Positions 1 through 64,000 of a DNA stretch of 64,000 nucleotides are shown here, piece after piece. The notes under the pieces were generated by a model. The model searched no databases. It was not told the origin of the DNA and saw only the letters and a program-made list of their open reading frames with translations. This DNA comes from an uncultured Verrucomicrobiae bacterium (GTDB taxonomy: Bacteria; Verrucomicrobiota; Verrucomicrobiia; Limisphaerales; Palsa-1400). Numbering within the stretch: the first letter of the stretch is position 1; each line of letters starts with the position of its first letter. Both the position numbers and the translations under genes were made by a program. The stretch is taken from positions 2,528,001 through 2,592,000 of the forward strand of contig OY969763.1 in assembly GCA_963702845.1 (NCBI GenBank), in the 5' to 3' direction.

Positions 1-6
1 AAGTAG

Positions 7-44
7 CCAGCGGCTCTGGACAACAATCCAGCCGCTCTGGACAA
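7..44. repeat. Two 17-bp copies (ccagc[g/c]gctctggacaa) at 21-bp period, possibly the end of a longer array cut by the window edge
   Basis: Positions 7-23 and 28-44 match at 16/17. Each unit is internally palindromic (ccag...ctgg). An inverted partial copy, ccagagcg, lies at 65-72. Confidence 0.6.
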
Positions 45-144
45 TCCCTCAAAACCTCCAAAAACCAGAGCGAAGCCAGTGTATAAACATCTATAAATAA
101 GAAACATATATCAAAAACACCCATCCACCTCGGCCAGTTGCGGC

Positions 145-285
145 CACAGCGTGACCTGCACCCAATCCAAATACGCGTTGACCGGCTTGGTGAGCGGGAC
201 CAAGCTCTGGTTCCGCGTCCGCGCAATCGGCGGCAACAACGCCCCCGGCGCCTGGAGCGATCCGGCGACCAAAATGGTACCTTGA
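145..285 (+). pseudogene. C-terminal fragment of a fibronectin type III domain protein
   Basis: Frame 1 reads HSVTCTQSKYALTGLVSGTKLWFRVRAIGGNNAPGAWSDPATKMVP*, matching the FN3 pattern L-x-x-G-T-x-Y/W-x-F-R-V-R-A...G-x-W-S. An in-frame TAA at 94-96 removes the N-terminal part. Not in the supplied ORF track. Confidence 0.6.
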
Positions 286-320
286 GCGAATATCGAATAA
301 TTTTAGCAGATGGTGGCGAA

Positions 321-590
321 ATGTCCTCCATCCTCGCCATCCTCACGATATTCGTGGTGATGCTATGCATTGGCATTGGCCTAATTATATTCGGCCTGCG
401 GCTACTCCGCAGAAAACAAATAGCAACTAATCCAAATCCGATTGCCTATGGCGCATTGGCAATCGGAACTTTCTTGTTATGCCAATTCGCCTACAGACCG
501 CTCGGCTTACCATTGGCAGCAGCGGTCGTCGTGATTTTTATTTTCCAATTCATCTGGTTCAGACTACGGAAACCAAAGGACCCTTCGTAG
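321..590 (+). CDS. Small hypothetical membrane protein (about 3 TM)
   Basis: ATG at 321, then hydrophobic segments MSSILAILTIFVVMLCIGIGLIIFG, IAYGALAIGTFLL and LPLAAAVVVIFIFQFIW. Confidence 0.6.
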   Translation: MSSILAILTIFVVMLCIGIGLIIFGLRLLRRKQIATNPNPIAYGALAIGTFLLCQFAYRPLGLPLAAAVVVIFIFQFIWFRLRKPKDPS

Positions 591-697
591 CTTTTGCGCA
601 GAACTCCCATGCCTCACATCGGCGCGTCCGTTGCCGTTGAGACGTCATCGGCGGCGCTCACTTGCTTTCGCGCCAACCATCCAGAATAGTCTCTCCA

Positions 698-3394
698 GTG
701 GCCGACACTCCAGACAACGGGAACGAATCCATCGTGATTCAGGGCGCGCGCGAACATAACCTCAAGGACATCTCCGTCGAAATCCCACGACACCAATTCG
801 TCGTCATCACCGGCGTGAGCGGCTCCGGTAAGAGCACCCTCGCGTTCGATATTCTGTTCGCCGAGGGGCAGCGCCGGTTTCTCGATTCGATGAATGTCTA
901 CGCGCGGCAATTCGTGGAACAACTCGCGCGGCCGGACGTCGATTCGATTACCGGCATTCCGCCGACCGTCAGCATCGAACAACGCAATTCGCGCGGCGGC
1001 GGCAAAAGCACCGTCGCGACGGTCACCGAAGTTTACCACTTCCTGCGCCTGCTCTTTGCGCGACTTGGCACGCAATATTGTCCCAAGTGCGAATTGCCGG
1101 TTCAGGCCCAAACCCGCGATCAACTCGCCCAGCGTCTCAAGGCGGAGTTGAAGCAGCGCGGCGACCTGTTGCTGCTCGCGCCGGTTGTGCGTAATCGTAA
1201 AGGCTTTCACACCGACGTCGCGATTTGGGCCGCCAAGCACGGCTACGCCGAAGTCCGCGCCGACGGCAAAATGCATCGCACCAGTGAACCGATGCGCCTG
1301 GATCGTTTCCGCGAGCACGACGTTGAAATCGTTACTGGGGTCCTGGAGAAGAAAGGTTCACGTTCCAAAAAAACGCCGCAACAACTGATCGATGAAACCA
1401 TCGCGCTCGGTCACGGCACGCTTTACGCATTGGGCAACGATCGCAAGATCACCGTTCATTCCACCGAACGCTCCTGCCCCGGTTGTGGCGACTCTTTCGG
1501 GGAACTGGACCCAAAAATGTTCAGCTACAACTCCCCGCAAGGTTGGTGTCCAACCTGCCGCGGTTTCGGAGAAATATTTTACCTGCCGGACGTGGAACGC
1601 GGCGCACGCGCCGAAGCGATTGAGGAATCCTGGTTCGAATGGCAGGAAGGCGAACGCGAACTTTGCACCGCCTGCAACGGCACTCGATTACATCCAATCG
1701 CCCGCGCCGTCCGCTGGCAAAGCTTTGCACCGCCAAAACGGAGCGGCATTCCGGCGAAGCCTACGATTGTCGATATATCCAACGCGTCAGTCGACCAGAC
1801 TCTCGACGCATTTCAGAATATCAAGCTAGCGGGACGCGAAGCCGAAATCGCGCGCGACATCGTTCCAGAAATCCGCGAGCGCCTGAAATTTTTGCGCGAA
1901 GTCGGCCTCGGTTATCTCCAACTCGGTCGCGCCGCTACGACCTTGTCCGGCGGCGAAGCCCAACGCATTCGTCTCGCCGCCCAACTCGGTTCCAATTTAA
2001 GCGGTGTTCTTTACGTTCTCGACGAACCGACCATCGGATTGCACTCACGCGACAATGAAAAACTGTTGAGCGCACTGGAGATGCTCAAGCAACGCGGCAA
2101 TTCCTTGATCGTCGTGGAGCACGACGAAGAAACGATGCGGCGCGCCGATTATGTCATCGACCTCGGTCCGGGTGCCGGCGTGAATGGCGGCAGAATCGTG
2201 GCTGCCGGCACGTTGCCGGAACTGATGCTGCACAAAGATTCCATCACGGCGAAATGTTTGCGCTCGCACAAAAGTTATCCAGCTCGCGGTGAGCGGCGGA
2301 AGATTTCAGCGAACTCGCCCCACCTGACGTTGCACCACGCCAAGCTGCACAATCTCAAAGACGTCACCATTGCATTTCCGCTGAACCGTTTCGTCGTCGT
2401 CACCGGCGTGAGCGGTTCCGGCAAAAGCACACTCGTGCGCGATTGCTTGCTGCCGGCATTAAATGAATATGTGAAACGAAACGGCGCGCGCGGAGCGAAG
2501 CTTCCTACTAATGCCGAAAATTCATTGAGTGGTTACGAAAACATCCGCGCCGTTTACGAAGTCGATCAATCACCAATCGGCCGCACGCCACGTTCCATTC
2601 CGGCGACCTATGTCGGCTTCTTCGACGAGATTCGAAACTTGTTCGCACAGGTTCCCGAAGCCCGCATGCGCGGCTACACCAGCAGCCGCTTTTCATTCAA
2701 CAGCGCACAAGGCCGTTGTCCGGACTGTATCGGCGCCGGCACAACAAAGTTGGAAATGAATTTTATGCCGCCTGCCTATGTCCGTTGCGAAACATGCCAG
2801 GGTACACGTTTCAATCGTGAGACGCTCGACATCGAGTATCGCGGCAAAAACATCGCGCAAATCCTGGACCTCAGCGTTGGTGAAGCTACCGAGTTCTTTG
2901 CATCATTCCAAAAAATCGCGCGCCCGCTGCAAGCACTCTGCGATACCGGACTTGAATACTTACGTCTCGGCCAAACCAGCCCAACCCTGAGCGGCGGCGA
3001 AGCTCAACGCCTCAAATTGGTGACACACTTGCTGACCGGTTTCACCAGCAGGAAAAGCGATGAGCTGCTGCCATTGAAAGAGCCGGTCTTGCTTGAGGTA
3101 AAGAAGCCAAGAGCAACCTCTTCGTTCTTCATATTAGAAGAGCCAACCATTGGCCTCCACATGGCGGACGTGAAACGTTTAGTCGAAGTCATCCAACGCC
3201 TCGTCGACGCAGGCCACACCGTGCTCGTTATCGAACATAATTTGGACCTTATCGCTGAAGCCGATTGGGTCATCGATCTCGGCCCCGAAGGTGGCGACGC
3301 CGGGGGCCGGCTCATCGTTGAGGGCACACCAGAAACGATCGCGAAAAATCGCCAGTCGCATACCGGAAGCATTTTTGAAAGATCTATTAGCTAA
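698..3394 (+). CDS. uvrA: Excinuclease ABC subunit A (UvrA), variant lacking most of the insertion domain
   Basis: GAREHNLK, two GVSGSGKS Walker A motifs, two LSGGEAQR signatures and CxxC zinc motifs. Probable GTG start at 698 (ORF open from 662). The last codons look frameshifted (alternative end [12 protein letters not shown]). Confidence 0.93.
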
Positions 3395-4233
3395 GACTTA
3401 ATATCCCGCGTCTGAAATGCGCCCGTGCCGATGATGAAGAACGTCACATTATAGGCGAACAAAATACTGATCGACTCGCCGACTTTCCACCACGGTATTG
3501 GCTCACGCAACATATCGAGCCAGATGCGGAAGTGATACGTGATCATGAACGGCTAAAGTTCCTTAAAGAATTCAAGTTCCTGCAAAATGCGGAATAGGAA
3601 CAAAAATGAAATCGCCAGAATCGTCGCCGCTGCCGGCTTGATGTTGAAACAGGAAAACATCCAAGCAGGCCCGTCATGGTGATGGCAGTGATGATGAGCA
3701 TGGAGATTGCGCCAGCGTAACGCTGCCACGCTTCTGCAGGGCCGAATACAGAGAATAAACTCTCGGCGAGGGAGGAAGAAAAAGAGCCCGCCGCTCGGAA
3801 AAAACAACGACGCGAAACCAACACCAAACGCGCCAAGTGCGATGGTGAGAACGATTGAAAAGATAACGCCAGCCAGCCATTTAACCGTGAGCAACCGCAA
3901 TCGCGAAACGGGCCGGGACAGGATCATACGCAAGGTGCCGTCCTCGGCCTCTTTGGCAACGAGATCACCGCCAATGAGCGTCGCATAAAGCGGCAAAAGT
4001 AAGACGGCCATTGGTATGATCATGATGAGACTGATCGTCATGCTCGTGATGAATTGGTCAGGCGTATAACCCATCAATTCCAGGCGATGCGCAAGTTCGA
4101 GCCGGTGCGCTGGCCGAAAGCGCAGCCATAAGATGATGAACATCTGCGCGGCGAGGAACATGCAGAAGCCGATGTAAGTTCGCTTTTTGGCGAATAGCTT
4201 CCAGAGTTCCGCGCGAAGATGGTAGTAAAACAT
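3391..4233 (-). pseudogene. ABC-2 type exporter permease, disrupted as sequenced
   Basis: Motif GDLVAKEAEDGTLRMILSRPVSR and C-terminus FQTRDIKS* (stop 3391-3393). A compensating frameshift pair lies at about 3665-3775 and an in-frame TAG at 3553-3555; these may be sequencing errors. Confidence 0.8.
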
Positions 4234-4239
4234 TGTTCG

Positions 4240-5151
4240 TCAGTTGTCAGTTGTTAGAAGTCGACGGCTGCGCGACAACGTCAGGTAAAAGTCCTCGAGA
4301 CTTTGTTCTTTGTTGGCAATCTCGAAAACCGGTTCACCGCATACGACCAAACGTTCGACAAGCTGATTAGTCTCAGCCTGCGCTGTAAGTTGCACAAATT
4401 TTTCGTCCTGCGTTTGATCAATCAAATGCGCATCGAGAAGAATCTTTGCGGCGCGCGAGAAGTCACCGACACGCAAACGAACCCAACGTTGCGCGTTCCG
4501 CGTTTCGGCAAGTGTGCCTTCGAACACTTTGCGACCCTGGTTCATGATGGCAATACGTGTGCAGAGTTGTTCGACTTCAGTGAGCAGATGCGACGAAAGC
4601 AAAATCGTCAGGCCCATCTCACGGTGCAGTCGCAAAATCGTTTGCCGCATCTCGTGAATGCCTTCCGGATCGAGTCCATCGCCCGGTTCGTCCAGGATGA
4701 GCAGGTTCGGATTGGGCAACAACGCTTGCGCCAGCGCCAGCCGCGCGCGCATGCCGTGTGAATATGTCCTGACAATCGAACGCTCACGACCAGTCAGCCC
4801 AACCCATTCGATGATTTCGCGGATGCGTTCCTTCGGAGTAGGCGCGGTGTAATGCGATAGAATCTCGAGATTCCGCCAGCCGCTGAGATAATCGTAGAAC
4901 ACAGGCGATTCAAAAATCGCGCCGACTTTTCTCAAAGCGTTCGCTCGATCAGAAATGGCGTCATGCCCACAAATCTCAATCTTGCCACTGGTCGGCCAGA
5001 CCTGGCCGAGAATCATCCCGATGGTCGTGCTTTTGCCCGCGCCATTATGGCCGAGCAAACCAAATATCTCCCCTGCCCTCACGTTGAGGTTGAGATCATC
5101 AACGGCGAGGCGTCCGGCAAAAACTTTTCTGACCTGCTGCAGTTCGATCAT
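4240..5151 (-). CDS. ABC transporter ATP-binding protein (BcrA/CcmA-like exporter)
   Basis: GHNGAGKST Walker A, YSHGM signature, LLILDEP Walker B, SSH H-loop. Confidence 0.93.
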
Positions 5152-5726
5152 TTGGTGCCTTCGATTTCGAGCAGGTTTTTGATGTGACCGTCGGCGTATA
5201 AATAATTGACCGCTTTATTCGCACCGCGCAGGACGTGGAAACTTTCCTTGTCGAAGAAGAGTGGAATCTGGTGCGGATTGAAATTGATGCCGAACACTTG
5301 CAAATGATCCGCGTCCTGATCGTTGACCAAACTATTCCAGGCGTAACTCGAACCGGTCTGCTGAAATAAATCTTTCAGATCAGACGGACAGCGCCAGATG
5401 TTCGTGCCAGGCACGTAATGCGACAGAACGGTGTTCGGAATTGGATTCGTCGGGATCTGATTCGTATCGAGCAAGGCATCACGCATGGTTGGCAGGCGAT
5501 TACGATTATCTGCGACGTACATCTGCAAGCCGAGACCGAGTTGGTGGAGATTGCTCAGACATTGGGTGGCGCGACCACTTTCCTTGGCACGGGCTAGCAC
5601 AGGCAAGAGTAATGAAGCGAGGATCGCAATGATGGCGATGACGACCATGAGCTCGATGAGGGTGAAACAAGTTGGACGCAACGAACGTCGAACATTGAAC
5701 ACTGAACGTTGAACTTTGAACGTCAT
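5148..5726 (-). CDS. Prepilin-type N-terminal cleavage/methylation domain protein with C-terminal H-x-DG motif (PVC family)
   Basis: [29 protein letters not shown]...[16 protein letters not shown]...NYLYADGH. Confidence 0.9.
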
Positions 5727-6352
5727 GGCCCGCCGCGCCGGAACATGCGACCGGCTTCCATGTTCTTCTGAATCTCTTCCAACAAGGGCGCGAGCTCGGC
5801 TTTCGTTTGCGCGGAACTGTCGCTGTAAACGCTTTTCAATCCGATGACAGCAATTTTCTTTTGTAAGTCCTCGCTCACGACGGGTTGATTGGTGCCTTTG
5901 GGTTTTGTCTTCTTGTCGTAATCGGTCTGCGACATTTCGCGGGCGTCCTTCAAACGTTCCATTGCGTTAGTGATGGCGCGGTGCCGCTTGTCTTCGGGTT
6001 GTTGTTCAAACGAGGCGAGCATTTGTTTGAAGCCGCTGGGCATCGTCGCTTCGAGAAAAGTCGCTTTTTCATCCTCAGTCATTTCCTGGAACCACTTTGA
6101 CCAGATATTATCGAGGCGCGCGGTACGACGTTCTTCAGGCGAGAGGCGATTGATTTTATTGGCAAGGTCGCGGATAGCTTGCGCACGAGCGGATCCGGAA
6201 AGTTTGCTCAAGTCGATCTGCGCGACATAAGCGCGGATTTTATCGGCGGTCATCCGGGAATGTTGCGAAATGGCGTAACCACCCCAGGCGCAGAGCCACA
6301 CAGCCACCAGCGCCAATAACGAAAGTATAACCGGCCGATATCGAGCCCTCAT
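5723..6352 (-). CDS. Hypothetical membrane-anchored helical protein
   Basis: ATG at 6352, an N-terminal TM segment ([19 protein letters not shown]) and a helical soluble domain. Its stop overlaps the start of the prepilin gene. Confidence 0.75.
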
Positions 6353-6689
6353 TGGAAATACTTTAGGACCGGCAGCCAAAAATCCAAGTCTCAAAGGCAA
6401 GTCCTGCGGGCGGACTTCGAATCGGAAACCTCAAACACCCGATTCACCGTGTGAACCAAAGATTTTTTGGCAAGCCAGAGTCAACTAAGGTCATGTGGCG
6501 CACCTTAACTAAAGGAAGAACGCTGTTTCGATAGCTCGGGCACATTTGAAGCCTAACAAAGACGCTTAAGTTGCCTCATATACAAAAGGCGACCTCCTTC
6601 GGCAGAACGCCTTTATTATTCCAACTTTGACCTATTTTCTTGAAAAAAGCTTACGTTGTTTGCACCTTATATCCTTGCGTAACTCCCCG

Positions 6690-9044
6690 GTGACAACCAA
6701 CGCAGCTTGGCGTAGCACGTTCAAAAACTGGCTTCCCGCCGTTGTCATTTTCGTCGCGGTAATCGTCGCTTTCTGGCCCGCTTATTCCGGTGGATTCATT
6801 TGGGACGACGACGCCATGTTGACTGGTAATCCTCTCATCCGTGGTCCATTGCGAACCTATTGGTTTACCACACAACCGGTGGATTATTTCCCTCTGACCT
6901 ACACAAGCTTGTGGTTGGAATGGCGGATATGGGGGATGAATCCAATGGGCTACCACGTCACTAACGTTGTGTTGCACGCATTCAGTTGCATCTTCCTGTG
7001 GCGCGCGTTTGTGCGTCTAAACTTTCCTTCAGCATGGTTGGCTGCCCTCCTGTTTGCGCTCCACCCCGTGACCGTCGAGTCCGTCGCCTGGATCGCGGAA
7101 CGCAAAAACGTCCTCGCGATGTTTTTTTACAGTTTAACGGTTTGGTCATTCATCCGCTTTGCGCAATCCGGCAAGCGAACGTTCTATATCTTGTCACTCT
7201 CCGCGTTTTTACTGTCTTTGCTCGCCAAAACAGCAGCGGCAGCCTGGCCGATAGTTGCATTTGCTATTGGATGGTGGATCTTGCGAAACTCCGAATTCTC
7301 CAAACGGAATCATTCATCGCGACTGAACCGATTTACCAAATGTACCGTTTGGAGTTTGCCGTTCCTGATCGTAGCCATATCCCTAAGTGTTGCTACTGTG
7401 TGGTTCCAATATAACCGGGCAATCGGCGATGACACCATCCATCATCACGATTTCTTCACGCGCTTTGCGGCGGCTGGAACTGCGGTCTGGTTCTACATCG
7501 GCAAAGCAATAGTTCCCTATCCAGTCATGTTTTTCTATCCGATGTGGAATATAAACTCCCATTCGCTGATATCCTTTGTTCCCGCGATAGCCCTACTGGC
7601 GCTGTTTGTTATCTTATGGATGTTTCGCGACCGCTGGAGCAGCCCATATTTTTTTGCGCTCGGCTACTTTGTTCTCCTCTTGGCGCCCATCCTTGGATTT
7701 TTCAACATTTATTTTCAACGTTACTCCTACGTCGCCGATCACTGGCAGTACTTCGCGTTGCCGGCCATTACAATCATGATCGCGGCTGGACTGAATAAAT
7801 TCAAACTACACTATATAATCGGCGCCGGATTGGCTCTGGCGTTCGCGTTTCTTACTTTTAACCAGAGTCGAGTGTATCGTGATCCCCAAACGTTGTGGGC
7901 CGATACTTACCGCAAAAACCCTCACAGTTGGGTGGCGCTTAATTACCTTGCACTCAATAAGGAATTGACTGGCCGGGTTGACGAAGCGATTCAACTATAT
8001 ACCCACTCGCTGCAGCTTAATCCCGAGCAGTCCGAATCCCACACCGGCTTAGGCAAGTCCTTTTGTATGCTTGGAAAAACCAATGAGGCAATGGAACAAT
8101 ACGAAGAGGCGATCAGAATCAATCCCCATCACGCGATACCGTATTGCAATCTGGCCGGAATCTTTCAAAACCAGGGCAAAGCAGATGAAGCTATCCATCA
8201 ATATCGTGAGGCCATCCGCTTCCAGCCTAATTATGCACCAGCTTACAATTCCCTCGGCCGACTCTTGTACATGCAAGGACGATACGACGAAGGCATGGCC
8301 CAATTGCGCCATGCGCTCGCGATTGATCCAGAGTTCCCTCCGGCCCTCATCAATCTCGGCGTTTTCCTTACCGACCAAAATCAGGCCCATCAAGCAGTTT
8401 CCTTCTGTCAACAAGCCGTTACGTTATACCCTGACGACGCGGATGCCCACGCCGCTCTTGGCAATGCGCTGTTCCACCTGAAACAAAGTTCCGCAGCGCA
8501 GGATCAATTCATGGCCGCGCTAAAACTTAACCCATTACAGGATCTCGCCCGCTACGGACAAGCCAATTGCCTTAGACTTTCTGGACGGACTAACGAAGCC
8601 GCCAAACTTTACGAACAAGTTATCGCGCAAAACCCGCAACATGCCGAGTCCCATTACCAGTTGGCGATGCTCCTTGCCGCAAACAAACAAAAAGCCGCAG
8701 CAGTAGAACATCTCCGAGAAGCTGTGCGTCTAAATCCCGGACGGCTCGAAGCTATCAATAACTTAGCGTGGTTTCTAGCCACTGATGCAAATTCAACACC
8801 AACCGACATCGCCACCGCCATTCGATTTGCTGAGCAAGCGGTCGAAGACTCCGCGGGTCGTAATGCAGTTGCTTTAGACACGCTTGCCGTAGCTTGGGCT
8901 CGTAATGAAATTTTCACCAAAGCCTCCGACACGGCCCGACTCGCCCTGCAGTTGGCCGAGAGAACAGCCCAAACCAATCTCGCAGTTGATATTCAAAAAA
9001 GGATCGATTTGTATGCCAAACGCACGGCTTATATCGAGCCATGA
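6690..9044 (+). CDS. TMTC-like GT-C membrane glycosyltransferase with C-terminal TPR array (paralog 1)
   Basis: GFIWDDD acidic loop after TM1, YFPLT, GYHVTNVVLH, HPVTVESVAWIAERK, VADHWQY, many TM segments, then TPRs (e.g. AYNSLGRLLY). Probable GTG start at 6690 (ORF open from 6627). Confidence 0.88.
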   Translation: MTTNAAWRSTFKNWLPAVVIFVAVIVAFWPAYSGGFIWDDDAMLTGNPLIRGPLRTYWFTTQPVDYFPLTYTSLWLEWRIWGMNPMGYHVTNVVLHAFSCIFLWRAFVRLNFPSAWLAALLFALHPVTVESVAWIAERKNVLAMFFYSLTVWSFIRFAQSGKRTFYILSLSAFLLSLLAKTAAAAWPIVAFAIGWWILRNSEFSKRNHSSRLNRFTKCTVWSLPFLIVAISLSVATVWFQYNRAIGDDTIHHHDFFTRFAAAGTAVWFYIGKAIVPYPVMFFYPMWNINSHSLISFVPAIALLALFVILWMFRDRWSSPYFFALGYFVLLLAPILGFFNIYFQRYSYVADHWQYFALPAITIMIAAGLNKFKLHYIIGAGLALAFAFLTFNQSRVYRDPQTLWADTYRKNPHSWVALNYLALNKELTGRVDEAIQLYTHSLQLNPEQSESHTGLGKSFCMLGKTNEAMEQYEEAIRINPHHAIPYCNLAGIFQNQGKADEAIHQYREAIRFQPNYAPAYNSLGRLLYMQGRYDEGMAQLRHALAIDPEFPPALINLGVFLTDQNQAHQAVSFCQQAVTLYPDDADAHAALGNALFHLKQSSAAQDQFMAALKLNPLQDLARYGQANCLRLSGRTNEAAKLYEQVIAQNPQHAESHYQLAMLLAANKQKAAAVEHLREAVRLNPGRLEAINNLAWFLATDANSTPTDIATAIRFAEQAVEDSAGRNAVALDTLAVAWARNEIFTKASDTARLALQLAERTAQTNLAVDIQKRIDLYAKRTAYIEP
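8308..8511 (+). repeat. 204-bp near-identical repeat, copy 1 (TPR region of paralog 1)
   Basis: 8 mismatches against 10717-10920; the last 91 bp are identical. Confidence 0.9.
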
Positions 9045-9093
9045 TTTGAAATACATTTCGACTCCCACATCCTGAGCGCACCAAACGATCAAA

Positions 9094-11450
9094 ATGTCCC
9101 TGGACGCTAAAGTCGCATTTCAAAAACGTTGTAGGCTCTGGAGCCCACCGCTTTTAATTCTTGTGGCGGTCGTCGTTGCTTTCTCGCCTGTTTTTTCTGC
9201 TGGGTTTATATGGGACGACGACATCATGCTGACCCGCAACCCGCTGATTAGCGGGCCTTTGCACGCATTTTGGCTTTCAGCAAAGCCAGTGGACTATTTC
9301 CCTCTTACTTATACAACGCTATGGATCGAATGGCGCCTTTGGGGGATGAATCCGCTCGGCTATCACATTACAAATGTGTTGTTGCACGCGCTCAGTTGCG
9401 TAATTTTATGGCGCTCATTTGTCCAACTAAATTTTCCTGCTGCATGGTTGGCTGCACTCCTGTTCGCGGTCCATCCGGTGAACGTGGAATCTGTTGCCTG
9501 GATTGCCGAACGCAAAAACGTCCTCGCAATGCTGTTTTATAGTTTGACCGCCTGGTCGTTCGTTTGCTTTGTGCGGTCGCGCAACCACCGTTTTTATGTG
9601 CTCTCCATCGCTGCTTTTATCTTATCGCTGCTGGCAAAACCTGCCGCAGCGGCATGGCCGCTAATTGCTTTCGCCACCGGCTGGTGGATTTGTACGCATA
9701 GCAACAACCGAGCTGACAATCGAGGTTCCCAAACCAATCTCGAAATTCTTCGAAAGTGTTGCCGATGGGTAATCCCATTTTTTCTAAGTGCCGCGATAAT
9801 TGCTCCAGTTACGATTTGGTTCCAATCTCACAATTCAATGGGGGGGAAGTCAATTATCCAGACCTTCTGACGCGGGTAGCTGCTGGTGGCCGCGCTTTTT
9901 GGTTCTACCTCGGCAAGGCCGTCTTGCCGCACTCGCTGACAATCCTATACCCGACCTGGGCAATAGACCCGCATTCACCCGTGTCGTACGTCCCCTGGCT
10001 CGGCTTCATTGCGCTGTTCTGTATACTGGCTAAGTTTCGCAACAACTGGACAAGACCTCTGCTGCTCGGCCTTGCTTATTACTTCCTGTTGCTGTTACCG
10101 GTGCTCGGATTCTTTGCCATGTCTTACCAGCGTTTCTTGTACGTAACCGACAGATGGCAATATTTCGCATTACCTGCGGTTACCGTCCTGATTGCGCTCG
10201 GCCTGTATAAATCCAAACTCACCTATCTGGGGCTTGTGCTCGCGATCCTGTTCAGCGCGCTGACTTTTACTCAATGTCGTCTATATCACGATGTCGAAAC
10301 CCTCTGTGCGGATGTCTTAAACAAAAACCCAAATTCTGAACTCGCCCTCAGTTTCTTGGGTTATTATCGACAAACAGCCGGCCATCCAGAAGACGCCATC
10401 AAGCTCTATAGCCGCGCTCTCGAACTGAATCCCAACGAAACAGACCTTCACATTAATCTCGGTAACGCCTTGCTAACGGTGGGCCGTAGTGACGATGCAA
10501 TTCAGCAATATCGTGCTGCGATCAGCATTGATAATCATCACGCACCACCGCATTGCAGTCTGGGAAGCATCTTTGAAAAGCAGGGCAAGGTGAATGATGC
10601 CTTAGCTGAATACCGTGCAGCTATTCAGTGGCAGCCGAACTATGCGCCAGCGTATAATGCGCTCGGACGGTTGTTGTACTTGCAAGGAAATCAGAATGAA
10701 GGTATTGCTCAACTGAGCCATGCGCTCGCCATCGATCCAGAGTTTCCCCCGGCCCTCATCAATCTCGGCGTTTTCCTTACCGACCAGAATCAGGCCGATC
10801 AAGCAGTTTCCTTCTGTCAAAAAGCCGTCACGTTATACCCTGACGACGCGGATGCCCACGCCGCTCTTGGCAATGCGCTGTTCCACCTGAAACAAAGTTC
10901 CGCAGCGCAGGATCAATTCACCGTCGCACTCAAACTCAATCCATCACAAGATCTGGCCCTCTATGGGCAAGCCAACTGCCTCAGCCTTTCCGGCCAAAAT
11001 TCGGAGGCCGCCAAACTCTACGAACAGATCCTCATCCAGAATCCTGACCACGCCGAATCACATTTCCGACTCGCCATGCTTCTAGTCGCAAATAAACAAA
11101 AAGATCCGGCCATAGCGCACCTTCGTGACGCCGTTCGTCTCAAGCCCGACTGGATCGAAGCGATCAATAATCTTGCCTGGTTTCTGGCCACCGACCGTAA
11201 ATCTAACGCTGCCGATTGTGCCAAGGCGGTACGCCTTGCCGAACGCGCCGTCGAACTTTCCGGCGGCCGCAATGCAGGTGCTTTCGACACACTCGGGGCA
11301 GCATGGGCGCGCAATGAAGTGTTTACCAAAGCAATTGACGCGGCGCGTCGAGCGATGGAAGTAGCGACTCAAACCGGCCAAAGCAATCTTGCCACCGATA
11401 TTCAAAATCGCATCGCTCTGTATAACAAACACAGTGCTTATAGTGAGTGA
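9094..11450 (+). CDS. TMTC-like GT-C glycosyltransferase-TPR protein (paralog 2), frameshifted at G7 tract 9840-9846
   Basis: ORFs 9094..9870 and 9756..11450 together are colinear with paralog 1 over the full length. Adding one G to the run joins them (HNSMGGEVNYPDLLTR). Confidence 0.85.
10717..10920 (+). repeat. 204-bp near-identical repeat, copy 2 (TPR region of paralog 2)
   Basis: Direct alignment with 8308-8511. Confidence 0.9.
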
Positions 11451-11569
11451 GCGGGGCTGTGTCGCGTGGGTCTGAGTAGCAATAATAGCTACAGCGGCAT
11501 CGGATAAAGGCGCAGGTGTATTCCGTGTAAGTACGGACGCATTTTGCCTGATTTCTCTTAGGATTTTGT

Positions 11570-11599
11570 TTGACGGGGTCTCCCCTACTTTTATAGGCT
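11570..11599 (+). promoter_or_regulatory. Possible sigma70-type promoter for giant surface protein A
   Basis: TTGACG at 11570-11575, followed by TATAGG after 16 nt or TAGGCT after 18 nt. Confidence 0.35.
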
Positions 11600-11703
11600 A
11601 ACCCAGTAATCACCGAGATTAGGGACCGCCTGTTCCGCATTGTCAGGCGTTCCTGTCAATAAAAAAACCAGTTATAAACAGTTAGTAACTCCGTTCCGTC
11701 GCT

Positions 11704-14700
11704 ATGAAAACAAACTTCGTCCGCCGATTATTGCCTATGGCGTTTATCGCAGCCTTTGGCCTGCGCGCCTCTGCCGCAGTATTAAATTTTGACCCCGATA
11801 CCACCGGGGCCGGTAATGATTGTTCGACTGGAGCTGGCCTCGGCGGCGGCGGAACCTGGGACGCGGTAACAGCACAGTGGGCTGATTCCGCCAACTGCAC
11901 GACTGATATTCCATGGGTCAGCGGCAGCGACGTGGTATTCTGGCCGGGCACGGGCACGACGATTACTGCAGGCAGCGCATTTACCGTAAGTAACATCACG
12001 TTCCAAGCCTCCGGTCTAACGCTGTCAGGAGCGTCCGGCCTGACTTTGTCTGGAACACCGACGCTGACCGCAAACAGCGGCTTGGCGACCATCAACGCTT
12101 CCATTGCTGGCACTGGTGGTTACAACGTTGGCGGCACAGGCAGGATGAAGCTCGGCAACAACCCCAATCTCGTATCTGGTCCAATTTCGATTGGAACCGG
12201 CAGCACGCTCGAGCTTGTAACCGGTGCTTCGATGGCCAGTTCGGGTTCTGTAACAATTAATGGTGGGACACTCAGAAACGATGACGACGGCTCGCAAAAC
12301 GGTTTAGTTTTCTACCCGAACGGTTATTCAGGTAACATCCTCCTGGATGCAGTGAACGGGGGCACGATTGCCATGGGTGGAACAACGGTAAGCTTGTCTG
12401 CCCCCCTCTCAGGCCTCCTGCAGTGGCCCAATGGAGGTAATTGCCAAATCCAAGGTGGACCTTTAACCGTATCTTCGCCTAACAACGGCAAACAGACGTT
12501 GCGCATGCAAACCGTCAATACCTTTTCTAAACTGATTATTGTCGGTCCGGCTTGCTACCAGATCACTACCTCGGGAACTAACGATACTGGCGCATGTGGT
12601 GCCATCCCGGCGAGTTTTACATCCGATGCGATTCTGATGCAAAACAACGCCGTGTTGCAGGCTAACGACCCGATTTTCAGTGCCAAACTCCAAGTCACCT
12701 CAATTCACACCAATCGCGGAATCACGTTGGGAACTGCTCCTGGCGACAATTGCTATTTTACGGGCGCCACGGTTAACTCCTCCGCGACGCAGGACTTTTG
12801 GCTGAACAGTCAAATTTCTGGTCCTGGTAACCTCAATCTCGGTTATACCAATGCGACCACTGCCACTTCCTATTTCAATGAGCCCATTATCGCTGCCTCA
12901 GGCGTCAATATTCACTTGAACCATGTCAATACTTATACCGGCAATACCATTGTCAATTGCTCGTTCAACGAGGTCGAGGTCGCAGGCGGGCTTCCGAACA
13001 ATCCAGTATACTGGCCTGGAACTAAAAGTGACCACACTTTCCAGGGATTGCTCATTAATGCGAATACAACCGTTCCTTCCATTACGTTGACTAATGGCGC
13101 GAACAGCGGCTATCGCCTCACCCTTAATAGCGCTGCCGCTACGTTTACCCTTAATCAGAATGTAAATACTGGTTTTGGTGGTAACATTGGCGGCGCAGGC
13201 CACTTCATCAAACAAGGATCGGGTAACCTTACCAACTTATATACAGTAGCTAGTTGGGGTGCCACAGGACACTTCGAGATCAATGGCGGTTCAATTGTGA
13301 ATGGTAGCGCTGCATCAGGTCTCCCCAACCTTAGCCTTATCGATATCGGTGCCGCTGGTACTATGGACATGAACAACTTCAGTGACACGATCGGTGGTTT
13401 GAACGGCGCTGGTAATGTAATTAATGCTACCAACCTGTTTTTGATCGGTATGAACAACAACAGCGGTGCTACCACGACCACTAACTTCAGCGGCAACATC
13501 AGTGCTGGCCCCGGCGGCAATTGCGTGCTGAATATCCAGAATCTTCCTGGCACTAGCTCGCTCATTCAGACCCTCAGCGGATCGAACAATTTTAGCTCGG
13601 TTTTCATGTTTGGCGCGCCTGCTACCTTGATCGTGGGCAGTAATAATGCTGTCGGCCAAGGTACGATCCTTGTATCAAACACCCCAGTACTCAGTAGTGT
13701 CGGCAACATCACGCTTGGCAATAACTTCATCATCACCAACGGAGGGGGTACTAATTTTCAGTTGACAGCCATGGGGGGCACCGGCGGTTCGTTGACTCTC
13801 AATGGTGTGATCAGCGGTCCTGGTAGCCTCAAAACTACCAGCGGCGGCTCGCTTACCCTTACTGCAAACAATACCTTCGCGACCGGCGTAAGTAACGCTG
13901 CGGGCGTGCTCAACATCAGTCACGCCCATGCCTTGGGGACCGGCACCTACACCCCGTTGGGCGGAATTCTGGAAAATACCGCTGGCACCGATCTTATCGT
14001 GACCAACGCAGTTACTGTTCAAAGCGGCGGTGTTCTTTATGGCGGCACGAATAACAATCTAACCTTTAGCCAGCCAGTCAACCTCAACGCCGCGAGCCGA
14101 AATACCACTGTTTTCGGCCACACCTGGACATGGGCGGCTGGAGCAACCAGCTCCGGCGGCGCAATTAACAAGTTGGCCGGCCTCGGCACGCTCGCCCTCG
14201 GCGGCACATCAACATTCAACGGCGCCCTCACAGTTAGCGCTGGGACCCTACAGATTGACGGCAACGTATCGACAAGTTCGGGAACAACGGTGAACAGTGG
14301 CGGCACGCTTGTTGGCTCCGGCACCGTTTCTACCGTCACGGTTAACACCGGCGGCACGATTTCAGCCGGCTCTACTGGAGTTGGCGCTCTGGCCACAACC
14401 GCCCAAACATGGAACGGCGGCTCCACAAACGTATGGGACTTCTCTGATGCAGCTGGCGTGGCAGGTACCGGCTACGATACATTCAACATGAGTGGTGCGT
14501 TAACAATCGGTGCGACGCCCGCAAGTCCGATGACACTCAAAATCACTGGCACGCCCGCCAACTTCCCTGGCAGCGGCAGTTGGACTATTGCTACCGCATC
14601 GGCAGTTAGCGGCTTTGACTATCGTTCGATTACCATCGACACGACTGGTCTTACGGCCTCACTCGACCCGAACAAAGCCTTCCGCGTTACCCAATCTGGC

Positions 14701-17700
14701 AACAACCTCGTGCTGACTTATTCCGACCCGGCGATTACGGTTGATCCAGTGAACATCATTGTCAGCCATACATCGAACGCTGTTTTCAATGTCACCGCGA
14801 CTGGCGCATCGCTCAGCTATCAATGGCAGAAAAACGGCATCAACATCAGCGGCGGAAACATCACTGGCGCCACTACCAGCAGCCTCACCGTCGGGAATAT
14901 TTCCGACAGCGACCTTGCTTCCTATAGCGTTGTCGTTACCGACTCCACCATCCCAGCCAGTGTCACCAGCGCCAGCGCTACCTTGGACATCGCTGACGCA
15001 CCGGTGATCACGATTCAACCGGCTTCCCAGACAGTCGGGATCAATACCAACGCTCAGTTCATCGTCACCTGGAACGGATCAGCCGATGATATCGCTAAGG
15101 GCTACACCAAATTCCAATGGAGAACAAATGGGGTGAATTTAGCGAACACCGCTCGCTACGCTGGGGTTACTACCACCAACATGACGGTTGTCGCAGCGCA
15201 GCTTACCAATGCGGCAAGTTACACCGTCGTTCTCTCGAACTTGTTCGGAATGGCCACCAACACTGCTGCCATCCTTGGAGTTGATACCATCCCGACCATA
15301 TCACTCCAGCCGGTCGGCCACATCATCTCACCTTATGGTGGATGGACGAATGAGATCGTCACGGCCGCTGGCGGAGACCTCAGTTATCATTGGTGGTATA
15401 CCAACACTGTGAGCACAAATTTGGTGGTCGAGGATGCGACCAACTACATTGGGGCAACGACTGCAAACCTGATTATCACCAATGCCGTGGATACGAATTC
15501 CGGTGGCTATTTTGTGATCATTACAAACTACGCTGGGTCTATAACCAGCGCGGTTGCAGTAGTCAGCATCCCAGTTGAGCCGGTCATTGCTTCAAGTCCG
15601 ACCAACCGCTCTGCAGTTACAGGTCAGACGACAATCTTCACCGCGATCGCTTCCGGTAAACCAAACCTGTTCTATCACTGGAAGAAAGACGGTGTAAATC
15701 TCGTTGACGATGGCCTCCACATCACCGGCGCTCATACGGCGAGTTTGACTTTGGCCAACCTCACGACGGCTGATACTGCAATCACGCCTGGATATTTGCT
15801 TGAAGTCACCAACGACTTCGACGCATTCACTGCCAACACGATTGCGGCAACATTGACGGTCTTTGATCCTATCACAATCAGTGCCACCCTTGCCGATGGG
15901 ACACCCGGCGCTCGGTACTTATATTAGTAGCAATGCGATTACCCTGACAGCTCCTTTGACGGCTGGTACTGGTCCTTTCACATATCATTGGAAAAAGGGC
16001 GCAGCCAATGTCAGCAACGGAGGCACCATCTCAGGTGCTGCAACCGACACCCTGAGCATCTCCAGTGCGGCGTTGACAGACGCTGGCAGCTATTCGCTCG
16101 CTGTCACCAACTTTGCCGGCGCCACCACCAGCGCTCCGGTTGTTATTACTATTAATCAAGGGGTCGCAATAACATCTCAACCCTCTTCCATAACTGTTGA
16201 CGTTCCTGGCCACACTGCCAAATTTACGGTTGTAGCAACTGGTAATCCTTTGGCGTATCAATGGTACTTCAACAGCAACGCCATCGCTGGAGCGACCAGC
16301 GCTTCTTACACGAATACGAGCGTCAGTTCAGCAGACATCGGTTACTATTATGTTGTGGTAGGCAACACGAACAACACTGTAAAAAGCTCGGTGGTGACGT
16401 TGAAGATCGGTCAATTCTTCTTCTTTGATGCTCTGACCAACAGTACCTCCGCCGCAAACTGGAACGTCTTCACGAACAAGAGCGACTCGACCACCAACTG
16501 GGCGTTCGATTACACGTTGCATGACGACAATTCTGGACCTGGTATTCCGCAGAATACGAATTCCACCTCACCGACGGCCTTGCAGCTAACCATTAACAGC
16601 TCCGGCACTAACAACGGCGCGTCCATAACGCTCGTTCCCAAGACCATCAATGCCACTGGCGATTACCAGTTCAGCTTCGATGTGTTCATGAACTTCTTGG
16701 GAGGCGCGGGCACTCCTGGATCTCAAACCGCGCAAAGCATGACCGCAGCTCTCGGTTGCGTTGCTAACATCACAAACGGAATAAGCGGATTTAGTAACGG
16801 TGTCGTAGCATTTGCTAACTGCGACAACGCCCTTTCCGCGGATGACTATGCGATGTATGCAAACTCAAGTGCCGGCAGTGGCTCAGCCAAAGTTTCTCTT
16901 AGCGACTTGGTTGCTGGCAGTGGTTATCACATTAATTCCTACTATGCCTTCGTCAGCGCTAGTAACACCGTCACATTCCCGACCAATGAAGTGCTATCAA
17001 CGCTCGACGGAGCGGCTAGCCAATCCAGGCCCCTTCCGTACGACGTAGGCACATTCGGATTGGCTTGGCATCACGTCCTGATCCAGCGCTCCGGTACCGG
17101 CACAGGCACCACAACCGTGACCTATTACATCGACGGCAAACCAATTGGCACTGTGACCAACGCATTCTTCGGCAATAGTGGCAACGCAATCGACATTGGT
17201 CTGTGGGCTACCTTCGCTGGCGGCGGCTCAACCAACTGGGAATTTACGCTCTTCAACAACGTTAAAGTTGAAAGCTTCCCTGGCGCAGGTGTCGCTCCGA
17301 CAATCACCACGCCGGTCGCCGATTTGACTGCAAATGCAGGATCGGCGGCGATCCTCAGTGTCACTGCGGGGACCAGCCCGACGACATTGCGTTATCAATG
17401 GGCCAAAGGTGGTGTCAACCTCAGTAACGGTGGCAACATCTCTGGCGCGACCAGTTCGGCGCTGACTATCAGCGGTGTGCTGGCAACGAACGCAGGTTCA
17501 TACAGCGTCACTGTGCTTAACGACTCCGACTTCGTCAGCGGTGGTTCGGGAATTCTGACGGTCATCGACCCGGCTATCACTGCTCAACCGACGAATACAA
17601 CCGTCGAATGCAGCTCGGATGCTGTCCTGAGCGTTACTGCAGCTGGAACCGGAACTCTCACCTACCAATGGTTTACGCCCGATGCTAACGGTACGGCAGT

Positions 17701-19525
17701 CCCCAGCGCGACCGCCTCGTCGCTGACTATCAATAATGCTAACGGCTCATCGAGCTACGCAGTTGTCGTGACCGGTTCGGCTGGCACCGCAACGAGCAGC
17801 GTGGCCACAGTATCGACTGTCGATACGACCGCACCGGTCATTACGATGAACGCCGGTGTAAGCACCATTTGTTTGGGCCACATCTACACCGATCCTGGTG
17901 CGTCGGCTACTGATGCCTGCGAGGGTTCGGTTGGCACCTCGACAAGCGGCACGGTGAATACGTCCATTGCGGGCGATTACACTCTGACCTACTCGGCGCA
18001 GGATTCGTCAAGTAATCCGTCGACAGCAACCCGTGTTGTTCAGGTCGTGACCTGCGGAGCTGGGATCACCTTGCAACCACTGGGTACAAACATCAACGCT
18101 GGAAAGACGTTGACGCTGACGATCGCCGCCAGTGGTCTGAACCCCACATACCAATGGAGCTCGAATAGCATTGCCATCCTCGATGCTACCAACGCGACCT
18201 ACACCAAGCTGAACGTCACTCAAGCTGATGCCGCTACCTACACCTGTGCCGCAACTGCGGACAGCACGACCATCGTCAGTGACCCAGCAGTAGTCACCGT
18301 GAACGATCCTGCGGTCAACGTCCAGCCAGTGAACGTGGTCGCCACCACCAAGAGCAACATTACCTTCAGCATCACTGCTGCTGGAACCGGCCCGTTAACC
18401 TATCAATGGTACTTCATTAAAAACGGAACAACGACGCCGAAGAAGATGGTCAAGAGCGCGACGATCCCGGCTGTGACCAACGCCACGCTTAGCATCAACA
18501 ACGTAGCTGGCGCAGCCAATGGCGGCTCCTACTACTGCATGGTGACCAACTCGCTCCACTCCGGAACGGTCAGCTCCAACGCGACCCTGACGGTCTACGA
18601 CGCGCCTTTGGTGAAAATTGCTCCGCCGAGCAAGACGTTGCTGGCTGGTTTCAACTACACCATGGTAGCCAAAGTGACCAAGGGTGCGCTCAATCAGACC
18701 TTGAGCTATCAATGGAACAAAAACGGCAATGCCATCGGTGGCGCGACCACCTCGACCTACTCGCTGGTGGATGTTCAAACCCCTGACACAGCGGTATACT
18801 CCTGCGTGGTGAGCAATAACTCGCCGACAGGTGGCTCGGCCAGTCTCTCCCTGACGGTCACTCAAGACACTGAAGTTCCCAAAGTGGTGCTCTTGTTGAA
18901 GCCGACGGACATGGCAGCCAAACATGCGTTGACCACTAACGACGTCCCCGTTGATCCGACCGGAACCAATCACGCGCCTGATGTCGACTTCCTCGGCAAG
19001 GCAGTGGATAAAGGTTTGATTGTGTCCGCCTGGGTCAGCAACGCCGTCAATCAGGCGGTGTTCCCGGCGACCTTCGTGAAGAAGGTGACCGACCTGACGG
19101 CAACGAACACCGCAGCCGGCAAGCCAGCATTCTTCCTCTCACACGTGAGCATGGTAGATGGAACCAACATCTTCTGGGGCCTGGCGACGGACTCGGACGG
19201 CAACACGAGCACCACCACGAAAGGCACGCACATGTTCTTCATTGCCAATCCACAAGCGCTGACCCTGGCGACCAGCGGGACGGGCAGGATCACCTCGGTG
19301 ACCGACGCGACCTCGAAGAACTGGGGCAACCCGACGAACACGGCAGTGCTGGCGGTGGGCCATAATTACACGATAAAGGCCACGCCAATCGGTCACCTCG
19401 TTACCTTCCAGAAATGGACCGTGTCAGACAGCACTGGCCCATTGGCTGATCAACTGGCCAATCCATTGACCTTCACCATGACTCCTGGACGGACCAATAC
19501 GGCTGTGTTCTCAAACCACCCGTAA
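11704..19525 (+). CDS. Giant secreted surface protein A (about 2600 aa): beta-helix passenger-like region, multiple Ig-like domains, LamG/ConA-like domain, one DUF5011/HYR-like repeat, C-terminal Ig plus InlB-B-like module; one frameshift near 15905
   Basis: Sec signal (MKTNFVRRLLPMAFIAAFGLRASA), autotransporter-associated repeats (GLGTLALGGTSTFNGALTVSAGTL) and Ig repeats (ITxQP...YQW...Y). Removing one C at about 15904-15906 joins 11704..15927 to 15863..19525 (LADGTPALGTYISSN). Confidence 0.85.
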
Positions 19526-19541
19526 TTAACGACTAATTCAC

Positions 19542-19575
19542 AAGGCGTCCCGCAAAAGCGGGACGCCTTTTTTGT
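19542..19575 (+). terminator. Rho-independent terminator after protein A
   Basis: Perfect 12-bp stem aaggcgtcccgc-aaaa-gcgggacgcctt followed by a T tract. It lies between convergent genes. Confidence 0.9.
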
Positions 19576-19580
19576 TTTTA

Positions 19581-20297
19581 CTAAGCGAACGCAAATTGTT
19601 TGAGGAACGATTCGGTGGGTGCCTTGATCACGACGTTCTTGCGTTGAAAAGGATCCGGGTAGGAAAGTTCTGTAGCACGGAGCGCCATAGAAAGTCGTTC
19701 ACCCACCCGTAGTGGTCCATACAGTGAGTCGCCGACCACAGGTGTGTTTGCCGCAGCCAGGTGGACGCGAATCTGGTGCATGCGGCCGGTCAACGGACGC
19801 GCCTCAACCAAAGCACGGTTTTCCAAAACTTTCAGGACGGTGAATTCTGTTTCCGCTTCCTTTCCGTTGCGCGGGTCGATTTTCATTCGACCGTGCACGC
19901 CGGGTTCAGGGCCGATCATCAGTGAGCAGACCCATTTTTGCTCGCGCGGAATTCCCTCAACGACCGCTAAATATTTCTTTTCAACTTTGCGGGTTTCAAA
20001 CAGTTCGCTTAACACCGTCAGCGCACCCGGTGTTTTGGCGAGCAGCAGAACACCGCTGGTTTCGGCGTCTAATCGATGAACAAATCGAATGAATCGCAAT
20101 CCGCGTGATTGAGCCCAGAAATCTCCAGCATTGAGCGATGACACCAATGCGCGTTGCAGATTTCTTTGAGTGCGATCCCAATCATCGGGCGCGAGCATCC
20201 AACCAGCTGGTTTATCGACGCCAAGTACAACGCGGTCTTCGTAGAGGATCGGAAGAGGCGCGCCGCTGGGGAGTTCAATAACCATTGGTTTGGGCAT
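19581..20297 (-). CDS. RluA-family pseudouridine synthase
   Basis: VDKPAG, HRLDAETSG catalytic Asp motif, TGRMHQIRVHL, VGDSLYG. Confidence 0.93.
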   Translation of the reverse strand: MPKPMVIELPSGAPLPILYEDRVVLGVDKPAGWMLAPDDWDRTQRNLQRALVSSLNAGDFWAQSRGLRFIRFVHRLDAETSGVLLLAKTPGALTVLSELFETRKVEKKYLAVVEGIPREQKWVCSLMIGPEPGVHGRMKIDPRNGKEAETEFTVLKVLENRALVEARPLTGRMHQIRVHLAAANTPVVGDSLYGPLRVGERLSMALRATELSYPDPFQRKNVVIKAPTESFLKQFAFA

Positions 20298-20426
20298 AAT
20301 TAAAATTTGTTAATATTGGATGATGAAAAGTCGCTATCTTATTAAAACGGTTCTGCGACAATATGCGAACCGGGAAAAGATGCGACAACAGAGCAGGTCA
20401 TCGTCCAGAGCTGCCGCGTTCGCACA

Positions 20427-22454
20427 ATGCCGGTCCGAATTATCGGAATCATAACAAAGAGGAACTTAGTGCAGTTGCAACCGAAGTCACATCAATCACA
20501 GTCAAAAACTTCGACGGCAAGGTCTCTGGCATCGTTCCGCGAGTGGCGCGAATCGCGATTTGGGTTTGTTGCAGTTCAATGTGCGCTGTTGGTTTTTTGT
20601 TGGACGGTTATGCGCGTCGTGTTGTTTGGAATGTTTCGCGTCAATACCCCGGCGCCGGGCGATACGATGCGTGCCATGCTGATCGGACTGCATCTCGATG
20701 TGACGGCGGCGACCTGCCTCTTGTTCCCGTTCCTGCTCTGGTGCTGTGTCATTCCAAATTCGTGGTTTGGCGCAAAGTGGCATCGGACATTGATGTCGTG
20801 TGGGGCGTTGCTGTTCTGGATTGTCGAAGTGTTCCTGTTGTTCGTGGAATATTTCTTTTTCGACGAGTTTAAATCCCGCTTCAACACGGTTGCGATCGAC
20901 TACCTGATGTATCCACACGAGGTGTTCGTGAATATCTACGATTCGTATCCGATTATCTGGGTTGTATTGATTTCGGTTGTGGTAGGTGGACTGATGTATT
21001 TCGCAGCACGGCGGTTCGCGCTTTACACATTCAATCCTGTTTCCGGCACACAACGCGCGATCTCGCTCGTTGGCGGCATTGTGGTCGCAGGCGGACTAGC
21101 GCTTACCACGCATCTGACGGAAGCGAAATTCAGCACCGAACGCACGCTCAATGAAATCGCAAACAATGGGACTGTCTCGTTCCTGACCGCAGCGTGGTCT
21201 CGTAATCTCGATTACGACGCGTTCTACAAGACGATGGACAAAGCGGCGGCGTTTGCGCGCACGCGTGATTTGTTGCAGGCGCCAGGGACGAAGTTTGGCG
21301 ATGATCCAAATTCGTTGAGGAAAACCGTCGCCGGCGATTCAACACGTCCGCGATTGAATGTAGTTATTTTTCTTGAGGAAAGTCTTGGCTCGGAGTTTTG
21401 GGGTTCGCTTGGTCGAAAAGGCGCAACATTGACGCCCAACCTCGATAAACTCACGACTGAAGGGCTGCTCTTTGAGAACATCTATGCGACGGGTAATCGG
21501 ACGGTGCGGGGTTTCGAAGGTGTGTTGTCTTCGTTTCCGCCGCTGCCAGGTGATTCGATTGTGAAGCGAGACCATTCGGAAAACGTCGAAACGATCGCGC
21601 GTGTGCTCAAACGCGATGGCTACAATACGATGTTCCTCTACGGTGGCCGTGGATTATTCGACGGCATGCGGTCATTTACAGTGCACAATGGATACGACCG
21701 GTTTGTTGAACAAAAAGATTTTCTGAACCCGACGTTCACCACGATCTGGGGCGTGTGCAACGAGGACCTTTACAATCGGACGCTCGAAGAATTGCGCGCG
21801 GCATCAAAAACCGGACAGCCGTACATGGCGACAGTGCTGTCCGTATCCAATCACAAGCCATACTTGTTTCCGCCCGGGCGAATTGCCGAGGATCCAAAAG
21901 CGCAGCAACGCGATTACGCGGTGAAGTACACCGATTGGGCGCTGGGCCAATTTTTTGATGCGGCGAAGAAAGAAAGCTTTTGGACGAATACAATTTTTGT
22001 GGTGGTTGCCGACCACGGTGCCCGTGTCTACGGCACACAGACCATTCCAATTCACTCCTACGAAATTCCCCTGCTGGTGCTCGGGCCTGCGGCGGTAAAA
22101 GAGCCCGCGCGAAATGCAGCGCTTGGCTGCCAGCTTGATGTTGCCCCGACCGTTCTCGGAATGATCGGACGGCCTTATGAGAGCATGTTTTACGGCAGAG
22201 ATCTGTTGAAGCCACACAAAGAGTTTGTCGTGATGAACCACAATCGCGATATCGGCATGTATCGAGACAAACATTTGGTGGTGTTAAACCTGAACAAAAC
22301 GGTCGAATATTTCCACGGCGACCCTAAAGCCGAGGATATGCAACTCTCCCCGACGGGCGATGCGCAGGATGTGGAGTTGGAAAAAGATGCGGTTTCGCTC
22401 TTCCAAACAGCCGACACACTTTACATGAGCCGTAATTATCGATTGGACGAGTAA
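20427..22454 (+). CDS. LTA synthase / phosphoglycerol-transferase-like membrane sulfatase-fold protein
   Basis: About 5 N-terminal TM segments, then FLEESLG, GNRTVRG (candidate catalytic Thr), SNHKPY and VADHG. Start uncertain. Confidence 0.88.
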   Translation: MPVRIIGIITKRNLVQLQPKSHQSQSKTSTARSLASFREWRESRFGFVAVQCALLVFCWTVMRVVLFGMFRVNTPAPGDTMRAMLIGLHLDVTAATCLLFPFLLWCCVIPNSWFGAKWHRTLMSCGALLFWIVEVFLLFVEYFFFDEFKSRFNTVAIDYLMYPHEVFVNIYDSYPIIWVVLISVVVGGLMYFAARRFALYTFNPVSGTQRAISLVGGIVVAGGLALTTHLTEAKFSTERTLNEIANNGTVSFLTAAWSRNLDYDAFYKTMDKAAAFARTRDLLQAPGTKFGDDPNSLRKTVAGDSTRPRLNVVIFLEESLGSEFWGSLGRKGATLTPNLDKLTTEGLLFENIYATGNRTVRGFEGVLSSFPPLPGDSIVKRDHSENVETIARVLKRDGYNTMFLYGGRGLFDGMRSFTVHNGYDRFVEQKDFLNPTFTTIWGVCNEDLYNRTLEELRAASKTGQPYMATVLSVSNHKPYLFPPGRIAEDPKAQQRDYAVKYTDWALGQFFDAAKKESFWTNTIFVVVADHGARVYGTQTIPIHSYEIPLLVLGPAAVKEPARNAALGCQLDVAPTVLGMIGRPYESMFYGRDLLKPHKEFVVMNHNRDIGMYRDKHLVVLNLNKTVEYFHGDPKAEDMQLSPTGDAQDVELEKDAVSLFQTADTLYMSRNYRLDE

Positions 22455-22466
22455 AGACACAGTAAC

Positions 22467-22490
22467 ACCTCTTTGGGAGGTTTTTTCTTG
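22467..22490 (+). terminator. Weak terminator-like hairpin
   Basis: acctct-ttg-ggaggt followed by a T tract, just after the LTA synthase stop. Confidence 0.45.
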
Positions 22491-23162
22491 CGAGGGAAAA
22501 TGCTGTCTTTGCACACGCCCGGCCTCGGCAAGTGAAGAACTGCCATCCCGTCGCGCCCACAATCATCCTATTCACACGAGTAGCAGAAGATCTTTCAAAG
22601 CTTTTGACTCGTCGCTCTTGCTGCTGCGTTTGCCGCCGCCGGACGATTATGATCGTGTCGGCGGAAAATCCACACGAACAAATCCGAAATACATGATCGC
22701 GGCGGGTTGTTTAAAACTAAACTGATAGGAATTTCTTTTTGCGCGCACGGTCGCTTCTTCAATAGACCATGACGTTATCGTGGCTATGATTCAAATTGTT
22801 GCCCGCAGGGGTCTTATCATCGATTCTCCACTACTCGCCCACTACCCCTCCGCTATTGCCGGGAATTCGCGCGGCACAGTCTTGCCATTTTCTTGCCCAT
22901 ATTATATTTTACTCCTGTCAATCAGCCCTGCGGTGCAGGGTTCGTGCGACCGGCCAACTCATTCCGCTGGAATGCAGCGCCCCCGCCATTCGGGCCTTTC
23001 TCGGTGAGAGAGGGTTTTAAGCGAATGCGTCAAAAAACGCGTCCGCCATATAACTCTAAAACTCTTAAACTCAAAGAATCCTAAGAATCCGTCGGTGAAC
23101 TGTTGTCGTTCGCTGACATAAACGCGCCGGCGTTTGTCCCGGCTTTGAAAGGTGTCCGTCTT

Positions 23163-23573
23163 ATGAAAGATCAAGAAACAGTCCAGCAGTTTATTCTACT
23201 CCGCGCCCGTGGTTGGACCTATGCCCGCCTGGAGACCGAACTCAACGTCACTAAACCCACCCTCATCGACTGGAGCCGCAAGCATCAGTTCGAGATCCAA
23301 AACCTCCACGCTATCGAACTCGAAGCGCTCCGCGCCAAATGGCTCGCTTCCACTTCCGAACATGTCGATGCCGTCGGCGAACAGTTGCGCCGTGTCGAAG
23401 CCGAGCTCGCCACCCGCAATCTCACAGAACTAACCACGCCCCAACTCATGAGCGCTGCCCGCAACCTGCGTCGCCAGATCGAGCAAGCCACCGGCCCGCT
23501 CCAGTTCAGCGTTCCCGTAAACGAAATTCCTTCCGCCGAATTCCATGAACAGGTCCAGGATTGGAAAGCCTGA
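23163..23573 (+). CDS. Hypothetical N-terminal helix-turn-helix protein (terminase-small-subunit-like layout)
   Basis: ATG at 23163. HTH pattern FILLRARGWTYARLETELNVTKPTLIDWSRK followed by amphipathic helices. Confidence 0.7.
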   Translation: MKDQETVQQFILLRARGWTYARLETELNVTKPTLIDWSRKHQFEIQNLHAIELEALRAKWLASTSEHVDAVGEQLRRVEAELATRNLTELTTPQLMSAARNLRRQIEQATGPLQFSVPVNEIPSAEFHEQVQDWKA

Positions 23574-23591
23574 ACCACCAAATCGATTGCT

Positions 23592-23795
23592 GGTAAAGAA
23601 AAGGTAAAGAAATGGTCAAGTTTTTATCGGTAGGGCGTGCGTGCGAACCGGACAGCATCCTCGAGAGGTGCATCAAGTCCTGTTGTTCCGTCTCTCCGGA
23701 CGCGCGCGCCGCTCTTCGGAGGTCAGGTGAGTAAACGTAAGTTGCGCTGTCGGACGTTCCGACCGGTAAAGAAAAGGTAAACAAATGGTAAAGTT
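23592..23795 (+). repeat. Two triplets of an 11-bp unit (ggtaaagaaa[a/t]) at 23592-23622 and 23765-23795
   Basis: ggtaaagaaaa|ggtaaagaaat|ggtcaagtt and ggtaaagaaaa|ggtaaacaaat|ggtaaagtt; the two blocks match at 29/31. Confidence 0.85.
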
Positions 23796-24612
23796 CCGGC
23801 CCAGGCCCCGGCGTCGACGCGATGCCTCTCGCTCCGTTGTCCGACGGCATGTTCATTATCACATGCGTCGTCTCAACCGCCCGTGCCTTCGGAATCTGCC
23901 CGGCTACCGGCGCGGTCCCGACGACTTATCTCAAGCCATCACTGCCATGAACCGCGCCATCCGCGCCCATCGCCGCCTTTGCCGTCTGGCTCCTGAAATT
24001 TTTGACTCTACCGAGGTCGACCGACTCGCTCACCGCCGCAAGCAAGACGCCGAATGGCAAGCCGTTTGGGAACCCGCACTGATCGAAGTCTACGGACCGT
24101 CTCCTCCCGAAGAGTCCCGCCGAAATGCTCTGGTAGACCAGCCACAGTTACCACGATGTGCTCGCACCCGCCGTGTCATCGAACGCGAATACGCGGAATG
24201 GCGATTCTGGATGGAAGCCAACCGCCTCGCCACCGACCGCTACCAACAGCGCCGGCCTCATGCGCTCGCATCCGTTTCCCAAATAGCACGTCTCATTGAT
24301 GCCGCCATGACTTTCGGCCAGCTCGCCTGTGGTTCGTTCAACCCAACTTCCGAGCCACCCGCCCATGCTCAGGCGTTGACAGATCTCAAACGCGCCTACG
24401 GACCGGAAGCTTTAGCCGCAAGGGAGGCCGAAGCTTTGGAGAGACAGAAGGCTGCGCCGGCCCCGCAACCGCCTCCACCTCCACCACCGGCTTACGTCGA
24501 TACAAAAAGGGACATCATCCAGGTCCCCATCCCACCACGTCCACGACCGCGAAATCGGGCCGACGAACACCCGGTCGCGCGCCTGCTCAATGACCTCTTC
24601 GGCGTGAAATGA
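23785..24612 (+). CDS. Hypothetical basic protein with proline-rich C-terminus
   Basis: 275-codon ORF with C-rich codon style like the upstream HTH gene. Internal motif repeat ALIEVYGP / DLKRAYGP. Start uncertain. Confidence 0.55.
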   Translation: MVKFRPRPRRRRDASRSVVRRHVHYHMRRLNRPCLRNLPGYRRGPDDLSQAITAMNRAIRAHRRLCRLAPEIFDSTEVDRLAHRRKQDAEWQAVWEPALIEVYGPSPPEESRRNALVDQPQLPRCARTRRVIEREYAEWRFWMEANRLATDRYQQRRPHALASVSQIARLIDAAMTFGQLACGSFNPTSEPPAHAQALTDLKRAYGPEALAAREAEALERQKAAPAPQPPPPPPPAYVDTKRDIIQVPIPPRPRPRNRADEHPVARLLNDLFGVK

Positions 24613-25004
24613 GTAGTTCTCGTATGGATCGTCTTTCGGCGACACGTGTGCCGAATAAAAATAAATTTGAGCGCCAAAGAAAAGATTCAGCCCCAAAGCA
24701 AGCACTTAAATCGGAGAGAACTGTCAAATAAACCGCTTTATTTCCCGGAAGCCATCTCACCTACAGTTAAGTTGGTGAGGAAATACCAGCTCGGGGCTTA
24801 CGGATAAGCTCCCCGCAAGTCAGCGGAGACTTTCCTCCCCTTCCCACTCATCCTTTTATCAATCTCGCAAAGCATTCAGGAAATGATTGCTGTCCAGGCT
24901 TCCCGTCATCTCGTTCGAGTAAGCCCGCTTTCTTCCTTCTTGTCTTTGCGTCCTTCGCGAAACAATTTCTACTTTGTGCTGAAATTTTTGTGCCTTCTTC
25001 GCGA

Positions 25005-25778
25005 TTAAGTAATCGGACGAAGGGTCAAGCCGATGAACAGGTTACAGAACTCCAGTGGCAGAGGGAACGGGAAGAACGTCCGGCTGACGACACGAAAACC
25101 TCGGCGGAGTTCCTCATAAATTTCCGATGGAACATTAATGTGTTCGCGGCCGATGAAATTGATATAAGGGATCTTGTACCGCTTTTCGTAGATGCGCTGC
25201 GCGGAAATGCGGCGCGCAATGCCGTACGCCAACCCGCCTTCGCATGGGATAATCACCGACAAGAATCCCGTTTTCTTATCACAAAGGCGATGCATCTCAT
25301 CCACTGCTCGCGGCAAGTCAGACAAATGCTCCAGCACGTTGATCGCGATGATCCGATCGAAGTAATCATCGGGAAAATCCAACTTCTTCTGACAATCGCC
25401 GAGGTAAGTCTGGATTTTCGGAAAACGCTGTTTGATGCGCTGCACCATGTTCTCCCGCGCATCAAGCCCAACGTAATTGCGCTCCTGTTCAGAAGTCAGT
25501 TTCTCATAAAGCAGGTGTTCCCCCAGACCGCAGCCGATCTCCAGCGTCCGACGGAACTCATTCGGACAATGACGTAACACGTAGCGGTGGTTGAACTGGT
25601 CAGCAATAGCGAAGCGACTCGGCAAAACGTCATGCCAATACTCCATGAAATCGTCGTTGATCCGCTTCAGTTCAGGGCTGAGCGGCGGCAGGCTCTTTGG
25701 CCACTTCCCAGATTTCTCGATAGAAGGATTCATCCGGCGACAATCGGGCCCAGCCAGGATTTGAGAAGGGTTCGACAT
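25005..25778 (-). CDS. Class I SAM-dependent methyltransferase
   Basis: TLEIGCGLG motif I, YVGLD, LDFPDDYFDRIIAINVLEHL. Alternative start ATG at 25733. Confidence 0.9.
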   Translation of the reverse strand: MSNPSQILAGPDCRRMNPSIEKSGKWPKSLPPLSPELKRINDDFMEYWHDVLPSRFAIADQFNHRYVLRHCPNEFRRTLEIGCGLGEHLLYEKLTSEQERNYVGLDARENMVQRIKQRFPKIQTYLGDCQKKLDFPDDYFDRIIAINVLEHLSDLPRAVDEMHRLCDKKTGFLSVIIPCEGGLAYGIARRISAQRIYEKRYKIPYINFIGREHINVPSEIYEELRRGFRVVSRTFFPFPLPLEFCNLFIGLTLRPIT

Positions 25779-26209
25779 GCTGCAATGGTGCAGTGCTCTG
25801 TACGGAACTCAAGGCGAAATCGACCATCTAACAGGGTCCATCCTCACACTGTTCTAAAAACTGGGAAGTATGCCAGAGTTGGTCCCAATGGTCGTCGCGG
25901 CGGGCTTCATCCAAAGAGAGCAGCCGACACAGGCCTTGGTGTGTCTAGACTGTCCGGCGCACTTAAAGCGACATTGCTACTGTCGAGATGCTGATTCAAC
26001 GGCTCCAGAGCCAATCGGCCATCCACGTTTGACGATATCTTTGTAATTCATCCGATGTGCGTTAGTGGCAAAGTTGTTCTTTTCTCGTTGGATGGTCTGC
26101 GCCTGGGCGTTTTTTTGTGTCTGTTGCCCGTGTCGGAGTTGGTGCTAGTCGGGGTTCTATCCAGTGCGTCAATTGCGGTTGCTGCTCTCGATACGATAGG
26201 TAAAAAAGG

Positions 26210-29200
26210 GTGGTTTTCCTTTTCCAGAATGATTTGATAACCTTTTTCCGCATAGTGATTCCGGAGACAGCGAACCCAGGCAGCGACATCGTCGAGGCAA
26301 AGATCCTTCCACCAAAGACTGGTGAATCTCGATCGGGTGGTGGCCTGCCGATTTGGGGCGCGATGATCGTATTGGCGGCACTGACATTCGGAGTTTTCGC
26401 GGAGTTTCTTTTTGGTTCGCGCACTGTCGTTTCTGCCGCTGGAACGGATACTTATTTTTATTTCCTGCACTGGCGCAACTTCGGCATTCACGAATTGCTG
26501 AAAGGGAACCTGCCCTTGTGGAATCCGCACTATGGATCTGGGATGCCGTTTTTCGGTGGCTTTCAATCGGCGCTGCTTTACCCGCTGAACGCTGTTTTTC
26601 TCTTCCTTCCGGTGGAATTGGCCGTCAACTGGTCAGTGGCTCTTCATGTGTTTCTCATGGGTGCATTCACGTACCTTTGGGTTCGGCATCAAGGCCTAAA
26701 TCCACTGAGCTGTTTGCTTGCAGCGATGGTCATGATGTTCGGCGGGGCCTATTTTCTGCATATCTACGCTGGTCACCTGCCGAATCTTTGCACGATGGTT
26801 TGGGCGCCACTTTTATTTTTGGCGATAGACAAAGTTTTTGCCAAACCTTCGCCAGGCGGCTGCTTACTGGGCATCTTTGCAGTAACTATGGCTCTCCTGG
26901 CCGGGCATGTGCAGTACGTCTTTTATTTGGGTTGCGCAGCTGCTGTTTACTGTCTGCTTAATTGGCGTTATGTCGTCGGTGATTCCCGTGTGGTCGTGTA
27001 CCTGTTGGCGATCGGCGTTGGACCAATCTTATTGACTGCGGTTCAATTGCTGACGGGAATCCAGGAGGCCGGGGAAGGTCTACGCAGCGGTGGCGTTGGC
27101 TATGAAACGGCGTCGACGTTTTCTTTTCCTCCGGAAAATATTCTTACCACCGTTGCGCCATGGTTTTTCGGCGATATGCAAACGGTACCGTATTGGGGGC
27201 GTTGTTTTCTCTTTGAAATGTGTCTGTTTGCAGGGGTATCGGTGTTGGTGCTGGCCGCGGTCGGGACAATTGGCGACCACGGGAAACGCCCATGGACGGC
27301 GATTATCATGGTGCTAGTGGCGCTCGTCATCGCGTTGGGCGGTCACACGCCCTTATTCCGCATGCTTTACGAGTATGCGCCCGGCTTCAACAAGTTCAGG
27401 GGCAGTTCGAAGTTCATTTTTCTCGCCGCATTATTTCTGTCTTTCCTGGCTGCGCGGGGTCTGAACAGGATCATGACGAAAGGCGTCCCGCGCTTGCTGA
27501 TCGCCAGCACCTTTGCAAGCGCAGCTATTCTAACGGTGTTGGCAATATCTCTTTTCTACACACCATTGTGGGGAAGGGTCCTTCACACGCTTGCAGCGAC
27601 ACAGGAGATCTATCCGCAAGCGATGAGCGGTCAACCGGCTCACGAGAGCGCTCAATTTGCGATTACAGCCGGGCAGCATGCGGCGGCTAGTTTTGCTCCT
27701 GCGATTGCAGCGCTGATCACTCTTGGCGTGCTCCTGCTGCTGGTTAAGAAATCTTCGCAATGGGCAATGGCTCTGGTGGCTCTCGCGGGTTTTGAACTCT
27801 ACGGATTCGCGCGCCCCGCACTGGCGTCCTTTGAACCGAACGAGGGTGACTTTGCTGCCATCCGCCAAATTCTTGATCAGCACCGCGGCGATTACCGCAT
27901 CATCAACTCCGGAAACCCAAACGCGGCGATGAGTCTGGATGCGCAGGATATCTGGGTCAATGATCCCGCCATTTCGCGACGATACGCGGAGTTTTTGGCG
28001 CTGACGCAGCAACAAGGACGCACCAATTTGACGCAGGATTTTGTCTACCAGCGTTACGACCGATTATTTGACATGTTGCGGTGCCGATACGTTTTCGGCT
28101 CGGGTGGAGGGGGCGTTACCGTTTCAGAACATACGAACGCCTTGCCCCAACTGCTCTTGATCTCGAATTACCGCGTCATAACGAACGCCGATCGAATTCT
28201 CTCAACTCTTGCCAACGCTGATTTTGATTTTCACAAAGAAGTGATTCTCGAAAGCGAGCCGGAAGTGAAGCCGACGACCAGCCATGGCACCGTGAAATTG
28301 CTGAACTCCACTACCGATGCACTATCAATCGACGTTGACGTCAGCGACCAATCGATTCTCCTGGTGACCGACACTTACGCCAAAGGCTGGCGCGCATTGC
28401 CATTGCCGGGTTCCGTGGCGGACCACTATACAGTCATGCCCGCCAATTATATTCTGCGCGCTATTCCGCTGGTGGCAGGTCACCATCATATTCGTCTTGA
28501 ATACGCGCCGGTGGGGTTTCGGGTTGGGAAATGGCTTTCGATCGTCTCCGCATTCATATTTTTTGTGGCGCTTGGCGCAACTGTTCGCAAACCGATCGCG
28601 CGCTGGATTGCTGGATTTCGCGCAGGCGACGCCTGGGTGTCTGACAGCCCTTTCATTTCCGGAGTTTCGGCATTGGCTCATCGCTTTCCCATAGCGGTTG
28701 GAGCGTTACCGATCTTCGTCCTTGTCTTACTGATCTATCTTCCCGCGATGCACGGGGAGTTCATTTGGGATGATGACATACTTCTTACCAACAATCCTCT
28801 CATTCGCTCTACCAGTGGCTTGTTTGACATTTGGTTTACCAGCAAGCCACTCGATTACGTCCCGTTGACGATGACGTCATTTTGGTTTCAATGGCGCATA
28901 TGGGGCCTCGACCCGGCGGGTTATCATCTCGTGAATGCGTTACTGCATGCACTGGGATCGGTCCTGTTGTGGCGCTTGTTGAGGATGTTCAAGCTGCCTG
29001 GAGCATGGTTTGCTGCTACCATCTTTGCCGTTCATCCAGTGTGCGTCGCTTCGGTCGCATGGATCGCCGAGCAAAAGAACACGCTGTCGCTCGTATTCGT
29101 CCTGTTGAGTTTGATTTTGTATTTTCGCGGGGAAGGGTCGCGAGAATTGCACGGGGCTACTTCAATGGCAACATCGCAGCCTGGATCCGGCTCGTTCTAT

Positions 29201-30612
29201 TGGGCGTCTTTAGTGGCTTTCGCGCTGGCTTTGGCAAGCAAGCCTTCGGCAGTGGTACTACCAGTAATATTGCTGGGATGTATATGGTGGCGTTACGGAA
29301 AAGTGGGCTGGCGCGATATACTTCGCACGATTCCATTTTTCGCGTTAACTATCGCCTCATGCTTTATCACCCTTTGGATACAGCACCGAGCGAGAGCCGG
29401 CGGTGAAATTCATAGTGATCCGTTTCTGGTCAGAGTGCTCGGAGGCACCTGGTCTGTTTGGTTTTATCTCTACAAGACAATATTGCCGATAAACCTATCG
29501 ATGATTTACCCAAGGTGGTCGATTAATCCTGGATCGGTGGTGACCTGGTTGCCCGCAGCGGCGTTGGTGATTCTGGGGGGGGGTGCTTGTGGAAAGTGAA
29601 GGCATGGGGGAGATCGGTGTTGTTCGGATTCGGCTACTATGCGATCACGCTTTTGCCCGTTCTTGGGATCGTGGACATGTATTTCCTGATTTATTCGCGT
29701 GCAGCGGATCACTGGCAATATATGTCTTTGATTGCCCCAATTGCGGCAGTGGTTGCATTGGGCTGTTTAAAACTAAAGCTGGGCACCCGGGTATTGGCGT
29801 TGGGGCCTGTGATCATTGCGTTTTGCCTCTTAACCTTGTATCAATCGCATTTTTATCAGACGAGAGAAAGCCTGTGGCGTCATACTATTTCTAAGAATCC
29901 AACAGCGTGGGCTGCTTACAATAATTTGGGTTACACTCTCGAAGACAAAGGCAAAGTGAAGGAGGCGGAAGATATGTACGTCCTTTCGTTGCGCCATAAC
30001 CCCAATTATGCAGAAGCTCATAACAATTATGGAGACTTGCTTCAGAAATCTGGAAAATGGAAGGAAGCGCTAGAGCACTACGCTGCGGCAGTTCGAATCA
30101 TACCGAATTATGCAGACGCCCACAGTAATTTAGGCGGGCTCTTGCTTGAAACCAATCAGTTCGTTGAAGCCGAGAAGCATCTCACAATTGCGCTACAGTT
30201 GAAGCCCAACCTCGGTGCGGCACGTTATAACTACGGTATTTTGCTCTCACGGACAGGCAAGCGAACGGAAGCATTGCAACAGTTTCAAACTGCGATAGCT
30301 TTGGATCCGACGTTGGTCAAAGCGTACGCGAATGCCGGTTACGTCCTGCTCGAGCAAGGAAAGCTGACGGAGGCTGCGGTATATTATTCCGCGCTGCTGC
30401 GATTGCAGCCGGATTCGATTGATGGGCATTACAATCTTGGGCTGATTCTTGCCAAACAAGGCCGAAATGCCGAAGCAAGAATTCATTTTTTAGATGTGGT
30501 GCGGCTACGACCCGACTTCGAAGAAGCGAAGCAACAGCTTGAGTTGCTACAGCGATCGAGCGGTGAAGCGAAGTCGGCGGCATGCCTCTTTAGGGACCTC
30601 ACATGCGGATAA
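26210..30612 (+). CDS. YfhO-like GT-C domain fused to TMTC-like GT-C and TPR array (paralog 3), frameshifted at G9 tract 29575-29583
   Basis: The N-terminal ~790 aa are YfhO-like (PLWNPHYGSGMPFFGGFQSALLYP; DTYAKGWRA...PANYILRAIPLVAGHHHIRLEY). The same frame continues into GEFIWDDD...HPVCVASVAWIAEQKN. ORF 29587..30612 supplies the remaining TM segments (ADHWQY) and TPRs. The true start is probably somewhat downstream of 26210. Confidence 0.82.
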
Positions 30613-33431
30613 GTCCAACCAAATACTCTAGGGAAGAGTGGCTATGCGGCGTTCTGTTGATTGCGGCCGCGATGATGGTTTATATGCCTGCGCTGATGGG
30701 TGGATTCGTATGGGACGACGAGGTAAGTCTTACCGAAAATCCCCTGATCAAGTCTGCGCACGGGCTCATAGACATTTGGTTCAGTCGCAAACCGTTTGAC
30801 TATTTTCCACTGACTCTAAGCTCCTTCTGGCTTGAGTGGCGAATATTCGGACTACATCCGTTCGGATATCATGCGGTCAACTTAATGTTGCACGTCACCA
30901 GCGCTCTTATTCTATGGCGGCTGCTTCGCTATTTAAAAATCCCCGGAGCGTACGTGGCGGCGTTTTTGTTTGCCGTGCACCCTTTATGTGTTGCGTCTGC
31001 CGGATGGATTGCAGAACGAAAGAATACGCTGGCCATGCCGTTTTATTTACTAAGCGTGCTTTGGTATTTGCGATCGAGTGGGGAGGAGTTTCGGGCTCGT
31101 CGGCGTCGATTCTACGTCCTGTCGCTTTGCTGTTTTCTTCTGGCGTTGCTCAGTAAGACATCAGTCGTAACGTTACCGCTAATTCTGCTGGTGCTAGAAT
31201 GGTGGCGGAAGGGCCGACAGGTTGAGACGGAGAATCCAGCGCGAAAGACGACCATAACCGGCATTCTCGTGCGGACCGCCCCGTTTTTTCTGCTATCACT
31301 TGTGTTAGGACTGCTGACGATTTGGTTTCAGTGGCACCGCGCAATGGGTGGTACCGTTGTACAAACCGAAAACATTTGGGAGCGCTGCGCAGCGGCAGGA
31401 TGGGCGATCTGGTTCTATCTTTTCAAAACCATAGTTCCTTTGGGATTGACGTTACTGTATCCGCATCACGATTTCACCGGGGGTTCATTTGTTATCTACT
31501 TTCCGGCCGTGGCCCTGGTCGTGATTTTGGTAATTTTGTGGAAAAAACGCGCGCGCTGGGGCCGTCATTGGTTTGCCGCGCTAGCGTATTTCATACTCGC
31601 CTTGCTGCCAGTGCTCGGGTTCGTTGACATGTATTTCCTCGTCTACGCCCGGGTGGCGGACCATTGGAGTTACGTGGCGTTGCCAGGAATCCTGGCTTTA
31701 GTTGTTGGGGTCGCAAACGCGGGGATTCAAAAGTTCGTCAACTGGATGCGCGAAGCTAGGGCACCTGTTTTTTCCCGTGAAAGCATCAATCTTTATGCTG
31801 CGCTTGTCAGCCTGGGTGTCTGTTGTGTTTTGGCACGAGACAGGGCAGTTGTATTTGGGAGCGAAGAATTGGTCTGGAGGGACGTCTTAAAAAAGAATCC
31901 GCAGTGTTGGGCTGCGCATAATAATTTGGCGCGAGACTTTCTGAATCGCGGCGTAAGACCCCAGGAAACTGAGATTCATTTTCGCGAGGCGTTGCGATTG
32001 AGGTCCGAGTTTCCTGAGGCGTATAACAATCTTGGGATGCTGTTCTTACGTGAGGGCGACATTGATTTAGGCATTGCTTACTATAGGAAGGCTCTTGCTT
32101 TAGAATCGAACTACGTACTTGCACATAATAATCTCGGGGTCGCTCTTATGAAAATGGGGGACTTCAACGAGGCGATTTCACACCTGCGCAAGGCGATCGA
32201 ATTGGAGCCAGATATACCGACTGGCTACCGCAATATGGCGCAGTGCTATCTGATGAAAGGCGATCTCGATAGTGCATTCAACGAAATCAAAAAGGTTTTA
32301 CCGTTCAATCCCGGTGATGCATCGGTCTATTTCTTTGGAGGGAATTGTCTCTACCTCCAACATCATGTGAAAGAAGCTATCGATTGGTATCAGAAGGCTC
32401 TACGGATTAAGCCTGCTGACGTCGATGGACAATACAACATGGCTATCGCCTGGGTTGAGTCAGGGGATATCGCGCAAGCGCATGTTTACTATGCGAAAAC
32501 TCTGCGCCTTGATCCCGATTACGCGCGTATCATCGTTGAACGGGGGCGAGCATTGGTTAACAAGGACGACTTGAAGGGAGCACTGGACCATTTTCGACGC
32601 GCCTCGGAACTGGATTCGAGTAATGCCGATTATCGAGTTGGGACCGGATACGTGTTAAGCAAAATGGGGAAGAGTAACGAAGCAGAACGGGAATTTAACG
32701 AGGTGACGATCTCGAGCAAGAAAGATCCAAGTGCATTATTCAAACTGGGATCGGTTTTCCTTTTGCTGGATGAACCCGCTAGGGCGATTCCAGTGCTGCA
32801 GCAGGCGGTTTCGCTTGATGTTGGTTCTGCCGACTATCGTGTTAAGCTGGGAATTGCTTTGCTCATGCTTAATCGAGACGGGGAAGCGAAGCAATGCTTC
32901 GAACAAGCGCTCGCTTTAAGTCCAAACCATGCGGATGCACATTATCGGCTTGGAAACGTTCTTCTGAAACATCACGCCCTGGATCTCGCGAAGGTGCAAT
33001 ATGAAGCGGCCCTTAAGGTAAACCCGTCATTTGCTGATCCTCATTTTCAGATCGCTCGAATGCTGGAGATGAAAAACGAGTATCCAGCCGCAATTCAAGA
33101 ACTGACGGTGGCGATTGAATTACGTCCGAATTGGACAGAAGCTCTAAACAATTTGGCTTGGGTATTGGCGACCCATCCGGACTTCAGCTTGCGCAATGGT
33201 GTTGAGGCCGTCCGCTACGCAACACGGGCCATCAATTCTGCAAAGATGAAGGACGCCGACCAACTTGATACGTTGGCCGCTGCGTATGCTGAAGCCGGAC
33301 AATTCAAAGAGGCGGAGATGGCTGCCGAAGAAGCCGTTAAACTTGCCACGGTGGCGCGACGCAATGAGCTAGTGGATTCGATCGAGAAGCGCCTCGCCCT
33401 ATACAAAGCAGGCAAACCGTTCCGTGACTAA
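30603..33431 (+). CDS. TMTC-like GT-C glycosyltransferase with long TPR array (paralog 4)
   Basis: GFVWDDE, YFPLT, HPLCVASAGWIAERKN, VADHWSY, then many TPRs and the same C-terminal cap as paralogs 1 and 2 (ALNNLAWVLAT...LDTLAAAYA). Its start overlaps the end of the upstream gene. Confidence 0.9.
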   Translation: MRISPTKYSREEWLCGVLLIAAAMMVYMPALMGGFVWDDEVSLTENPLIKSAHGLIDIWFSRKPFDYFPLTLSSFWLEWRIFGLHPFGYHAVNLMLHVTSALILWRLLRYLKIPGAYVAAFLFAVHPLCVASAGWIAERKNTLAMPFYLLSVLWYLRSSGEEFRARRRRFYVLSLCCFLLALLSKTSVVTLPLILLVLEWWRKGRQVETENPARKTTITGILVRTAPFFLLSLVLGLLTIWFQWHRAMGGTVVQTENIWERCAAAGWAIWFYLFKTIVPLGLTLLYPHHDFTGGSFVIYFPAVALVVILVILWKKRARWGRHWFAALAYFILALLPVLGFVDMYFLVYARVADHWSYVALPGILALVVGVANAGIQKFVNWMREARAPVFSRESINLYAALVSLGVCCVLARDRAVVFGSEELVWRDVLKKNPQCWAAHNNLARDFLNRGVRPQETEIHFREALRLRSEFPEAYNNLGMLFLREGDIDLGIAYYRKALALESNYVLAHNNLGVALMKMGDFNEAISHLRKAIELEPDIPTGYRNMAQCYLMKGDLDSAFNEIKKVLPFNPGDASVYFFGGNCLYLQHHVKEAIDWYQKALRIKPADVDGQYNMAIAWVESGDIAQAHVYYAKTLRLDPDYARIIVERGRALVNKDDLKGALDHFRRASELDSSNADYRVGTGYVLSKMGKSNEAEREFNEVTISSKKDPSALFKLGSVFLLLDEPARAIPVLQQAVSLDVGSADYRVKLGIALLMLNRDGEAKQCFEQALALSPNHADAHYRLGNVLLKHHALDLAKVQYEAALKVNPSFADPHFQIARMLEMKNEYPAAIQELTVAIELRPNWTEALNNLAWVLATHPDFSLRNGVEAVRYATRAINSAKMKDADQLDTLAAAYAEAGQFKEAEMAAEEAVKLATVARRNELVDSIEKRLALYKAGKPFRD

Positions 33432-33490
33432 GTTGGGTTATTTGGAAAGACTTAGGAAAACGGCTGGGCCAAATAGCCAAAAGAAACAAG

Positions 33491-33520
33491 TTGACAGTTA
33501 GACCAAACTCCGGTGAGATG
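33491..33520 (+). promoter_or_regulatory. Possible promoter for giant surface protein B
   Basis: Perfect TTGACA at 33491-33496; the -10 element is weak (TGAGAT at 17 nt). Confidence 0.25.
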
Positions 33521-33677
33521 GTCGGTAAGTTCACCGAATACCTAACCCAAAAACCCATGTGTCTTAAGGCAGCTTTTTCTAAAGGCTTCGCCGTCTTAGT
33601 TTGACGGCACCTCTTGTTCACTAACCCAATCCTCGACACCCAATCAGATTCCGCATAAGCATAAACCCATCAGCCGT

Positions 33678-36600
33678 ATGAAAAAAACCCACTTAATACA
33701 TGTTCTAAGCATAGCGTCCTTGGTTATGGGATTGCTTCCACTCCGCGCAGCGCAGCAATGGGACCCTAACGGCGCAACTGCTGGTTGTTCCTCCACTGTC
33801 GGCGTGTGGGATACTACCACCGCCAATTGGAGCACGGCCTGTGATGCGGGCGGTAACGTCGCTTGGACTGCCGGTGGAGACGCAGTTTTCTCTACGTCAG
33901 CTGCTTATTCCGTAACCGTAACTGCACCTGTTAGTGTTCATAACATTACAGTTAACCGTGTATCTCCAGGCGCCGTGTCGATCGTAGGAACGAGTGCGAT
34001 GACATTTACTGCCGGGGCGACAGTTAACATCGATGGTGCCGGAATCGCCGTCTTCACCGCGCCTTATGCGGCGGCATCCAGCTCTGTTACTCTGACAAAG
34101 ACCGGCACCGGGACGCTTTCCCTGAATAACTCAGTAAACACTTACGGCGGTAAATGGGCCTGCACAGCCGGTCGCCTCAGCGCGGCGACTGATCTTTTCT
34201 TTGGACCCGCTCCCGCCGGCGTGACCCCAGATTTCATTACTCTGGACTCGGGCGGCGGTTTGAGGACGACAAGTGTCGGCTTGAACCTCAACGTGAATAA
34301 AGGAATAACCTTAGGGTCGGGTGGCGGCGCTCTCGAAGTAAGTGCCACTTTTCAATCAATCAACAGCAAAATCACTGGCCCTGGGGCCCTTTCAATTACT
34401 GGCGCTGCTGCAGCAGTGCCGGTTGTTCTACTTAACACTGGTAATGATTATGCGGGCGCTACAACGATTGCAGCGAGCAGTTTGCTCAAACTCGGCGCGT
34501 CGGGCGTTATACCTGATACATCTGTGGTTACTCTCGCTGCTGCCGGTGCGACGCTGGACTTGAACGGGCAGAGTGAGACGGTCAAATCTCTGTCAGGAAC
34601 TGCTGGCGTCGTTCTGTGCAATGGTGGCACATTGACAATCGCTAATCCCAACGGAGAATCTTATACCTCAACCGTTAACATCGGGAGCGGCACCGGAACC
34701 ATCATCATGAACGACGGTGGTGTGGGTAATGGCAAGTTTACGTTTGGCCCTTCGACGGCAACATACTCTGGCGGATTTACCTTAAATAGTGGAAAACTCG
34801 CCATTTCAGCCAATCCGGCTTTTGGAGTAGGGACATTGACAATTAATGGTGGCACCCTTTGTGCCGCGAGTGCGACTGGTCGGGCACCAACTCCGGCAGC
34901 GGTAACTTTCGCGGGTAATCTAACATCAGACGACACATTTGTTACTCCGACTCCAGGAACGATCACTTGGGGTGCGACAATTCCCTGGACCATCAATGGC
35001 GGCAACCGAACCTATACAATCAATACTGCTGCAAACAACGGCTACACTATCGCGATTAACGGTGTAATTGGTCAGGACGTGGCAGGTCGCAGTTTGACTA
35101 AAGCTGGCAACGGCGTCCTCACTCTCGGTGGCGCGAACACTTACACGGGTGGAACAATCATCAGTGCGGGAACTGTCAACGTGAGTTCGACCGGCAGCAT
35201 TAAGGGATCTGTCACCATCGGCAGCAGCGGCATCTTGAAGCTTACGACTACGACAACCGGACTTGAGACTTCCGCCAACGTTACAAATGCTACCTCGCCC
35301 GCTGCCAGTTCCATTAACCTCGCCTTCACCGGAACGCAAACGATCAACAGTTTGACTTTCGGAACTGCGGTGAAAGCACCCGGAACGTGGGGGTCAACAA
35401 CCTCGAGCGCAACGCACAAGAATACCTCCTTCACTGGAACGGGTATCCTGAGCGTCACAACCGGCGGCACTTCAACCACCAGCATCAGTTCTGATGGATC
35501 ACCTTCCTCCTACGGTAACCCTGTCTTGTTTACAGTAACAGTGACCGGAACAGGTAACGGTTCTACGCCGGTCGGCAACGTCACTATTCTGGATAATGGA
35601 ACTCCAATCGCTACGCCAACACTTAGCGGCAGCGGCAATGTCTCTACGGCAACGTTCTCGACCAGTTCACTGAGCGCAGGAACACATGCAAACATCACCG
35701 CTACGTGGGCTGGTGATGATAATTACGATTTGAGCAGTTCTAGTGTCCTCTCTCAAACGGTCGATCCTCGCCCTGTAACACTTGCGGGCACACGAGGTTA
35801 CGATGGTACTACTGATGCGGCAGCTGCTATACTTACCGTCGGCAACAAGGTCGGCGTTGACGATGTCAGCGTTGCTTCCGGCACGGCGACACTTGCCAGC
35901 GCTGATCAAGGTTCCCGAGCCATCACGTCGTTGGGTTCCTTGGTATTAGGCGGAGCTAACTCCGGTAACTACACCCTTTCGGGCGCGAGCGGCTCGGTAA
36001 CTGTCAACGCTACCGCTCTATCGATTACAGCGACAAACCAAACCAAGGCGAAGGGCAATACACTGTTGTTCAACGGAACGGAATTTACATCTTCCGGCCT
36101 GATTAGTCCTGAAACAATTGGCTCTGTTACCATAACCAGTGCAGGCGCTGATTCGGGCGCTGATGCTGGCACCTATTCGATTGTCCCAAGCGCTGCGACC
36201 GGAGGTACATTCAACCCGGCTAACTACGACATCACTTATCACAACGGCACATTGACCGTGACTGATCCCGCGGCAATCACCAGCAGCCCGTCCAGCAGCA
36301 CCGTCGATGCCGGTGCCAACGTAGTCCTTACTGTCACCGCATCCGGATCCCCTACGCCAACCTATCAATGGAAGAGAGGCGCAAACAATTTGTCCAATGG
36401 CGCTAAGGACAATGCGGCAACTGTCACTGGTGCAACGACTGCCAGTCTCACATTATCGGGTGCTCGGGCGGCTGATGGTGCCGCTTATACTTGTGTGGCA
36501 ACCAACTCAGCAGGCAGCGACACAAGTTCCGCTGCGACACTGACCGTCAATGACCCGGTCATCACGCAACAGCCGGTGAACTCCACCTTCGAATGCTCCT

Positions 36601-39600
36601 CGAGCAACGCCCTTACCGTAACCGCTATTGGCACGACCAACGCGAACGGTCTTCTGACCTATCAATGGTATACGCCCGATCCGAGTGGCACAGCCATTAC
36701 GGATGCGACCAATTCCGTCCTGTCCTTCCCGACGGTTTCCTTCCTTAACGCAGGCAGCTATTCAGTGGTCGTGAGCAACGCGCTCGGCAACTTCATCACC
36801 AGCTCTGTTGTCGTCGTGACCATTGAAGACACCAACGCCCCTGTGATTAGCGTTATCGTCGGCGCGGCCACGGCTGAGTGCCACACCTCCTACAGCGATG
36901 CCGGCGCAACCGCGACCGACAGCTGCGACGGTTCTGTCAGTGTCAGCACGACTGGTTTGCCGAACGTGAATGCCACGGGCAATTACACCATCACCTATAC
37001 GGCGCAGGACGCGTCGGGTAACAGTTCCACCGCCACTCGCGTGGTGACCGTGGTTGATGGCACCGCCCCGGTGGTTACGCTCAATGGCGCTGCTTCCGTG
37101 ACACTTGAGTGCCACGGCTCATTCAGTGACCCAGGCGCGAGCGCCTCGGATACCTGCGATGCCAGCGTCACCGTCTCCACCAGCGGCGTATTAGACGCGA
37201 ACACACCTGGTGTTTACACCCTGACCTACAACTCGACGGATCTTTCCAGCAACACCGGCACCGCGACCCGCACTGTTACCGTCTCTGATAACGCCGCTCC
37301 TGTGGTGACCTTGACTGGCGCAGCGAGCGTCACAGTGGAATGTCACAGCAGCTATACCGAAGCGGGTGCAACGGCCAATGATGCCTGCGAAGGTTCCGTC
37401 AGCGTGAACACGACTGGTTCAGTTGATGCGAACACTGTTGGTAACTACACCTTGACCTACGGAGCTTGCGACTCCGGCAGCCATTGCGCGGCAACCACTC
37501 GTATCGTCCACGTCATTGACACCGCCGCCCCTTTGGTGACGATCAACGGCACCTCGCCGATGACGGTGGAATGCCATGGCAGCTTCAGCGATCCTGGTGC
37601 GACATCGGCTGATGATTGCGATGCCGGTCCGAGCGTCGTGACCAGCGGCAGCGTCAATGCGAACGCGGTGGGTTTCTACACCTTGACCTATAGCTCGACA
37701 GATGCCGCCAACAACACCGGCAGCGCGACCCGCGTGGTTCACGTCACTGATACGGTTGCTCCTGTCATCACCGTCACCGGCGGCGATCAAACCGTGGAAT
37801 GCCACGACACCTTCACCGATGCCGGCTCAACCGCGGCGGACGCCTGCGAAGGCGACGTGAGCGCCAACATTGCTGTTAGCGGCAGCGTCGATGCTAACAC
37901 CGTTGGTGTCTACACCTTGACCTACAGCGTGGCCGATGGCAGCGGCAACCCCGCCTCCGCCACCCGCACCGTCACCGTCAATGACACGGTTCCTCCTGTG
38001 ATTACCGTCACCGGGGGCACCACGGTCAGCGCCTGCCAATTCGTCGCGTATAACGATGCCGGTGCGACAGCAAATGACGTCTGCACAGGCAGCGTCAGCG
38101 TGAGCAGCAGCGGCAGCGTCGACACCAGCACCGCTGGTGCCTACACCTTGACCTACAGCGCCCAGGACACGACCGGCAATACCGCCACGGCCACCCGCGT
38201 GGTCACCGTTGGTCCTTGCAACGCGGTTATCACCCAGCAACCGCATGACACCAACGTCAATGCGAACGCTTCGTTCACCTTGAGCGTGACAGCCGTTTCG
38301 GGCAACCCGATCACCTATCAGTGGAAGACCAATGGCGTTGCCATCAGTGGGGCGACCGACTCGAGCTACACTGTGGCCCATGCCTTCCGTGGCAATGCCG
38401 GCACCTACACGGTTGACGTGATCAGTGGCGTGACGACCATCACCAGCGACCCTGCAGTAGTGACCGTCCAGGATCCTGCCTTCACCATCAACCCGATATC
38501 GCAGACCTTGGCGGTTGGAGTGAATACGAACCTGAGCCTGGTGGCCGTTGCGGATGGCACCCCGACGCTGAGGTATCAATGGTACGTCAAGACTGCCCTC
38601 CACACCAATAAACTGGTCACCACCACCAATCTGACGATCAAACCGTTGGCCCTTGGTTCAGCGGGCACCTACTTCTGCGTGGTGAGCAACGCCGGCCATG
38701 GCATTACCGCTACCAGCTCCATGGCTACCATTGCAGTCTATCAAGCGCCGAAGGTTTCGACCCCGGCCAACCAGACAAAGTTCGTTGGTCAGAACGCGAT
38801 CTTCAAAGTGGCGGTTAGTCCGGCCACTGCGAACAATCCTCTCTATGGTGGCCCGGTCCACTATCAATGGGTTCAAGGGCCGCCCGACAACTACACTGTG
38901 TTGATTGATAACGGCCATTACGCCGGCACGACCACCACGACCATGACGATCGTGAACGTGCAGACCGGCGATGCGTCGGTTGCTCATACCCCGACGGGCT
39001 ATCGTTGTATGGTCAACAACGGGGCTCCGACGAACGTGTTTAGCGCCTTCGGTGCTGGGTTGACCGTCAGACAATACACCAACCCCCCTGTGGTTGTGAT
39101 CAATCCCACCGGCACTGGCCTTGTCACCAGCTCGAACATGAACATAGCTGGAACAGTAACCGACAAAGGCCTGGTCACGGACGTCTCGCTCAAGCAGATC
39201 ACCGTTGATGCCACCAACACGCTGCCCTCGGACATCACCTACAAGACCAACGCCGCGCATCAACAAATGCCTGGCAATGTCCTGTGGACCAACGCCGTCA
39301 CCTTGACCCCCGGCACGAATGCATTCACAGCCACGGCTGTTGACGGCGAAGGCAACACCGGCACGAACAAGCCAGTGCGCAACATCTACCTCCTCGTGCC
39401 GCAGGCACTGACCCTGGCCACCAACGGCCCCGGCACCATTCAGATCACCTCGCTGGGTGTCCTTGGTAAACCGCTCATCGGAACGACCAACGTCTACCAG
39501 GGCATTGGTTACACCCTCAAGGCCCTGCCCAAAGTCGGCGTCCACACCTTCCTTGGTTGGACCGACGGTGACAACAACGCCTATTACGGCACCGGCCCGA

Positions 39601-39671
39601 TCATCATCACCAACACCCTGCACTTCATCATGCCGGGAACAAACCTGACCCTCCGCGCCAACTTTAACTAA
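33678..39671 (+). CDS. Giant secreted surface protein B (1997 aa): beta-helix passenger-like region, Big_3-like, YDG-like and MBG-like domains, Ig repeats, six DUF5011/HYR-like repeats, C-terminal Ig plus InlB-B-like module
   Basis: Sec signal, LTKAGNGVLTLGGANTYTGGTIISAGTV repeats, RGYDGTT, NYDITYHNGTLTV, Ig QP...YQW units and six DTxAP...ECH...DxC...YTLTY...ATRxVxV units. Confidence 0.9.
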   Translation: MKKTHLIHVLSIASLVMGLLPLRAAQQWDPNGATAGCSSTVGVWDTTTANWSTACDAGGNVAWTAGGDAVFSTSAAYSVTVTAPVSVHNITVNRVSPGAVSIVGTSAMTFTAGATVNIDGAGIAVFTAPYAAASSSVTLTKTGTGTLSLNNSVNTYGGKWACTAGRLSAATDLFFGPAPAGVTPDFITLDSGGGLRTTSVGLNLNVNKGITLGSGGGALEVSATFQSINSKITGPGALSITGAAAAVPVVLLNTGNDYAGATTIAASSLLKLGASGVIPDTSVVTLAAAGATLDLNGQSETVKSLSGTAGVVLCNGGTLTIANPNGESYTSTVNIGSGTGTIIMNDGGVGNGKFTFGPSTATYSGGFTLNSGKLAISANPAFGVGTLTINGGTLCAASATGRAPTPAAVTFAGNLTSDDTFVTPTPGTITWGATIPWTINGGNRTYTINTAANNGYTIAINGVIGQDVAGRSLTKAGNGVLTLGGANTYTGGTIISAGTVNVSSTGSIKGSVTIGSSGILKLTTTTTGLETSANVTNATSPAASSINLAFTGTQTINSLTFGTAVKAPGTWGSTTSSATHKNTSFTGTGILSVTTGGTSTTSISSDGSPSSYGNPVLFTVTVTGTGNGSTPVGNVTILDNGTPIATPTLSGSGNVSTATFSTSSLSAGTHANITATWAGDDNYDLSSSSVLSQTVDPRPVTLAGTRGYDGTTDAAAAILTVGNKVGVDDVSVASGTATLASADQGSRAITSLGSLVLGGANSGNYTLSGASGSVTVNATALSITATNQTKAKGNTLLFNGTEFTSSGLISPETIGSVTITSAGADSGADAGTYSIVPSAATGGTFNPANYDITYHNGTLTVTDPAAITSSPSSSTVDAGANVVLTVTASGSPTPTYQWKRGANNLSNGAKDNAATVTGATTASLTLSGARAADGAAYTCVATNSAGSDTSSAATLTVNDPVITQQPVNSTFECSSSNALTVTAIGTTNANGLLTYQWYTPDPSGTAITDATNSVLSFPTVSFLNAGSYSVVVSNALGNFITSSVVVVTIEDTNAPVISVIVGAATAECHTSYSDAGATATDSCDGSVSVSTTGLPNVNATGNYTITYTAQDASGNSSTATRVVTVVDGTAPVVTLNGAASVTLECHGSFSDPGASASDTCDASVTVSTSGVLDANTPGVYTLTYNSTDLSSNTGTATRTVTVSDNAAPVVTLTGAASVTVECHSSYTEAGATANDACEGSVSVNTTGSVDANTVGNYTLTYGACDSGSHCAATTRIVHVIDTAAPLVTINGTSPMTVECHGSFSDPGATSADDCDAGPSVVTSGSVNANAVGFYTLTYSSTDAANNTGSATRVVHVTDTVAPVITVTGGDQTVECHDTFTDAGSTAADACEGDVSANIAVSGSVDANTVGVYTLTYSVADGSGNPASATRTVTVNDTVPPVITVTGGTTVSACQFVAYNDAGATANDVCTGSVSVSSSGSVDTSTAGAYTLTYSAQDTTGNTATATRVVTVGPCNAVITQQPHDTNVNANASFTLSVTAVSGNPITYQWKTNGVAISGATDSSYTVAHAFRGNAGTYTVDVISGVTTITSDPAVVTVQDPAFTINPISQTLAVGVNTNLSLVAVADGTPTLRYQWYVKTALHTNKLVTTTNLTIKPLALGSAGTYFCVVSNAGHGITATSSMATIAVYQAPKVSTPANQTKFVGQNAIFKVAVSPATANNPLYGGPVHYQWVQGPPDNYTVLIDNGHYAGTTTTTMTIVNVQTGDASVAHTPTGYRCMVNNGAPTNVFSAFGAGLTVRQYTNPPVVVINPTGTGLVTSSNMNIAGTVTDKGLVTDVSLKQITVDATNTLPSDITYKTNAAHQQMPGNVLWTNAVTLTPGTNAFTATAVDGEGNTGTNKPVRNIYLLVPQALTLATNGPGTIQITSLGVLGKPLIGTTNVYQGIGYTLKALPKVGVHTFLGWTDGDNNAYYGTGPIIITNTLHFIMPGTNLTLRANFN
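36828..38220 (+). repeat. Six tandem ~77-codon DUF5011/HYR-like coding repeats in protein B
   Basis: Visible in the protein and the DNA (recurring tacaccttgacctac). Confidence 0.85.
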
Positions 39672-39696
39672 CGCGCGAAGATAAATCGCTAAACTC

Positions 39697-39731
39697 AAAG
39701 CGCCCTCGACCATTTCGAGGGCGCTTTTTTG
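39697..39731 (+). terminator. Rho-independent terminator after protein B
   Basis: aaagcgccctcga-ccatt-tcgagggcgcttt followed by Ts. Confidence 0.9.
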
Positions 39732-39785
39732 TCACTCGGTTTGGCGTGACTTTGACACGCTTTGCCATCAAATTTCGAAACACGG

Positions 39786-41192
39786 ATGAAGAAACAATCT
39801 CCAGTATCACGCAGCGGTCGATTTGTCAGCGGACCCGCGGCCGATGCGGCCCAATTTACTGAATCGATTTCTTTTGACTGGCGCTTGTGGGAGCACGACA
39901 TTCTCGGTTCATTGGCCCACGCGGCGATGCTCCACAAAATCGGGCTGTTAACAAAAACCGAGCTGACATCTATTCAGAAAACGCTCGAGGCAATCGCCGA
40001 GGAAATCAGCGCGGGCAAATTTCGTTGGGATGCGGCGCTCGAAGATGTTCACATGAACATTGAGGCGGAGTTGACGCGCCGCGCTCCCGCCGGTGCGAAA
40101 TTGCACACTGGCCGTTCGCGCAATGACCAGGTTGCACTCGATTTGCGGATGTGGTTGCGCGACGAAATTGTATTGCTGAATCGCGCCATCCGCAGCTTAC
40201 AGTTGTCGCTCGTCAATCTCGGCACGAAATATTCGAACGTTCTTATCCCGGGTTACACGCATCTGCAACGAGCGCAGCCGGTTTATTTTGCGCATCATTT
40301 GCTCGCCTATACTGAAATGTTGGAACGCGACCACCAACGCTTCAGTGATTGCTTTTGGCGGACGAATGTTTGTCCTCTGGGCAGCGGCGCAATTGCAGGA
40401 TCGACGTTACCCCTCGATCGGGAGCTTGTAGCAAAGATGCTCGGATTTGTGGACGCCAAAAACCAACCGCGCGTCACGCAAAACTCGATGGACGCGGTCA
40501 GCGATCGCGACTATGTCGTTGAATTCTGCAGCGCGGCGGCGTTGCTGGCGGTGCATTTATCGCGACTGGCTGAAGACATTGTGCTTTGGAGCAGCTCCGA
40601 ATTTTCATTCATTAAGATTTCCGACGCTTACACAACTGGCTCGTCTTTAATGCCGCAGAAAAAGAATCCGGACGTGGCAGAATTGGTGCGCGGAAAGTCA
40701 GGCCGCGTCGTTGGCAATCTGATGGCATTGCTCACGTTGCTCAAAGGCTTGCCGATGACCTACAACCGCGACTTGCAAGAAGATAAAGAACGTTTGTTTG
40801 ACACGGCAAACACGGTCCATACCTCGGTTCGACTAACGGCGGCCATGCTCGATAACACGAAGGTCAATGAACAGTCGTGCAATGTTGCCGCGTCCGATGC
40901 TGGGCTCCTCGCGACAGACCTGGCTGATTACCTCGTGCGAAAAGGAATGCCATTCCGCCAGGCACATCACGTTGTTGGAGCCGTCGTTGCTGCTGGCGAA
41001 CGTGACGGCAAATCACTTAATCAGATGACCGTAACGTCATTGAAGCAGATCGACTCTCATTTCGATAATGACGTTGCTAGAATCTTTGACCTAAAAAGCG
41101 CGATGAGCCGCCGCGAGCTGATTGGCGCACCTGGAACAAAACAGGTCGCAAAACAACTCGCCCGCTGGAAGAAACTCTTGCGGGCCACATAA
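39786..41192 (+). CDS. argH: Argininosuccinate lyase
   Basis: EDVHMNIE, LHTGRSRNDQV, PGYTHLQRAQP, GSSLMPQKKNPD and YNRDLQEDK. Confidence 0.97.
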   Translation: MKKQSPVSRSGRFVSGPAADAAQFTESISFDWRLWEHDILGSLAHAAMLHKIGLLTKTELTSIQKTLEAIAEEISAGKFRWDAALEDVHMNIEAELTRRAPAGAKLHTGRSRNDQVALDLRMWLRDEIVLLNRAIRSLQLSLVNLGTKYSNVLIPGYTHLQRAQPVYFAHHLLAYTEMLERDHQRFSDCFWRTNVCPLGSGAIAGSTLPLDRELVAKMLGFVDAKNQPRVTQNSMDAVSDRDYVVEFCSAAALLAVHLSRLAEDIVLWSSSEFSFIKISDAYTTGSSLMPQKKNPDVAELVRGKSGRVVGNLMALLTLLKGLPMTYNRDLQEDKERLFDTANTVHTSVRLTAAMLDNTKVNEQSCNVAASDAGLLATDLADYLVRKGMPFRQAHHVVGAVVAAGERDGKSLNQMTVTSLKQIDSHFDNDVARIFDLKSAMSRRELIGAPGTKQVAKQLARWKKLLRAT

Positions 41193-41194
41193 GG

Positions 41195-42199
41195 ATGCGC
41201 TCGGAACTGCTTTCCAGTCTGCTTAAAGAAGTTTCGCGTTCATTTTATCTGACGATGCGGATTCTGCCCGCTCGTATCCGGCCGCAGATCGGGACCGCAT
41301 ATCTCCTTGCGCGGACCACGGACACGATTGCTGATACCGGTGTCATTTCGATCGACTCACGGCTTTCAGCGCTTGGGCAACTGCGCGAGAAAATCAGCGG
41401 CACCAGTTCGGGGATCCTTAATTTCGGCGCGTTGGCGAAAAACCAGTCATTACCGGCCGAGCGCGTTTTGTTGGAGCGGGCCGAAGAAGCTGTTTCGTTA
41501 CTTGATGGTTTTTCCGAAGCCGACCGTCAGCGGATTCGGAACGTGCTAAGCATCATCACGAGCGGCCAGGAGCTGGATTTGAAACGTTTCTCCTGCGCGA
41601 CCGCCGAGCGCATAGTCGCTCTGCAATCTGACGCCGAGTTGGATGACTACACCTACCGCGTCGCCGGTTGCGTTGGCGAGTTTTGGACGAAAGTTTGCCA
41701 TGCCCACCTGTTCCCGGAGTTGAATGTGGATCAACTTGTGCCGGATTCGATTCGGTTCGGAAAGGGACTACAATTGGTAAACATCTTGCGTGACGTGCCG
41801 CGCGATCTTCGTAACGGTCGATGTTACTTTCCCGAACCGCGATTGCGCCAACTTGGCCTCGCGCCCCAGGACCTGTTGGCGCCAGAACGAGAGAAAGCCT
41901 TTCGTCCGTTATATGACGAATATTTGGCGATGGCGGAGTCGCATCTGGAAGCGGGTTGGCGGTACACCATTCGGCTTCCGAGAAAACAGATTCGACTGCG
42001 CCTGGCGTGCGCCTGGCCTATCCTTATTGGGATCCAAACGTTGCAAAAATTGAAAACCGGACCGATCCTTGACCCCAGCCACACCATCAAAGTCAGCCGC
42101 CGCGAGGTGCGCCGCATCGTGATGCGGTCGATAGCGAGCTATCCCCTCAAAAAGGTTTGGGAATCACAGCTTTGTAAGGGACCACACGACATTGATTGA
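41195..42199 (+). CDS. Squalene/phytoene synthase family protein (farnesyl-diphosphate farnesyltransferase type)
   Basis: VSRSF, DTIAD, YTYRVAGCVGEFW and GKGLQLVNILRD...DLRNGRCY. Confidence 0.9.
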   Translation: MRSELLSSLLKEVSRSFYLTMRILPARIRPQIGTAYLLARTTDTIADTGVISIDSRLSALGQLREKISGTSSGILNFGALAKNQSLPAERVLLERAEEAVSLLDGFSEADRQRIRNVLSIITSGQELDLKRFSCATAERIVALQSDAELDDYTYRVAGCVGEFWTKVCHAHLFPELNVDQLVPDSIRFGKGLQLVNILRDVPRDLRNGRCYFPEPRLRQLGLAPQDLLAPEREKAFRPLYDEYLAMAESHLEAGWRYTIRLPRKQIRLRLACAWPILIGIQTLQKLKTGPILDPSHTIKVSRREVRRIVMRSIASYPLKKVWESQLCKGPHDID

Positions 42200-42236
42200 A
42201 GTTGATTGCGGAGGCTGTTTTCAGTAAAAAGTCAGG

Positions 42237-45200
42237 ATGCGAATTTATCGGTTCTTCGTCCGCTCGCTGACGCTTATGCTCAGCGCCGGGCTTCTGTACG
42301 CGCAGGTCAGCACGAAACGTAACGCGTTCAAGGCATACGAGACCTCGTGGCAGAAACAGCTCGAATCGCGTGCCGATCAATCCGACGTCAGCGCCAAAGA
42401 AGCCGATGCCAAAGCGCGTTACGCCCAAGAGCAAATTCTAGAAGCTTCCCGCGAAAAGAGAACTCCTGAAATCGCGCAACGTTTTCTGGAATTACGCGCC
42501 GAGGCCGCTCAAGCGGAAGCAGACGCAGCTCAACTTCGCTCTGACGCGGCCAAGGATCGCGCCGAAGCCGCTAAAGACCGCAGTGATTCCGCCAAAGCCG
42601 CCGCCGACAATCCGGGCGCACATGGCCAGCATAAATATTACGACGCGATCTGGTTGAAACAGGTCCAGCAACGCGCCGAAGATTCTGCAAAGAAGCTCGC
42701 TGAAGAAGCTTCACGAAAAGCCAAAATCGCTACCAACGCAAATCGCGCGGCCCAATCCAGCGCTGAATCGTTAGCCAAGCAGACGATTCGCCAACAGAAA
42801 CCTGCGGTTCCGACAGCCCCGATAGCTGAATCGAAGGAATCTATCGCGGTTCAGCCTGTTAAACCGGCTGTAGCCGTTGTTAAGGTGGCACCGATCGATA
42901 CCCAAAGTGGCGAGCTTGAACAAAGGCGCGCTGAACTCAAAGCCGCGGAAGAACGCATTAAAGCTGAAGAAGCGCGCTTGGCGGAGTTGAAGGCCAAAGA
43001 AGATTTGGAACGCGCTCGCATTGAGGCCGAAACCGCTGAACGTTCGCGCCAAGCCGAAAAGACCGCGGAATTTAAGAAAGCCCAGATTGAAGCAGCGGCG
43101 AAAGAAAAAGCGCGCAAAGAAGAAGATCGCAAACTCGCCATTGAGGAAGCGGCGTCGAAGAAAGAAGCAGAACATCAGGCCGCGTTGAAGGCTAAAGGTG
43201 AAAAAGAAGCCGCCGATCGTCTCGCTGCCGAACAAGCGTCCGCTGAAAAAGCCCGTAAGAAAGCCGACAAGGAATCTGCACGCCAGCAGAAGGAACGCGA
43301 ACTCGCTGACAAGAAAGCTGCTCAAGAACGCGCTATCGCAGAACGTAACGCGCAGGAACAGCAAGCTCACGAAACGAAAGCAAAGGAAGAAGCTGACCGC
43401 AAGGCGCAACTGGCCGAAGATAAACGCGCGAAGGAACTCGAGATCCAAAAAGGCGCCGAAGCCAAAGCTGCCCAAATCGCTGCTGAACGACAGGCAGCCG
43501 AAGAAGCTGCCCGTGCAAAAGCTGAAGCCAAAGCTGCTAGAATTGCCACTCAAAAGCAAAGTGCTGAAGAAGCCGCCCGTTCTAAAGCCCAGGCGGAAGA
43601 AGCCCGTCGTCAAGCCGACAAACTTGCAGCGAAAAAGACACAGGAAGAAAAAGCTTTAATCGTCGCAACCGAAACACGCACCGAACAAGAGCGTCTCGCG
43701 AATTTGGCAAAGGCACAACACGACACCGATCGCAAAGCTGCTGAAGAAAAAGCCAAGCAGGACGAACGTGAGCGCAACGCCCAGCAACTCGCCGCTGAGA
43801 AAAAGGCGAAACAAGAAGCGGAAGCTAACCGCAAAGCCGAAAAGATAGCCGCTGAAAAAGCCCACGCTGAACAGGTCGCTACTGAGAAAGCACGCGTGAA
43901 AGCGGAAAAAGAAGCCGCCCGCCAGGAAAAAACGCGTATCGCTGCGGAGAAAAAAGCCGCTGCTGAAGAAGCCGCGCGGATCAAACAACAAGAAGAGTTG
44001 GCCGCACGCGAAGCCAAGGTGAAGGAAAAAGCGGAGCGTGATGCCGCCCGCGCTGAGAAGGCACAGTCGACAGCCGCTACTACAACAACTACGGACGACA
44101 AAGCGGCGAAAGAACATTTGTTAGTCACCGAACGCCAGCGCGAAGCTGACACTAAAGCTGAACAGGCCCGCGCGAAAGCCGAACAGGAAAAGCAGGCCAA
44201 GGAAGCCCGCCGCCAAGAGTTAGCCGCACAGAAGAAGGCAGCGCAAGAAGCAGAACTTCAAGCGAAGCAGGACAAAGCGGAGAAAGCCCGCATGGCAAAA
44301 TTGGAACAGGAGCGCCAGAAGATTGCCGCATTGGAAGCTGCAAAACAGCGCGAAGTTCAAACTCAACAGAGCGTTGCGTCGGCTCCAAAGAAGACCGACC
44401 AATTGACTGATGCAGACCGCAAGGCGTTACAGCAGGACGAAGCGAACCGTTTAGCTCAGATGCTCGCGCAAAGCCCTCGCCCTGCCCTCGTCACCCAACC
44501 GAAAGCTTCCGTCATTGCGCAACCGAAATCGGCGGCCGTTATTGAACCAGCCGTTGCAGTGAGAACAACCGAAACACCTGCGGTCAAATTAATCCCCGTC
44601 TCCGAAAAAGTCTCTGCGCCGTCGACGGATACCGATTCTCTTCTGCGTGCGCTGCGCAGTAAAGAAGCCGAACTCAAACCATCGGCTCCGCAAGCTCCCG
44701 CTCCGGTAAAACGAACCGAAGCATCTGCGAAACCGGCCAAACCCGCAGCCCCGGTGGTGCAGTCTACAGCAGTGCAGCCCGCTCCGATTGCTCCGGCTGC
44801 CACCACGAAGGAAGAGAAGTTAGCGGACCTGCTCCGGCGCTATCGTGCCGATCAACTCACTCCGAAAGAATATCATGATCAGCGTGCGGCGATAATGGCT
44901 GGTCAGGAGCCAGTCGCACCAGTCACACCTGCAAAGCCGATCAACAAAGTCGATTCACAACAGGAAAAGCAACGCCTCGACGCGATAGCCGAACAGCAAC
45001 GTGTTGCCGCGGCGGAAAGCGCACGAGCCGAAGCCGCACGCAAAGAAGCAGCAGAAATCGCTCGTAAGCAGGCCGCTGAAAAAGCCGAAAAGGAAAAAGC
45101 TGAAGCAATGGCTCGTCAGGCTGAAGAAGCGCACAAAGCTGCTGACGCTCGTGCTCAACAGGAACGCGCTGCCGCAGCCGCGGCAACCGCGACCGCTGCG

Positions 45201-46163
45201 AAAGTTTCGACTCCAGCGCCAATTGTGGCTGTGGCTTCAACGCCAGCTCTTGATTCATCAGGTCAAGGCAAAGAACAAAAACTCGCCGAACTGCTTCGCC
45301 GCTATCGTGCAAACGAAATCACCCCGCGCGAATATCACGAACAGCGTTCCCACGTTCTCGCCGGTGGAGATATTACTCCCGCGGCCCCGATTCAAATCGC
45401 CACACCATTACTGACGCAACCTGCTGTCGCTGCTGACACCCAAAAAGAAGCCGAATCAAAAGCAGCGCAAAAAGCACTCGCCGACGCCCGTCACGCCAAA
45501 GCCGCTCAGGATAAAGCGCAACGTGAAACGGACGCGAAGGCTCGCACTGCGCAAGAACAAGCCGCCCGCCAGGAAGCGGCGCATCAGGCTGCGTTGGCGG
45601 CAAAACAAGCTGAGACTGATCCACTGGTCAGGGCGTTGCGTTCGAAAGAAAAAGAAATTACCGCAAGTTCAGCCCCGGCGCCTTCTGCAGTGGCTCAGCC
45701 AACGTCGACTGATGCTGCTTACGCCAATCGCCTCCTGAAAATGGAAAAAGAGCGCGCCGAAGCCGCTCACAAAGAAGCTGCGCGCGCTCAACAGACTGCT
45801 CGCGTCGAAGCCCCCGCACCAGCGGCGACACCATCAGCGGTGACGGCACATCCTTCGATGGCAACCCCGACATCACTGGACGCAATTCTTCTAGCCGTTC
45901 GCCAGAAACAAACTGAACTACAATCAGGCGGACAAAAATCTGAAGTTACGCCTATCGCAATTACGACACCTACGTCAGCCCCTGCTCCCGTGGCTGCACC
46001 GGCTGAAACGCCGGTAGTGCAAACCGCTACCGCAACCCTCACGCCTCGAACCGGTTTAACAAAGGAACAACGCGTTGCTGAATTGCTGCGTCGTTACAAA
46101 GCTGAAGAAATTTCGGCGCTTGAATACCGTATGGAACGCGCGAAAGTTTTGTCTGAACCGTAA
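42237..46163 (+). CDS. Large exported Ala/Lys/Glu-rich coiled-coil protein with three SHOCT-like repeats
   Basis: Signal peptide, long AEK-rich helix, Pro/Ala/Thr linkers and three KExxxAxLLRRYxAxxxxxxEYxxxR motifs. Confidence 0.8.
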   Translation: MRIYRFFVRSLTLMLSAGLLYAQVSTKRNAFKAYETSWQKQLESRADQSDVSAKEADAKARYAQEQILEASREKRTPEIAQRFLELRAEAAQAEADAAQLRSDAAKDRAEAAKDRSDSAKAAADNPGAHGQHKYYDAIWLKQVQQRAEDSAKKLAEEASRKAKIATNANRAAQSSAESLAKQTIRQQKPAVPTAPIAESKESIAVQPVKPAVAVVKVAPIDTQSGELEQRRAELKAAEERIKAEEARLAELKAKEDLERARIEAETAERSRQAEKTAEFKKAQIEAAAKEKARKEEDRKLAIEEAASKKEAEHQAALKAKGEKEAADRLAAEQASAEKARKKADKESARQQKERELADKKAAQERAIAERNAQEQQAHETKAKEEADRKAQLAEDKRAKELEIQKGAEAKAAQIAAERQAAEEAARAKAEAKAARIATQKQSAEEAARSKAQAEEARRQADKLAAKKTQEEKALIVATETRTEQERLANLAKAQHDTDRKAAEEKAKQDERERNAQQLAAEKKAKQEAEANRKAEKIAAEKAHAEQVATEKARVKAEKEAARQEKTRIAAEKKAAAEEAARIKQQEELAAREAKVKEKAERDAARAEKAQSTAATTTTTDDKAAKEHLLVTERQREADTKAEQARAKAEQEKQAKEARRQELAAQKKAAQEAELQAKQDKAEKARMAKLEQERQKIAALEAAKQREVQTQQSVASAPKKTDQLTDADRKALQQDEANRLAQMLAQSPRPALVTQPKASVIAQPKSAAVIEPAVAVRTTETPAVKLIPVSEKVSAPSTDTDSLLRALRSKEAELKPSAPQAPAPVKRTEASAKPAKPAAPVVQSTAVQPAPIAPAATTKEEKLADLLRRYRADQLTPKEYHDQRAAIMAGQEPVAPVTPAKPINKVDSQQEKQRLDAIAEQQRVAAAESARAEAARKEAAEIARKQAAEKAEKEKAEAMARQAEEAHKAADARAQQERAAAAAATATAAKVSTPAPIVAVASTPALDSSGQGKEQKLAELLRRYRANEITPREYHEQRSHVLAGGDITPAAPIQIATPLLTQPAVAADTQKEAESKAAQKALADARHAKAAQDKAQRETDAKARTAQEQAARQEAAHQAALAAKQAETDPLVRALRSKEKEITASSAPAPSAVAQPTSTDAAYANRLLKMEKERAEAAHKEAARAQQTARVEAPAPAATPSAVTAHPSMATPTSLDAILLAVRQKQTELQSGGQKSEVTPIAITTPTSAPAPVAAPAETPVVQTATATLTPRTGLTKEQRVAELLRRYKAEEISALEYRMERAKVLSEP

Positions 46164-46188
46164 GTTTTACGTTCAGTTTAATCCACAC

Positions 46189-46222
46189 AATGCCGCAGCC
46201 ATGGGTTGCGGCATTTCTCTTT
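46189..46222 (+). terminator. Terminator-like hairpin
   Basis: aatgccgcagcc-atg-ggttgcggcatt followed by tctcttt. Confidence 0.7.
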
Positions 46223-46293
46223 AAATTCCCAACTCGACATCGGGCGAGCTTCCGTTAGATATTCGGCACTCGTAATTTCTTAACGAGATTGCC

Positions 46294-47604
46294 ATGCACC
46301 ATTTCCAATACCGAAACAACAAACTCCACTGTGAAGGCGTGTCCATTCAATCGCTCGCCGAAAAATTTGGGACTCCGCTTTATATTTATTCCCAAGCCAC
46401 CCTGACCGACCACTATCAAAAACTGGACAAGGCGCTTGCCCCGCTCGACCACATGATTTGCTTCGCCATGAAGGCGAATTCGAATCTCGCCGTCATGCGC
46501 GTTCTCGCAAATCAAGGCAGTGGCTTCGACCTCGTCAGCGGCGGCGAACTTCAACGAGTCATCGCTGCCGGTGGTGATCCGCGTAAATGCGCGTTTGCTG
46601 GCGTCGGCAAAACAGAAGAAGAAATCGAGTTCGCTTTGCGCAAGGGCATCTACACTTTCAATGCTGAAAGCGAACCGGAACTGCTTCGCATCAACAAAGT
46701 CGCCGCGCGCCTAAAGAAAATCGCTCCCGTTGCCGTTCGCGTGAACCCGAACATCGATGCACACACGCACGCCAAGATCACAACCGGCACATACGAAAAT
46801 AAATTTGGCATCCAATTCGAACAGGTCGAAGGCATTTATGCGCGCGCGTCAAAACTGAAGAACCTGCGTTTCCGCGGTCTCCAGATGCACATCGGTTCAC
46901 AGCTCACAAGCGTCAACCCCTACGAGCAAGCCGTTGAAAAAGTGCTGCCAATGGTGAAAAAGCTCGCCGCTAAATATAAATTCGAATTCTTCAGCATCGG
47001 CGGCGGACTGGGAATCATCTATAAGCCCGCGCTCGCGAGCGGACAGGAAGGCTGGTGGAAATCATCCGACAGCAAAAGGACTCCTCACGCCGCGATCCTA
47101 CGCCTAACAAACTGATCCCATTGTTGAAGCCGCTTGGCTTGAAGATACTGATTGAACCCGGCCGTTTCATCGTCGGCAATGCCGGCATTCTCGTCACGCG
47201 CGTCGAATACGTGAAGCGCACTGGCAAAGAAAAACTTTGTCATCGTCGACGCCGCCATGAATGACCTGATCCGCCCCGCATTTTACGATTCCTACCACGA
47301 AATCGTGCCTTTGCAGCAAGGACGCAACGGCGCGAGCAAAACGATTCCATCAGACGTTGTCGGACCGATTTGCGAATCCGGCGATTTCTTCTGCAAAGAT
47401 CGCCCGCTCCCGAAGGTCGACGAAGGCGATTATCTCGCACTGCTGAGCGCCGGTGCCTACGGATTTGTCATGGCGTCTAATTACAACGCGCGCGCGATGG
47501 CCGCCGAAATTCTCGTCAACGGCAAACAAGCTGCCGTCGTTCGCGAACGCCAGAAAGTGAAAGACATCTGGCGCGACGAAAACATTGCCGCCTGGCTAAA
47601 ATAA
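46294..47604 (+). CDS. lysA: Diaminopimelate decarboxylase, split by three apparent +1 indels
   Basis: FAMKANSN (PLP Lys), HIGSQ, IGGGLG, EPGRF, VGPICESGD and GAYGFVMASNYN. Indels near 47070, 47105 and 47229 restore the frame overall. Confidence 0.93.
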
Positions 47605-47614
47605 TTCAGAGCAA

Positions 47615-49144
47615 ATGAACCTCCGCACGGTCTGCGCGTTTCTGCTGCTTCCGCTCGCGAGCATCGCGGCAGAAGCAGATTTCGTCATTCGCAACGAAGC
47701 GGAGTTTCACAAAATCATTCCGCCGGATGCCAGGTTGGAAAAACTGGCATCCGGCATGTCGTTCACCGAAGGTCCGGTTTGGGTCGATTGGCTGTCGTCC
47801 GTTGTGTTTAGCGATATTCCCAGCGATGAGTTGAAAATCTGGAACACAAAAGATGGTCTCAAAACCTTCCGCAAACCCAGCCACAACTCGAACGGAAACG
47901 CTGTCGGCAGCGGTGAACGCATTATCACATGTGAGCACGCAACTCGGCGCGTATCCGTTCAGCAACGAAGTGGAGCTGTTGAAACCCTTGTTGATTCCTA
48001 CGAAGGCCACAAGCTCAACTCACCAAATGACGTCGTTGTAAAATCGGACGGCACGATTTGGTTCAGCGATCCGCCTTACGGAATTGATTTGAAGCAGCGC
48101 GAACTGCCCGGCAATTACGTTTTCCGGTTTGAACCAAAAACCAAACACCTCGTCGCCGTCGTTACAAACTTCGACATGCCGAACGGCCTTTGCTTTTCGC
48201 CCGATGAATCGAAGCTCTACGTCGCCGATTCCGGGGCGCCGCGGCACATCCGTGTTTTCAATTGCACGCATGATAACCATGTCGATGGCGGAAAAGTTTT
48301 CTGCGTCATCGACAAAGGCCTCCCCGATGGAATTCGCTGCGACCGCGCGGGCCGCACCTGGTCGACATCTGAGGACAGCGTCCAAATTTTTTCACCAACC
48401 GGTGAACTGATCGGAAAAATACTCGTGCCGGAAACCCCGGCGAATCTGTGCTTTGGCGGCGCGGATCACGACACGCTTTTCATAACGGCGCATTCGTCGC
48501 TCTACGCAATTAAGGTAAGCGCGCAAAAAAAGACTACCGTTGCTCCTGATCCACGCCGTTTTGAAAAAGAGATCCAAGCCTTTGAAGCCTCCGATCGAAA
48601 GAATCCTCCTTCAGCAGGCGGAATTGTTTTCGTGGGCAGTTCAAGCATCCGCAAGTGGATATCCGTCGCGAAAGATTTTCCAAATTGCCGCGTGCTCAAT
48701 CGCGGTTTCGGCGGCTCGCATTTAGATGATTCGGTCTATTACGCCGATCGCATTGTCTTGCCCTACAAACCAAAAACCATCGTGCTCTTCGCCGGCTCAA
48801 ATGACATCAGCTACGGATTGTCGCCGCAAGACGTGGCTGTGAGTTTCAATGCGTTTGTGCAAAAAGTCCGAACCGCCCTACCATCAACTGAAATTATTTA
48901 TCTGTCCATCAGCACAAGCCCCAGCCGGTGGGGTCAATTCAACCGCGTCAAAGAAGCCAATCGCCTCATTCAAGCTGAAATCAAAGACATGCCAAACGTC
49001 CGGTATGTTGATGTTGTTTCGACAATGCTCGACACCACCGGCAAACCGAACCCAGGTATCTACGGCCCTGACCGGTTGCACATGAACGAAAAGGGTTACG
49101 CGATCTGGACATCCATTTTACGCCCGTATTTGCATTGCGAGTAG
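47615..49144 (+). CDS. Exported SMP-30/gluconolactonase domain fused to SGNH/GDSL hydrolase domain
   Basis: FTEGPVW, LNSPND, PNGLCFSPD and PDGIRCD, then FVGSSSI, NRGFGGS, AGSND and DRLH. Confidence 0.88.
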   Translation: MNLRTVCAFLLLPLASIAAEADFVIRNEAEFHKIIPPDARLEKLASGMSFTEGPVWVDWLSSVVFSDIPSDELKIWNTKDGLKTFRKPSHNSNGNAVGSGERIITCEHATRRVSVQQRSGAVETLVDSYEGHKLNSPNDVVVKSDGTIWFSDPPYGIDLKQRELPGNYVFRFEPKTKHLVAVVTNFDMPNGLCFSPDESKLYVADSGAPRHIRVFNCTHDNHVDGGKVFCVIDKGLPDGIRCDRAGRTWSTSEDSVQIFSPTGELIGKILVPETPANLCFGGADHDTLFITAHSSLYAIKVSAQKKTTVAPDPRRFEKEIQAFEASDRKNPPSAGGIVFVGSSSIRKWISVAKDFPNCRVLNRGFGGSHLDDSVYYADRIVLPYKPKTIVLFAGSNDISYGLSPQDVAVSFNAFVQKVRTALPSTEIIYLSISTSPSRWGQFNRVKEANRLIQAEIKDMPNVRYVDVVSTMLDTTGKPNPGIYGPDRLHMNEKGYAIWTSILRPYLHCE

Positions 49145-49170
49145 CAGACGCGTTCTGGCAGATATACCTC

Positions 49171-50820
49171 GTGAATTTTCGTAGCGTTCTTTTGCTCTGT
49201 CTTTGCTGCTTTTCCGTCCTCGCCAAAACTGAACCGCCCGCCGGCGCATCCGCTCATTATACTGCTTCCAGCGGGATGACTGATTCCAGCGCGCCGTTCA
49301 CCGACGTCGACGTTCTCTATGGTCCTCGTGAATTCCTTCATCACGTGTCACATCGATGGTTTCAATTCACCATCCGAAACAGCACCAACGTGTTGTGCTC
49401 CGTAAGGATCCTCAAAGCCGACACCCGAGCATCCCACATCGCCCGTTATCAAGTAACCGTTGGAACCGAGACCCTAGATTACCACGATGCCATCACCGGT
49501 GGAGCGTTATTGCCGGGCTGGGGAAATTTTGAAGGTTACTTTCTTCCGCAGCCAACTCACGCAACGACCTGGATCGACGGCATCCCGCGCACGTGCACCC
49601 TGCTCGGCCAATTGTTATCACTGCAAAGCAACGCCTCGACCACGGCCTGGCAGCAATGGACCAACACCAAAATTCTGTGCCTCAATCGCGAAGTTCTCGT
49701 TGGCACAGGCCGAAATTTCAAAGACGCCGAAGGACATCGTCTCCCGCAAAAACCCGAGAAACACGAATACACCTACGTGGAATTTAAAGCCGATGACTAC
49801 CGCACAATGATCGACTCGGGCATCAACCTGTTTTGGATCGCGGCACATCAGGAACAATTTGTTCGCAGCGAGCCCGTGTTTTACCTGCGGCAACCCGACG
49901 GGAACCCGTCATTGAATTTCCCAGCCGATCTTTATCGCGCAAATTATCTGGGCCACACGATGTTCGTCGATGAACCGGCGGTGTTGACCATCTTCGATCC
50001 CAAAGTGCGACTCGAAACACACAGCTATGATGCCCTTGCTTCATTAGTCGAGACGCGAACACACGCCACCTACCTCTCATCCCATTCGTATGGCGAACGC
50101 TGCCTCGAACTGATGTTCAAGAACATGGGAGTCAATTTCGGTGACATGCAACTTCTCCAGCCCGATTTCCCGGTTTGGGAAACACGATTGGAATTCGGTT
50201 TTTACGAGCTGCGCGGCGGCGGCGCAGGTATTGTTCATGAAGCTCGATACAACGTCGAGGGCTTCAATAAAGAACTAAAGGACGCGACTGGCAGGAACTG
50301 GAATTTTTCCGCCGATGATCTTCTCAAAATCCATTTCGCTGTTTTGCGCGGTGCGGCAACGCCATTCAACAAATTCTGGGGAACGGCTATTTACGGCCAG
50401 TGCGATCCCTTGCTCTCGCCGGCCGCGCTGACCACGGCCTACGATATGGGCGCGCGTTATTTCTGGTTCTGGACTTCGGATCACGATCACCATTTGCCCT
50501 GGAACGAACAGCTTACTCTCGCGCGCACATTGAAGGAGTATGCCGCCAAACATCCGCGCCAATCCATTTACGCTCCGCAGCCGAAGCGCGACGTGGCCAT
50601 TACATTGCCCGGGGGGCTCATTTTCCCGTTCGACAAGTTTGATTGGGTCGACGCTCCGAATTCACAGATGAAAGCCGCGCAGTTTGGCAAACTGCAGCGT
50701 GTCCGGCTTCAAACTTTGGAAACGATTAAGCGATGTTTGCAGCGCAATCAGCAGTTTGACGTTACCATTGACGACGGCAGACGCATCGATGGATATCGGC
50801 ACATCATTCGAATCCGCTAG
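49171..50820 (+). CDS. Hypothetical secreted protein
   Basis: GTG at 49171 with a signal-like segment MNFRSVLLLCLCCFSVLA, then a long aromatic-rich ORF with no motif I recognise. Confidence 0.7.
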   Translation: MNFRSVLLLCLCCFSVLAKTEPPAGASAHYTASSGMTDSSAPFTDVDVLYGPREFLHHVSHRWFQFTIRNSTNVLCSVRILKADTRASHIARYQVTVGTETLDYHDAITGGALLPGWGNFEGYFLPQPTHATTWIDGIPRTCTLLGQLLSLQSNASTTAWQQWTNTKILCLNREVLVGTGRNFKDAEGHRLPQKPEKHEYTYVEFKADDYRTMIDSGINLFWIAAHQEQFVRSEPVFYLRQPDGNPSLNFPADLYRANYLGHTMFVDEPAVLTIFDPKVRLETHSYDALASLVETRTHATYLSSHSYGERCLELMFKNMGVNFGDMQLLQPDFPVWETRLEFGFYELRGGGAGIVHEARYNVEGFNKELKDATGRNWNFSADDLLKIHFAVLRGAATPFNKFWGTAIYGQCDPLLSPAALTTAYDMGARYFWFWTSDHDHHLPWNEQLTLARTLKEYAAKHPRQSIYAPQPKRDVAITLPGGLIFPFDKFDWVDAPNSQMKAAQFGKLQRVRLQTLETIKRCLQRNQQFDVTIDDGRRIDGYRHIIRIR

Positions 50821-51942
50821 TTATCCGAGCCGACGCTTGAATCGAAGCGCGCTGAACATAAACAGCAGAAGGCCCATGCCGATCAAAACGACGACGTTCA
50901 CCCAGAACTCCTGCAGACTCGCCCCACGAAGCACGATCGCACGCATCAATTCGATGAAGTAAGTCGTCGGGATAAAGAAACCAATCTCGTAAAAGAACCA
51001 CGGCATCGTTTCGCGCGGGAAAATAAATCCAGAAAAGAACACCGACGGCAAAATCAGCGCCATCGACATCTGCATAGCTTGCATTTGGTTTTGCGCACGC
51101 GTGGAGACCAGCAACCCCATGCTCAACAGCGTGAACACATACACCACCGTCGCGACAAACATCGAAAGCACGCTGCCCGCAATCGGCACCAGGAACAGCC
51201 AGTGCATGATCGCGAACAGTGTCGTCGCCATGATCAGGCCGATACACATGTAAGGAGTTAATTTCCCGAGCATCAATCCCCATCGAGACACCGGGCTCAC
51301 CAACAACTGCTCTAAAGTTCCGCGTTCGCGCTCGCGCACCAGCGACATCGCGCTCGCAAAGGTCGTCGCAATTTGCAAAACAATCCCGATCACGCCCGGC
51401 ACGAAAAAGTTCGGGCTGCGCAACGCCGGGTTGTAGAGCACCTGTGGTCGCACCTCAATCGGCACCTGCGTGCGTCCGCTTTCCTGCAACAGCGCCACCA
51501 CCGATTGCCGCAATGTCACCGCCAACGCGGTATTCAAGGCCTGCAGCGCCGGCGTCGAACTTGATCCATCGATCAACACCTGCACATGCGCGGTTCGTCC
51601 CGCGTGAAGCTCTCGGGTGAAATCCGGTGGAATTTGCACGGCCGCCCAGGCTTTGCCGCGGCGCATAATCGTCCGCACATCATCCAAACTTCGCGCCTCG
51701 CCCGTGACCCGGAACGTCCCTGTATTTGCAAAGCGGTCGATCAATTGCCTGCTCTCCACGGTTCGATCCTGATCCAGCACCACCAGCGACATATTCTTGA
51801 TGTCGTTATCCAGCGCATACCCGAACGCAATCATTTCCACCAACGGCGGAAAGAACATGAAAAACAACGTCATCGGATCGCGCAGCACGGCAATGAACTC
51901 TTTGTAGAGAACCGCGACGAATCCACGAAAAGGCGGTTTCAC
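50821..51942 (-). CDS. ABC exporter permease (YbhS/YbhR-like)
   Basis: KEFIAVLRD, FVPGVIG, RERERGTLEQLLVSP and FSGFIFP. Confidence 0.92.
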   Translation of the reverse strand: MKPPFRGFVAVLYKEFIAVLRDPMTLFFMFFPPLVEMIAFGYALDNDIKNMSLVVLDQDRTVESRQLIDRFANTGTFRVTGEARSLDDVRTIMRRGKAWAAVQIPPDFTRELHAGRTAHVQVLIDGSSSTPALQALNTALAVTLRQSVVALLQESGRTQVPIEVRPQVLYNPALRSPNFFVPGVIGIVLQIATTFASAMSLVRERERGTLEQLLVSPVSRWGLMLGKLTPYMCIGLIMATTLFAIMHWLFLVPIAGSVLSMFVATVVYVFTLLSMGLLVSTRAQNQMQAMQMSMALILPSVFFSGFIFPRETMPWFFYEIGFFIPTTYFIELMRAIVLRGASLQEFWVNVVVLIGMGLLLFMFSALRFKRRLG

Positions 51943-52904
51943 GCGGCCGCCTCCTGCAATTCGCGATCACGATTCGCAGTGAGCGCGACAAAAACATCCT
52001 CAAGCGACGGCGAAATCTGCCGGATATCAACGTGAGTGATGTTCGCGCGGGTGAGTTCGGTTCGAATCAAGTCGTCGGGCACTGATTCATCAACGAGGAG
52101 ACGCATCGATTGCCCAAACACCGTCGACGTCCTCACGCCCTTCAAACGATGCACGATTTGCAACGCTTTCGTCACGTGCTCGCACGTCACATCCAGCCGT
52201 TTCGTTCCCGGCGGATTTACCTCGGGCAAGTTCTTCAAATCATCCGGCAAGCCGCACACGATGAGCTTGGACATGTGAATGTAACCAACGTGCGTGCATC
52301 GCTCCGCTTCGTCCATGTAATGTGTCGTAACGAACAGCGTCATGCCGCGACTGGAAAATTCGAACAACAAATCCCAAAGTTCACGACGCGCCACCGGATC
52401 GATACCAGCGGTCGGTTCATCAAGAAACAACACCTGTGGATCGTGTAACAGTGAACACGCCATCGCGAGCCGCTGGCGCCAACCGCCGGACAATTGCGCT
52501 GCTCGCCGCCGCAGAAAAGGCTCCAGATGCGTCAGCTTGATGAATTGATCGCGCTTTTGCGCCAATGCGTTTCCGCGCAGTCCATAAAGCCGCCCGTAAA
52601 ACGTCAGGTTTTCGTAAACGGTCAGTTCGTCGTACAACGAGAACTGCTGCGACATATAACCGATGATCGGTTTGATCTCGTCGGTTTGCTGGGTGACATC
52701 GTAACCGGCGATTTTTGCGAAACCTTCCGTTGGCTTAAGCAACCCGCACAACATCCGAATGACCGTGGATTTACCGGAGCCGTTAGGACCGAGGAATCCA
52801 AAAATCGAGCCGGCCGCAATCTTGAACGACACATGGTCAACGGCCGTAAAATGACCGAACCGCTTGGTCAGCCCGTCACATTCGATCATCGTCTCGCCGG
52901 CCAT
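51939..52904 (-). CDS. ABC exporter ATP-binding protein (YbhF-like, single NBD)
   Basis: GPNGSGKST, LSGGWRQR, FLDEPTAGIDP and TTHYMDEAE. Confidence 0.93.
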   Translation of the reverse strand: MAGETMIECDGLTKRFGHFTAVDHVSFKIAAGSIFGFLGPNGSGKSTVIRMLCGLLKPTEGFAKIAGYDVTQQTDEIKPIIGYMSQQFSLYDELTVYENLTFYGRLYGLRGNALAQKRDQFIKLTHLEPFLRRRAAQLSGGWRQRLAMACSLLHDPQVLFLDEPTAGIDPVARRELWDLLFEFSSRGMTLFVTTHYMDEAERCTHVGYIHMSKLIVCGLPDDLKNLPEVNPPGTKRLDVTCEHVTKALQIVHRLKGVRTSTVFGQSMRLLVDESVPDDLIRTELTRANITHVDIRQISPSLEDVFVALTANRDRELQEAAA

Positions 52905-52910
52905 AAAAAA

Positions 52911-53837
52911 TTAGCGCAAGCGCTCGGGAACATTCGGAAAGGTCGCATCAACTGACATCCCGGGCCGCAGCTCAGCAACTGGCTCCAGGCGGATTTTTAT
53001 CCCGAAGGTTTGCTTTATCCGCTCCTCAACCGTCTGCACATTGCGCGGCGTAAACTCTGCCACGCGCGCGATTTGTTCTACAGTTCCGTTAAACGTCTTA
53101 TTGGGAAACGAATCGACCGTCACCTTTACGGCTTCACCGACTTTAATGTAGCCGAGCCATGTTTCCGGAACGTACACACGCACCCATACATCATTGGCCA
53201 AAACAAGCGTCGCCACCTCACGATTGGGACCCAGGACATCTCCAACCTTCACGCTCAACACCTCCAAAATCGTGTTCGTCGGCGAATAAATGCGCATTTC
53301 ACGCACTTGCGTTTGCAACTCCGCCACATCCGCTTTCGCCTGCGCAATGACTTCCGCTCGCGTCCCGGCTTCGAGCAATTCCAATCTGCTTTTCGCCGCT
53401 GCCGCAGTCTTCTCCAATGAATTCACGCGATTAGCGGCGCGGTCATATTCTTCCGGCGAAATCGTGTGTTGCGCAATCAACTCAGCACTGCGCTTCTCCT
53501 CTTTGCCCGCCAGGTCCAACTCCGTCGTTTGCGCTTCCCATTCGCTCTTGGCCGTTGCGATTTCCTGGGGGCGCGGTCCGGCAATCAACTCCTGAAGTCG
53601 CGCATTGGCCCGATCCAACCGCGCCTGCAACTCGTTAGCTTCGAGTTGAACAATCAATTCCCCGGTCTTGAGGGAATCACCTTCGCCCGCGAAGATTTTT
53701 TCCACGCGACCGCCATACCGCGATGCAACGTGAACTTCATCCGTCTCGATCGTCCCTGAAACCGATTCGGTGCGATGAGGAGCGCATGAAACAAGGCAAA
53801 GCGCCGCGCTCAAACAAAGGATTGTTCTGCACACCAT
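52911..53837 (-). CDS. HlyD/YbhG-like membrane fusion lipoprotein
   Basis: ATG at 53837, lipobox LVSC, SGTIE...VASRYGGRV and AEFTPRNVQT. Confidence 0.9.
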   Translation of the reverse strand: MVCRTILCLSAALCLVSCAPHRTESVSGTIETDEVHVASRYGGRVEKIFAGEGDSLKTGELIVQLEANELQARLDRANARLQELIAGPRPQEIATAKSEWEAQTTELDLAGKEEKRSAELIAQHTISPEEYDRAANRVNSLEKTAAAAKSRLELLEAGTRAEVIAQAKADVAELQTQVREMRIYSPTNTILEVLSVKVGDVLGPNREVATLVLANDVWVRVYVPETWLGYIKVGEAVKVTVDSFPNKTFNGTVEQIARVAEFTPRNVQTVEERIKQTFGIKIRLEPVAELRPGMSVDATFPNVPERLR

Positions 53838-53895
53838 CCCTACGTCATGCCACGGATTGAGGAAAAATACAGGACGTTTTGTGCTGCAGTCCAAT

Positions 53896-54276
53896 CTACT
53901 TGGAATCGTTATTGGATCGGCGGAGCCCTTCCACCACACCCTCGGTCGCGGCTCGTGAAATGGTTTTAACAGCGTCTTGCGTGTTTTCAGCCATGTAATT
54001 AATGGCGTCTTTAGCAACTGGCGCTTCTTCAGCCATAAAGTAGCGAGTCACCGCGCCGAGGAATCCGAACTGGCACATGACACCTCCGACAAACAGAATC
54101 GGCATGCCAACGAAGCAGCACCAAAAATATTTCGGCGCTCCACCGCCACTGAACGCACTGAAGAAACTGATCATGCCCGTCGCCATCAGGATCACACCAA
54201 TGCCCACCAACACAACTCCACCAGCGCGAAGAAAACTGCGCGCCTTGTTATGATTAGGCGATTCAATTGGGTTCAT
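53896..54276 (-). CDS. Small hypothetical membrane protein
   Basis: Two TM segments followed by an amphipathic tail (APVAKDAINYMAE). Confidence 0.75.
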   Translation of the reverse strand: MNPIESPNHNKARSFLRAGGVVLVGIGVILMATGMISFFSAFSGGGAPKYFWCCFVGMPILFVGGVMCQFGFLGAVTRYFMAEEAPVAKDAINYMAENTQDAVKTISRAATEGVVEGLRRSNNDSK

Positions 54277-54319
54277 GCGGGAAAGCTAATCTTGTACATT
54301 AAAAAGGAAAAGCAGGATT

Positions 54320-55033
54320 CTAGCTGAGCGACTTTAGCAAATTGCCCGGAAGGTCAGGATCGCCAATCGAAAAGATCCGCTCCGACAAATCGTTCAAAGC
54401 CATGCGCGTGCTTTCAAAACGCGCGGAAAGCGTTTCGAAAATCGGCGCGAGATCATATTTTTGAGCTAACCGATGACTGCTCGCTGCGTGATAATTCGCC
54501 CGGCCCATGTCTTCATAATAGCGCAAGCTCGGAAACCCGCGCCTCTCACATCGTTCGCGAATCCGATCCGGAAAAACGCCGGACATAAAAAGCGATTGAT
54601 TGCCGATGTGCGCGCGGATGCAAAAACTCGTGCGATCATCTGCCGTCTGCAACGCGGCAAGCATTTCGAAAAAGTAATCCAAAGGCTTGTCGCTCCCCGG
54701 CAGAATGCAGCGCCTGTTCTGCTGATGCGAAAACTCACTCAAGACTTCAGCGACATAATCGGCGACCTGCCGATCCTCAATCCCAGCTTCTTTCAAGACG
54801 TGCCGCACTAAAACGTAAAAATAAAAATGCGCCGACACTCGAAGGCATCGGCGCTGTTCCAGCAAAGCCCGGAACAAATCGTCATCATCTAAAATTAGAT
54901 CTCGTGCCTCCGGGTCGGTCAGGAGAGAAACCAGCGAAGGGGCGGCGCTTCCTTTGCTCGCGAGAACTGACGAGATAAAAGCTATATCTTCCGCCGTAAA
55001 TTGCACCCGGCAATTAGGCTGAATCACTTTCAT
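54320..55033 (-). CDS. Hypothetical protein
   Basis: 237-aa ORF with natural composition (HIGNQSLFMSGVFPD, YYEDMGRANY); no function recognised. Confidence 0.75.
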   Translation of the reverse strand: MKVIQPNCRVQFTAEDIAFISSVLASKGSAAPSLVSLLTDPEARDLILDDDDLFRALLEQRRCLRVSAHFYFYVLVRHVLKEAGIEDRQVADYVAEVLSEFSHQQNRRCILPGSDKPLDYFFEMLAALQTADDRTSFCIRAHIGNQSLFMSGVFPDRIRERCERRGFPSLRYYEDMGRANYHAASSHRLAQKYDLAPIFETLSARFESTRMALNDLSERIFSIGDPDLPGNLLKSLS

Positions 55034-55288
55034 AATACTGCAATCAGCAACTTCGATTCCAAGTTATTGGCTGGAAGAATATCATCCATAAGCGCGACTA
55101 AATTGGAAGGAAAAACTGTCCCGAACTCGTTTTTTTGACACTTACGCGGCCCTTCATACGAAACTACTTCTGCATTAAGTTACCCCGCTCAGCGCAGCGC
55201 TTCAACTGGAGCCCTGTATCCGTAAGAGCCCTTATATGCGACAGCTTGCAATTGCATCCACCTTCACCAACCGCCAAACTCCTATAAA

Positions 55289-56155
55289 ATGAACACCGAA
55301 CCCGCATTCATCCGCGCCCGCTCGCGACGGCAGGTGATGGACTGGGGTTTGGTCCTGACAAGCCAGGGTATTGAAGCTGCCATCGTGCGCGAAGAAGACT
55401 CCTGGGCTCTTGCCATTGACCCACGCGACTACGAGCGCGCCGTCAAAGTCGTCAATCAATACGTCGCCGAAAATCGCGGTTGGAAATGGCAGCACAGCCT
55501 GCCCGGCTCCGATTTGTTCTTTCATTGGGGCAGTTTACTTTGGGCGCTCGCCGTCGGCGCCATTTACTACTGGAGTATGGTCCTGTTCCCGCAAATGAAA
55601 ATGGCCGGAGCAATGGATAGCGAACTCGTCCGCGCCGGCCAATGGTGGCGACTCTTCACTGCCGTCACCCTGCATGCCGATATGAGCCACCTCATGGCCA
55701 ACATGACAACGGGAATTATCCTCCTCGGTTTCGCCATGGCCCGATTCGGTCCCGGCCCAGCCGTGCTCGCGACCTATCTCGCAGGCGTCCTCGGAAACGT
55801 CGCTGGTCTATACCTCTACCGGGCCGATCACCGCTCCCTCGGCGCCTCAGGCATGGTCATGGCGGCGTTGGGAATCCTAGCCGTGCAGTCATTTTCGTTG
55901 TGGCACAAGGACCGCAGCTTTCGCCAACTAATTGCCCGCGCATTTTTCGCCTCACTTCTGATTCTAATTCTGATTGGAACATCGCCCGAAAGCGACGTCA
56001 TCGCGCACTTCGGCGGATTCTTCGCCGGTGCAATTTTTGGTTACGCGCTGAGTTGGATTGATCCCCGTCGCCTGAAAGTATTCGGAGTCAACTTTGTCTG
56101 CGTATGCCTCACCATGGTGCTCGTCGCCATCACTTGGTGGAAAGCAAAGGGATAG
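55289..56155 (+). CDS. Rhomboid family intramembrane serine protease
   Basis: WWRLFTA..LH, HLMAN, GASG catalytic Ser and AHFGG catalytic His. Confidence 0.93.
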   Translation: MNTEPAFIRARSRRQVMDWGLVLTSQGIEAAIVREEDSWALAIDPRDYERAVKVVNQYVAENRGWKWQHSLPGSDLFFHWGSLLWALAVGAIYYWSMVLFPQMKMAGAMDSELVRAGQWWRLFTAVTLHADMSHLMANMTTGIILLGFAMARFGPGPAVLATYLAGVLGNVAGLYLYRADHRSLGASGMVMAALGILAVQSFSLWHKDRSFRQLIARAFFASLLILILIGTSPESDVIAHFGGFFAGAIFGYALSWIDPRRLKVFGVNFVCVCLTMVLVAITWWKAKG

Positions 56156-56197
56156 CATTGACGCCCCAGCCCAATCGCGATTCAATGCGATTTCGTC

Positions 56198-57496
56198 ATG
56201 ACGCCCCATTTTCACATCTCACGCCGACGCTTCCTCAAAACAACCGCCATCGTCTCGGCCAGTCTTGGCTTACCCGGATGGTTTGTTGAAGAAGCTGCTG
56301 CGGCACGACGGCACACGAAAAAACTCGGGCCTAACGAACGACCGAACATCGCCTTAATCGGCTGCGGCACCCGCGGCAAAGTCATCGGCAAGGAATCATC
56401 TCATCACGGCGATATAGTGACGATTTGCGATGTGGACGATTCACATCTCGCCGCCGCACAGAAGCAATATCCGAACGCAACCCCCTGCAAAGATTTCCGC
56501 AAAATTCTCGAGCGCGACGACATTCACGTCATCGTCAACGCCACACCCGACCACTGGCACACCCTCATCAATATTGCCGCCATCAATGCCGGCAAAGATA
56601 TCTATAGCGAAAAACCTCTGACCCTCACCATTGACGAAGGCCGTCACCTCGTAAACGCCGTCGACAAAACCAAACGCATTCTCCAAACCGGCAGCCAGCA
56701 GCGCAGCGATAAACGTTTCCGGCTCGCCTGCGAGCTTGTTCGCAACGGTCGAATCGGAAAACTCACACACATCATCACCAGCATTCCCACCGGCCCGCAT
56801 GAAGGACCATTTGCCACCGCCCCTGTTCCCGTCGGCCTCGATTGGGACATGTGGCAAGGCCAGACAAAAGCGATCGAATACGTCCCCGAGCGCTGCCACC
56901 GTTCATTCCGGTACTGGTTTGAATATTCCGGCGGCATGATGACCGATTGGGGCGCGCACCATAACGACATCGCGCAATGGGCAAACGGCACCGAACGCAC
57001 CGGCCCGATCGAAATCGAAGGCAAATCCCTCCTCGAAATGATTCCTGGCGGTTACACGACCCCGTCACAATTCCGCGTTAAATACACCTACGCAAATGGC
57101 GTGAAACTCACCTGTAAAAACGCCGTACCGGACAACAGCACGAATGGGGTCACCTTCGAAGGCACCAACGGTTGGATCTTCGTTTCACGCAGAGAAATCA
57201 GGGCAAGCGACCCCGAATTCTTGACCCAACCGCTTCCCGCCAACGCCGTTCGCCTCTATCACAGCGAAAATCACATGCAGAACTTCTTCGACTGTATCCG
57301 CTCGCGCAAACAACCGATCTGCGAAGCGGAAATCGGCCATCGTTCCGTATCTGTCTGCCACCTTGGCGTCCTCTCCATGCGCCTTGGCCGCAAACTAAAG
57401 TGGGACCCGAAACACGAAAAGTTCATCGACGACAAAGACGCCAACAAATGGCTCTCACGCGAAATGCGCAAACCATTCGATTATAGTCTCACCTAG
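56198..57496 (+). CDS. Tat-exported Gfo/Idh/MocA oxidoreductase
   Basis: SRRRFLK Tat motif, IGCG, ATPDHWH, EKP and DWGAHHND. Confidence 0.93.
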   Translation: MTPHFHISRRRFLKTTAIVSASLGLPGWFVEEAAAARRHTKKLGPNERPNIALIGCGTRGKVIGKESSHHGDIVTICDVDDSHLAAAQKQYPNATPCKDFRKILERDDIHVIVNATPDHWHTLINIAAINAGKDIYSEKPLTLTIDEGRHLVNAVDKTKRILQTGSQQRSDKRFRLACELVRNGRIGKLTHIITSIPTGPHEGPFATAPVPVGLDWDMWQGQTKAIEYVPERCHRSFRYWFEYSGGMMTDWGAHHNDIAQWANGTERTGPIEIEGKSLLEMIPGGYTTPSQFRVKYTYANGVKLTCKNAVPDNSTNGVTFEGTNGWIFVSRREIRASDPEFLTQPLPANAVRLYHSENHMQNFFDCIRSRKQPICEAEIGHRSVSVCHLGVLSMRLGRKLKWDPKHEKFIDDKDANKWLSREMRKPFDYSLT

Positions 57497-57545
57497 TCCG
57501 TAGCCGCCAACGTGAGGAGGTGGAACTTTCTCACGACAAACGAGA

Positions 57546-58627
57546 CTAAGCAGCCTCTGCCTTGATCGGCAGCCGGACCGTAAAGGTCGTCATTGGCTCG
57601 GGCAACGAATGCACCGCAATGGTCCCCCCATGCGCGTGAACAATCCACTGCGCGATACTCAATCCAAGACCGCACCCATCTAAGAACTGTTGTGACTCGC
57701 ATCGCCGCGAAAAAAACGATCGAAGACCCGCTGTTGTAATATCCGGCGCAATCCCCAGCCCGGTATTCGCGATTTCAAACTCTACCGCGCCGTCCAACAC
57801 TTGCGCAGTTGCATATTCACCACGCCGACGCCGTTTCCGACATTATACTTCACCGCATTGTCCGAAAGGTTCAACAACAACTGCCGTAACCGGTGCCGGT
57901 CCCCCATCAAACTCACCTGCTCCACTTTCCCAAGACAAACCTGCACATCGCGCGCTTGGGCAAAATTTTCGCGTCCTCAAAACAATCCCGCACCAACTCA
58001 TCCAATTGCACCAGCTCTCAAAATCCAGCGTAATCTGACCTGCGTCCGCCTTCGTCAGAAGCGTCAAACCATCGACAATTTTCGTCAGTCGCAATACCTC
58101 ATCCAATTCACTTAAAAGCCGTTCGCGCTGTTCATCGCCGACCTTCGTTTGCAACATCGCCGTCTCCAACTCACCGCTCATCACCGTAAGGGGAGTTTTC
58201 AACTCATGCGAAGCGTGCAAAGTAAATTCTCGAATCTGTTGAAACGAATTCTCCAAGACGAGCCAATCATCGAGTTGAAAACTTCCGTCAACCGATCAAG
58301 TTCATCGCCATTTCCCGTGCGAGTCAACCGACTGATGCAGATTGCGCTCATCAATTTTCGCCGCCGCAGTTGTGATTTCTGTGACAGGCTCCAATGACTT
58401 CTTCATCATGAACCATCCGCCAGCAATTCCCACCAATGCCGCCGGCAAACCGCACCATGCAATAATCGCCACAACATCTTCCCAACCTTCAGCATCGTTA
58501 TCGGCTTCGCCGTCGACGCCCGCGCCTTTTCAATCACCAGTTCGTGATACGAAAGCGCGCCGATCAGCAAAAGCGAAACAAAAAGAATCGCCGAATACCA
58601 AACAGTGAGTTTTGTGCGGATCGTCAT
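57546..58627 (-). pseudogene. HAMP/HisKA sensor histidine kinase, multiply frameshifted as sequenced
   Basis: Fragments MTIRTKLTVWY, ASHELKTPLT (H box) and GCGLGLSIAQWIVHAHGG (G2 box) lie in different frames. Confidence 0.82.
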
Positions 58628-58634
58628 GGGACAC

Positions 58635-59300
58635 TCACTCCTTAATCACATAACCAACCCCGCGAACGGTATGCAGCAATTTGATTTCAAACCCATCATC
58701 CACTTTTCTCGCAACCGCTTAACGTAAACATCCACCAGGTTCGTCCCTGGATCGAAATTGTAGTCCCAAACTTTTTCGAGGATCGCCATGCGTCCGCAAA
58801 TCCGCCAGGCGTGCGCATTAAAAATTCAACAATCGATATTCCCGCGCCGTTAATTCGATTTTTCGCTCACCGCGCCGCGCCAGATGCGTGACTGTATCGA
58901 ACACCAGATCACGAACACGCAACTGCAACGTCACCGGTTCATTCGCGCGACGCCCCAGCGCACGAACCCGCGCAATCAATTCCGCAAGAGCAAACGGTTT
59001 TGGAAGGTAATCATCCGCCCCGGCATTCAACCCATCCACCCGCTCGTTCACCTGTCCTCGGGCTGACAGCAGGAGAACGGGCGTCAAATTTTTCTGTTCG
59101 CGAAGTTGCCGGAGCACGCTTAATCCATCGCGCCCCGGCAACATAATATCCATCACGATAGCATCAAACGGCGTTGAGTTCGCCATCACCAGCGCTTCAT
59201 TGCCGTCGCCGGTGACATCCACCGCAAAGCTCTCCGCTTGGAGCGCTTTGCGGATAAACGACGCCGTTTTCCGCTCATCTTCAACGACCAAAACGCGCAT
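58635..59300 (-). CDS. OmpR-family response regulator (CusR/CzcR-like), frameshifted near 58.8 kb
   Basis: MRVLVVEDE, DIMLPGRDG and GADDYLPKPF. The C-terminus LLHTVRGVGYVIKE* is recoverable, with stop at 58635-58637. Confidence 0.88.
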
Positions 59301-59342
59301 AAGCGGATTTTAATGACGGAATCAGACGAATAGAAAGCAGGA

Positions 59343-59710
59343 TTACTTCTTTTCATCCTTCTCGTCATCGTCTTCCTTATCTTTCTTATTCTTCTTACCT
59401 TCGTGCTTGGCCTCGTTGGCCTCATCCTTAGGCGTTTCGATTTCCTTGCGACACTTCGCCGGTATTCGCGTCAACATGCACTTCAGTAATATTCGCAGTT
59501 CCAGCCGTAGCGACATCGAAGGACCAAATCAAACGTCCATGTTCCTTCTCAAGCTCGCCTTCCTTCACCGTTCCGCCAGGAACCTGGGCTCACGCGGCAG
59601 CGAGTCGCTTCTTCTTTGCTGATCTTAGCGTGATAATGATGATGAGTCTCGCAGCCAGTGCCGATCAAGGCCGCCGCCGCCAACGTGCAAAATGCGATTT
59701 TCAAGTTCAT
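59343..59710 (-). CDS. PepSY-like lipoprotein, frameshifted as sequenced
   Basis: Lipobox GTGC and AKISKEEA. A shifted frame gives PGGTVKEGELEKEHGRLIWSFDV...EVHVDANTGEV, followed by a charged tail. Confidence 0.7.
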
Positions 59711-59794
59711 AGTTTTTTGTATAACTGACACCTAACAGTAAACCGAATTTGCATTTAACGCGCATGAATCGACTATGACAAATCGTCATGCCTA

Positions 59795-61539
59795 TCAGAG
59801 CGAACCCGCAACGACTTTCCCGCCCACCATCGTCATCAACACCTTCGTCGCTCGCACATCATCAACCGGGCAATGCAGAACATCGCGATCAACCATAATC
59901 AAATCTGCATACTTACCCGCCTCAAGCGAACCTTTCTTATCTCCTCGAAATTCAGGTAGCAGTTATTAATCGTATAAAACCGAATCACTTCCTCGCGCGA
60001 TCAGACATTGCTCCGGTTTATCAACACTCCCTCGCTCCGTCTTACGCGTCAGTGCAACCCACATCCCCAGCCACGGATTCCACGGATTGGTGCTCTTAAT
60101 CGAATCGAATTGCACCATGTGATCGCTCCCACCGCCAACCACGATGTGGTGTTTGAACCAGCTCTTCAGCGGGAAAAAATCCTCCATGCGCCGTTCGCCC
60201 AAAACCTTCTTCAACGCGTCACCATCTTTATAAAGCCACGCCGGTTGCACGTCAGCAACCACGCCCAACTTGGCGCATCGGCTGAGGTTCTTCTCATCCG
60301 CAAAATTCGCGTGCGTGACGAGAAACCGCCGCTTCGTGATATCCATCTGCTTGTCGATGTTCTCATAACAATCCAGCAACACATCCATCGCCGCATCACC
60401 AACGCAATGCGCCGTAACCTGCCAACCGCGCCGCGCCACTTCCGCGTAAAACGGATTGAGCAACTCCGGTTTCACAAACAACTGCCCGCGATACTTCGGA
60501 TCAGTGATTTGGTAAATATCCGTCACACCCCATGGCTCGCGCATATACGCCGTGCCGATCAACATCCCGCCATCGAGAAAAATCTTAAACGGCCCGATGC
60601 GCACCCAATCATCACCCAGACCGGTCGGCCCATAAACGCCGTTCGTCGTCTTCGTAAACTCATCCAGTTTCTTGATCGCTTCATCTAAAGTCTTCGGCAA
60701 CGGATCCATCAACCGCGTGCAATTCACCCGCACCGTCAACTCACCCGTCTTTTCCAAATCGCGAAACAAATCGATCGCCGCCGTTTCCGTCCGTCGTTCG
60801 CCGATGCTCGTTATCCCCTGCTCATTGTAGAGATGATGCAAATGTTTGACTGCGTCACGTTGCTCGCTGGCAGTCGGCTGACGAGTCGCCTGAGGATTTT
60901 TCAAAAGCGACGCCGCATTACGCAACACCCCGGTCGGCTCGCCCGTCTTCGCATCCTTCACAATTTCACCGGGTGTCGGATTGGGCGTATCGCGAGTAAT
61001 GTTCGAAACCTCGAGCGCCTTCGAATTCACCACCGCCACCGGTCCCGAATTCCACAGCACCGGATTATTCGATGCCGCCTCATCCAGCTCCGCTTTCGTC
61101 GGCAACCGCATCTCCTTCATCCGCGTCGCATACACGCGCTCCAAGACAATCCAACTCCCCGCCGGCTTTTTCGTTGCCTGGGCACGAATCCACTGTTGCG
61201 CTTCCGCAATTGACTTGATGTAAGGCGCGCCGCCATCCAGCGTGCTCACCGAAGCCTTATACGAATGAACATGGCTATCATACAAGCCCAGGCATCACCG
61301 TCTTGCCGATGCGCATCAACAACGCGCGTTCCCGTCCCTTGGAAATTGGCAATATGTTGATCGTCATCCACCGCGAGAATCTTGTCGCCCTTGATCGCGA
61401 TCGCCTGCGCGACCGAATACTTCTGATCAACCGTAATCACCCGCGCATCTCGAATAATCAAATCAGCAACCTCCGGGGCGGCGTGCGACGGATGGAATAA
61501 CCAGGCAAACAAATAAGAGAACACGAAACAGCATTTCAT
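59795..61539 (-). CDS. Exported amidohydrolase (YtcJ/Amidohydro_3-like), frameshifted near both ends
   Basis: ADLIIRDARVITVD, DSHVH, KIFLDGG, AHCVGDAA and GGSD. C-terminal LEAGKYADLIMVDRD...TMVGGKVV. Confidence 0.88.
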
Positions 61540-61589
61540 GGCACAATCATTGTGCGCAGCAAAAAATCGCTGTGTCAGTAGTTTTTCAA

Positions 61590-62157
61590 CTACGCAAACA
61601 CCAACCCACGCGCCGCGGCGTCCAACTCCTTCCACTGTTCCGCGCGCCAAATCGCCCAACTCAAAGTCGCCCAATTTGCACTCGCATCAGCCGCAATGTC
61701 GGATGCCCGACCGCCGCCGTCATCCTCCGCACCTGCCGGTTTTTCCCTTCCACCAACTCCAATCCAATCCATCGATCCGGCACGCTCTTGCGAAACCGAA
61801 TCGGTGGCTCACGCGGCGGGACATTCGGTTGTGGTTCAACCATCCACGCCCGGCACGGCAATGTCTTGCGACCTTGCACCACCACTCCGCGCGCCAGTTT
61901 CTCCAAAGCGCTTCAGCAGTAGGAATCCCTTCCACTTGGGCCCAATAAATACGCGCATGGGCGCGCTCCGGATCAACAATCGCGTGTTCAACCCCGCTTC
62001 ATCACTCAACAAAAGCAGCCCTTCCGAATCTGCATCCAGCCGCCCGATAGCGATAAACATGCGGTGGAAAACGAAACTCGGCCAATGTTCGATTGGCCGA
62101 GCCGTCTGAAGTAAATTGCGATAAAACGCCGTATGGTTTGTTGAACGCGATGAGCAC
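61590..62157 (-). CDS. RsuA/RluE-family pseudouridine synthase, frameshifted as sequenced
   Basis: GTG at 62157. IAFNKPYGVLSQF, IGRLDADSEGLLLLSD and EGKNRQVRRMTAAVGHPTLRL are spread over several frames. Confidence 0.85.
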
Positions 62158-62220
62158 GATTCCGATTTTCAACTTACGATGTACGTTCAGTCGTAATCGT
62201 AAATCTTAAATCGTAAATTC

Positions 62221-63014
62221 TCAACGCCATCTCAACTGCACGCCGCCGCCGACGCGATAACGGGAGATTCATCCGTAATGCCCGCACCCACAGTGAAATT
62301 CAAATTGATCCACATGGCCAAAGGCTGCTGCGCGCCGAGTTCAATGATATTCTCAGTAATATTTTGTTGGCGAATTTTTTGGCGAACAAAATCGGCGCCT
62401 ATGATGCCGTCCCCGAACATTTTCTGGCTGTAACCAAAGCGCAGGACATAGAAGTTCTCCCGCTCGTCCGGAAAAGGATCGGAGTTATGGATCCAGCCCA
62501 CGTTCGCATGCACGCGACCACATTCCTCCGAAAACACAGTTTTCGTAACATAATAGTAGAATATCGGATCAACGCCACGGCTGTGCGTGCCCGTCGGAAA
62601 TTCCAAATCAGCCGAAACACCCATCGCCAAGCGGCCATCAGTCTCAGTCATGAAATTGTAAAACGCGCCGAGGATAATATCACCGCTCGTGCTGGTCGGA
62701 CCCGACCCGGTATAAACCGGAACCTCCAATCGTAAATGCGCATACGGCGCAAAGCCCCATTGCACTTCCGGCATCATCGTAAACAAGTCGCCACGCTGCT
62801 CTTCAGTCCCCACACGCCGATCGAATATGAAAGGCGTCTGCAGGCGCACTTCGCCGGTCGGCACCGCAAACGCGTCCTGCGTCTGGAGCGGATAACCCTG
62901 CTTTAAATCATAGCCGGTTTGGGGCGGCTCATTGCGGTCAAAAAACGCGGCGTCCGCGGTCAAACACATCGAAAGCACCGCACCCGTCACAGCAACACTC
63001 AGTAATTTGTTCAT
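62221..63014 (-). CDS. Putative outer-membrane beta-barrel (transporter-like) protein
   Basis: Signal peptide and alternating beta-strand pattern (EVQWGF, LRLEVPV, VHANVGW, LRFGYS). A one-base correction gives the end YRVGGGVQLRWR* at 62221. Confidence 0.65.
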
Positions 63015-63183
63015 AGTATTTGCAATAGCTATTTATTTGACGTGTTAGACTGCAACCGATGCAGTCAATCAGGCAATCAGGTGAGGTATGAACGCGCAGT
63101 AAGGGATTGGCTGACTCCGACAAATCCATTTGAATAATGCTGGTATTTCTCGCCCGATTTTCTACCCTTCGCGCCCCTTGTTT

Positions 63184-63966
63184 ATGAGTATCCAAACAAC
63201 CACCCCAATCCAAAGCCCAATCGCAAACCCGGCCAAATCGCCGGACGCCGCACGCTACTTTTACAGCTGTGCGGCTCTGCTGATGTTCATCCTCATGCTC
63301 ATCGGCTTCCAGCAGTTCTACCTGCACGGCAAAGCCTTCCCCAACCGCCCACTCGCGCCACCGATCCGCGGTTTGCTCATGACCCACGGCATCGCCATGT
63401 CCCTTTGGATGGTCCTGTTCCTCGTGCAGCCGTTCCTCGTCGCCACCGGCAATCGCAAAATGCACATGACCCTTGGCAAAATCGGCGCTGTCCTTGCTGC
63501 CTGCATTATCGGTTTAGGCATGTTCACCGCCATCCAATCCGCCAAATTCACCCCGCCGGAAGCGCGCATCTGGGGATTGTCCGGCAAAAACTTCATGGCC
63601 GTGCCCGTGCTCGGAATCATTTCATTTGCCGCTTATGTCGCCATCGGCATTTTCACTCGCAAAAAACCGCAAATCCATCGCCCCATGATGTTCATGGCTG
63701 TCATGTCAACCATGTCCGCGCCCATCGCCCGTATCGATTATCTCAGCTCACTCTATCACGCGACCATTTGGGAAACTATGTTCGGCCCCTACTTCATGAC
63801 CCTCGTGATCGCCGGCGTCTTGTTCGTGATTAAATCAATTCTGACGCGCTCATTCGATCGCTACTTCGCCATCGGCTTTGTCACTCTCGTTGCGTCCAAC
63901 TGGTTCATCTGGGCCATCGCCCCAACGAACGCCTGGCTAAACATCGCGACCGCATTGACGAACTAA
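63184..63966 (+). CDS. Hypothetical polytopic membrane protein
   Basis: ATG at 63184, about 6-7 TM segments and His motifs (THG, MHMTLG, IHRPMM). Confidence 0.8.
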   Translation: MSIQTTTPIQSPIANPAKSPDAARYFYSCAALLMFILMLIGFQQFYLHGKAFPNRPLAPPIRGLLMTHGIAMSLWMVLFLVQPFLVATGNRKMHMTLGKIGAVLAACIIGLGMFTAIQSAKFTPPEARIWGLSGKNFMAVPVLGIISFAAYVAIGIFTRKKPQIHRPMMFMAVMSTMSAPIARIDYLSSLYHATIWETMFGPYFMTLVIAGVLFVIKSILTRSFDRYFAIGFVTLVASNWFIWAIAPTNAWLNIATALTN

Positions 63967-64000
63967 GAAGCGCACTAACGCGGCAACACGTCCGGCGCAT

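Follow-up and report, generated by a model that had tools for sequence, protein, structure and literature searches.

The arrangement of two gene clusters in the window (the whole 64,000-nt stretch of DNA analysed) raises the question of whether an uncultured bacterium of the Verrucomicrobiota can glycosylate its surface proteins with enzymes of the TMTC type, each acting on the protein encoded behind it. Animal TMTC1-4 (CAZy GT105; Pfam TMTC_DUF1736) are protein O-mannosyltransferases of the ER, which modify cadherins and protocadherins in a Dol-P-Man-dependent reaction. In the window, the order glycosyltransferase (GT), GT, giant protein, terminator is found on the + strand at two loci. The first cluster starts with GT1a (6627..9044, + strand; 805 aa, intact), which has a GT-C membrane domain (11 TM helices, residues 1-420) followed by a TPR array; its start is uncertain (TTG at 6627 or 6690), and the database gene call (P0002, 742 aa) begins at 6816, with the loss of TM1 and the WDDD motif. 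GT1b (9094..11450, +; read as 9094-9870 plus 9756-11450) follows after 50 bp and is the nearest paralog of GT1a within the window, with 59-60% identity over the N-terminal half. About 250 bp downstream lies giant A (11704..19525, +; read as 11704-15927 plus 15863-19525), and behind it an intrinsic-terminator-like element (19542..19579, +), a hairpin at 19542-19569 with a 12-bp stem and nine G-C pairs, then a T-rich tail.

The second cluster consists of a YfhO-like GT-C membrane protein of about 800 aa (26210..28643, +), the frame-broken GT-C and TPR paralog GT2a (about 28637..30612, +), GT2b (30603..33431, +; 942 aa, intact, GT-C domain with a long TPR array), which begins 10 nt before the end of GT2a, and, again after about 250 bp, giant B (33678..39671, +; 1997 aa, intact, with PATR and Ig-type domains). 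A terminator-like hairpin (39700..39731, +; GCGCCCTCGA-loop-TCGAGGGCGC, then T6; z -4.46) closes the cluster. Neither cluster has a strong terminator between its GTs and its giant; the first one comes after the giant. The initial annotation described a twice-repeated module, and the same-strand order does recur, but the modules are not mutual copies: GT1a is a close paralog of GT1b, but GT2a and GT2b belong to sub-clades other than theirs, and giants A and B are alike only in parts. It had also read 26210-39731 as two GT-C/TPR enzymes and a giant; GT2a, GT2b, giant B and the hairpin stand, while 26210-28640 is a third, YfhO-like gene. A reading of this segment as part of a TMTC-like enzyme was rejected on the basis of its match to Pfam YfhO (PF09586; 34 bits, cut-off 28.5; profile positions 755-835 only) and its 38.7% identity over 788 aa to a stand-alone protein of 789 aa in another locus (L008). 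As assembled, the YfhO-like frame runs on in frame into GT2a; since the +1 frame has a TGA at 28641-28643, in overlap with a GTG at 28637 that may be the GT2a start, this fusion may be an assembly indel.

Three of the genes are interrupted by frame breaks. Those in GT1b and GT2a lie exactly on G tracts, a G7 at 9841-9847 and a G9 at 29575-29583, and in each case the addition of one G restores the frame, to 791 codons in GT1b and to a continuous 1469 codons, including the YfhO-like part, in GT2a. The break in giant A, near 15863-15927, has no homopolymer. The two tracts could be slipped-strand phase-variation switches of giant glycosylation, with both enzymes assembled in the 'off' state, and the rarity of such tracts favors this: only 59 G/C tracts of at least 7 nt occur in 6.03 Mb, and of the four that coincide with a repairable frame break two are those in GT1b and GT2a. 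However, 155 kb of control genes already contain 20 frame switches (0.13 per kb; 16 of 122 queries), the LysA-like decarboxylase in the window is likewise split over three frames, giant A and three other broken GT paralogs are broken away from homopolymers, and the G tracts sit at differing positions in the GT1b and GT2a proteins. We therefore regard switching as highly unlikely. At the genome-wide rate of the control genes, the 25.8 kb of coding sequence in the modules should contain about 3.3 breaks, and three are seen; assembly errors are thus the probable cause in GT1b, GT2a and giant A alike, and all genes of the clusters are probably intact.

All four enzymes carry the motifs F[IV]WDD[DE], HP[VL].V.S.[AG]WIAE.KN and [AT]D[HR]W[QS]Y, as the initial annotation had stated. 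These are invariant or nearly so in 36-42 homologs and map to loops predicted to face the periplasm. The WDDD/WDDE motif occupies residues 59-62 in all four, in the loop between TM1 and TM2, with D61 invariant among homologs; such an acidic DD/DE in the outer loop nearest the N-terminus is a signature of GT-C enzymes. An AlphaFold2 model of GT1a residues 1-440 (pLDDT 87.5, pTM 0.88) has the GT-C fold, in line with the proposed enzyme class, and its top Foldseek matches are the GT-C enzymes STT3, Pmt4, ArnT, AglB and PglB. Comparison by VIA gave Z scores of 16.4-19.6 over 307-353 residues to STT3, Pmt1/2, Pmt4, AglB and ArnT (16-19.6 for STT3, Pmt and ArnT); 54 of 1000 chains reached a Z of at least 8, and the 50 listed are all GT-C-type enzymes or the GPI-transamidase look-alike PIG-U. 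The model and a hydropathy scan together indicate 11 hydrophobic helices; TM7 and TM8 are joined by a long loop that contains a helix at residues 276-295. As modeled, the enzymes combine the GT-C membrane fold with an acidic motif in their first outer loop. The C-terminal TPR arrays are strong (TPR_1/TPR_2, E 1e-33 to 1e-58), and the odd number of helices would place them on the outer side of the membrane.

The relationship of these enzymes to TMTC is specific but, as judged from profile comparison, remote. Alignment of the family profile by hhalign to a bacterial GT-C and TPR protein, L117:811-2463, gave 97.9% probability (E 3.3e-13) over 253 columns spanning the DD and FAxHP..E motifs; this reference bears DUF1736 itself (PF08409, 42 bits; cut-off 27), and the comparison is thus with a bacterial protein rather than an animal TMTC. 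Two generic PMT_2 proteins of the same genome, used as controls, gave 19% and 0.3%. The Pfam TMTC_DUF1736 model, which covers the TM7-TM8 loop, matched none of 36 family N-domains at E<=1 and nothing in the whole genome at that threshold, and has a match in only one of 201 genomes of the phylum. The description as TMTC-like accordingly holds for the predicted fold, helix count, TM7-TM8 loop, TPR array and profile alignment, while the DUF1736 search that the annotation had called for came back empty; because the model matches no member, the enzymes are best classed, by this sequence test, as a sister family of TMTC. The predicted enzyme class, GT-C with TMTC architecture, is correct. Pfam PMT_2 (PF13231; gathering cut-off 26.1 bits) matches 18 of the 36 N-domains and 12 paralogs exceed its cut-off, GT1b among the matches with 31.3 bits, while hmmscan found no PMT_2 match at E<=10 in GT1a, the N-terminal part of GT2a or GT2b. 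Five of the 120 homologs listed carry the JGI label 'protein O-mannosyl-transferase'.

A study of TMTCs describes an 11-TM GT-C domain, a short helix within the long loop from TM7 to TM8, and non-cytoplasmic C-terminal TPRs (PMC7801869), all but the last of which are directly paralleled in the predicted architecture of the window enzymes, which end in a TPR array too; the FAxHP..E motif also resembles 'LLFAVHPIHT' of TMTC3 given there, and the same study notes TMTC homologues 'even among prokaryotes'. The candidate substrates, beta-sandwich repeat adhesins, are a further likeness. Unlike TMTC, the window family is missed by the DUF1736 model in every tested member, would act in a bacterial periplasm with a polyprenyl rather than a dolichyl carrier, and often forms tandem arrays, with 27 paralogs in this genome. 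With PMT/POMT (GT39) and mycobacterial PMT it shares the GT-C fold (Z 16.9-18.8 to Pmt1-Pmt2 and Pmt4), PMT_2 matches in half of its members, the acidic DD/DE in the first outer loop and Ser/Thr-rich candidate substrates; it differs in carrying TPRs and no MIR domain, and gave no sequence match at E<=10 to any solved GT-C structure, PMTs included. The best structural matches of the membrane domain are to STT3/PglB/AglB (GT66; Z up to 19.6 over 307-325 residues), at 9-12% identity and with a putative periplasmic TPR array in place of the soluble domain of OST. In the literature searched we found no characterised prokaryotic TMTC homologue and no bacterial GT-C and TPR protein with a tested substrate, and the main text of a 2025 review of bacterial O-glycosylation (PMC12645811) mentions neither TPR, GT-C nor mannosyltransferase.

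These structural matches bear on the nature of the acceptor. ArnT, AftB/AftD and EmbB also match the GT1a model (Z 11.8-16.6), Pfam PMT_2 covers ArnT-type enzymes as well, and a protein acceptor is so far a candidate only; the enzymes might therefore modify lipid A, a cell-wall or a surface glycan, as ArnT, Emb/Aft and O-antigen-type enzymes do, with the TPRs docking other envelope machinery. We consider this improbable: the best fold matches are the protein-glycosylating STT3 and Pmt (Z 17.5-19.6), the family profile lies far nearer to the TMTC_DUF1736 protein than to the two generic PMT_2 proteins, and the TPR arms of OGT and TMTC bind protein substrates.

The giants are adhesin-like surface proteins. 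Both contain I-set, Ig_3, Bact_surface_Ig-like and PATR domains and have N-termini that look like signal peptides when read by eye. In giant A, PATR occurs within a region of beta-strand repeats, accompanied by many I-set/Ig_3 domains and, at the C-terminus, by a module of 551 aa; giant B has PATR repeats, Big_3_5, YDG, I-set/Ig_3 and six Bact_surface_Ig-like domains. Ser and Thr make up 23.5-27% of the giants (27% in giant B), a content that reaches or exceeds the 98th percentile among 3427 ORFs of this genome and bears out their earlier description as Ser/Thr-rich Ig proteins. PATR and beta-strand repeats would suit a classical (type V) autotransporter, but this identity was rejected, as no C-terminal beta-barrel translocator was found (no autotransporter barrel family in giants A and B at E<=0.01).

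The reading we prefer, tentatively and at a little less than even confidence, is that the GT-C/TPR enzymes glycosylate Ser/Thr of exported proteins and that the downstream giant is one of their substrates. The membrane domain would take a sugar from a polyprenyl-phosphate carrier and transfer it to Ser/Thr on the outer side of the inner membrane, the TPR arms would bind the acceptor, at its Ig-like strands according to the initial annotation, and GTs and giant would be co-transcribed, with the neighboring giant as target. Against such a linked function, the gap of about 250 bp ahead of each giant could hold its own promoter, and no donor synthase is linked to the clusters; as already reported for the window, its 64,000 nt contain no GT2-type donor synthase.

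Within this genome, the association of GTs and giants is more than chance. An Ig-family giant is the next gene downstream, on the same strand and within 1.5 kb, at 6 of 21 GT loci, compared with 1.6% of 705 background genes, a roughly 18-fold enrichment (binomial P 7e-7). The 11 giant-adjacent GTs are dispersed, not clustered, in the family tree, with 10 label changes and an equally low number in 154 of 500 shuffles, so the arrangement is not one duplicated block. Giants that carry the A-type C-terminal module are found at GT loci in five of nine cases, the remaining Ig-family ORFs in 5 of 60 (Fisher P 0.002). Most of the 69 Ig-family ORFs in the genome have no GT nearby.

The same data can be read in another way, with the enzymes as periplasmic protein glycosyltransferases of broad specificity, or with targets encoded elsewhere, and with adjacency reflecting co-regulated surface functions or the chance settling of spreading giants. 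At 15 of the 21 GT loci there is no giant, and the enzyme family, whose N-domain profile finds 119,619 clusters at 50% identity, is far more widespread than the giants. The A-type module, moreover, is a recent expansion specific to this genome: its nine copies share 81-94% identity while relatives reach at most 43%. An Ig-family gene is next downstream of a GT at none of 181 loci from other genomes and metagenomes (0/73, 0/39 and 0/69), only five of these loci contain any Ig-family ORF, and GTs most often neighbor one another (two or more are present at 65 of the 181 loci). In five near-complete relatives with 113 GT match rows in all, a giant lay within about 5 kb of a GT only about three times. 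The expectation that adjacency would be conserved in relatives is thus not borne out, although many comparison loci are short or finish at the end of a contig, where giants rich in repeats are apt to be left unassembled, which biases these loci against showing the arrangement. The strict same-strand, next-gene enrichment among phylogenetically dispersed GTs and the lack of a strong terminator from GT to giant speak against broad specificity, which we judge somewhat unlikely.

The strong recurrence within the genome keeps alive the idea of dedicated pairs, but points only weakly to each enzyme pair having the adjacent giant as its own substrate. Its fuller form, in which every diversified TMTC-type paralog of this Limisphaerales-like genome would serve the Ig-repeat giant behind it, as a bacterial counterpart of cadherin O-mannosylation, we hold to be unlikely. 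Were it true, it would give a family of over 100,000 uncharacterised bacterial enzyme clusters its first class of substrates, and TMTC-type enzymes would have glycosylated beta-sandwich adhesion domains before there were eukaryotes; if not, the clusters are one more array of a known, unexplained GT-C and TPR family. That family is already known; the six loci with enzymes directly before Ser/Thr-rich Ig-repeat giants, two of them in the window, provide concrete candidate enzyme-substrate pairs.

The YfhO-like gene of the second cluster recalls a further system. NCBIfam models of PgfM1 and PgfM2 match it faintly (E 0.0025 and 0.0079), with scores far below the NCBIfam cut-offs. According to two reports, the Pgf machinery of Streptococcus mutans, which includes PgfM1/PgfM2, modifies the surface adhesins Cnm and WapA, and the window gene is similarly clustered with adhesin-like surface proteins (10.1101/2022.10.10.511621, PMC5856776). 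The differences are that only the C-terminal 80 residues of the YfhO-like protein fit the YfhO, PgfM1 and PgfM2 models, that the envelope is of the Gram-negative type, and that the gene is either fused with or next to one for a TMTC-like enzyme.

Two clusters lie on the forward strand of the window, which belongs to a 6.03-Mb genome in a single contig whose closest protein homologs bear names indicative of Limisphaerales (Verrucomicrobiota), and their ORF layout agrees with the coordinates and gene order of the initial annotation. In module 1, GT1a (6627-9044; 805 aa) and GT1b (9094-11450), both GT-C enzymes with TPR repeats, are separated by a 50-bp gap; a further 254 bp lead to giant A (11704-19525), a Ser/Thr-rich surface protein, and a terminator with a 12-bp stem follows at 19542-19569. 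Module 2 starts at 26210 with an ORF of 1129 aa that includes a YfhO-like part; GT2a, which ends at 30612, overlaps GT2b (30603-33431) by 10 nt, and after a 247-bp gap giant B (33678-39671) is followed by a hairpin with a T6 tract (39700-39731; fold z-score -4.46). Between the modules, on the same strand, 20427-22454 encodes a protein of 675 aa in which a Sulfatase domain (E 1e-43) forms the C-terminal part and the N-terminus is extended by about 300 aa; we presume that it could be a membrane transferase of the LtaS/EptA type.

Three motifs are present in all four enzymes. The first outer loop reads FIWDDD in GT1a, GT1b and GT2a and FVWDDE in GT2b; the HP motif reads HPVTVESVAWIAERKN in GT1a, HPVNVESVAWIAERKN in GT1b, HPVCVASVAWIAEQKN in GT2a and HPLCVASAGWIAERKN in GT2b; and the DHW motif is ADHWQY in GT1a and GT2a, TDRWQY in GT1b and ADHWSY in GT2b. 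D61, H146, P147 and K160, among other residues, are invariant across 36-42 homologs. AlphaFold2 modeled residues 1-440 of GT1a with confidence (pLDDT 87.5, pTM 0.88), and the leading Foldseek matches to this model are GT-C enzymes; VIA-align superimposed it on yeast STT3 with Z 19.6 (322 residues aligned, rmsd 4.7) and gave Z 18.8 for Pmt1-Pmt2, 18.6 for AglB, 18.0 for Pmt4 and 16.6 for ArnT, with no solved TMTC chain among the Foldseek and VIA matches listed. By DSSP and hydropathy the model has 11 membrane helices and a long TM7-TM8 loop containing a helix at 276-295. This is the topology attributed to TMTC1-4 in the relevant passage of PMC7801869, namely 11 TM helices, with DUF1736 forming the TM7-TM8 loop and including a small non-membrane helix. 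Judging the side from the odd number of helices, the three motifs and the TPR array would be periplasmic.

Sequence searches with single proteins and profiles returned little. The membrane domains of GT1a, GT2b and the N-terminal part of GT2a had no Pfam match in hmmscan even at E<=10, and an NCBIfam scan gave sub-threshold TPR families only; against the PDB, a single protein found one chance match (E 0.69), the full-length profile found TPR proteins only, and the N-domain profile had no matches at E<=10. PF08409 (DUF1736) matched nothing at E<=1 in the whole source genome and nothing in 36 family N-domains, and in 201 Verrucomicrobiota genomes it matched one protein, a 550-aa bacterial GT-C (L117:811-2463) with DUF1736 at 42 bits and TPRs. 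In hhalign, A2, the profile of the GT N-domains, matched this protein at 97.9% probability (E 3.3e-13); the 253 aligned columns run from TM1 to within the DUF1736 region, with the DD and FAxHP..E motifs in register. Two generic PMT_2 proteins of the source genome, used as controls, scored 19% and 0.3%. PMT_2 itself matches 18 of the 36 family members and 12 paralogs in the source genome, including GT1b; five of 120 homologs listed bear the JGI label 'protein O-mannosyl-transferase', and an ESM Atlas search gave a eukaryote DUF1736 cluster as a lead at rank 17 (score 0.93). The initial description of the enzymes as TMTC-like is upheld by their architecture and remote homology and fails on the DUF1736 HMM: they share the TMTC architecture and are not members by that test. 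On the hhalign match, the PMT_2 matches and the JGI labels, together with the DUF1736 failure, we class them with the PMT-type GT-C clan, as a family that is sister to TMTC, with one bacterial DUF1736 protein as the yardstick. A passage of PMC7801869 mentions prokaryote TMTC homologues, and to the extent of that mention the enzyme family and its likeness to TMTC are already in print.

The family is large. More than 5,806 of 8,000 candidates scored reached E<=1e-5, of 634 pattern matches listed from GTDB species genomes at least 619 held up, and the 119,619 cluster representatives matched at E<=0.001 fell to 37,750 when the limit was E<=1e-30. The source genome has 27 GT paralogs, and each of five near-complete relatives has 10 to 40 match rows.

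New here is the association of these GTs with giants within one genome. An Ig-family giant, that is, one with BLAST similarity to giant A or B, follows downstream on the same strand, with no genes in between other than GTs, at 6 of 21 GT loci, accounting for 11 of the 27 paralogs; besides the two window modules, these loci lie at 1.167, 1.583, 3.20-3.21 and 5.064 Mb. The count is also 6/21 GT loci when this downstream giant must lie within 1.5 kb, compared with 1.6% for a background of 705 genes of comparable size from the same genome (binomial P 7e-7), and the link within this genome is real. The giant-adjacent GTs are 27-60% identical to GT1a, and in a quick tree of 93 N-domains their 11 rows required 10 label changes, a number as low in 154 of 500 shuffles. 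These scattered positions indicate that copying of a single block did not produce the arrangement, and the same tree rules out that the two clusters arose by duplication of a whole module. A blastn comparison among 14 upstream regions found no conserved DNA element upstream of GT-adjacent giants.

Both giants have N-termini that look by eye like signal peptides, and both combine a beta-strand repeat region containing PATR with many I-set/Ig_3 domains, to which giant B adds six Bact_surface_Ig-like domains; no autotransporter barrel was listed by the domain search of either. Ser and Thr together make up 23.5% and 25.7% of the two pieces of giant A and 27.0% of giant B, against a proteome mean of 12.4%. 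In all, 69 ORFs of the genome resemble A or B with E<1e-10. Nine copies of the last 551 residues of giant A (17870-19522), 81-94% identical, are confined to this genome, and relatives reach at most 43%; the pattern speaks for recent spread, or for gene conversion, among giants. Giants with this A-type module are at GT loci in 5/9 cases, compared with 5/60 of the other Ig-family ORFs (Fisher P 0.002).

The best-supported reading is one of periplasmic GTs, substrates held by TPRs and co-encoded giants that are likely O-glycosylated. The enzymes would face the periplasm and use a polyprenyl-phosphate-sugar, their TPR arms would hold exported protein substrates, and in this lineage the genes of several paralogs now stand with those of giant Ser/Thr-rich Ig-repeat surface proteins and are probably expressed together with them; the giants would be the likely targets of the paralogs encoded beside them. 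We infer the activity, donor, sugar and acceptor, and likewise the co-transcription of the GT/giant modules. The window genes include no donor synthase, as had been noted from the start; 26 genes with a GT2 domain occur in the genome, and one of these neighbours another GT paralog at 5.349 Mb.

The ORF at 26210 had been taken as TMTC-like, a description that holds for its GT2a part. Residues 24-794 are instead a YfhO-like GT-C, matching Pfam YfhO at 34 bits (cut-off 28.5) over the C-terminal part only and a stand-alone 789-aa protein at another locus (L008) with 38.7% identity over 788 aa; at two further loci (L028 and L061) YfhO-like proteins adjoin GT genes. Module 2 adds a YfhO-like GT-C to the TMTC-like pair. 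Passages of 10.1101/2022.10.10.511621 and PMC5856776 describe Pgf proteins, distant relatives of the YfhO-like type, as modifying streptococcal adhesins. As assembled, the YfhO-like gene (26210-28643, forward strand) shares one open frame with GT2a. The +1 frame has a TGA (28641-28643) that overlaps a GTG at 28637 with which GT2a could start, and this suggests that the fusion may be an artefact; given a one-base indel just upstream, this would be a normal stop/start overlap. If the break in GT2a described below is also an error, the fusion would join two GT-C proteins in 1469 codons.

Three module genes are frame-broken as assembled: GT1b at a G7 tract (9841-9847), GT2a at a G9 tract (29575-29583), and giant A away from any homopolymer. 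One added G restores the frame in GT1b and likewise in GT2a, as it would if the two enzymes were phase-variable through their poly-G tracts. A first sign that the assembly holds many indel errors came from a LysA/ornithine-decarboxylase-like gene (46294-47604, forward strand) split into three frames, with Orn_Arg_deC_N at 46294-47115, a middle piece at 47055-47264 and the C-terminal sheet domain at 47257-47604. The rate was then measured by tblastn against the genome with 275 proteins that come from loci of relatives and are neither GT nor Ig: 122 good matches with 51,694 aligned residues contained 20 frame switches in 16 queries, two of which hit the same gene, or 0.13 per kb. At this rate about 3.3 breaks are expected in the 25.8 kb of coding sequence of both modules, and three are observed. 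Broken frames occur in 5 of 27 GT paralogs, in three of these away from homopolymers, and a repairable break occurs at only 4/59 G/C tracts of at least 7 and 4/174 A/T tracts of at least 8 in the genome. Phase variation is an unlikely reading that is not needed to explain these observations, and because of the genome-wide frame-switch rate we set it aside; assembly error is the simpler reading of the poly-G breaks, and the module frame breaks are probably not biology. Just upstream of the split gene, a 1308-aa ORF (42237-46163, forward strand) with a signal-peptide-like start is extremely rich in Ala, Glu, Lys and Gln, lies where the AT skew is 0.35-0.40 and had no match in a Pfam search; it contains four repeats of a motif like 'LAELLRRYRA..TP.EYH.QR', which to us has a SHOCT-like look.

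The expectation that each GT pair would keep its adjacent giant in relatives was not borne out. An Ig-family gene was next downstream at none of 73 loci with a GT ORF in a GTDB-wide set (76 loci), none of 39 in 17 same-family genomes (40 loci, the best matches to GT1a) and none of 69 in a metagenome set (77 loci); a gene was labelled Ig-family if BLAST found it similar to giant A or B, and many of the loci are short or stop at the edge of a contig, where giants full of repeats often stay unassembled. Any Ig-family ORF was present at two GTDB-wide, two same-family and one metagenome loci (L007, L017, L086, L105 and L173), and an ORF of at least 1000 aa was next downstream at only three loci across these sets. 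The usual neighbour of a GT is another GT, with two or more GT ORFs at 33, 14 and 18 loci, respectively. The closest relative in the metagenome scan reached 58% identity at best, and two same-genus genomes, in 680-800 contigs and too fragmented to inform, had no contig common to GT and giant matches. The association is statistically strong and, among the genomes examined, confined to the source genome.

Comparison by eye of 113 GT with 90 Ig match rows in the five near-complete relatives gave about three proximities, one on contig G011:C49 and two in G014, a genome of another genus, where C12 has a divergent pair and C15 a giant-GT-giant order. The latter (G014:C15:5505-16804) comprises a 2000-aa Ig-type ORF, a same-strand GT-C+TPR gene and an opposite-strand 1363-aa Ig-type ORF; it is the only clear case of this order seen outside the source genome and is known from match coordinates alone. 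A different arrangement, in which GT genes are followed by a long convergent ORF on the opposite strand, occurs at L100/L049, L102, L105, L082 and G000:C1:1792906-1803609 in the source genome itself (ORFs of 1247, 1271, 1839, 1099 and 2923 aa), and the ORF at L105 is the only one that belongs to the Ig family by the similarity label used above.
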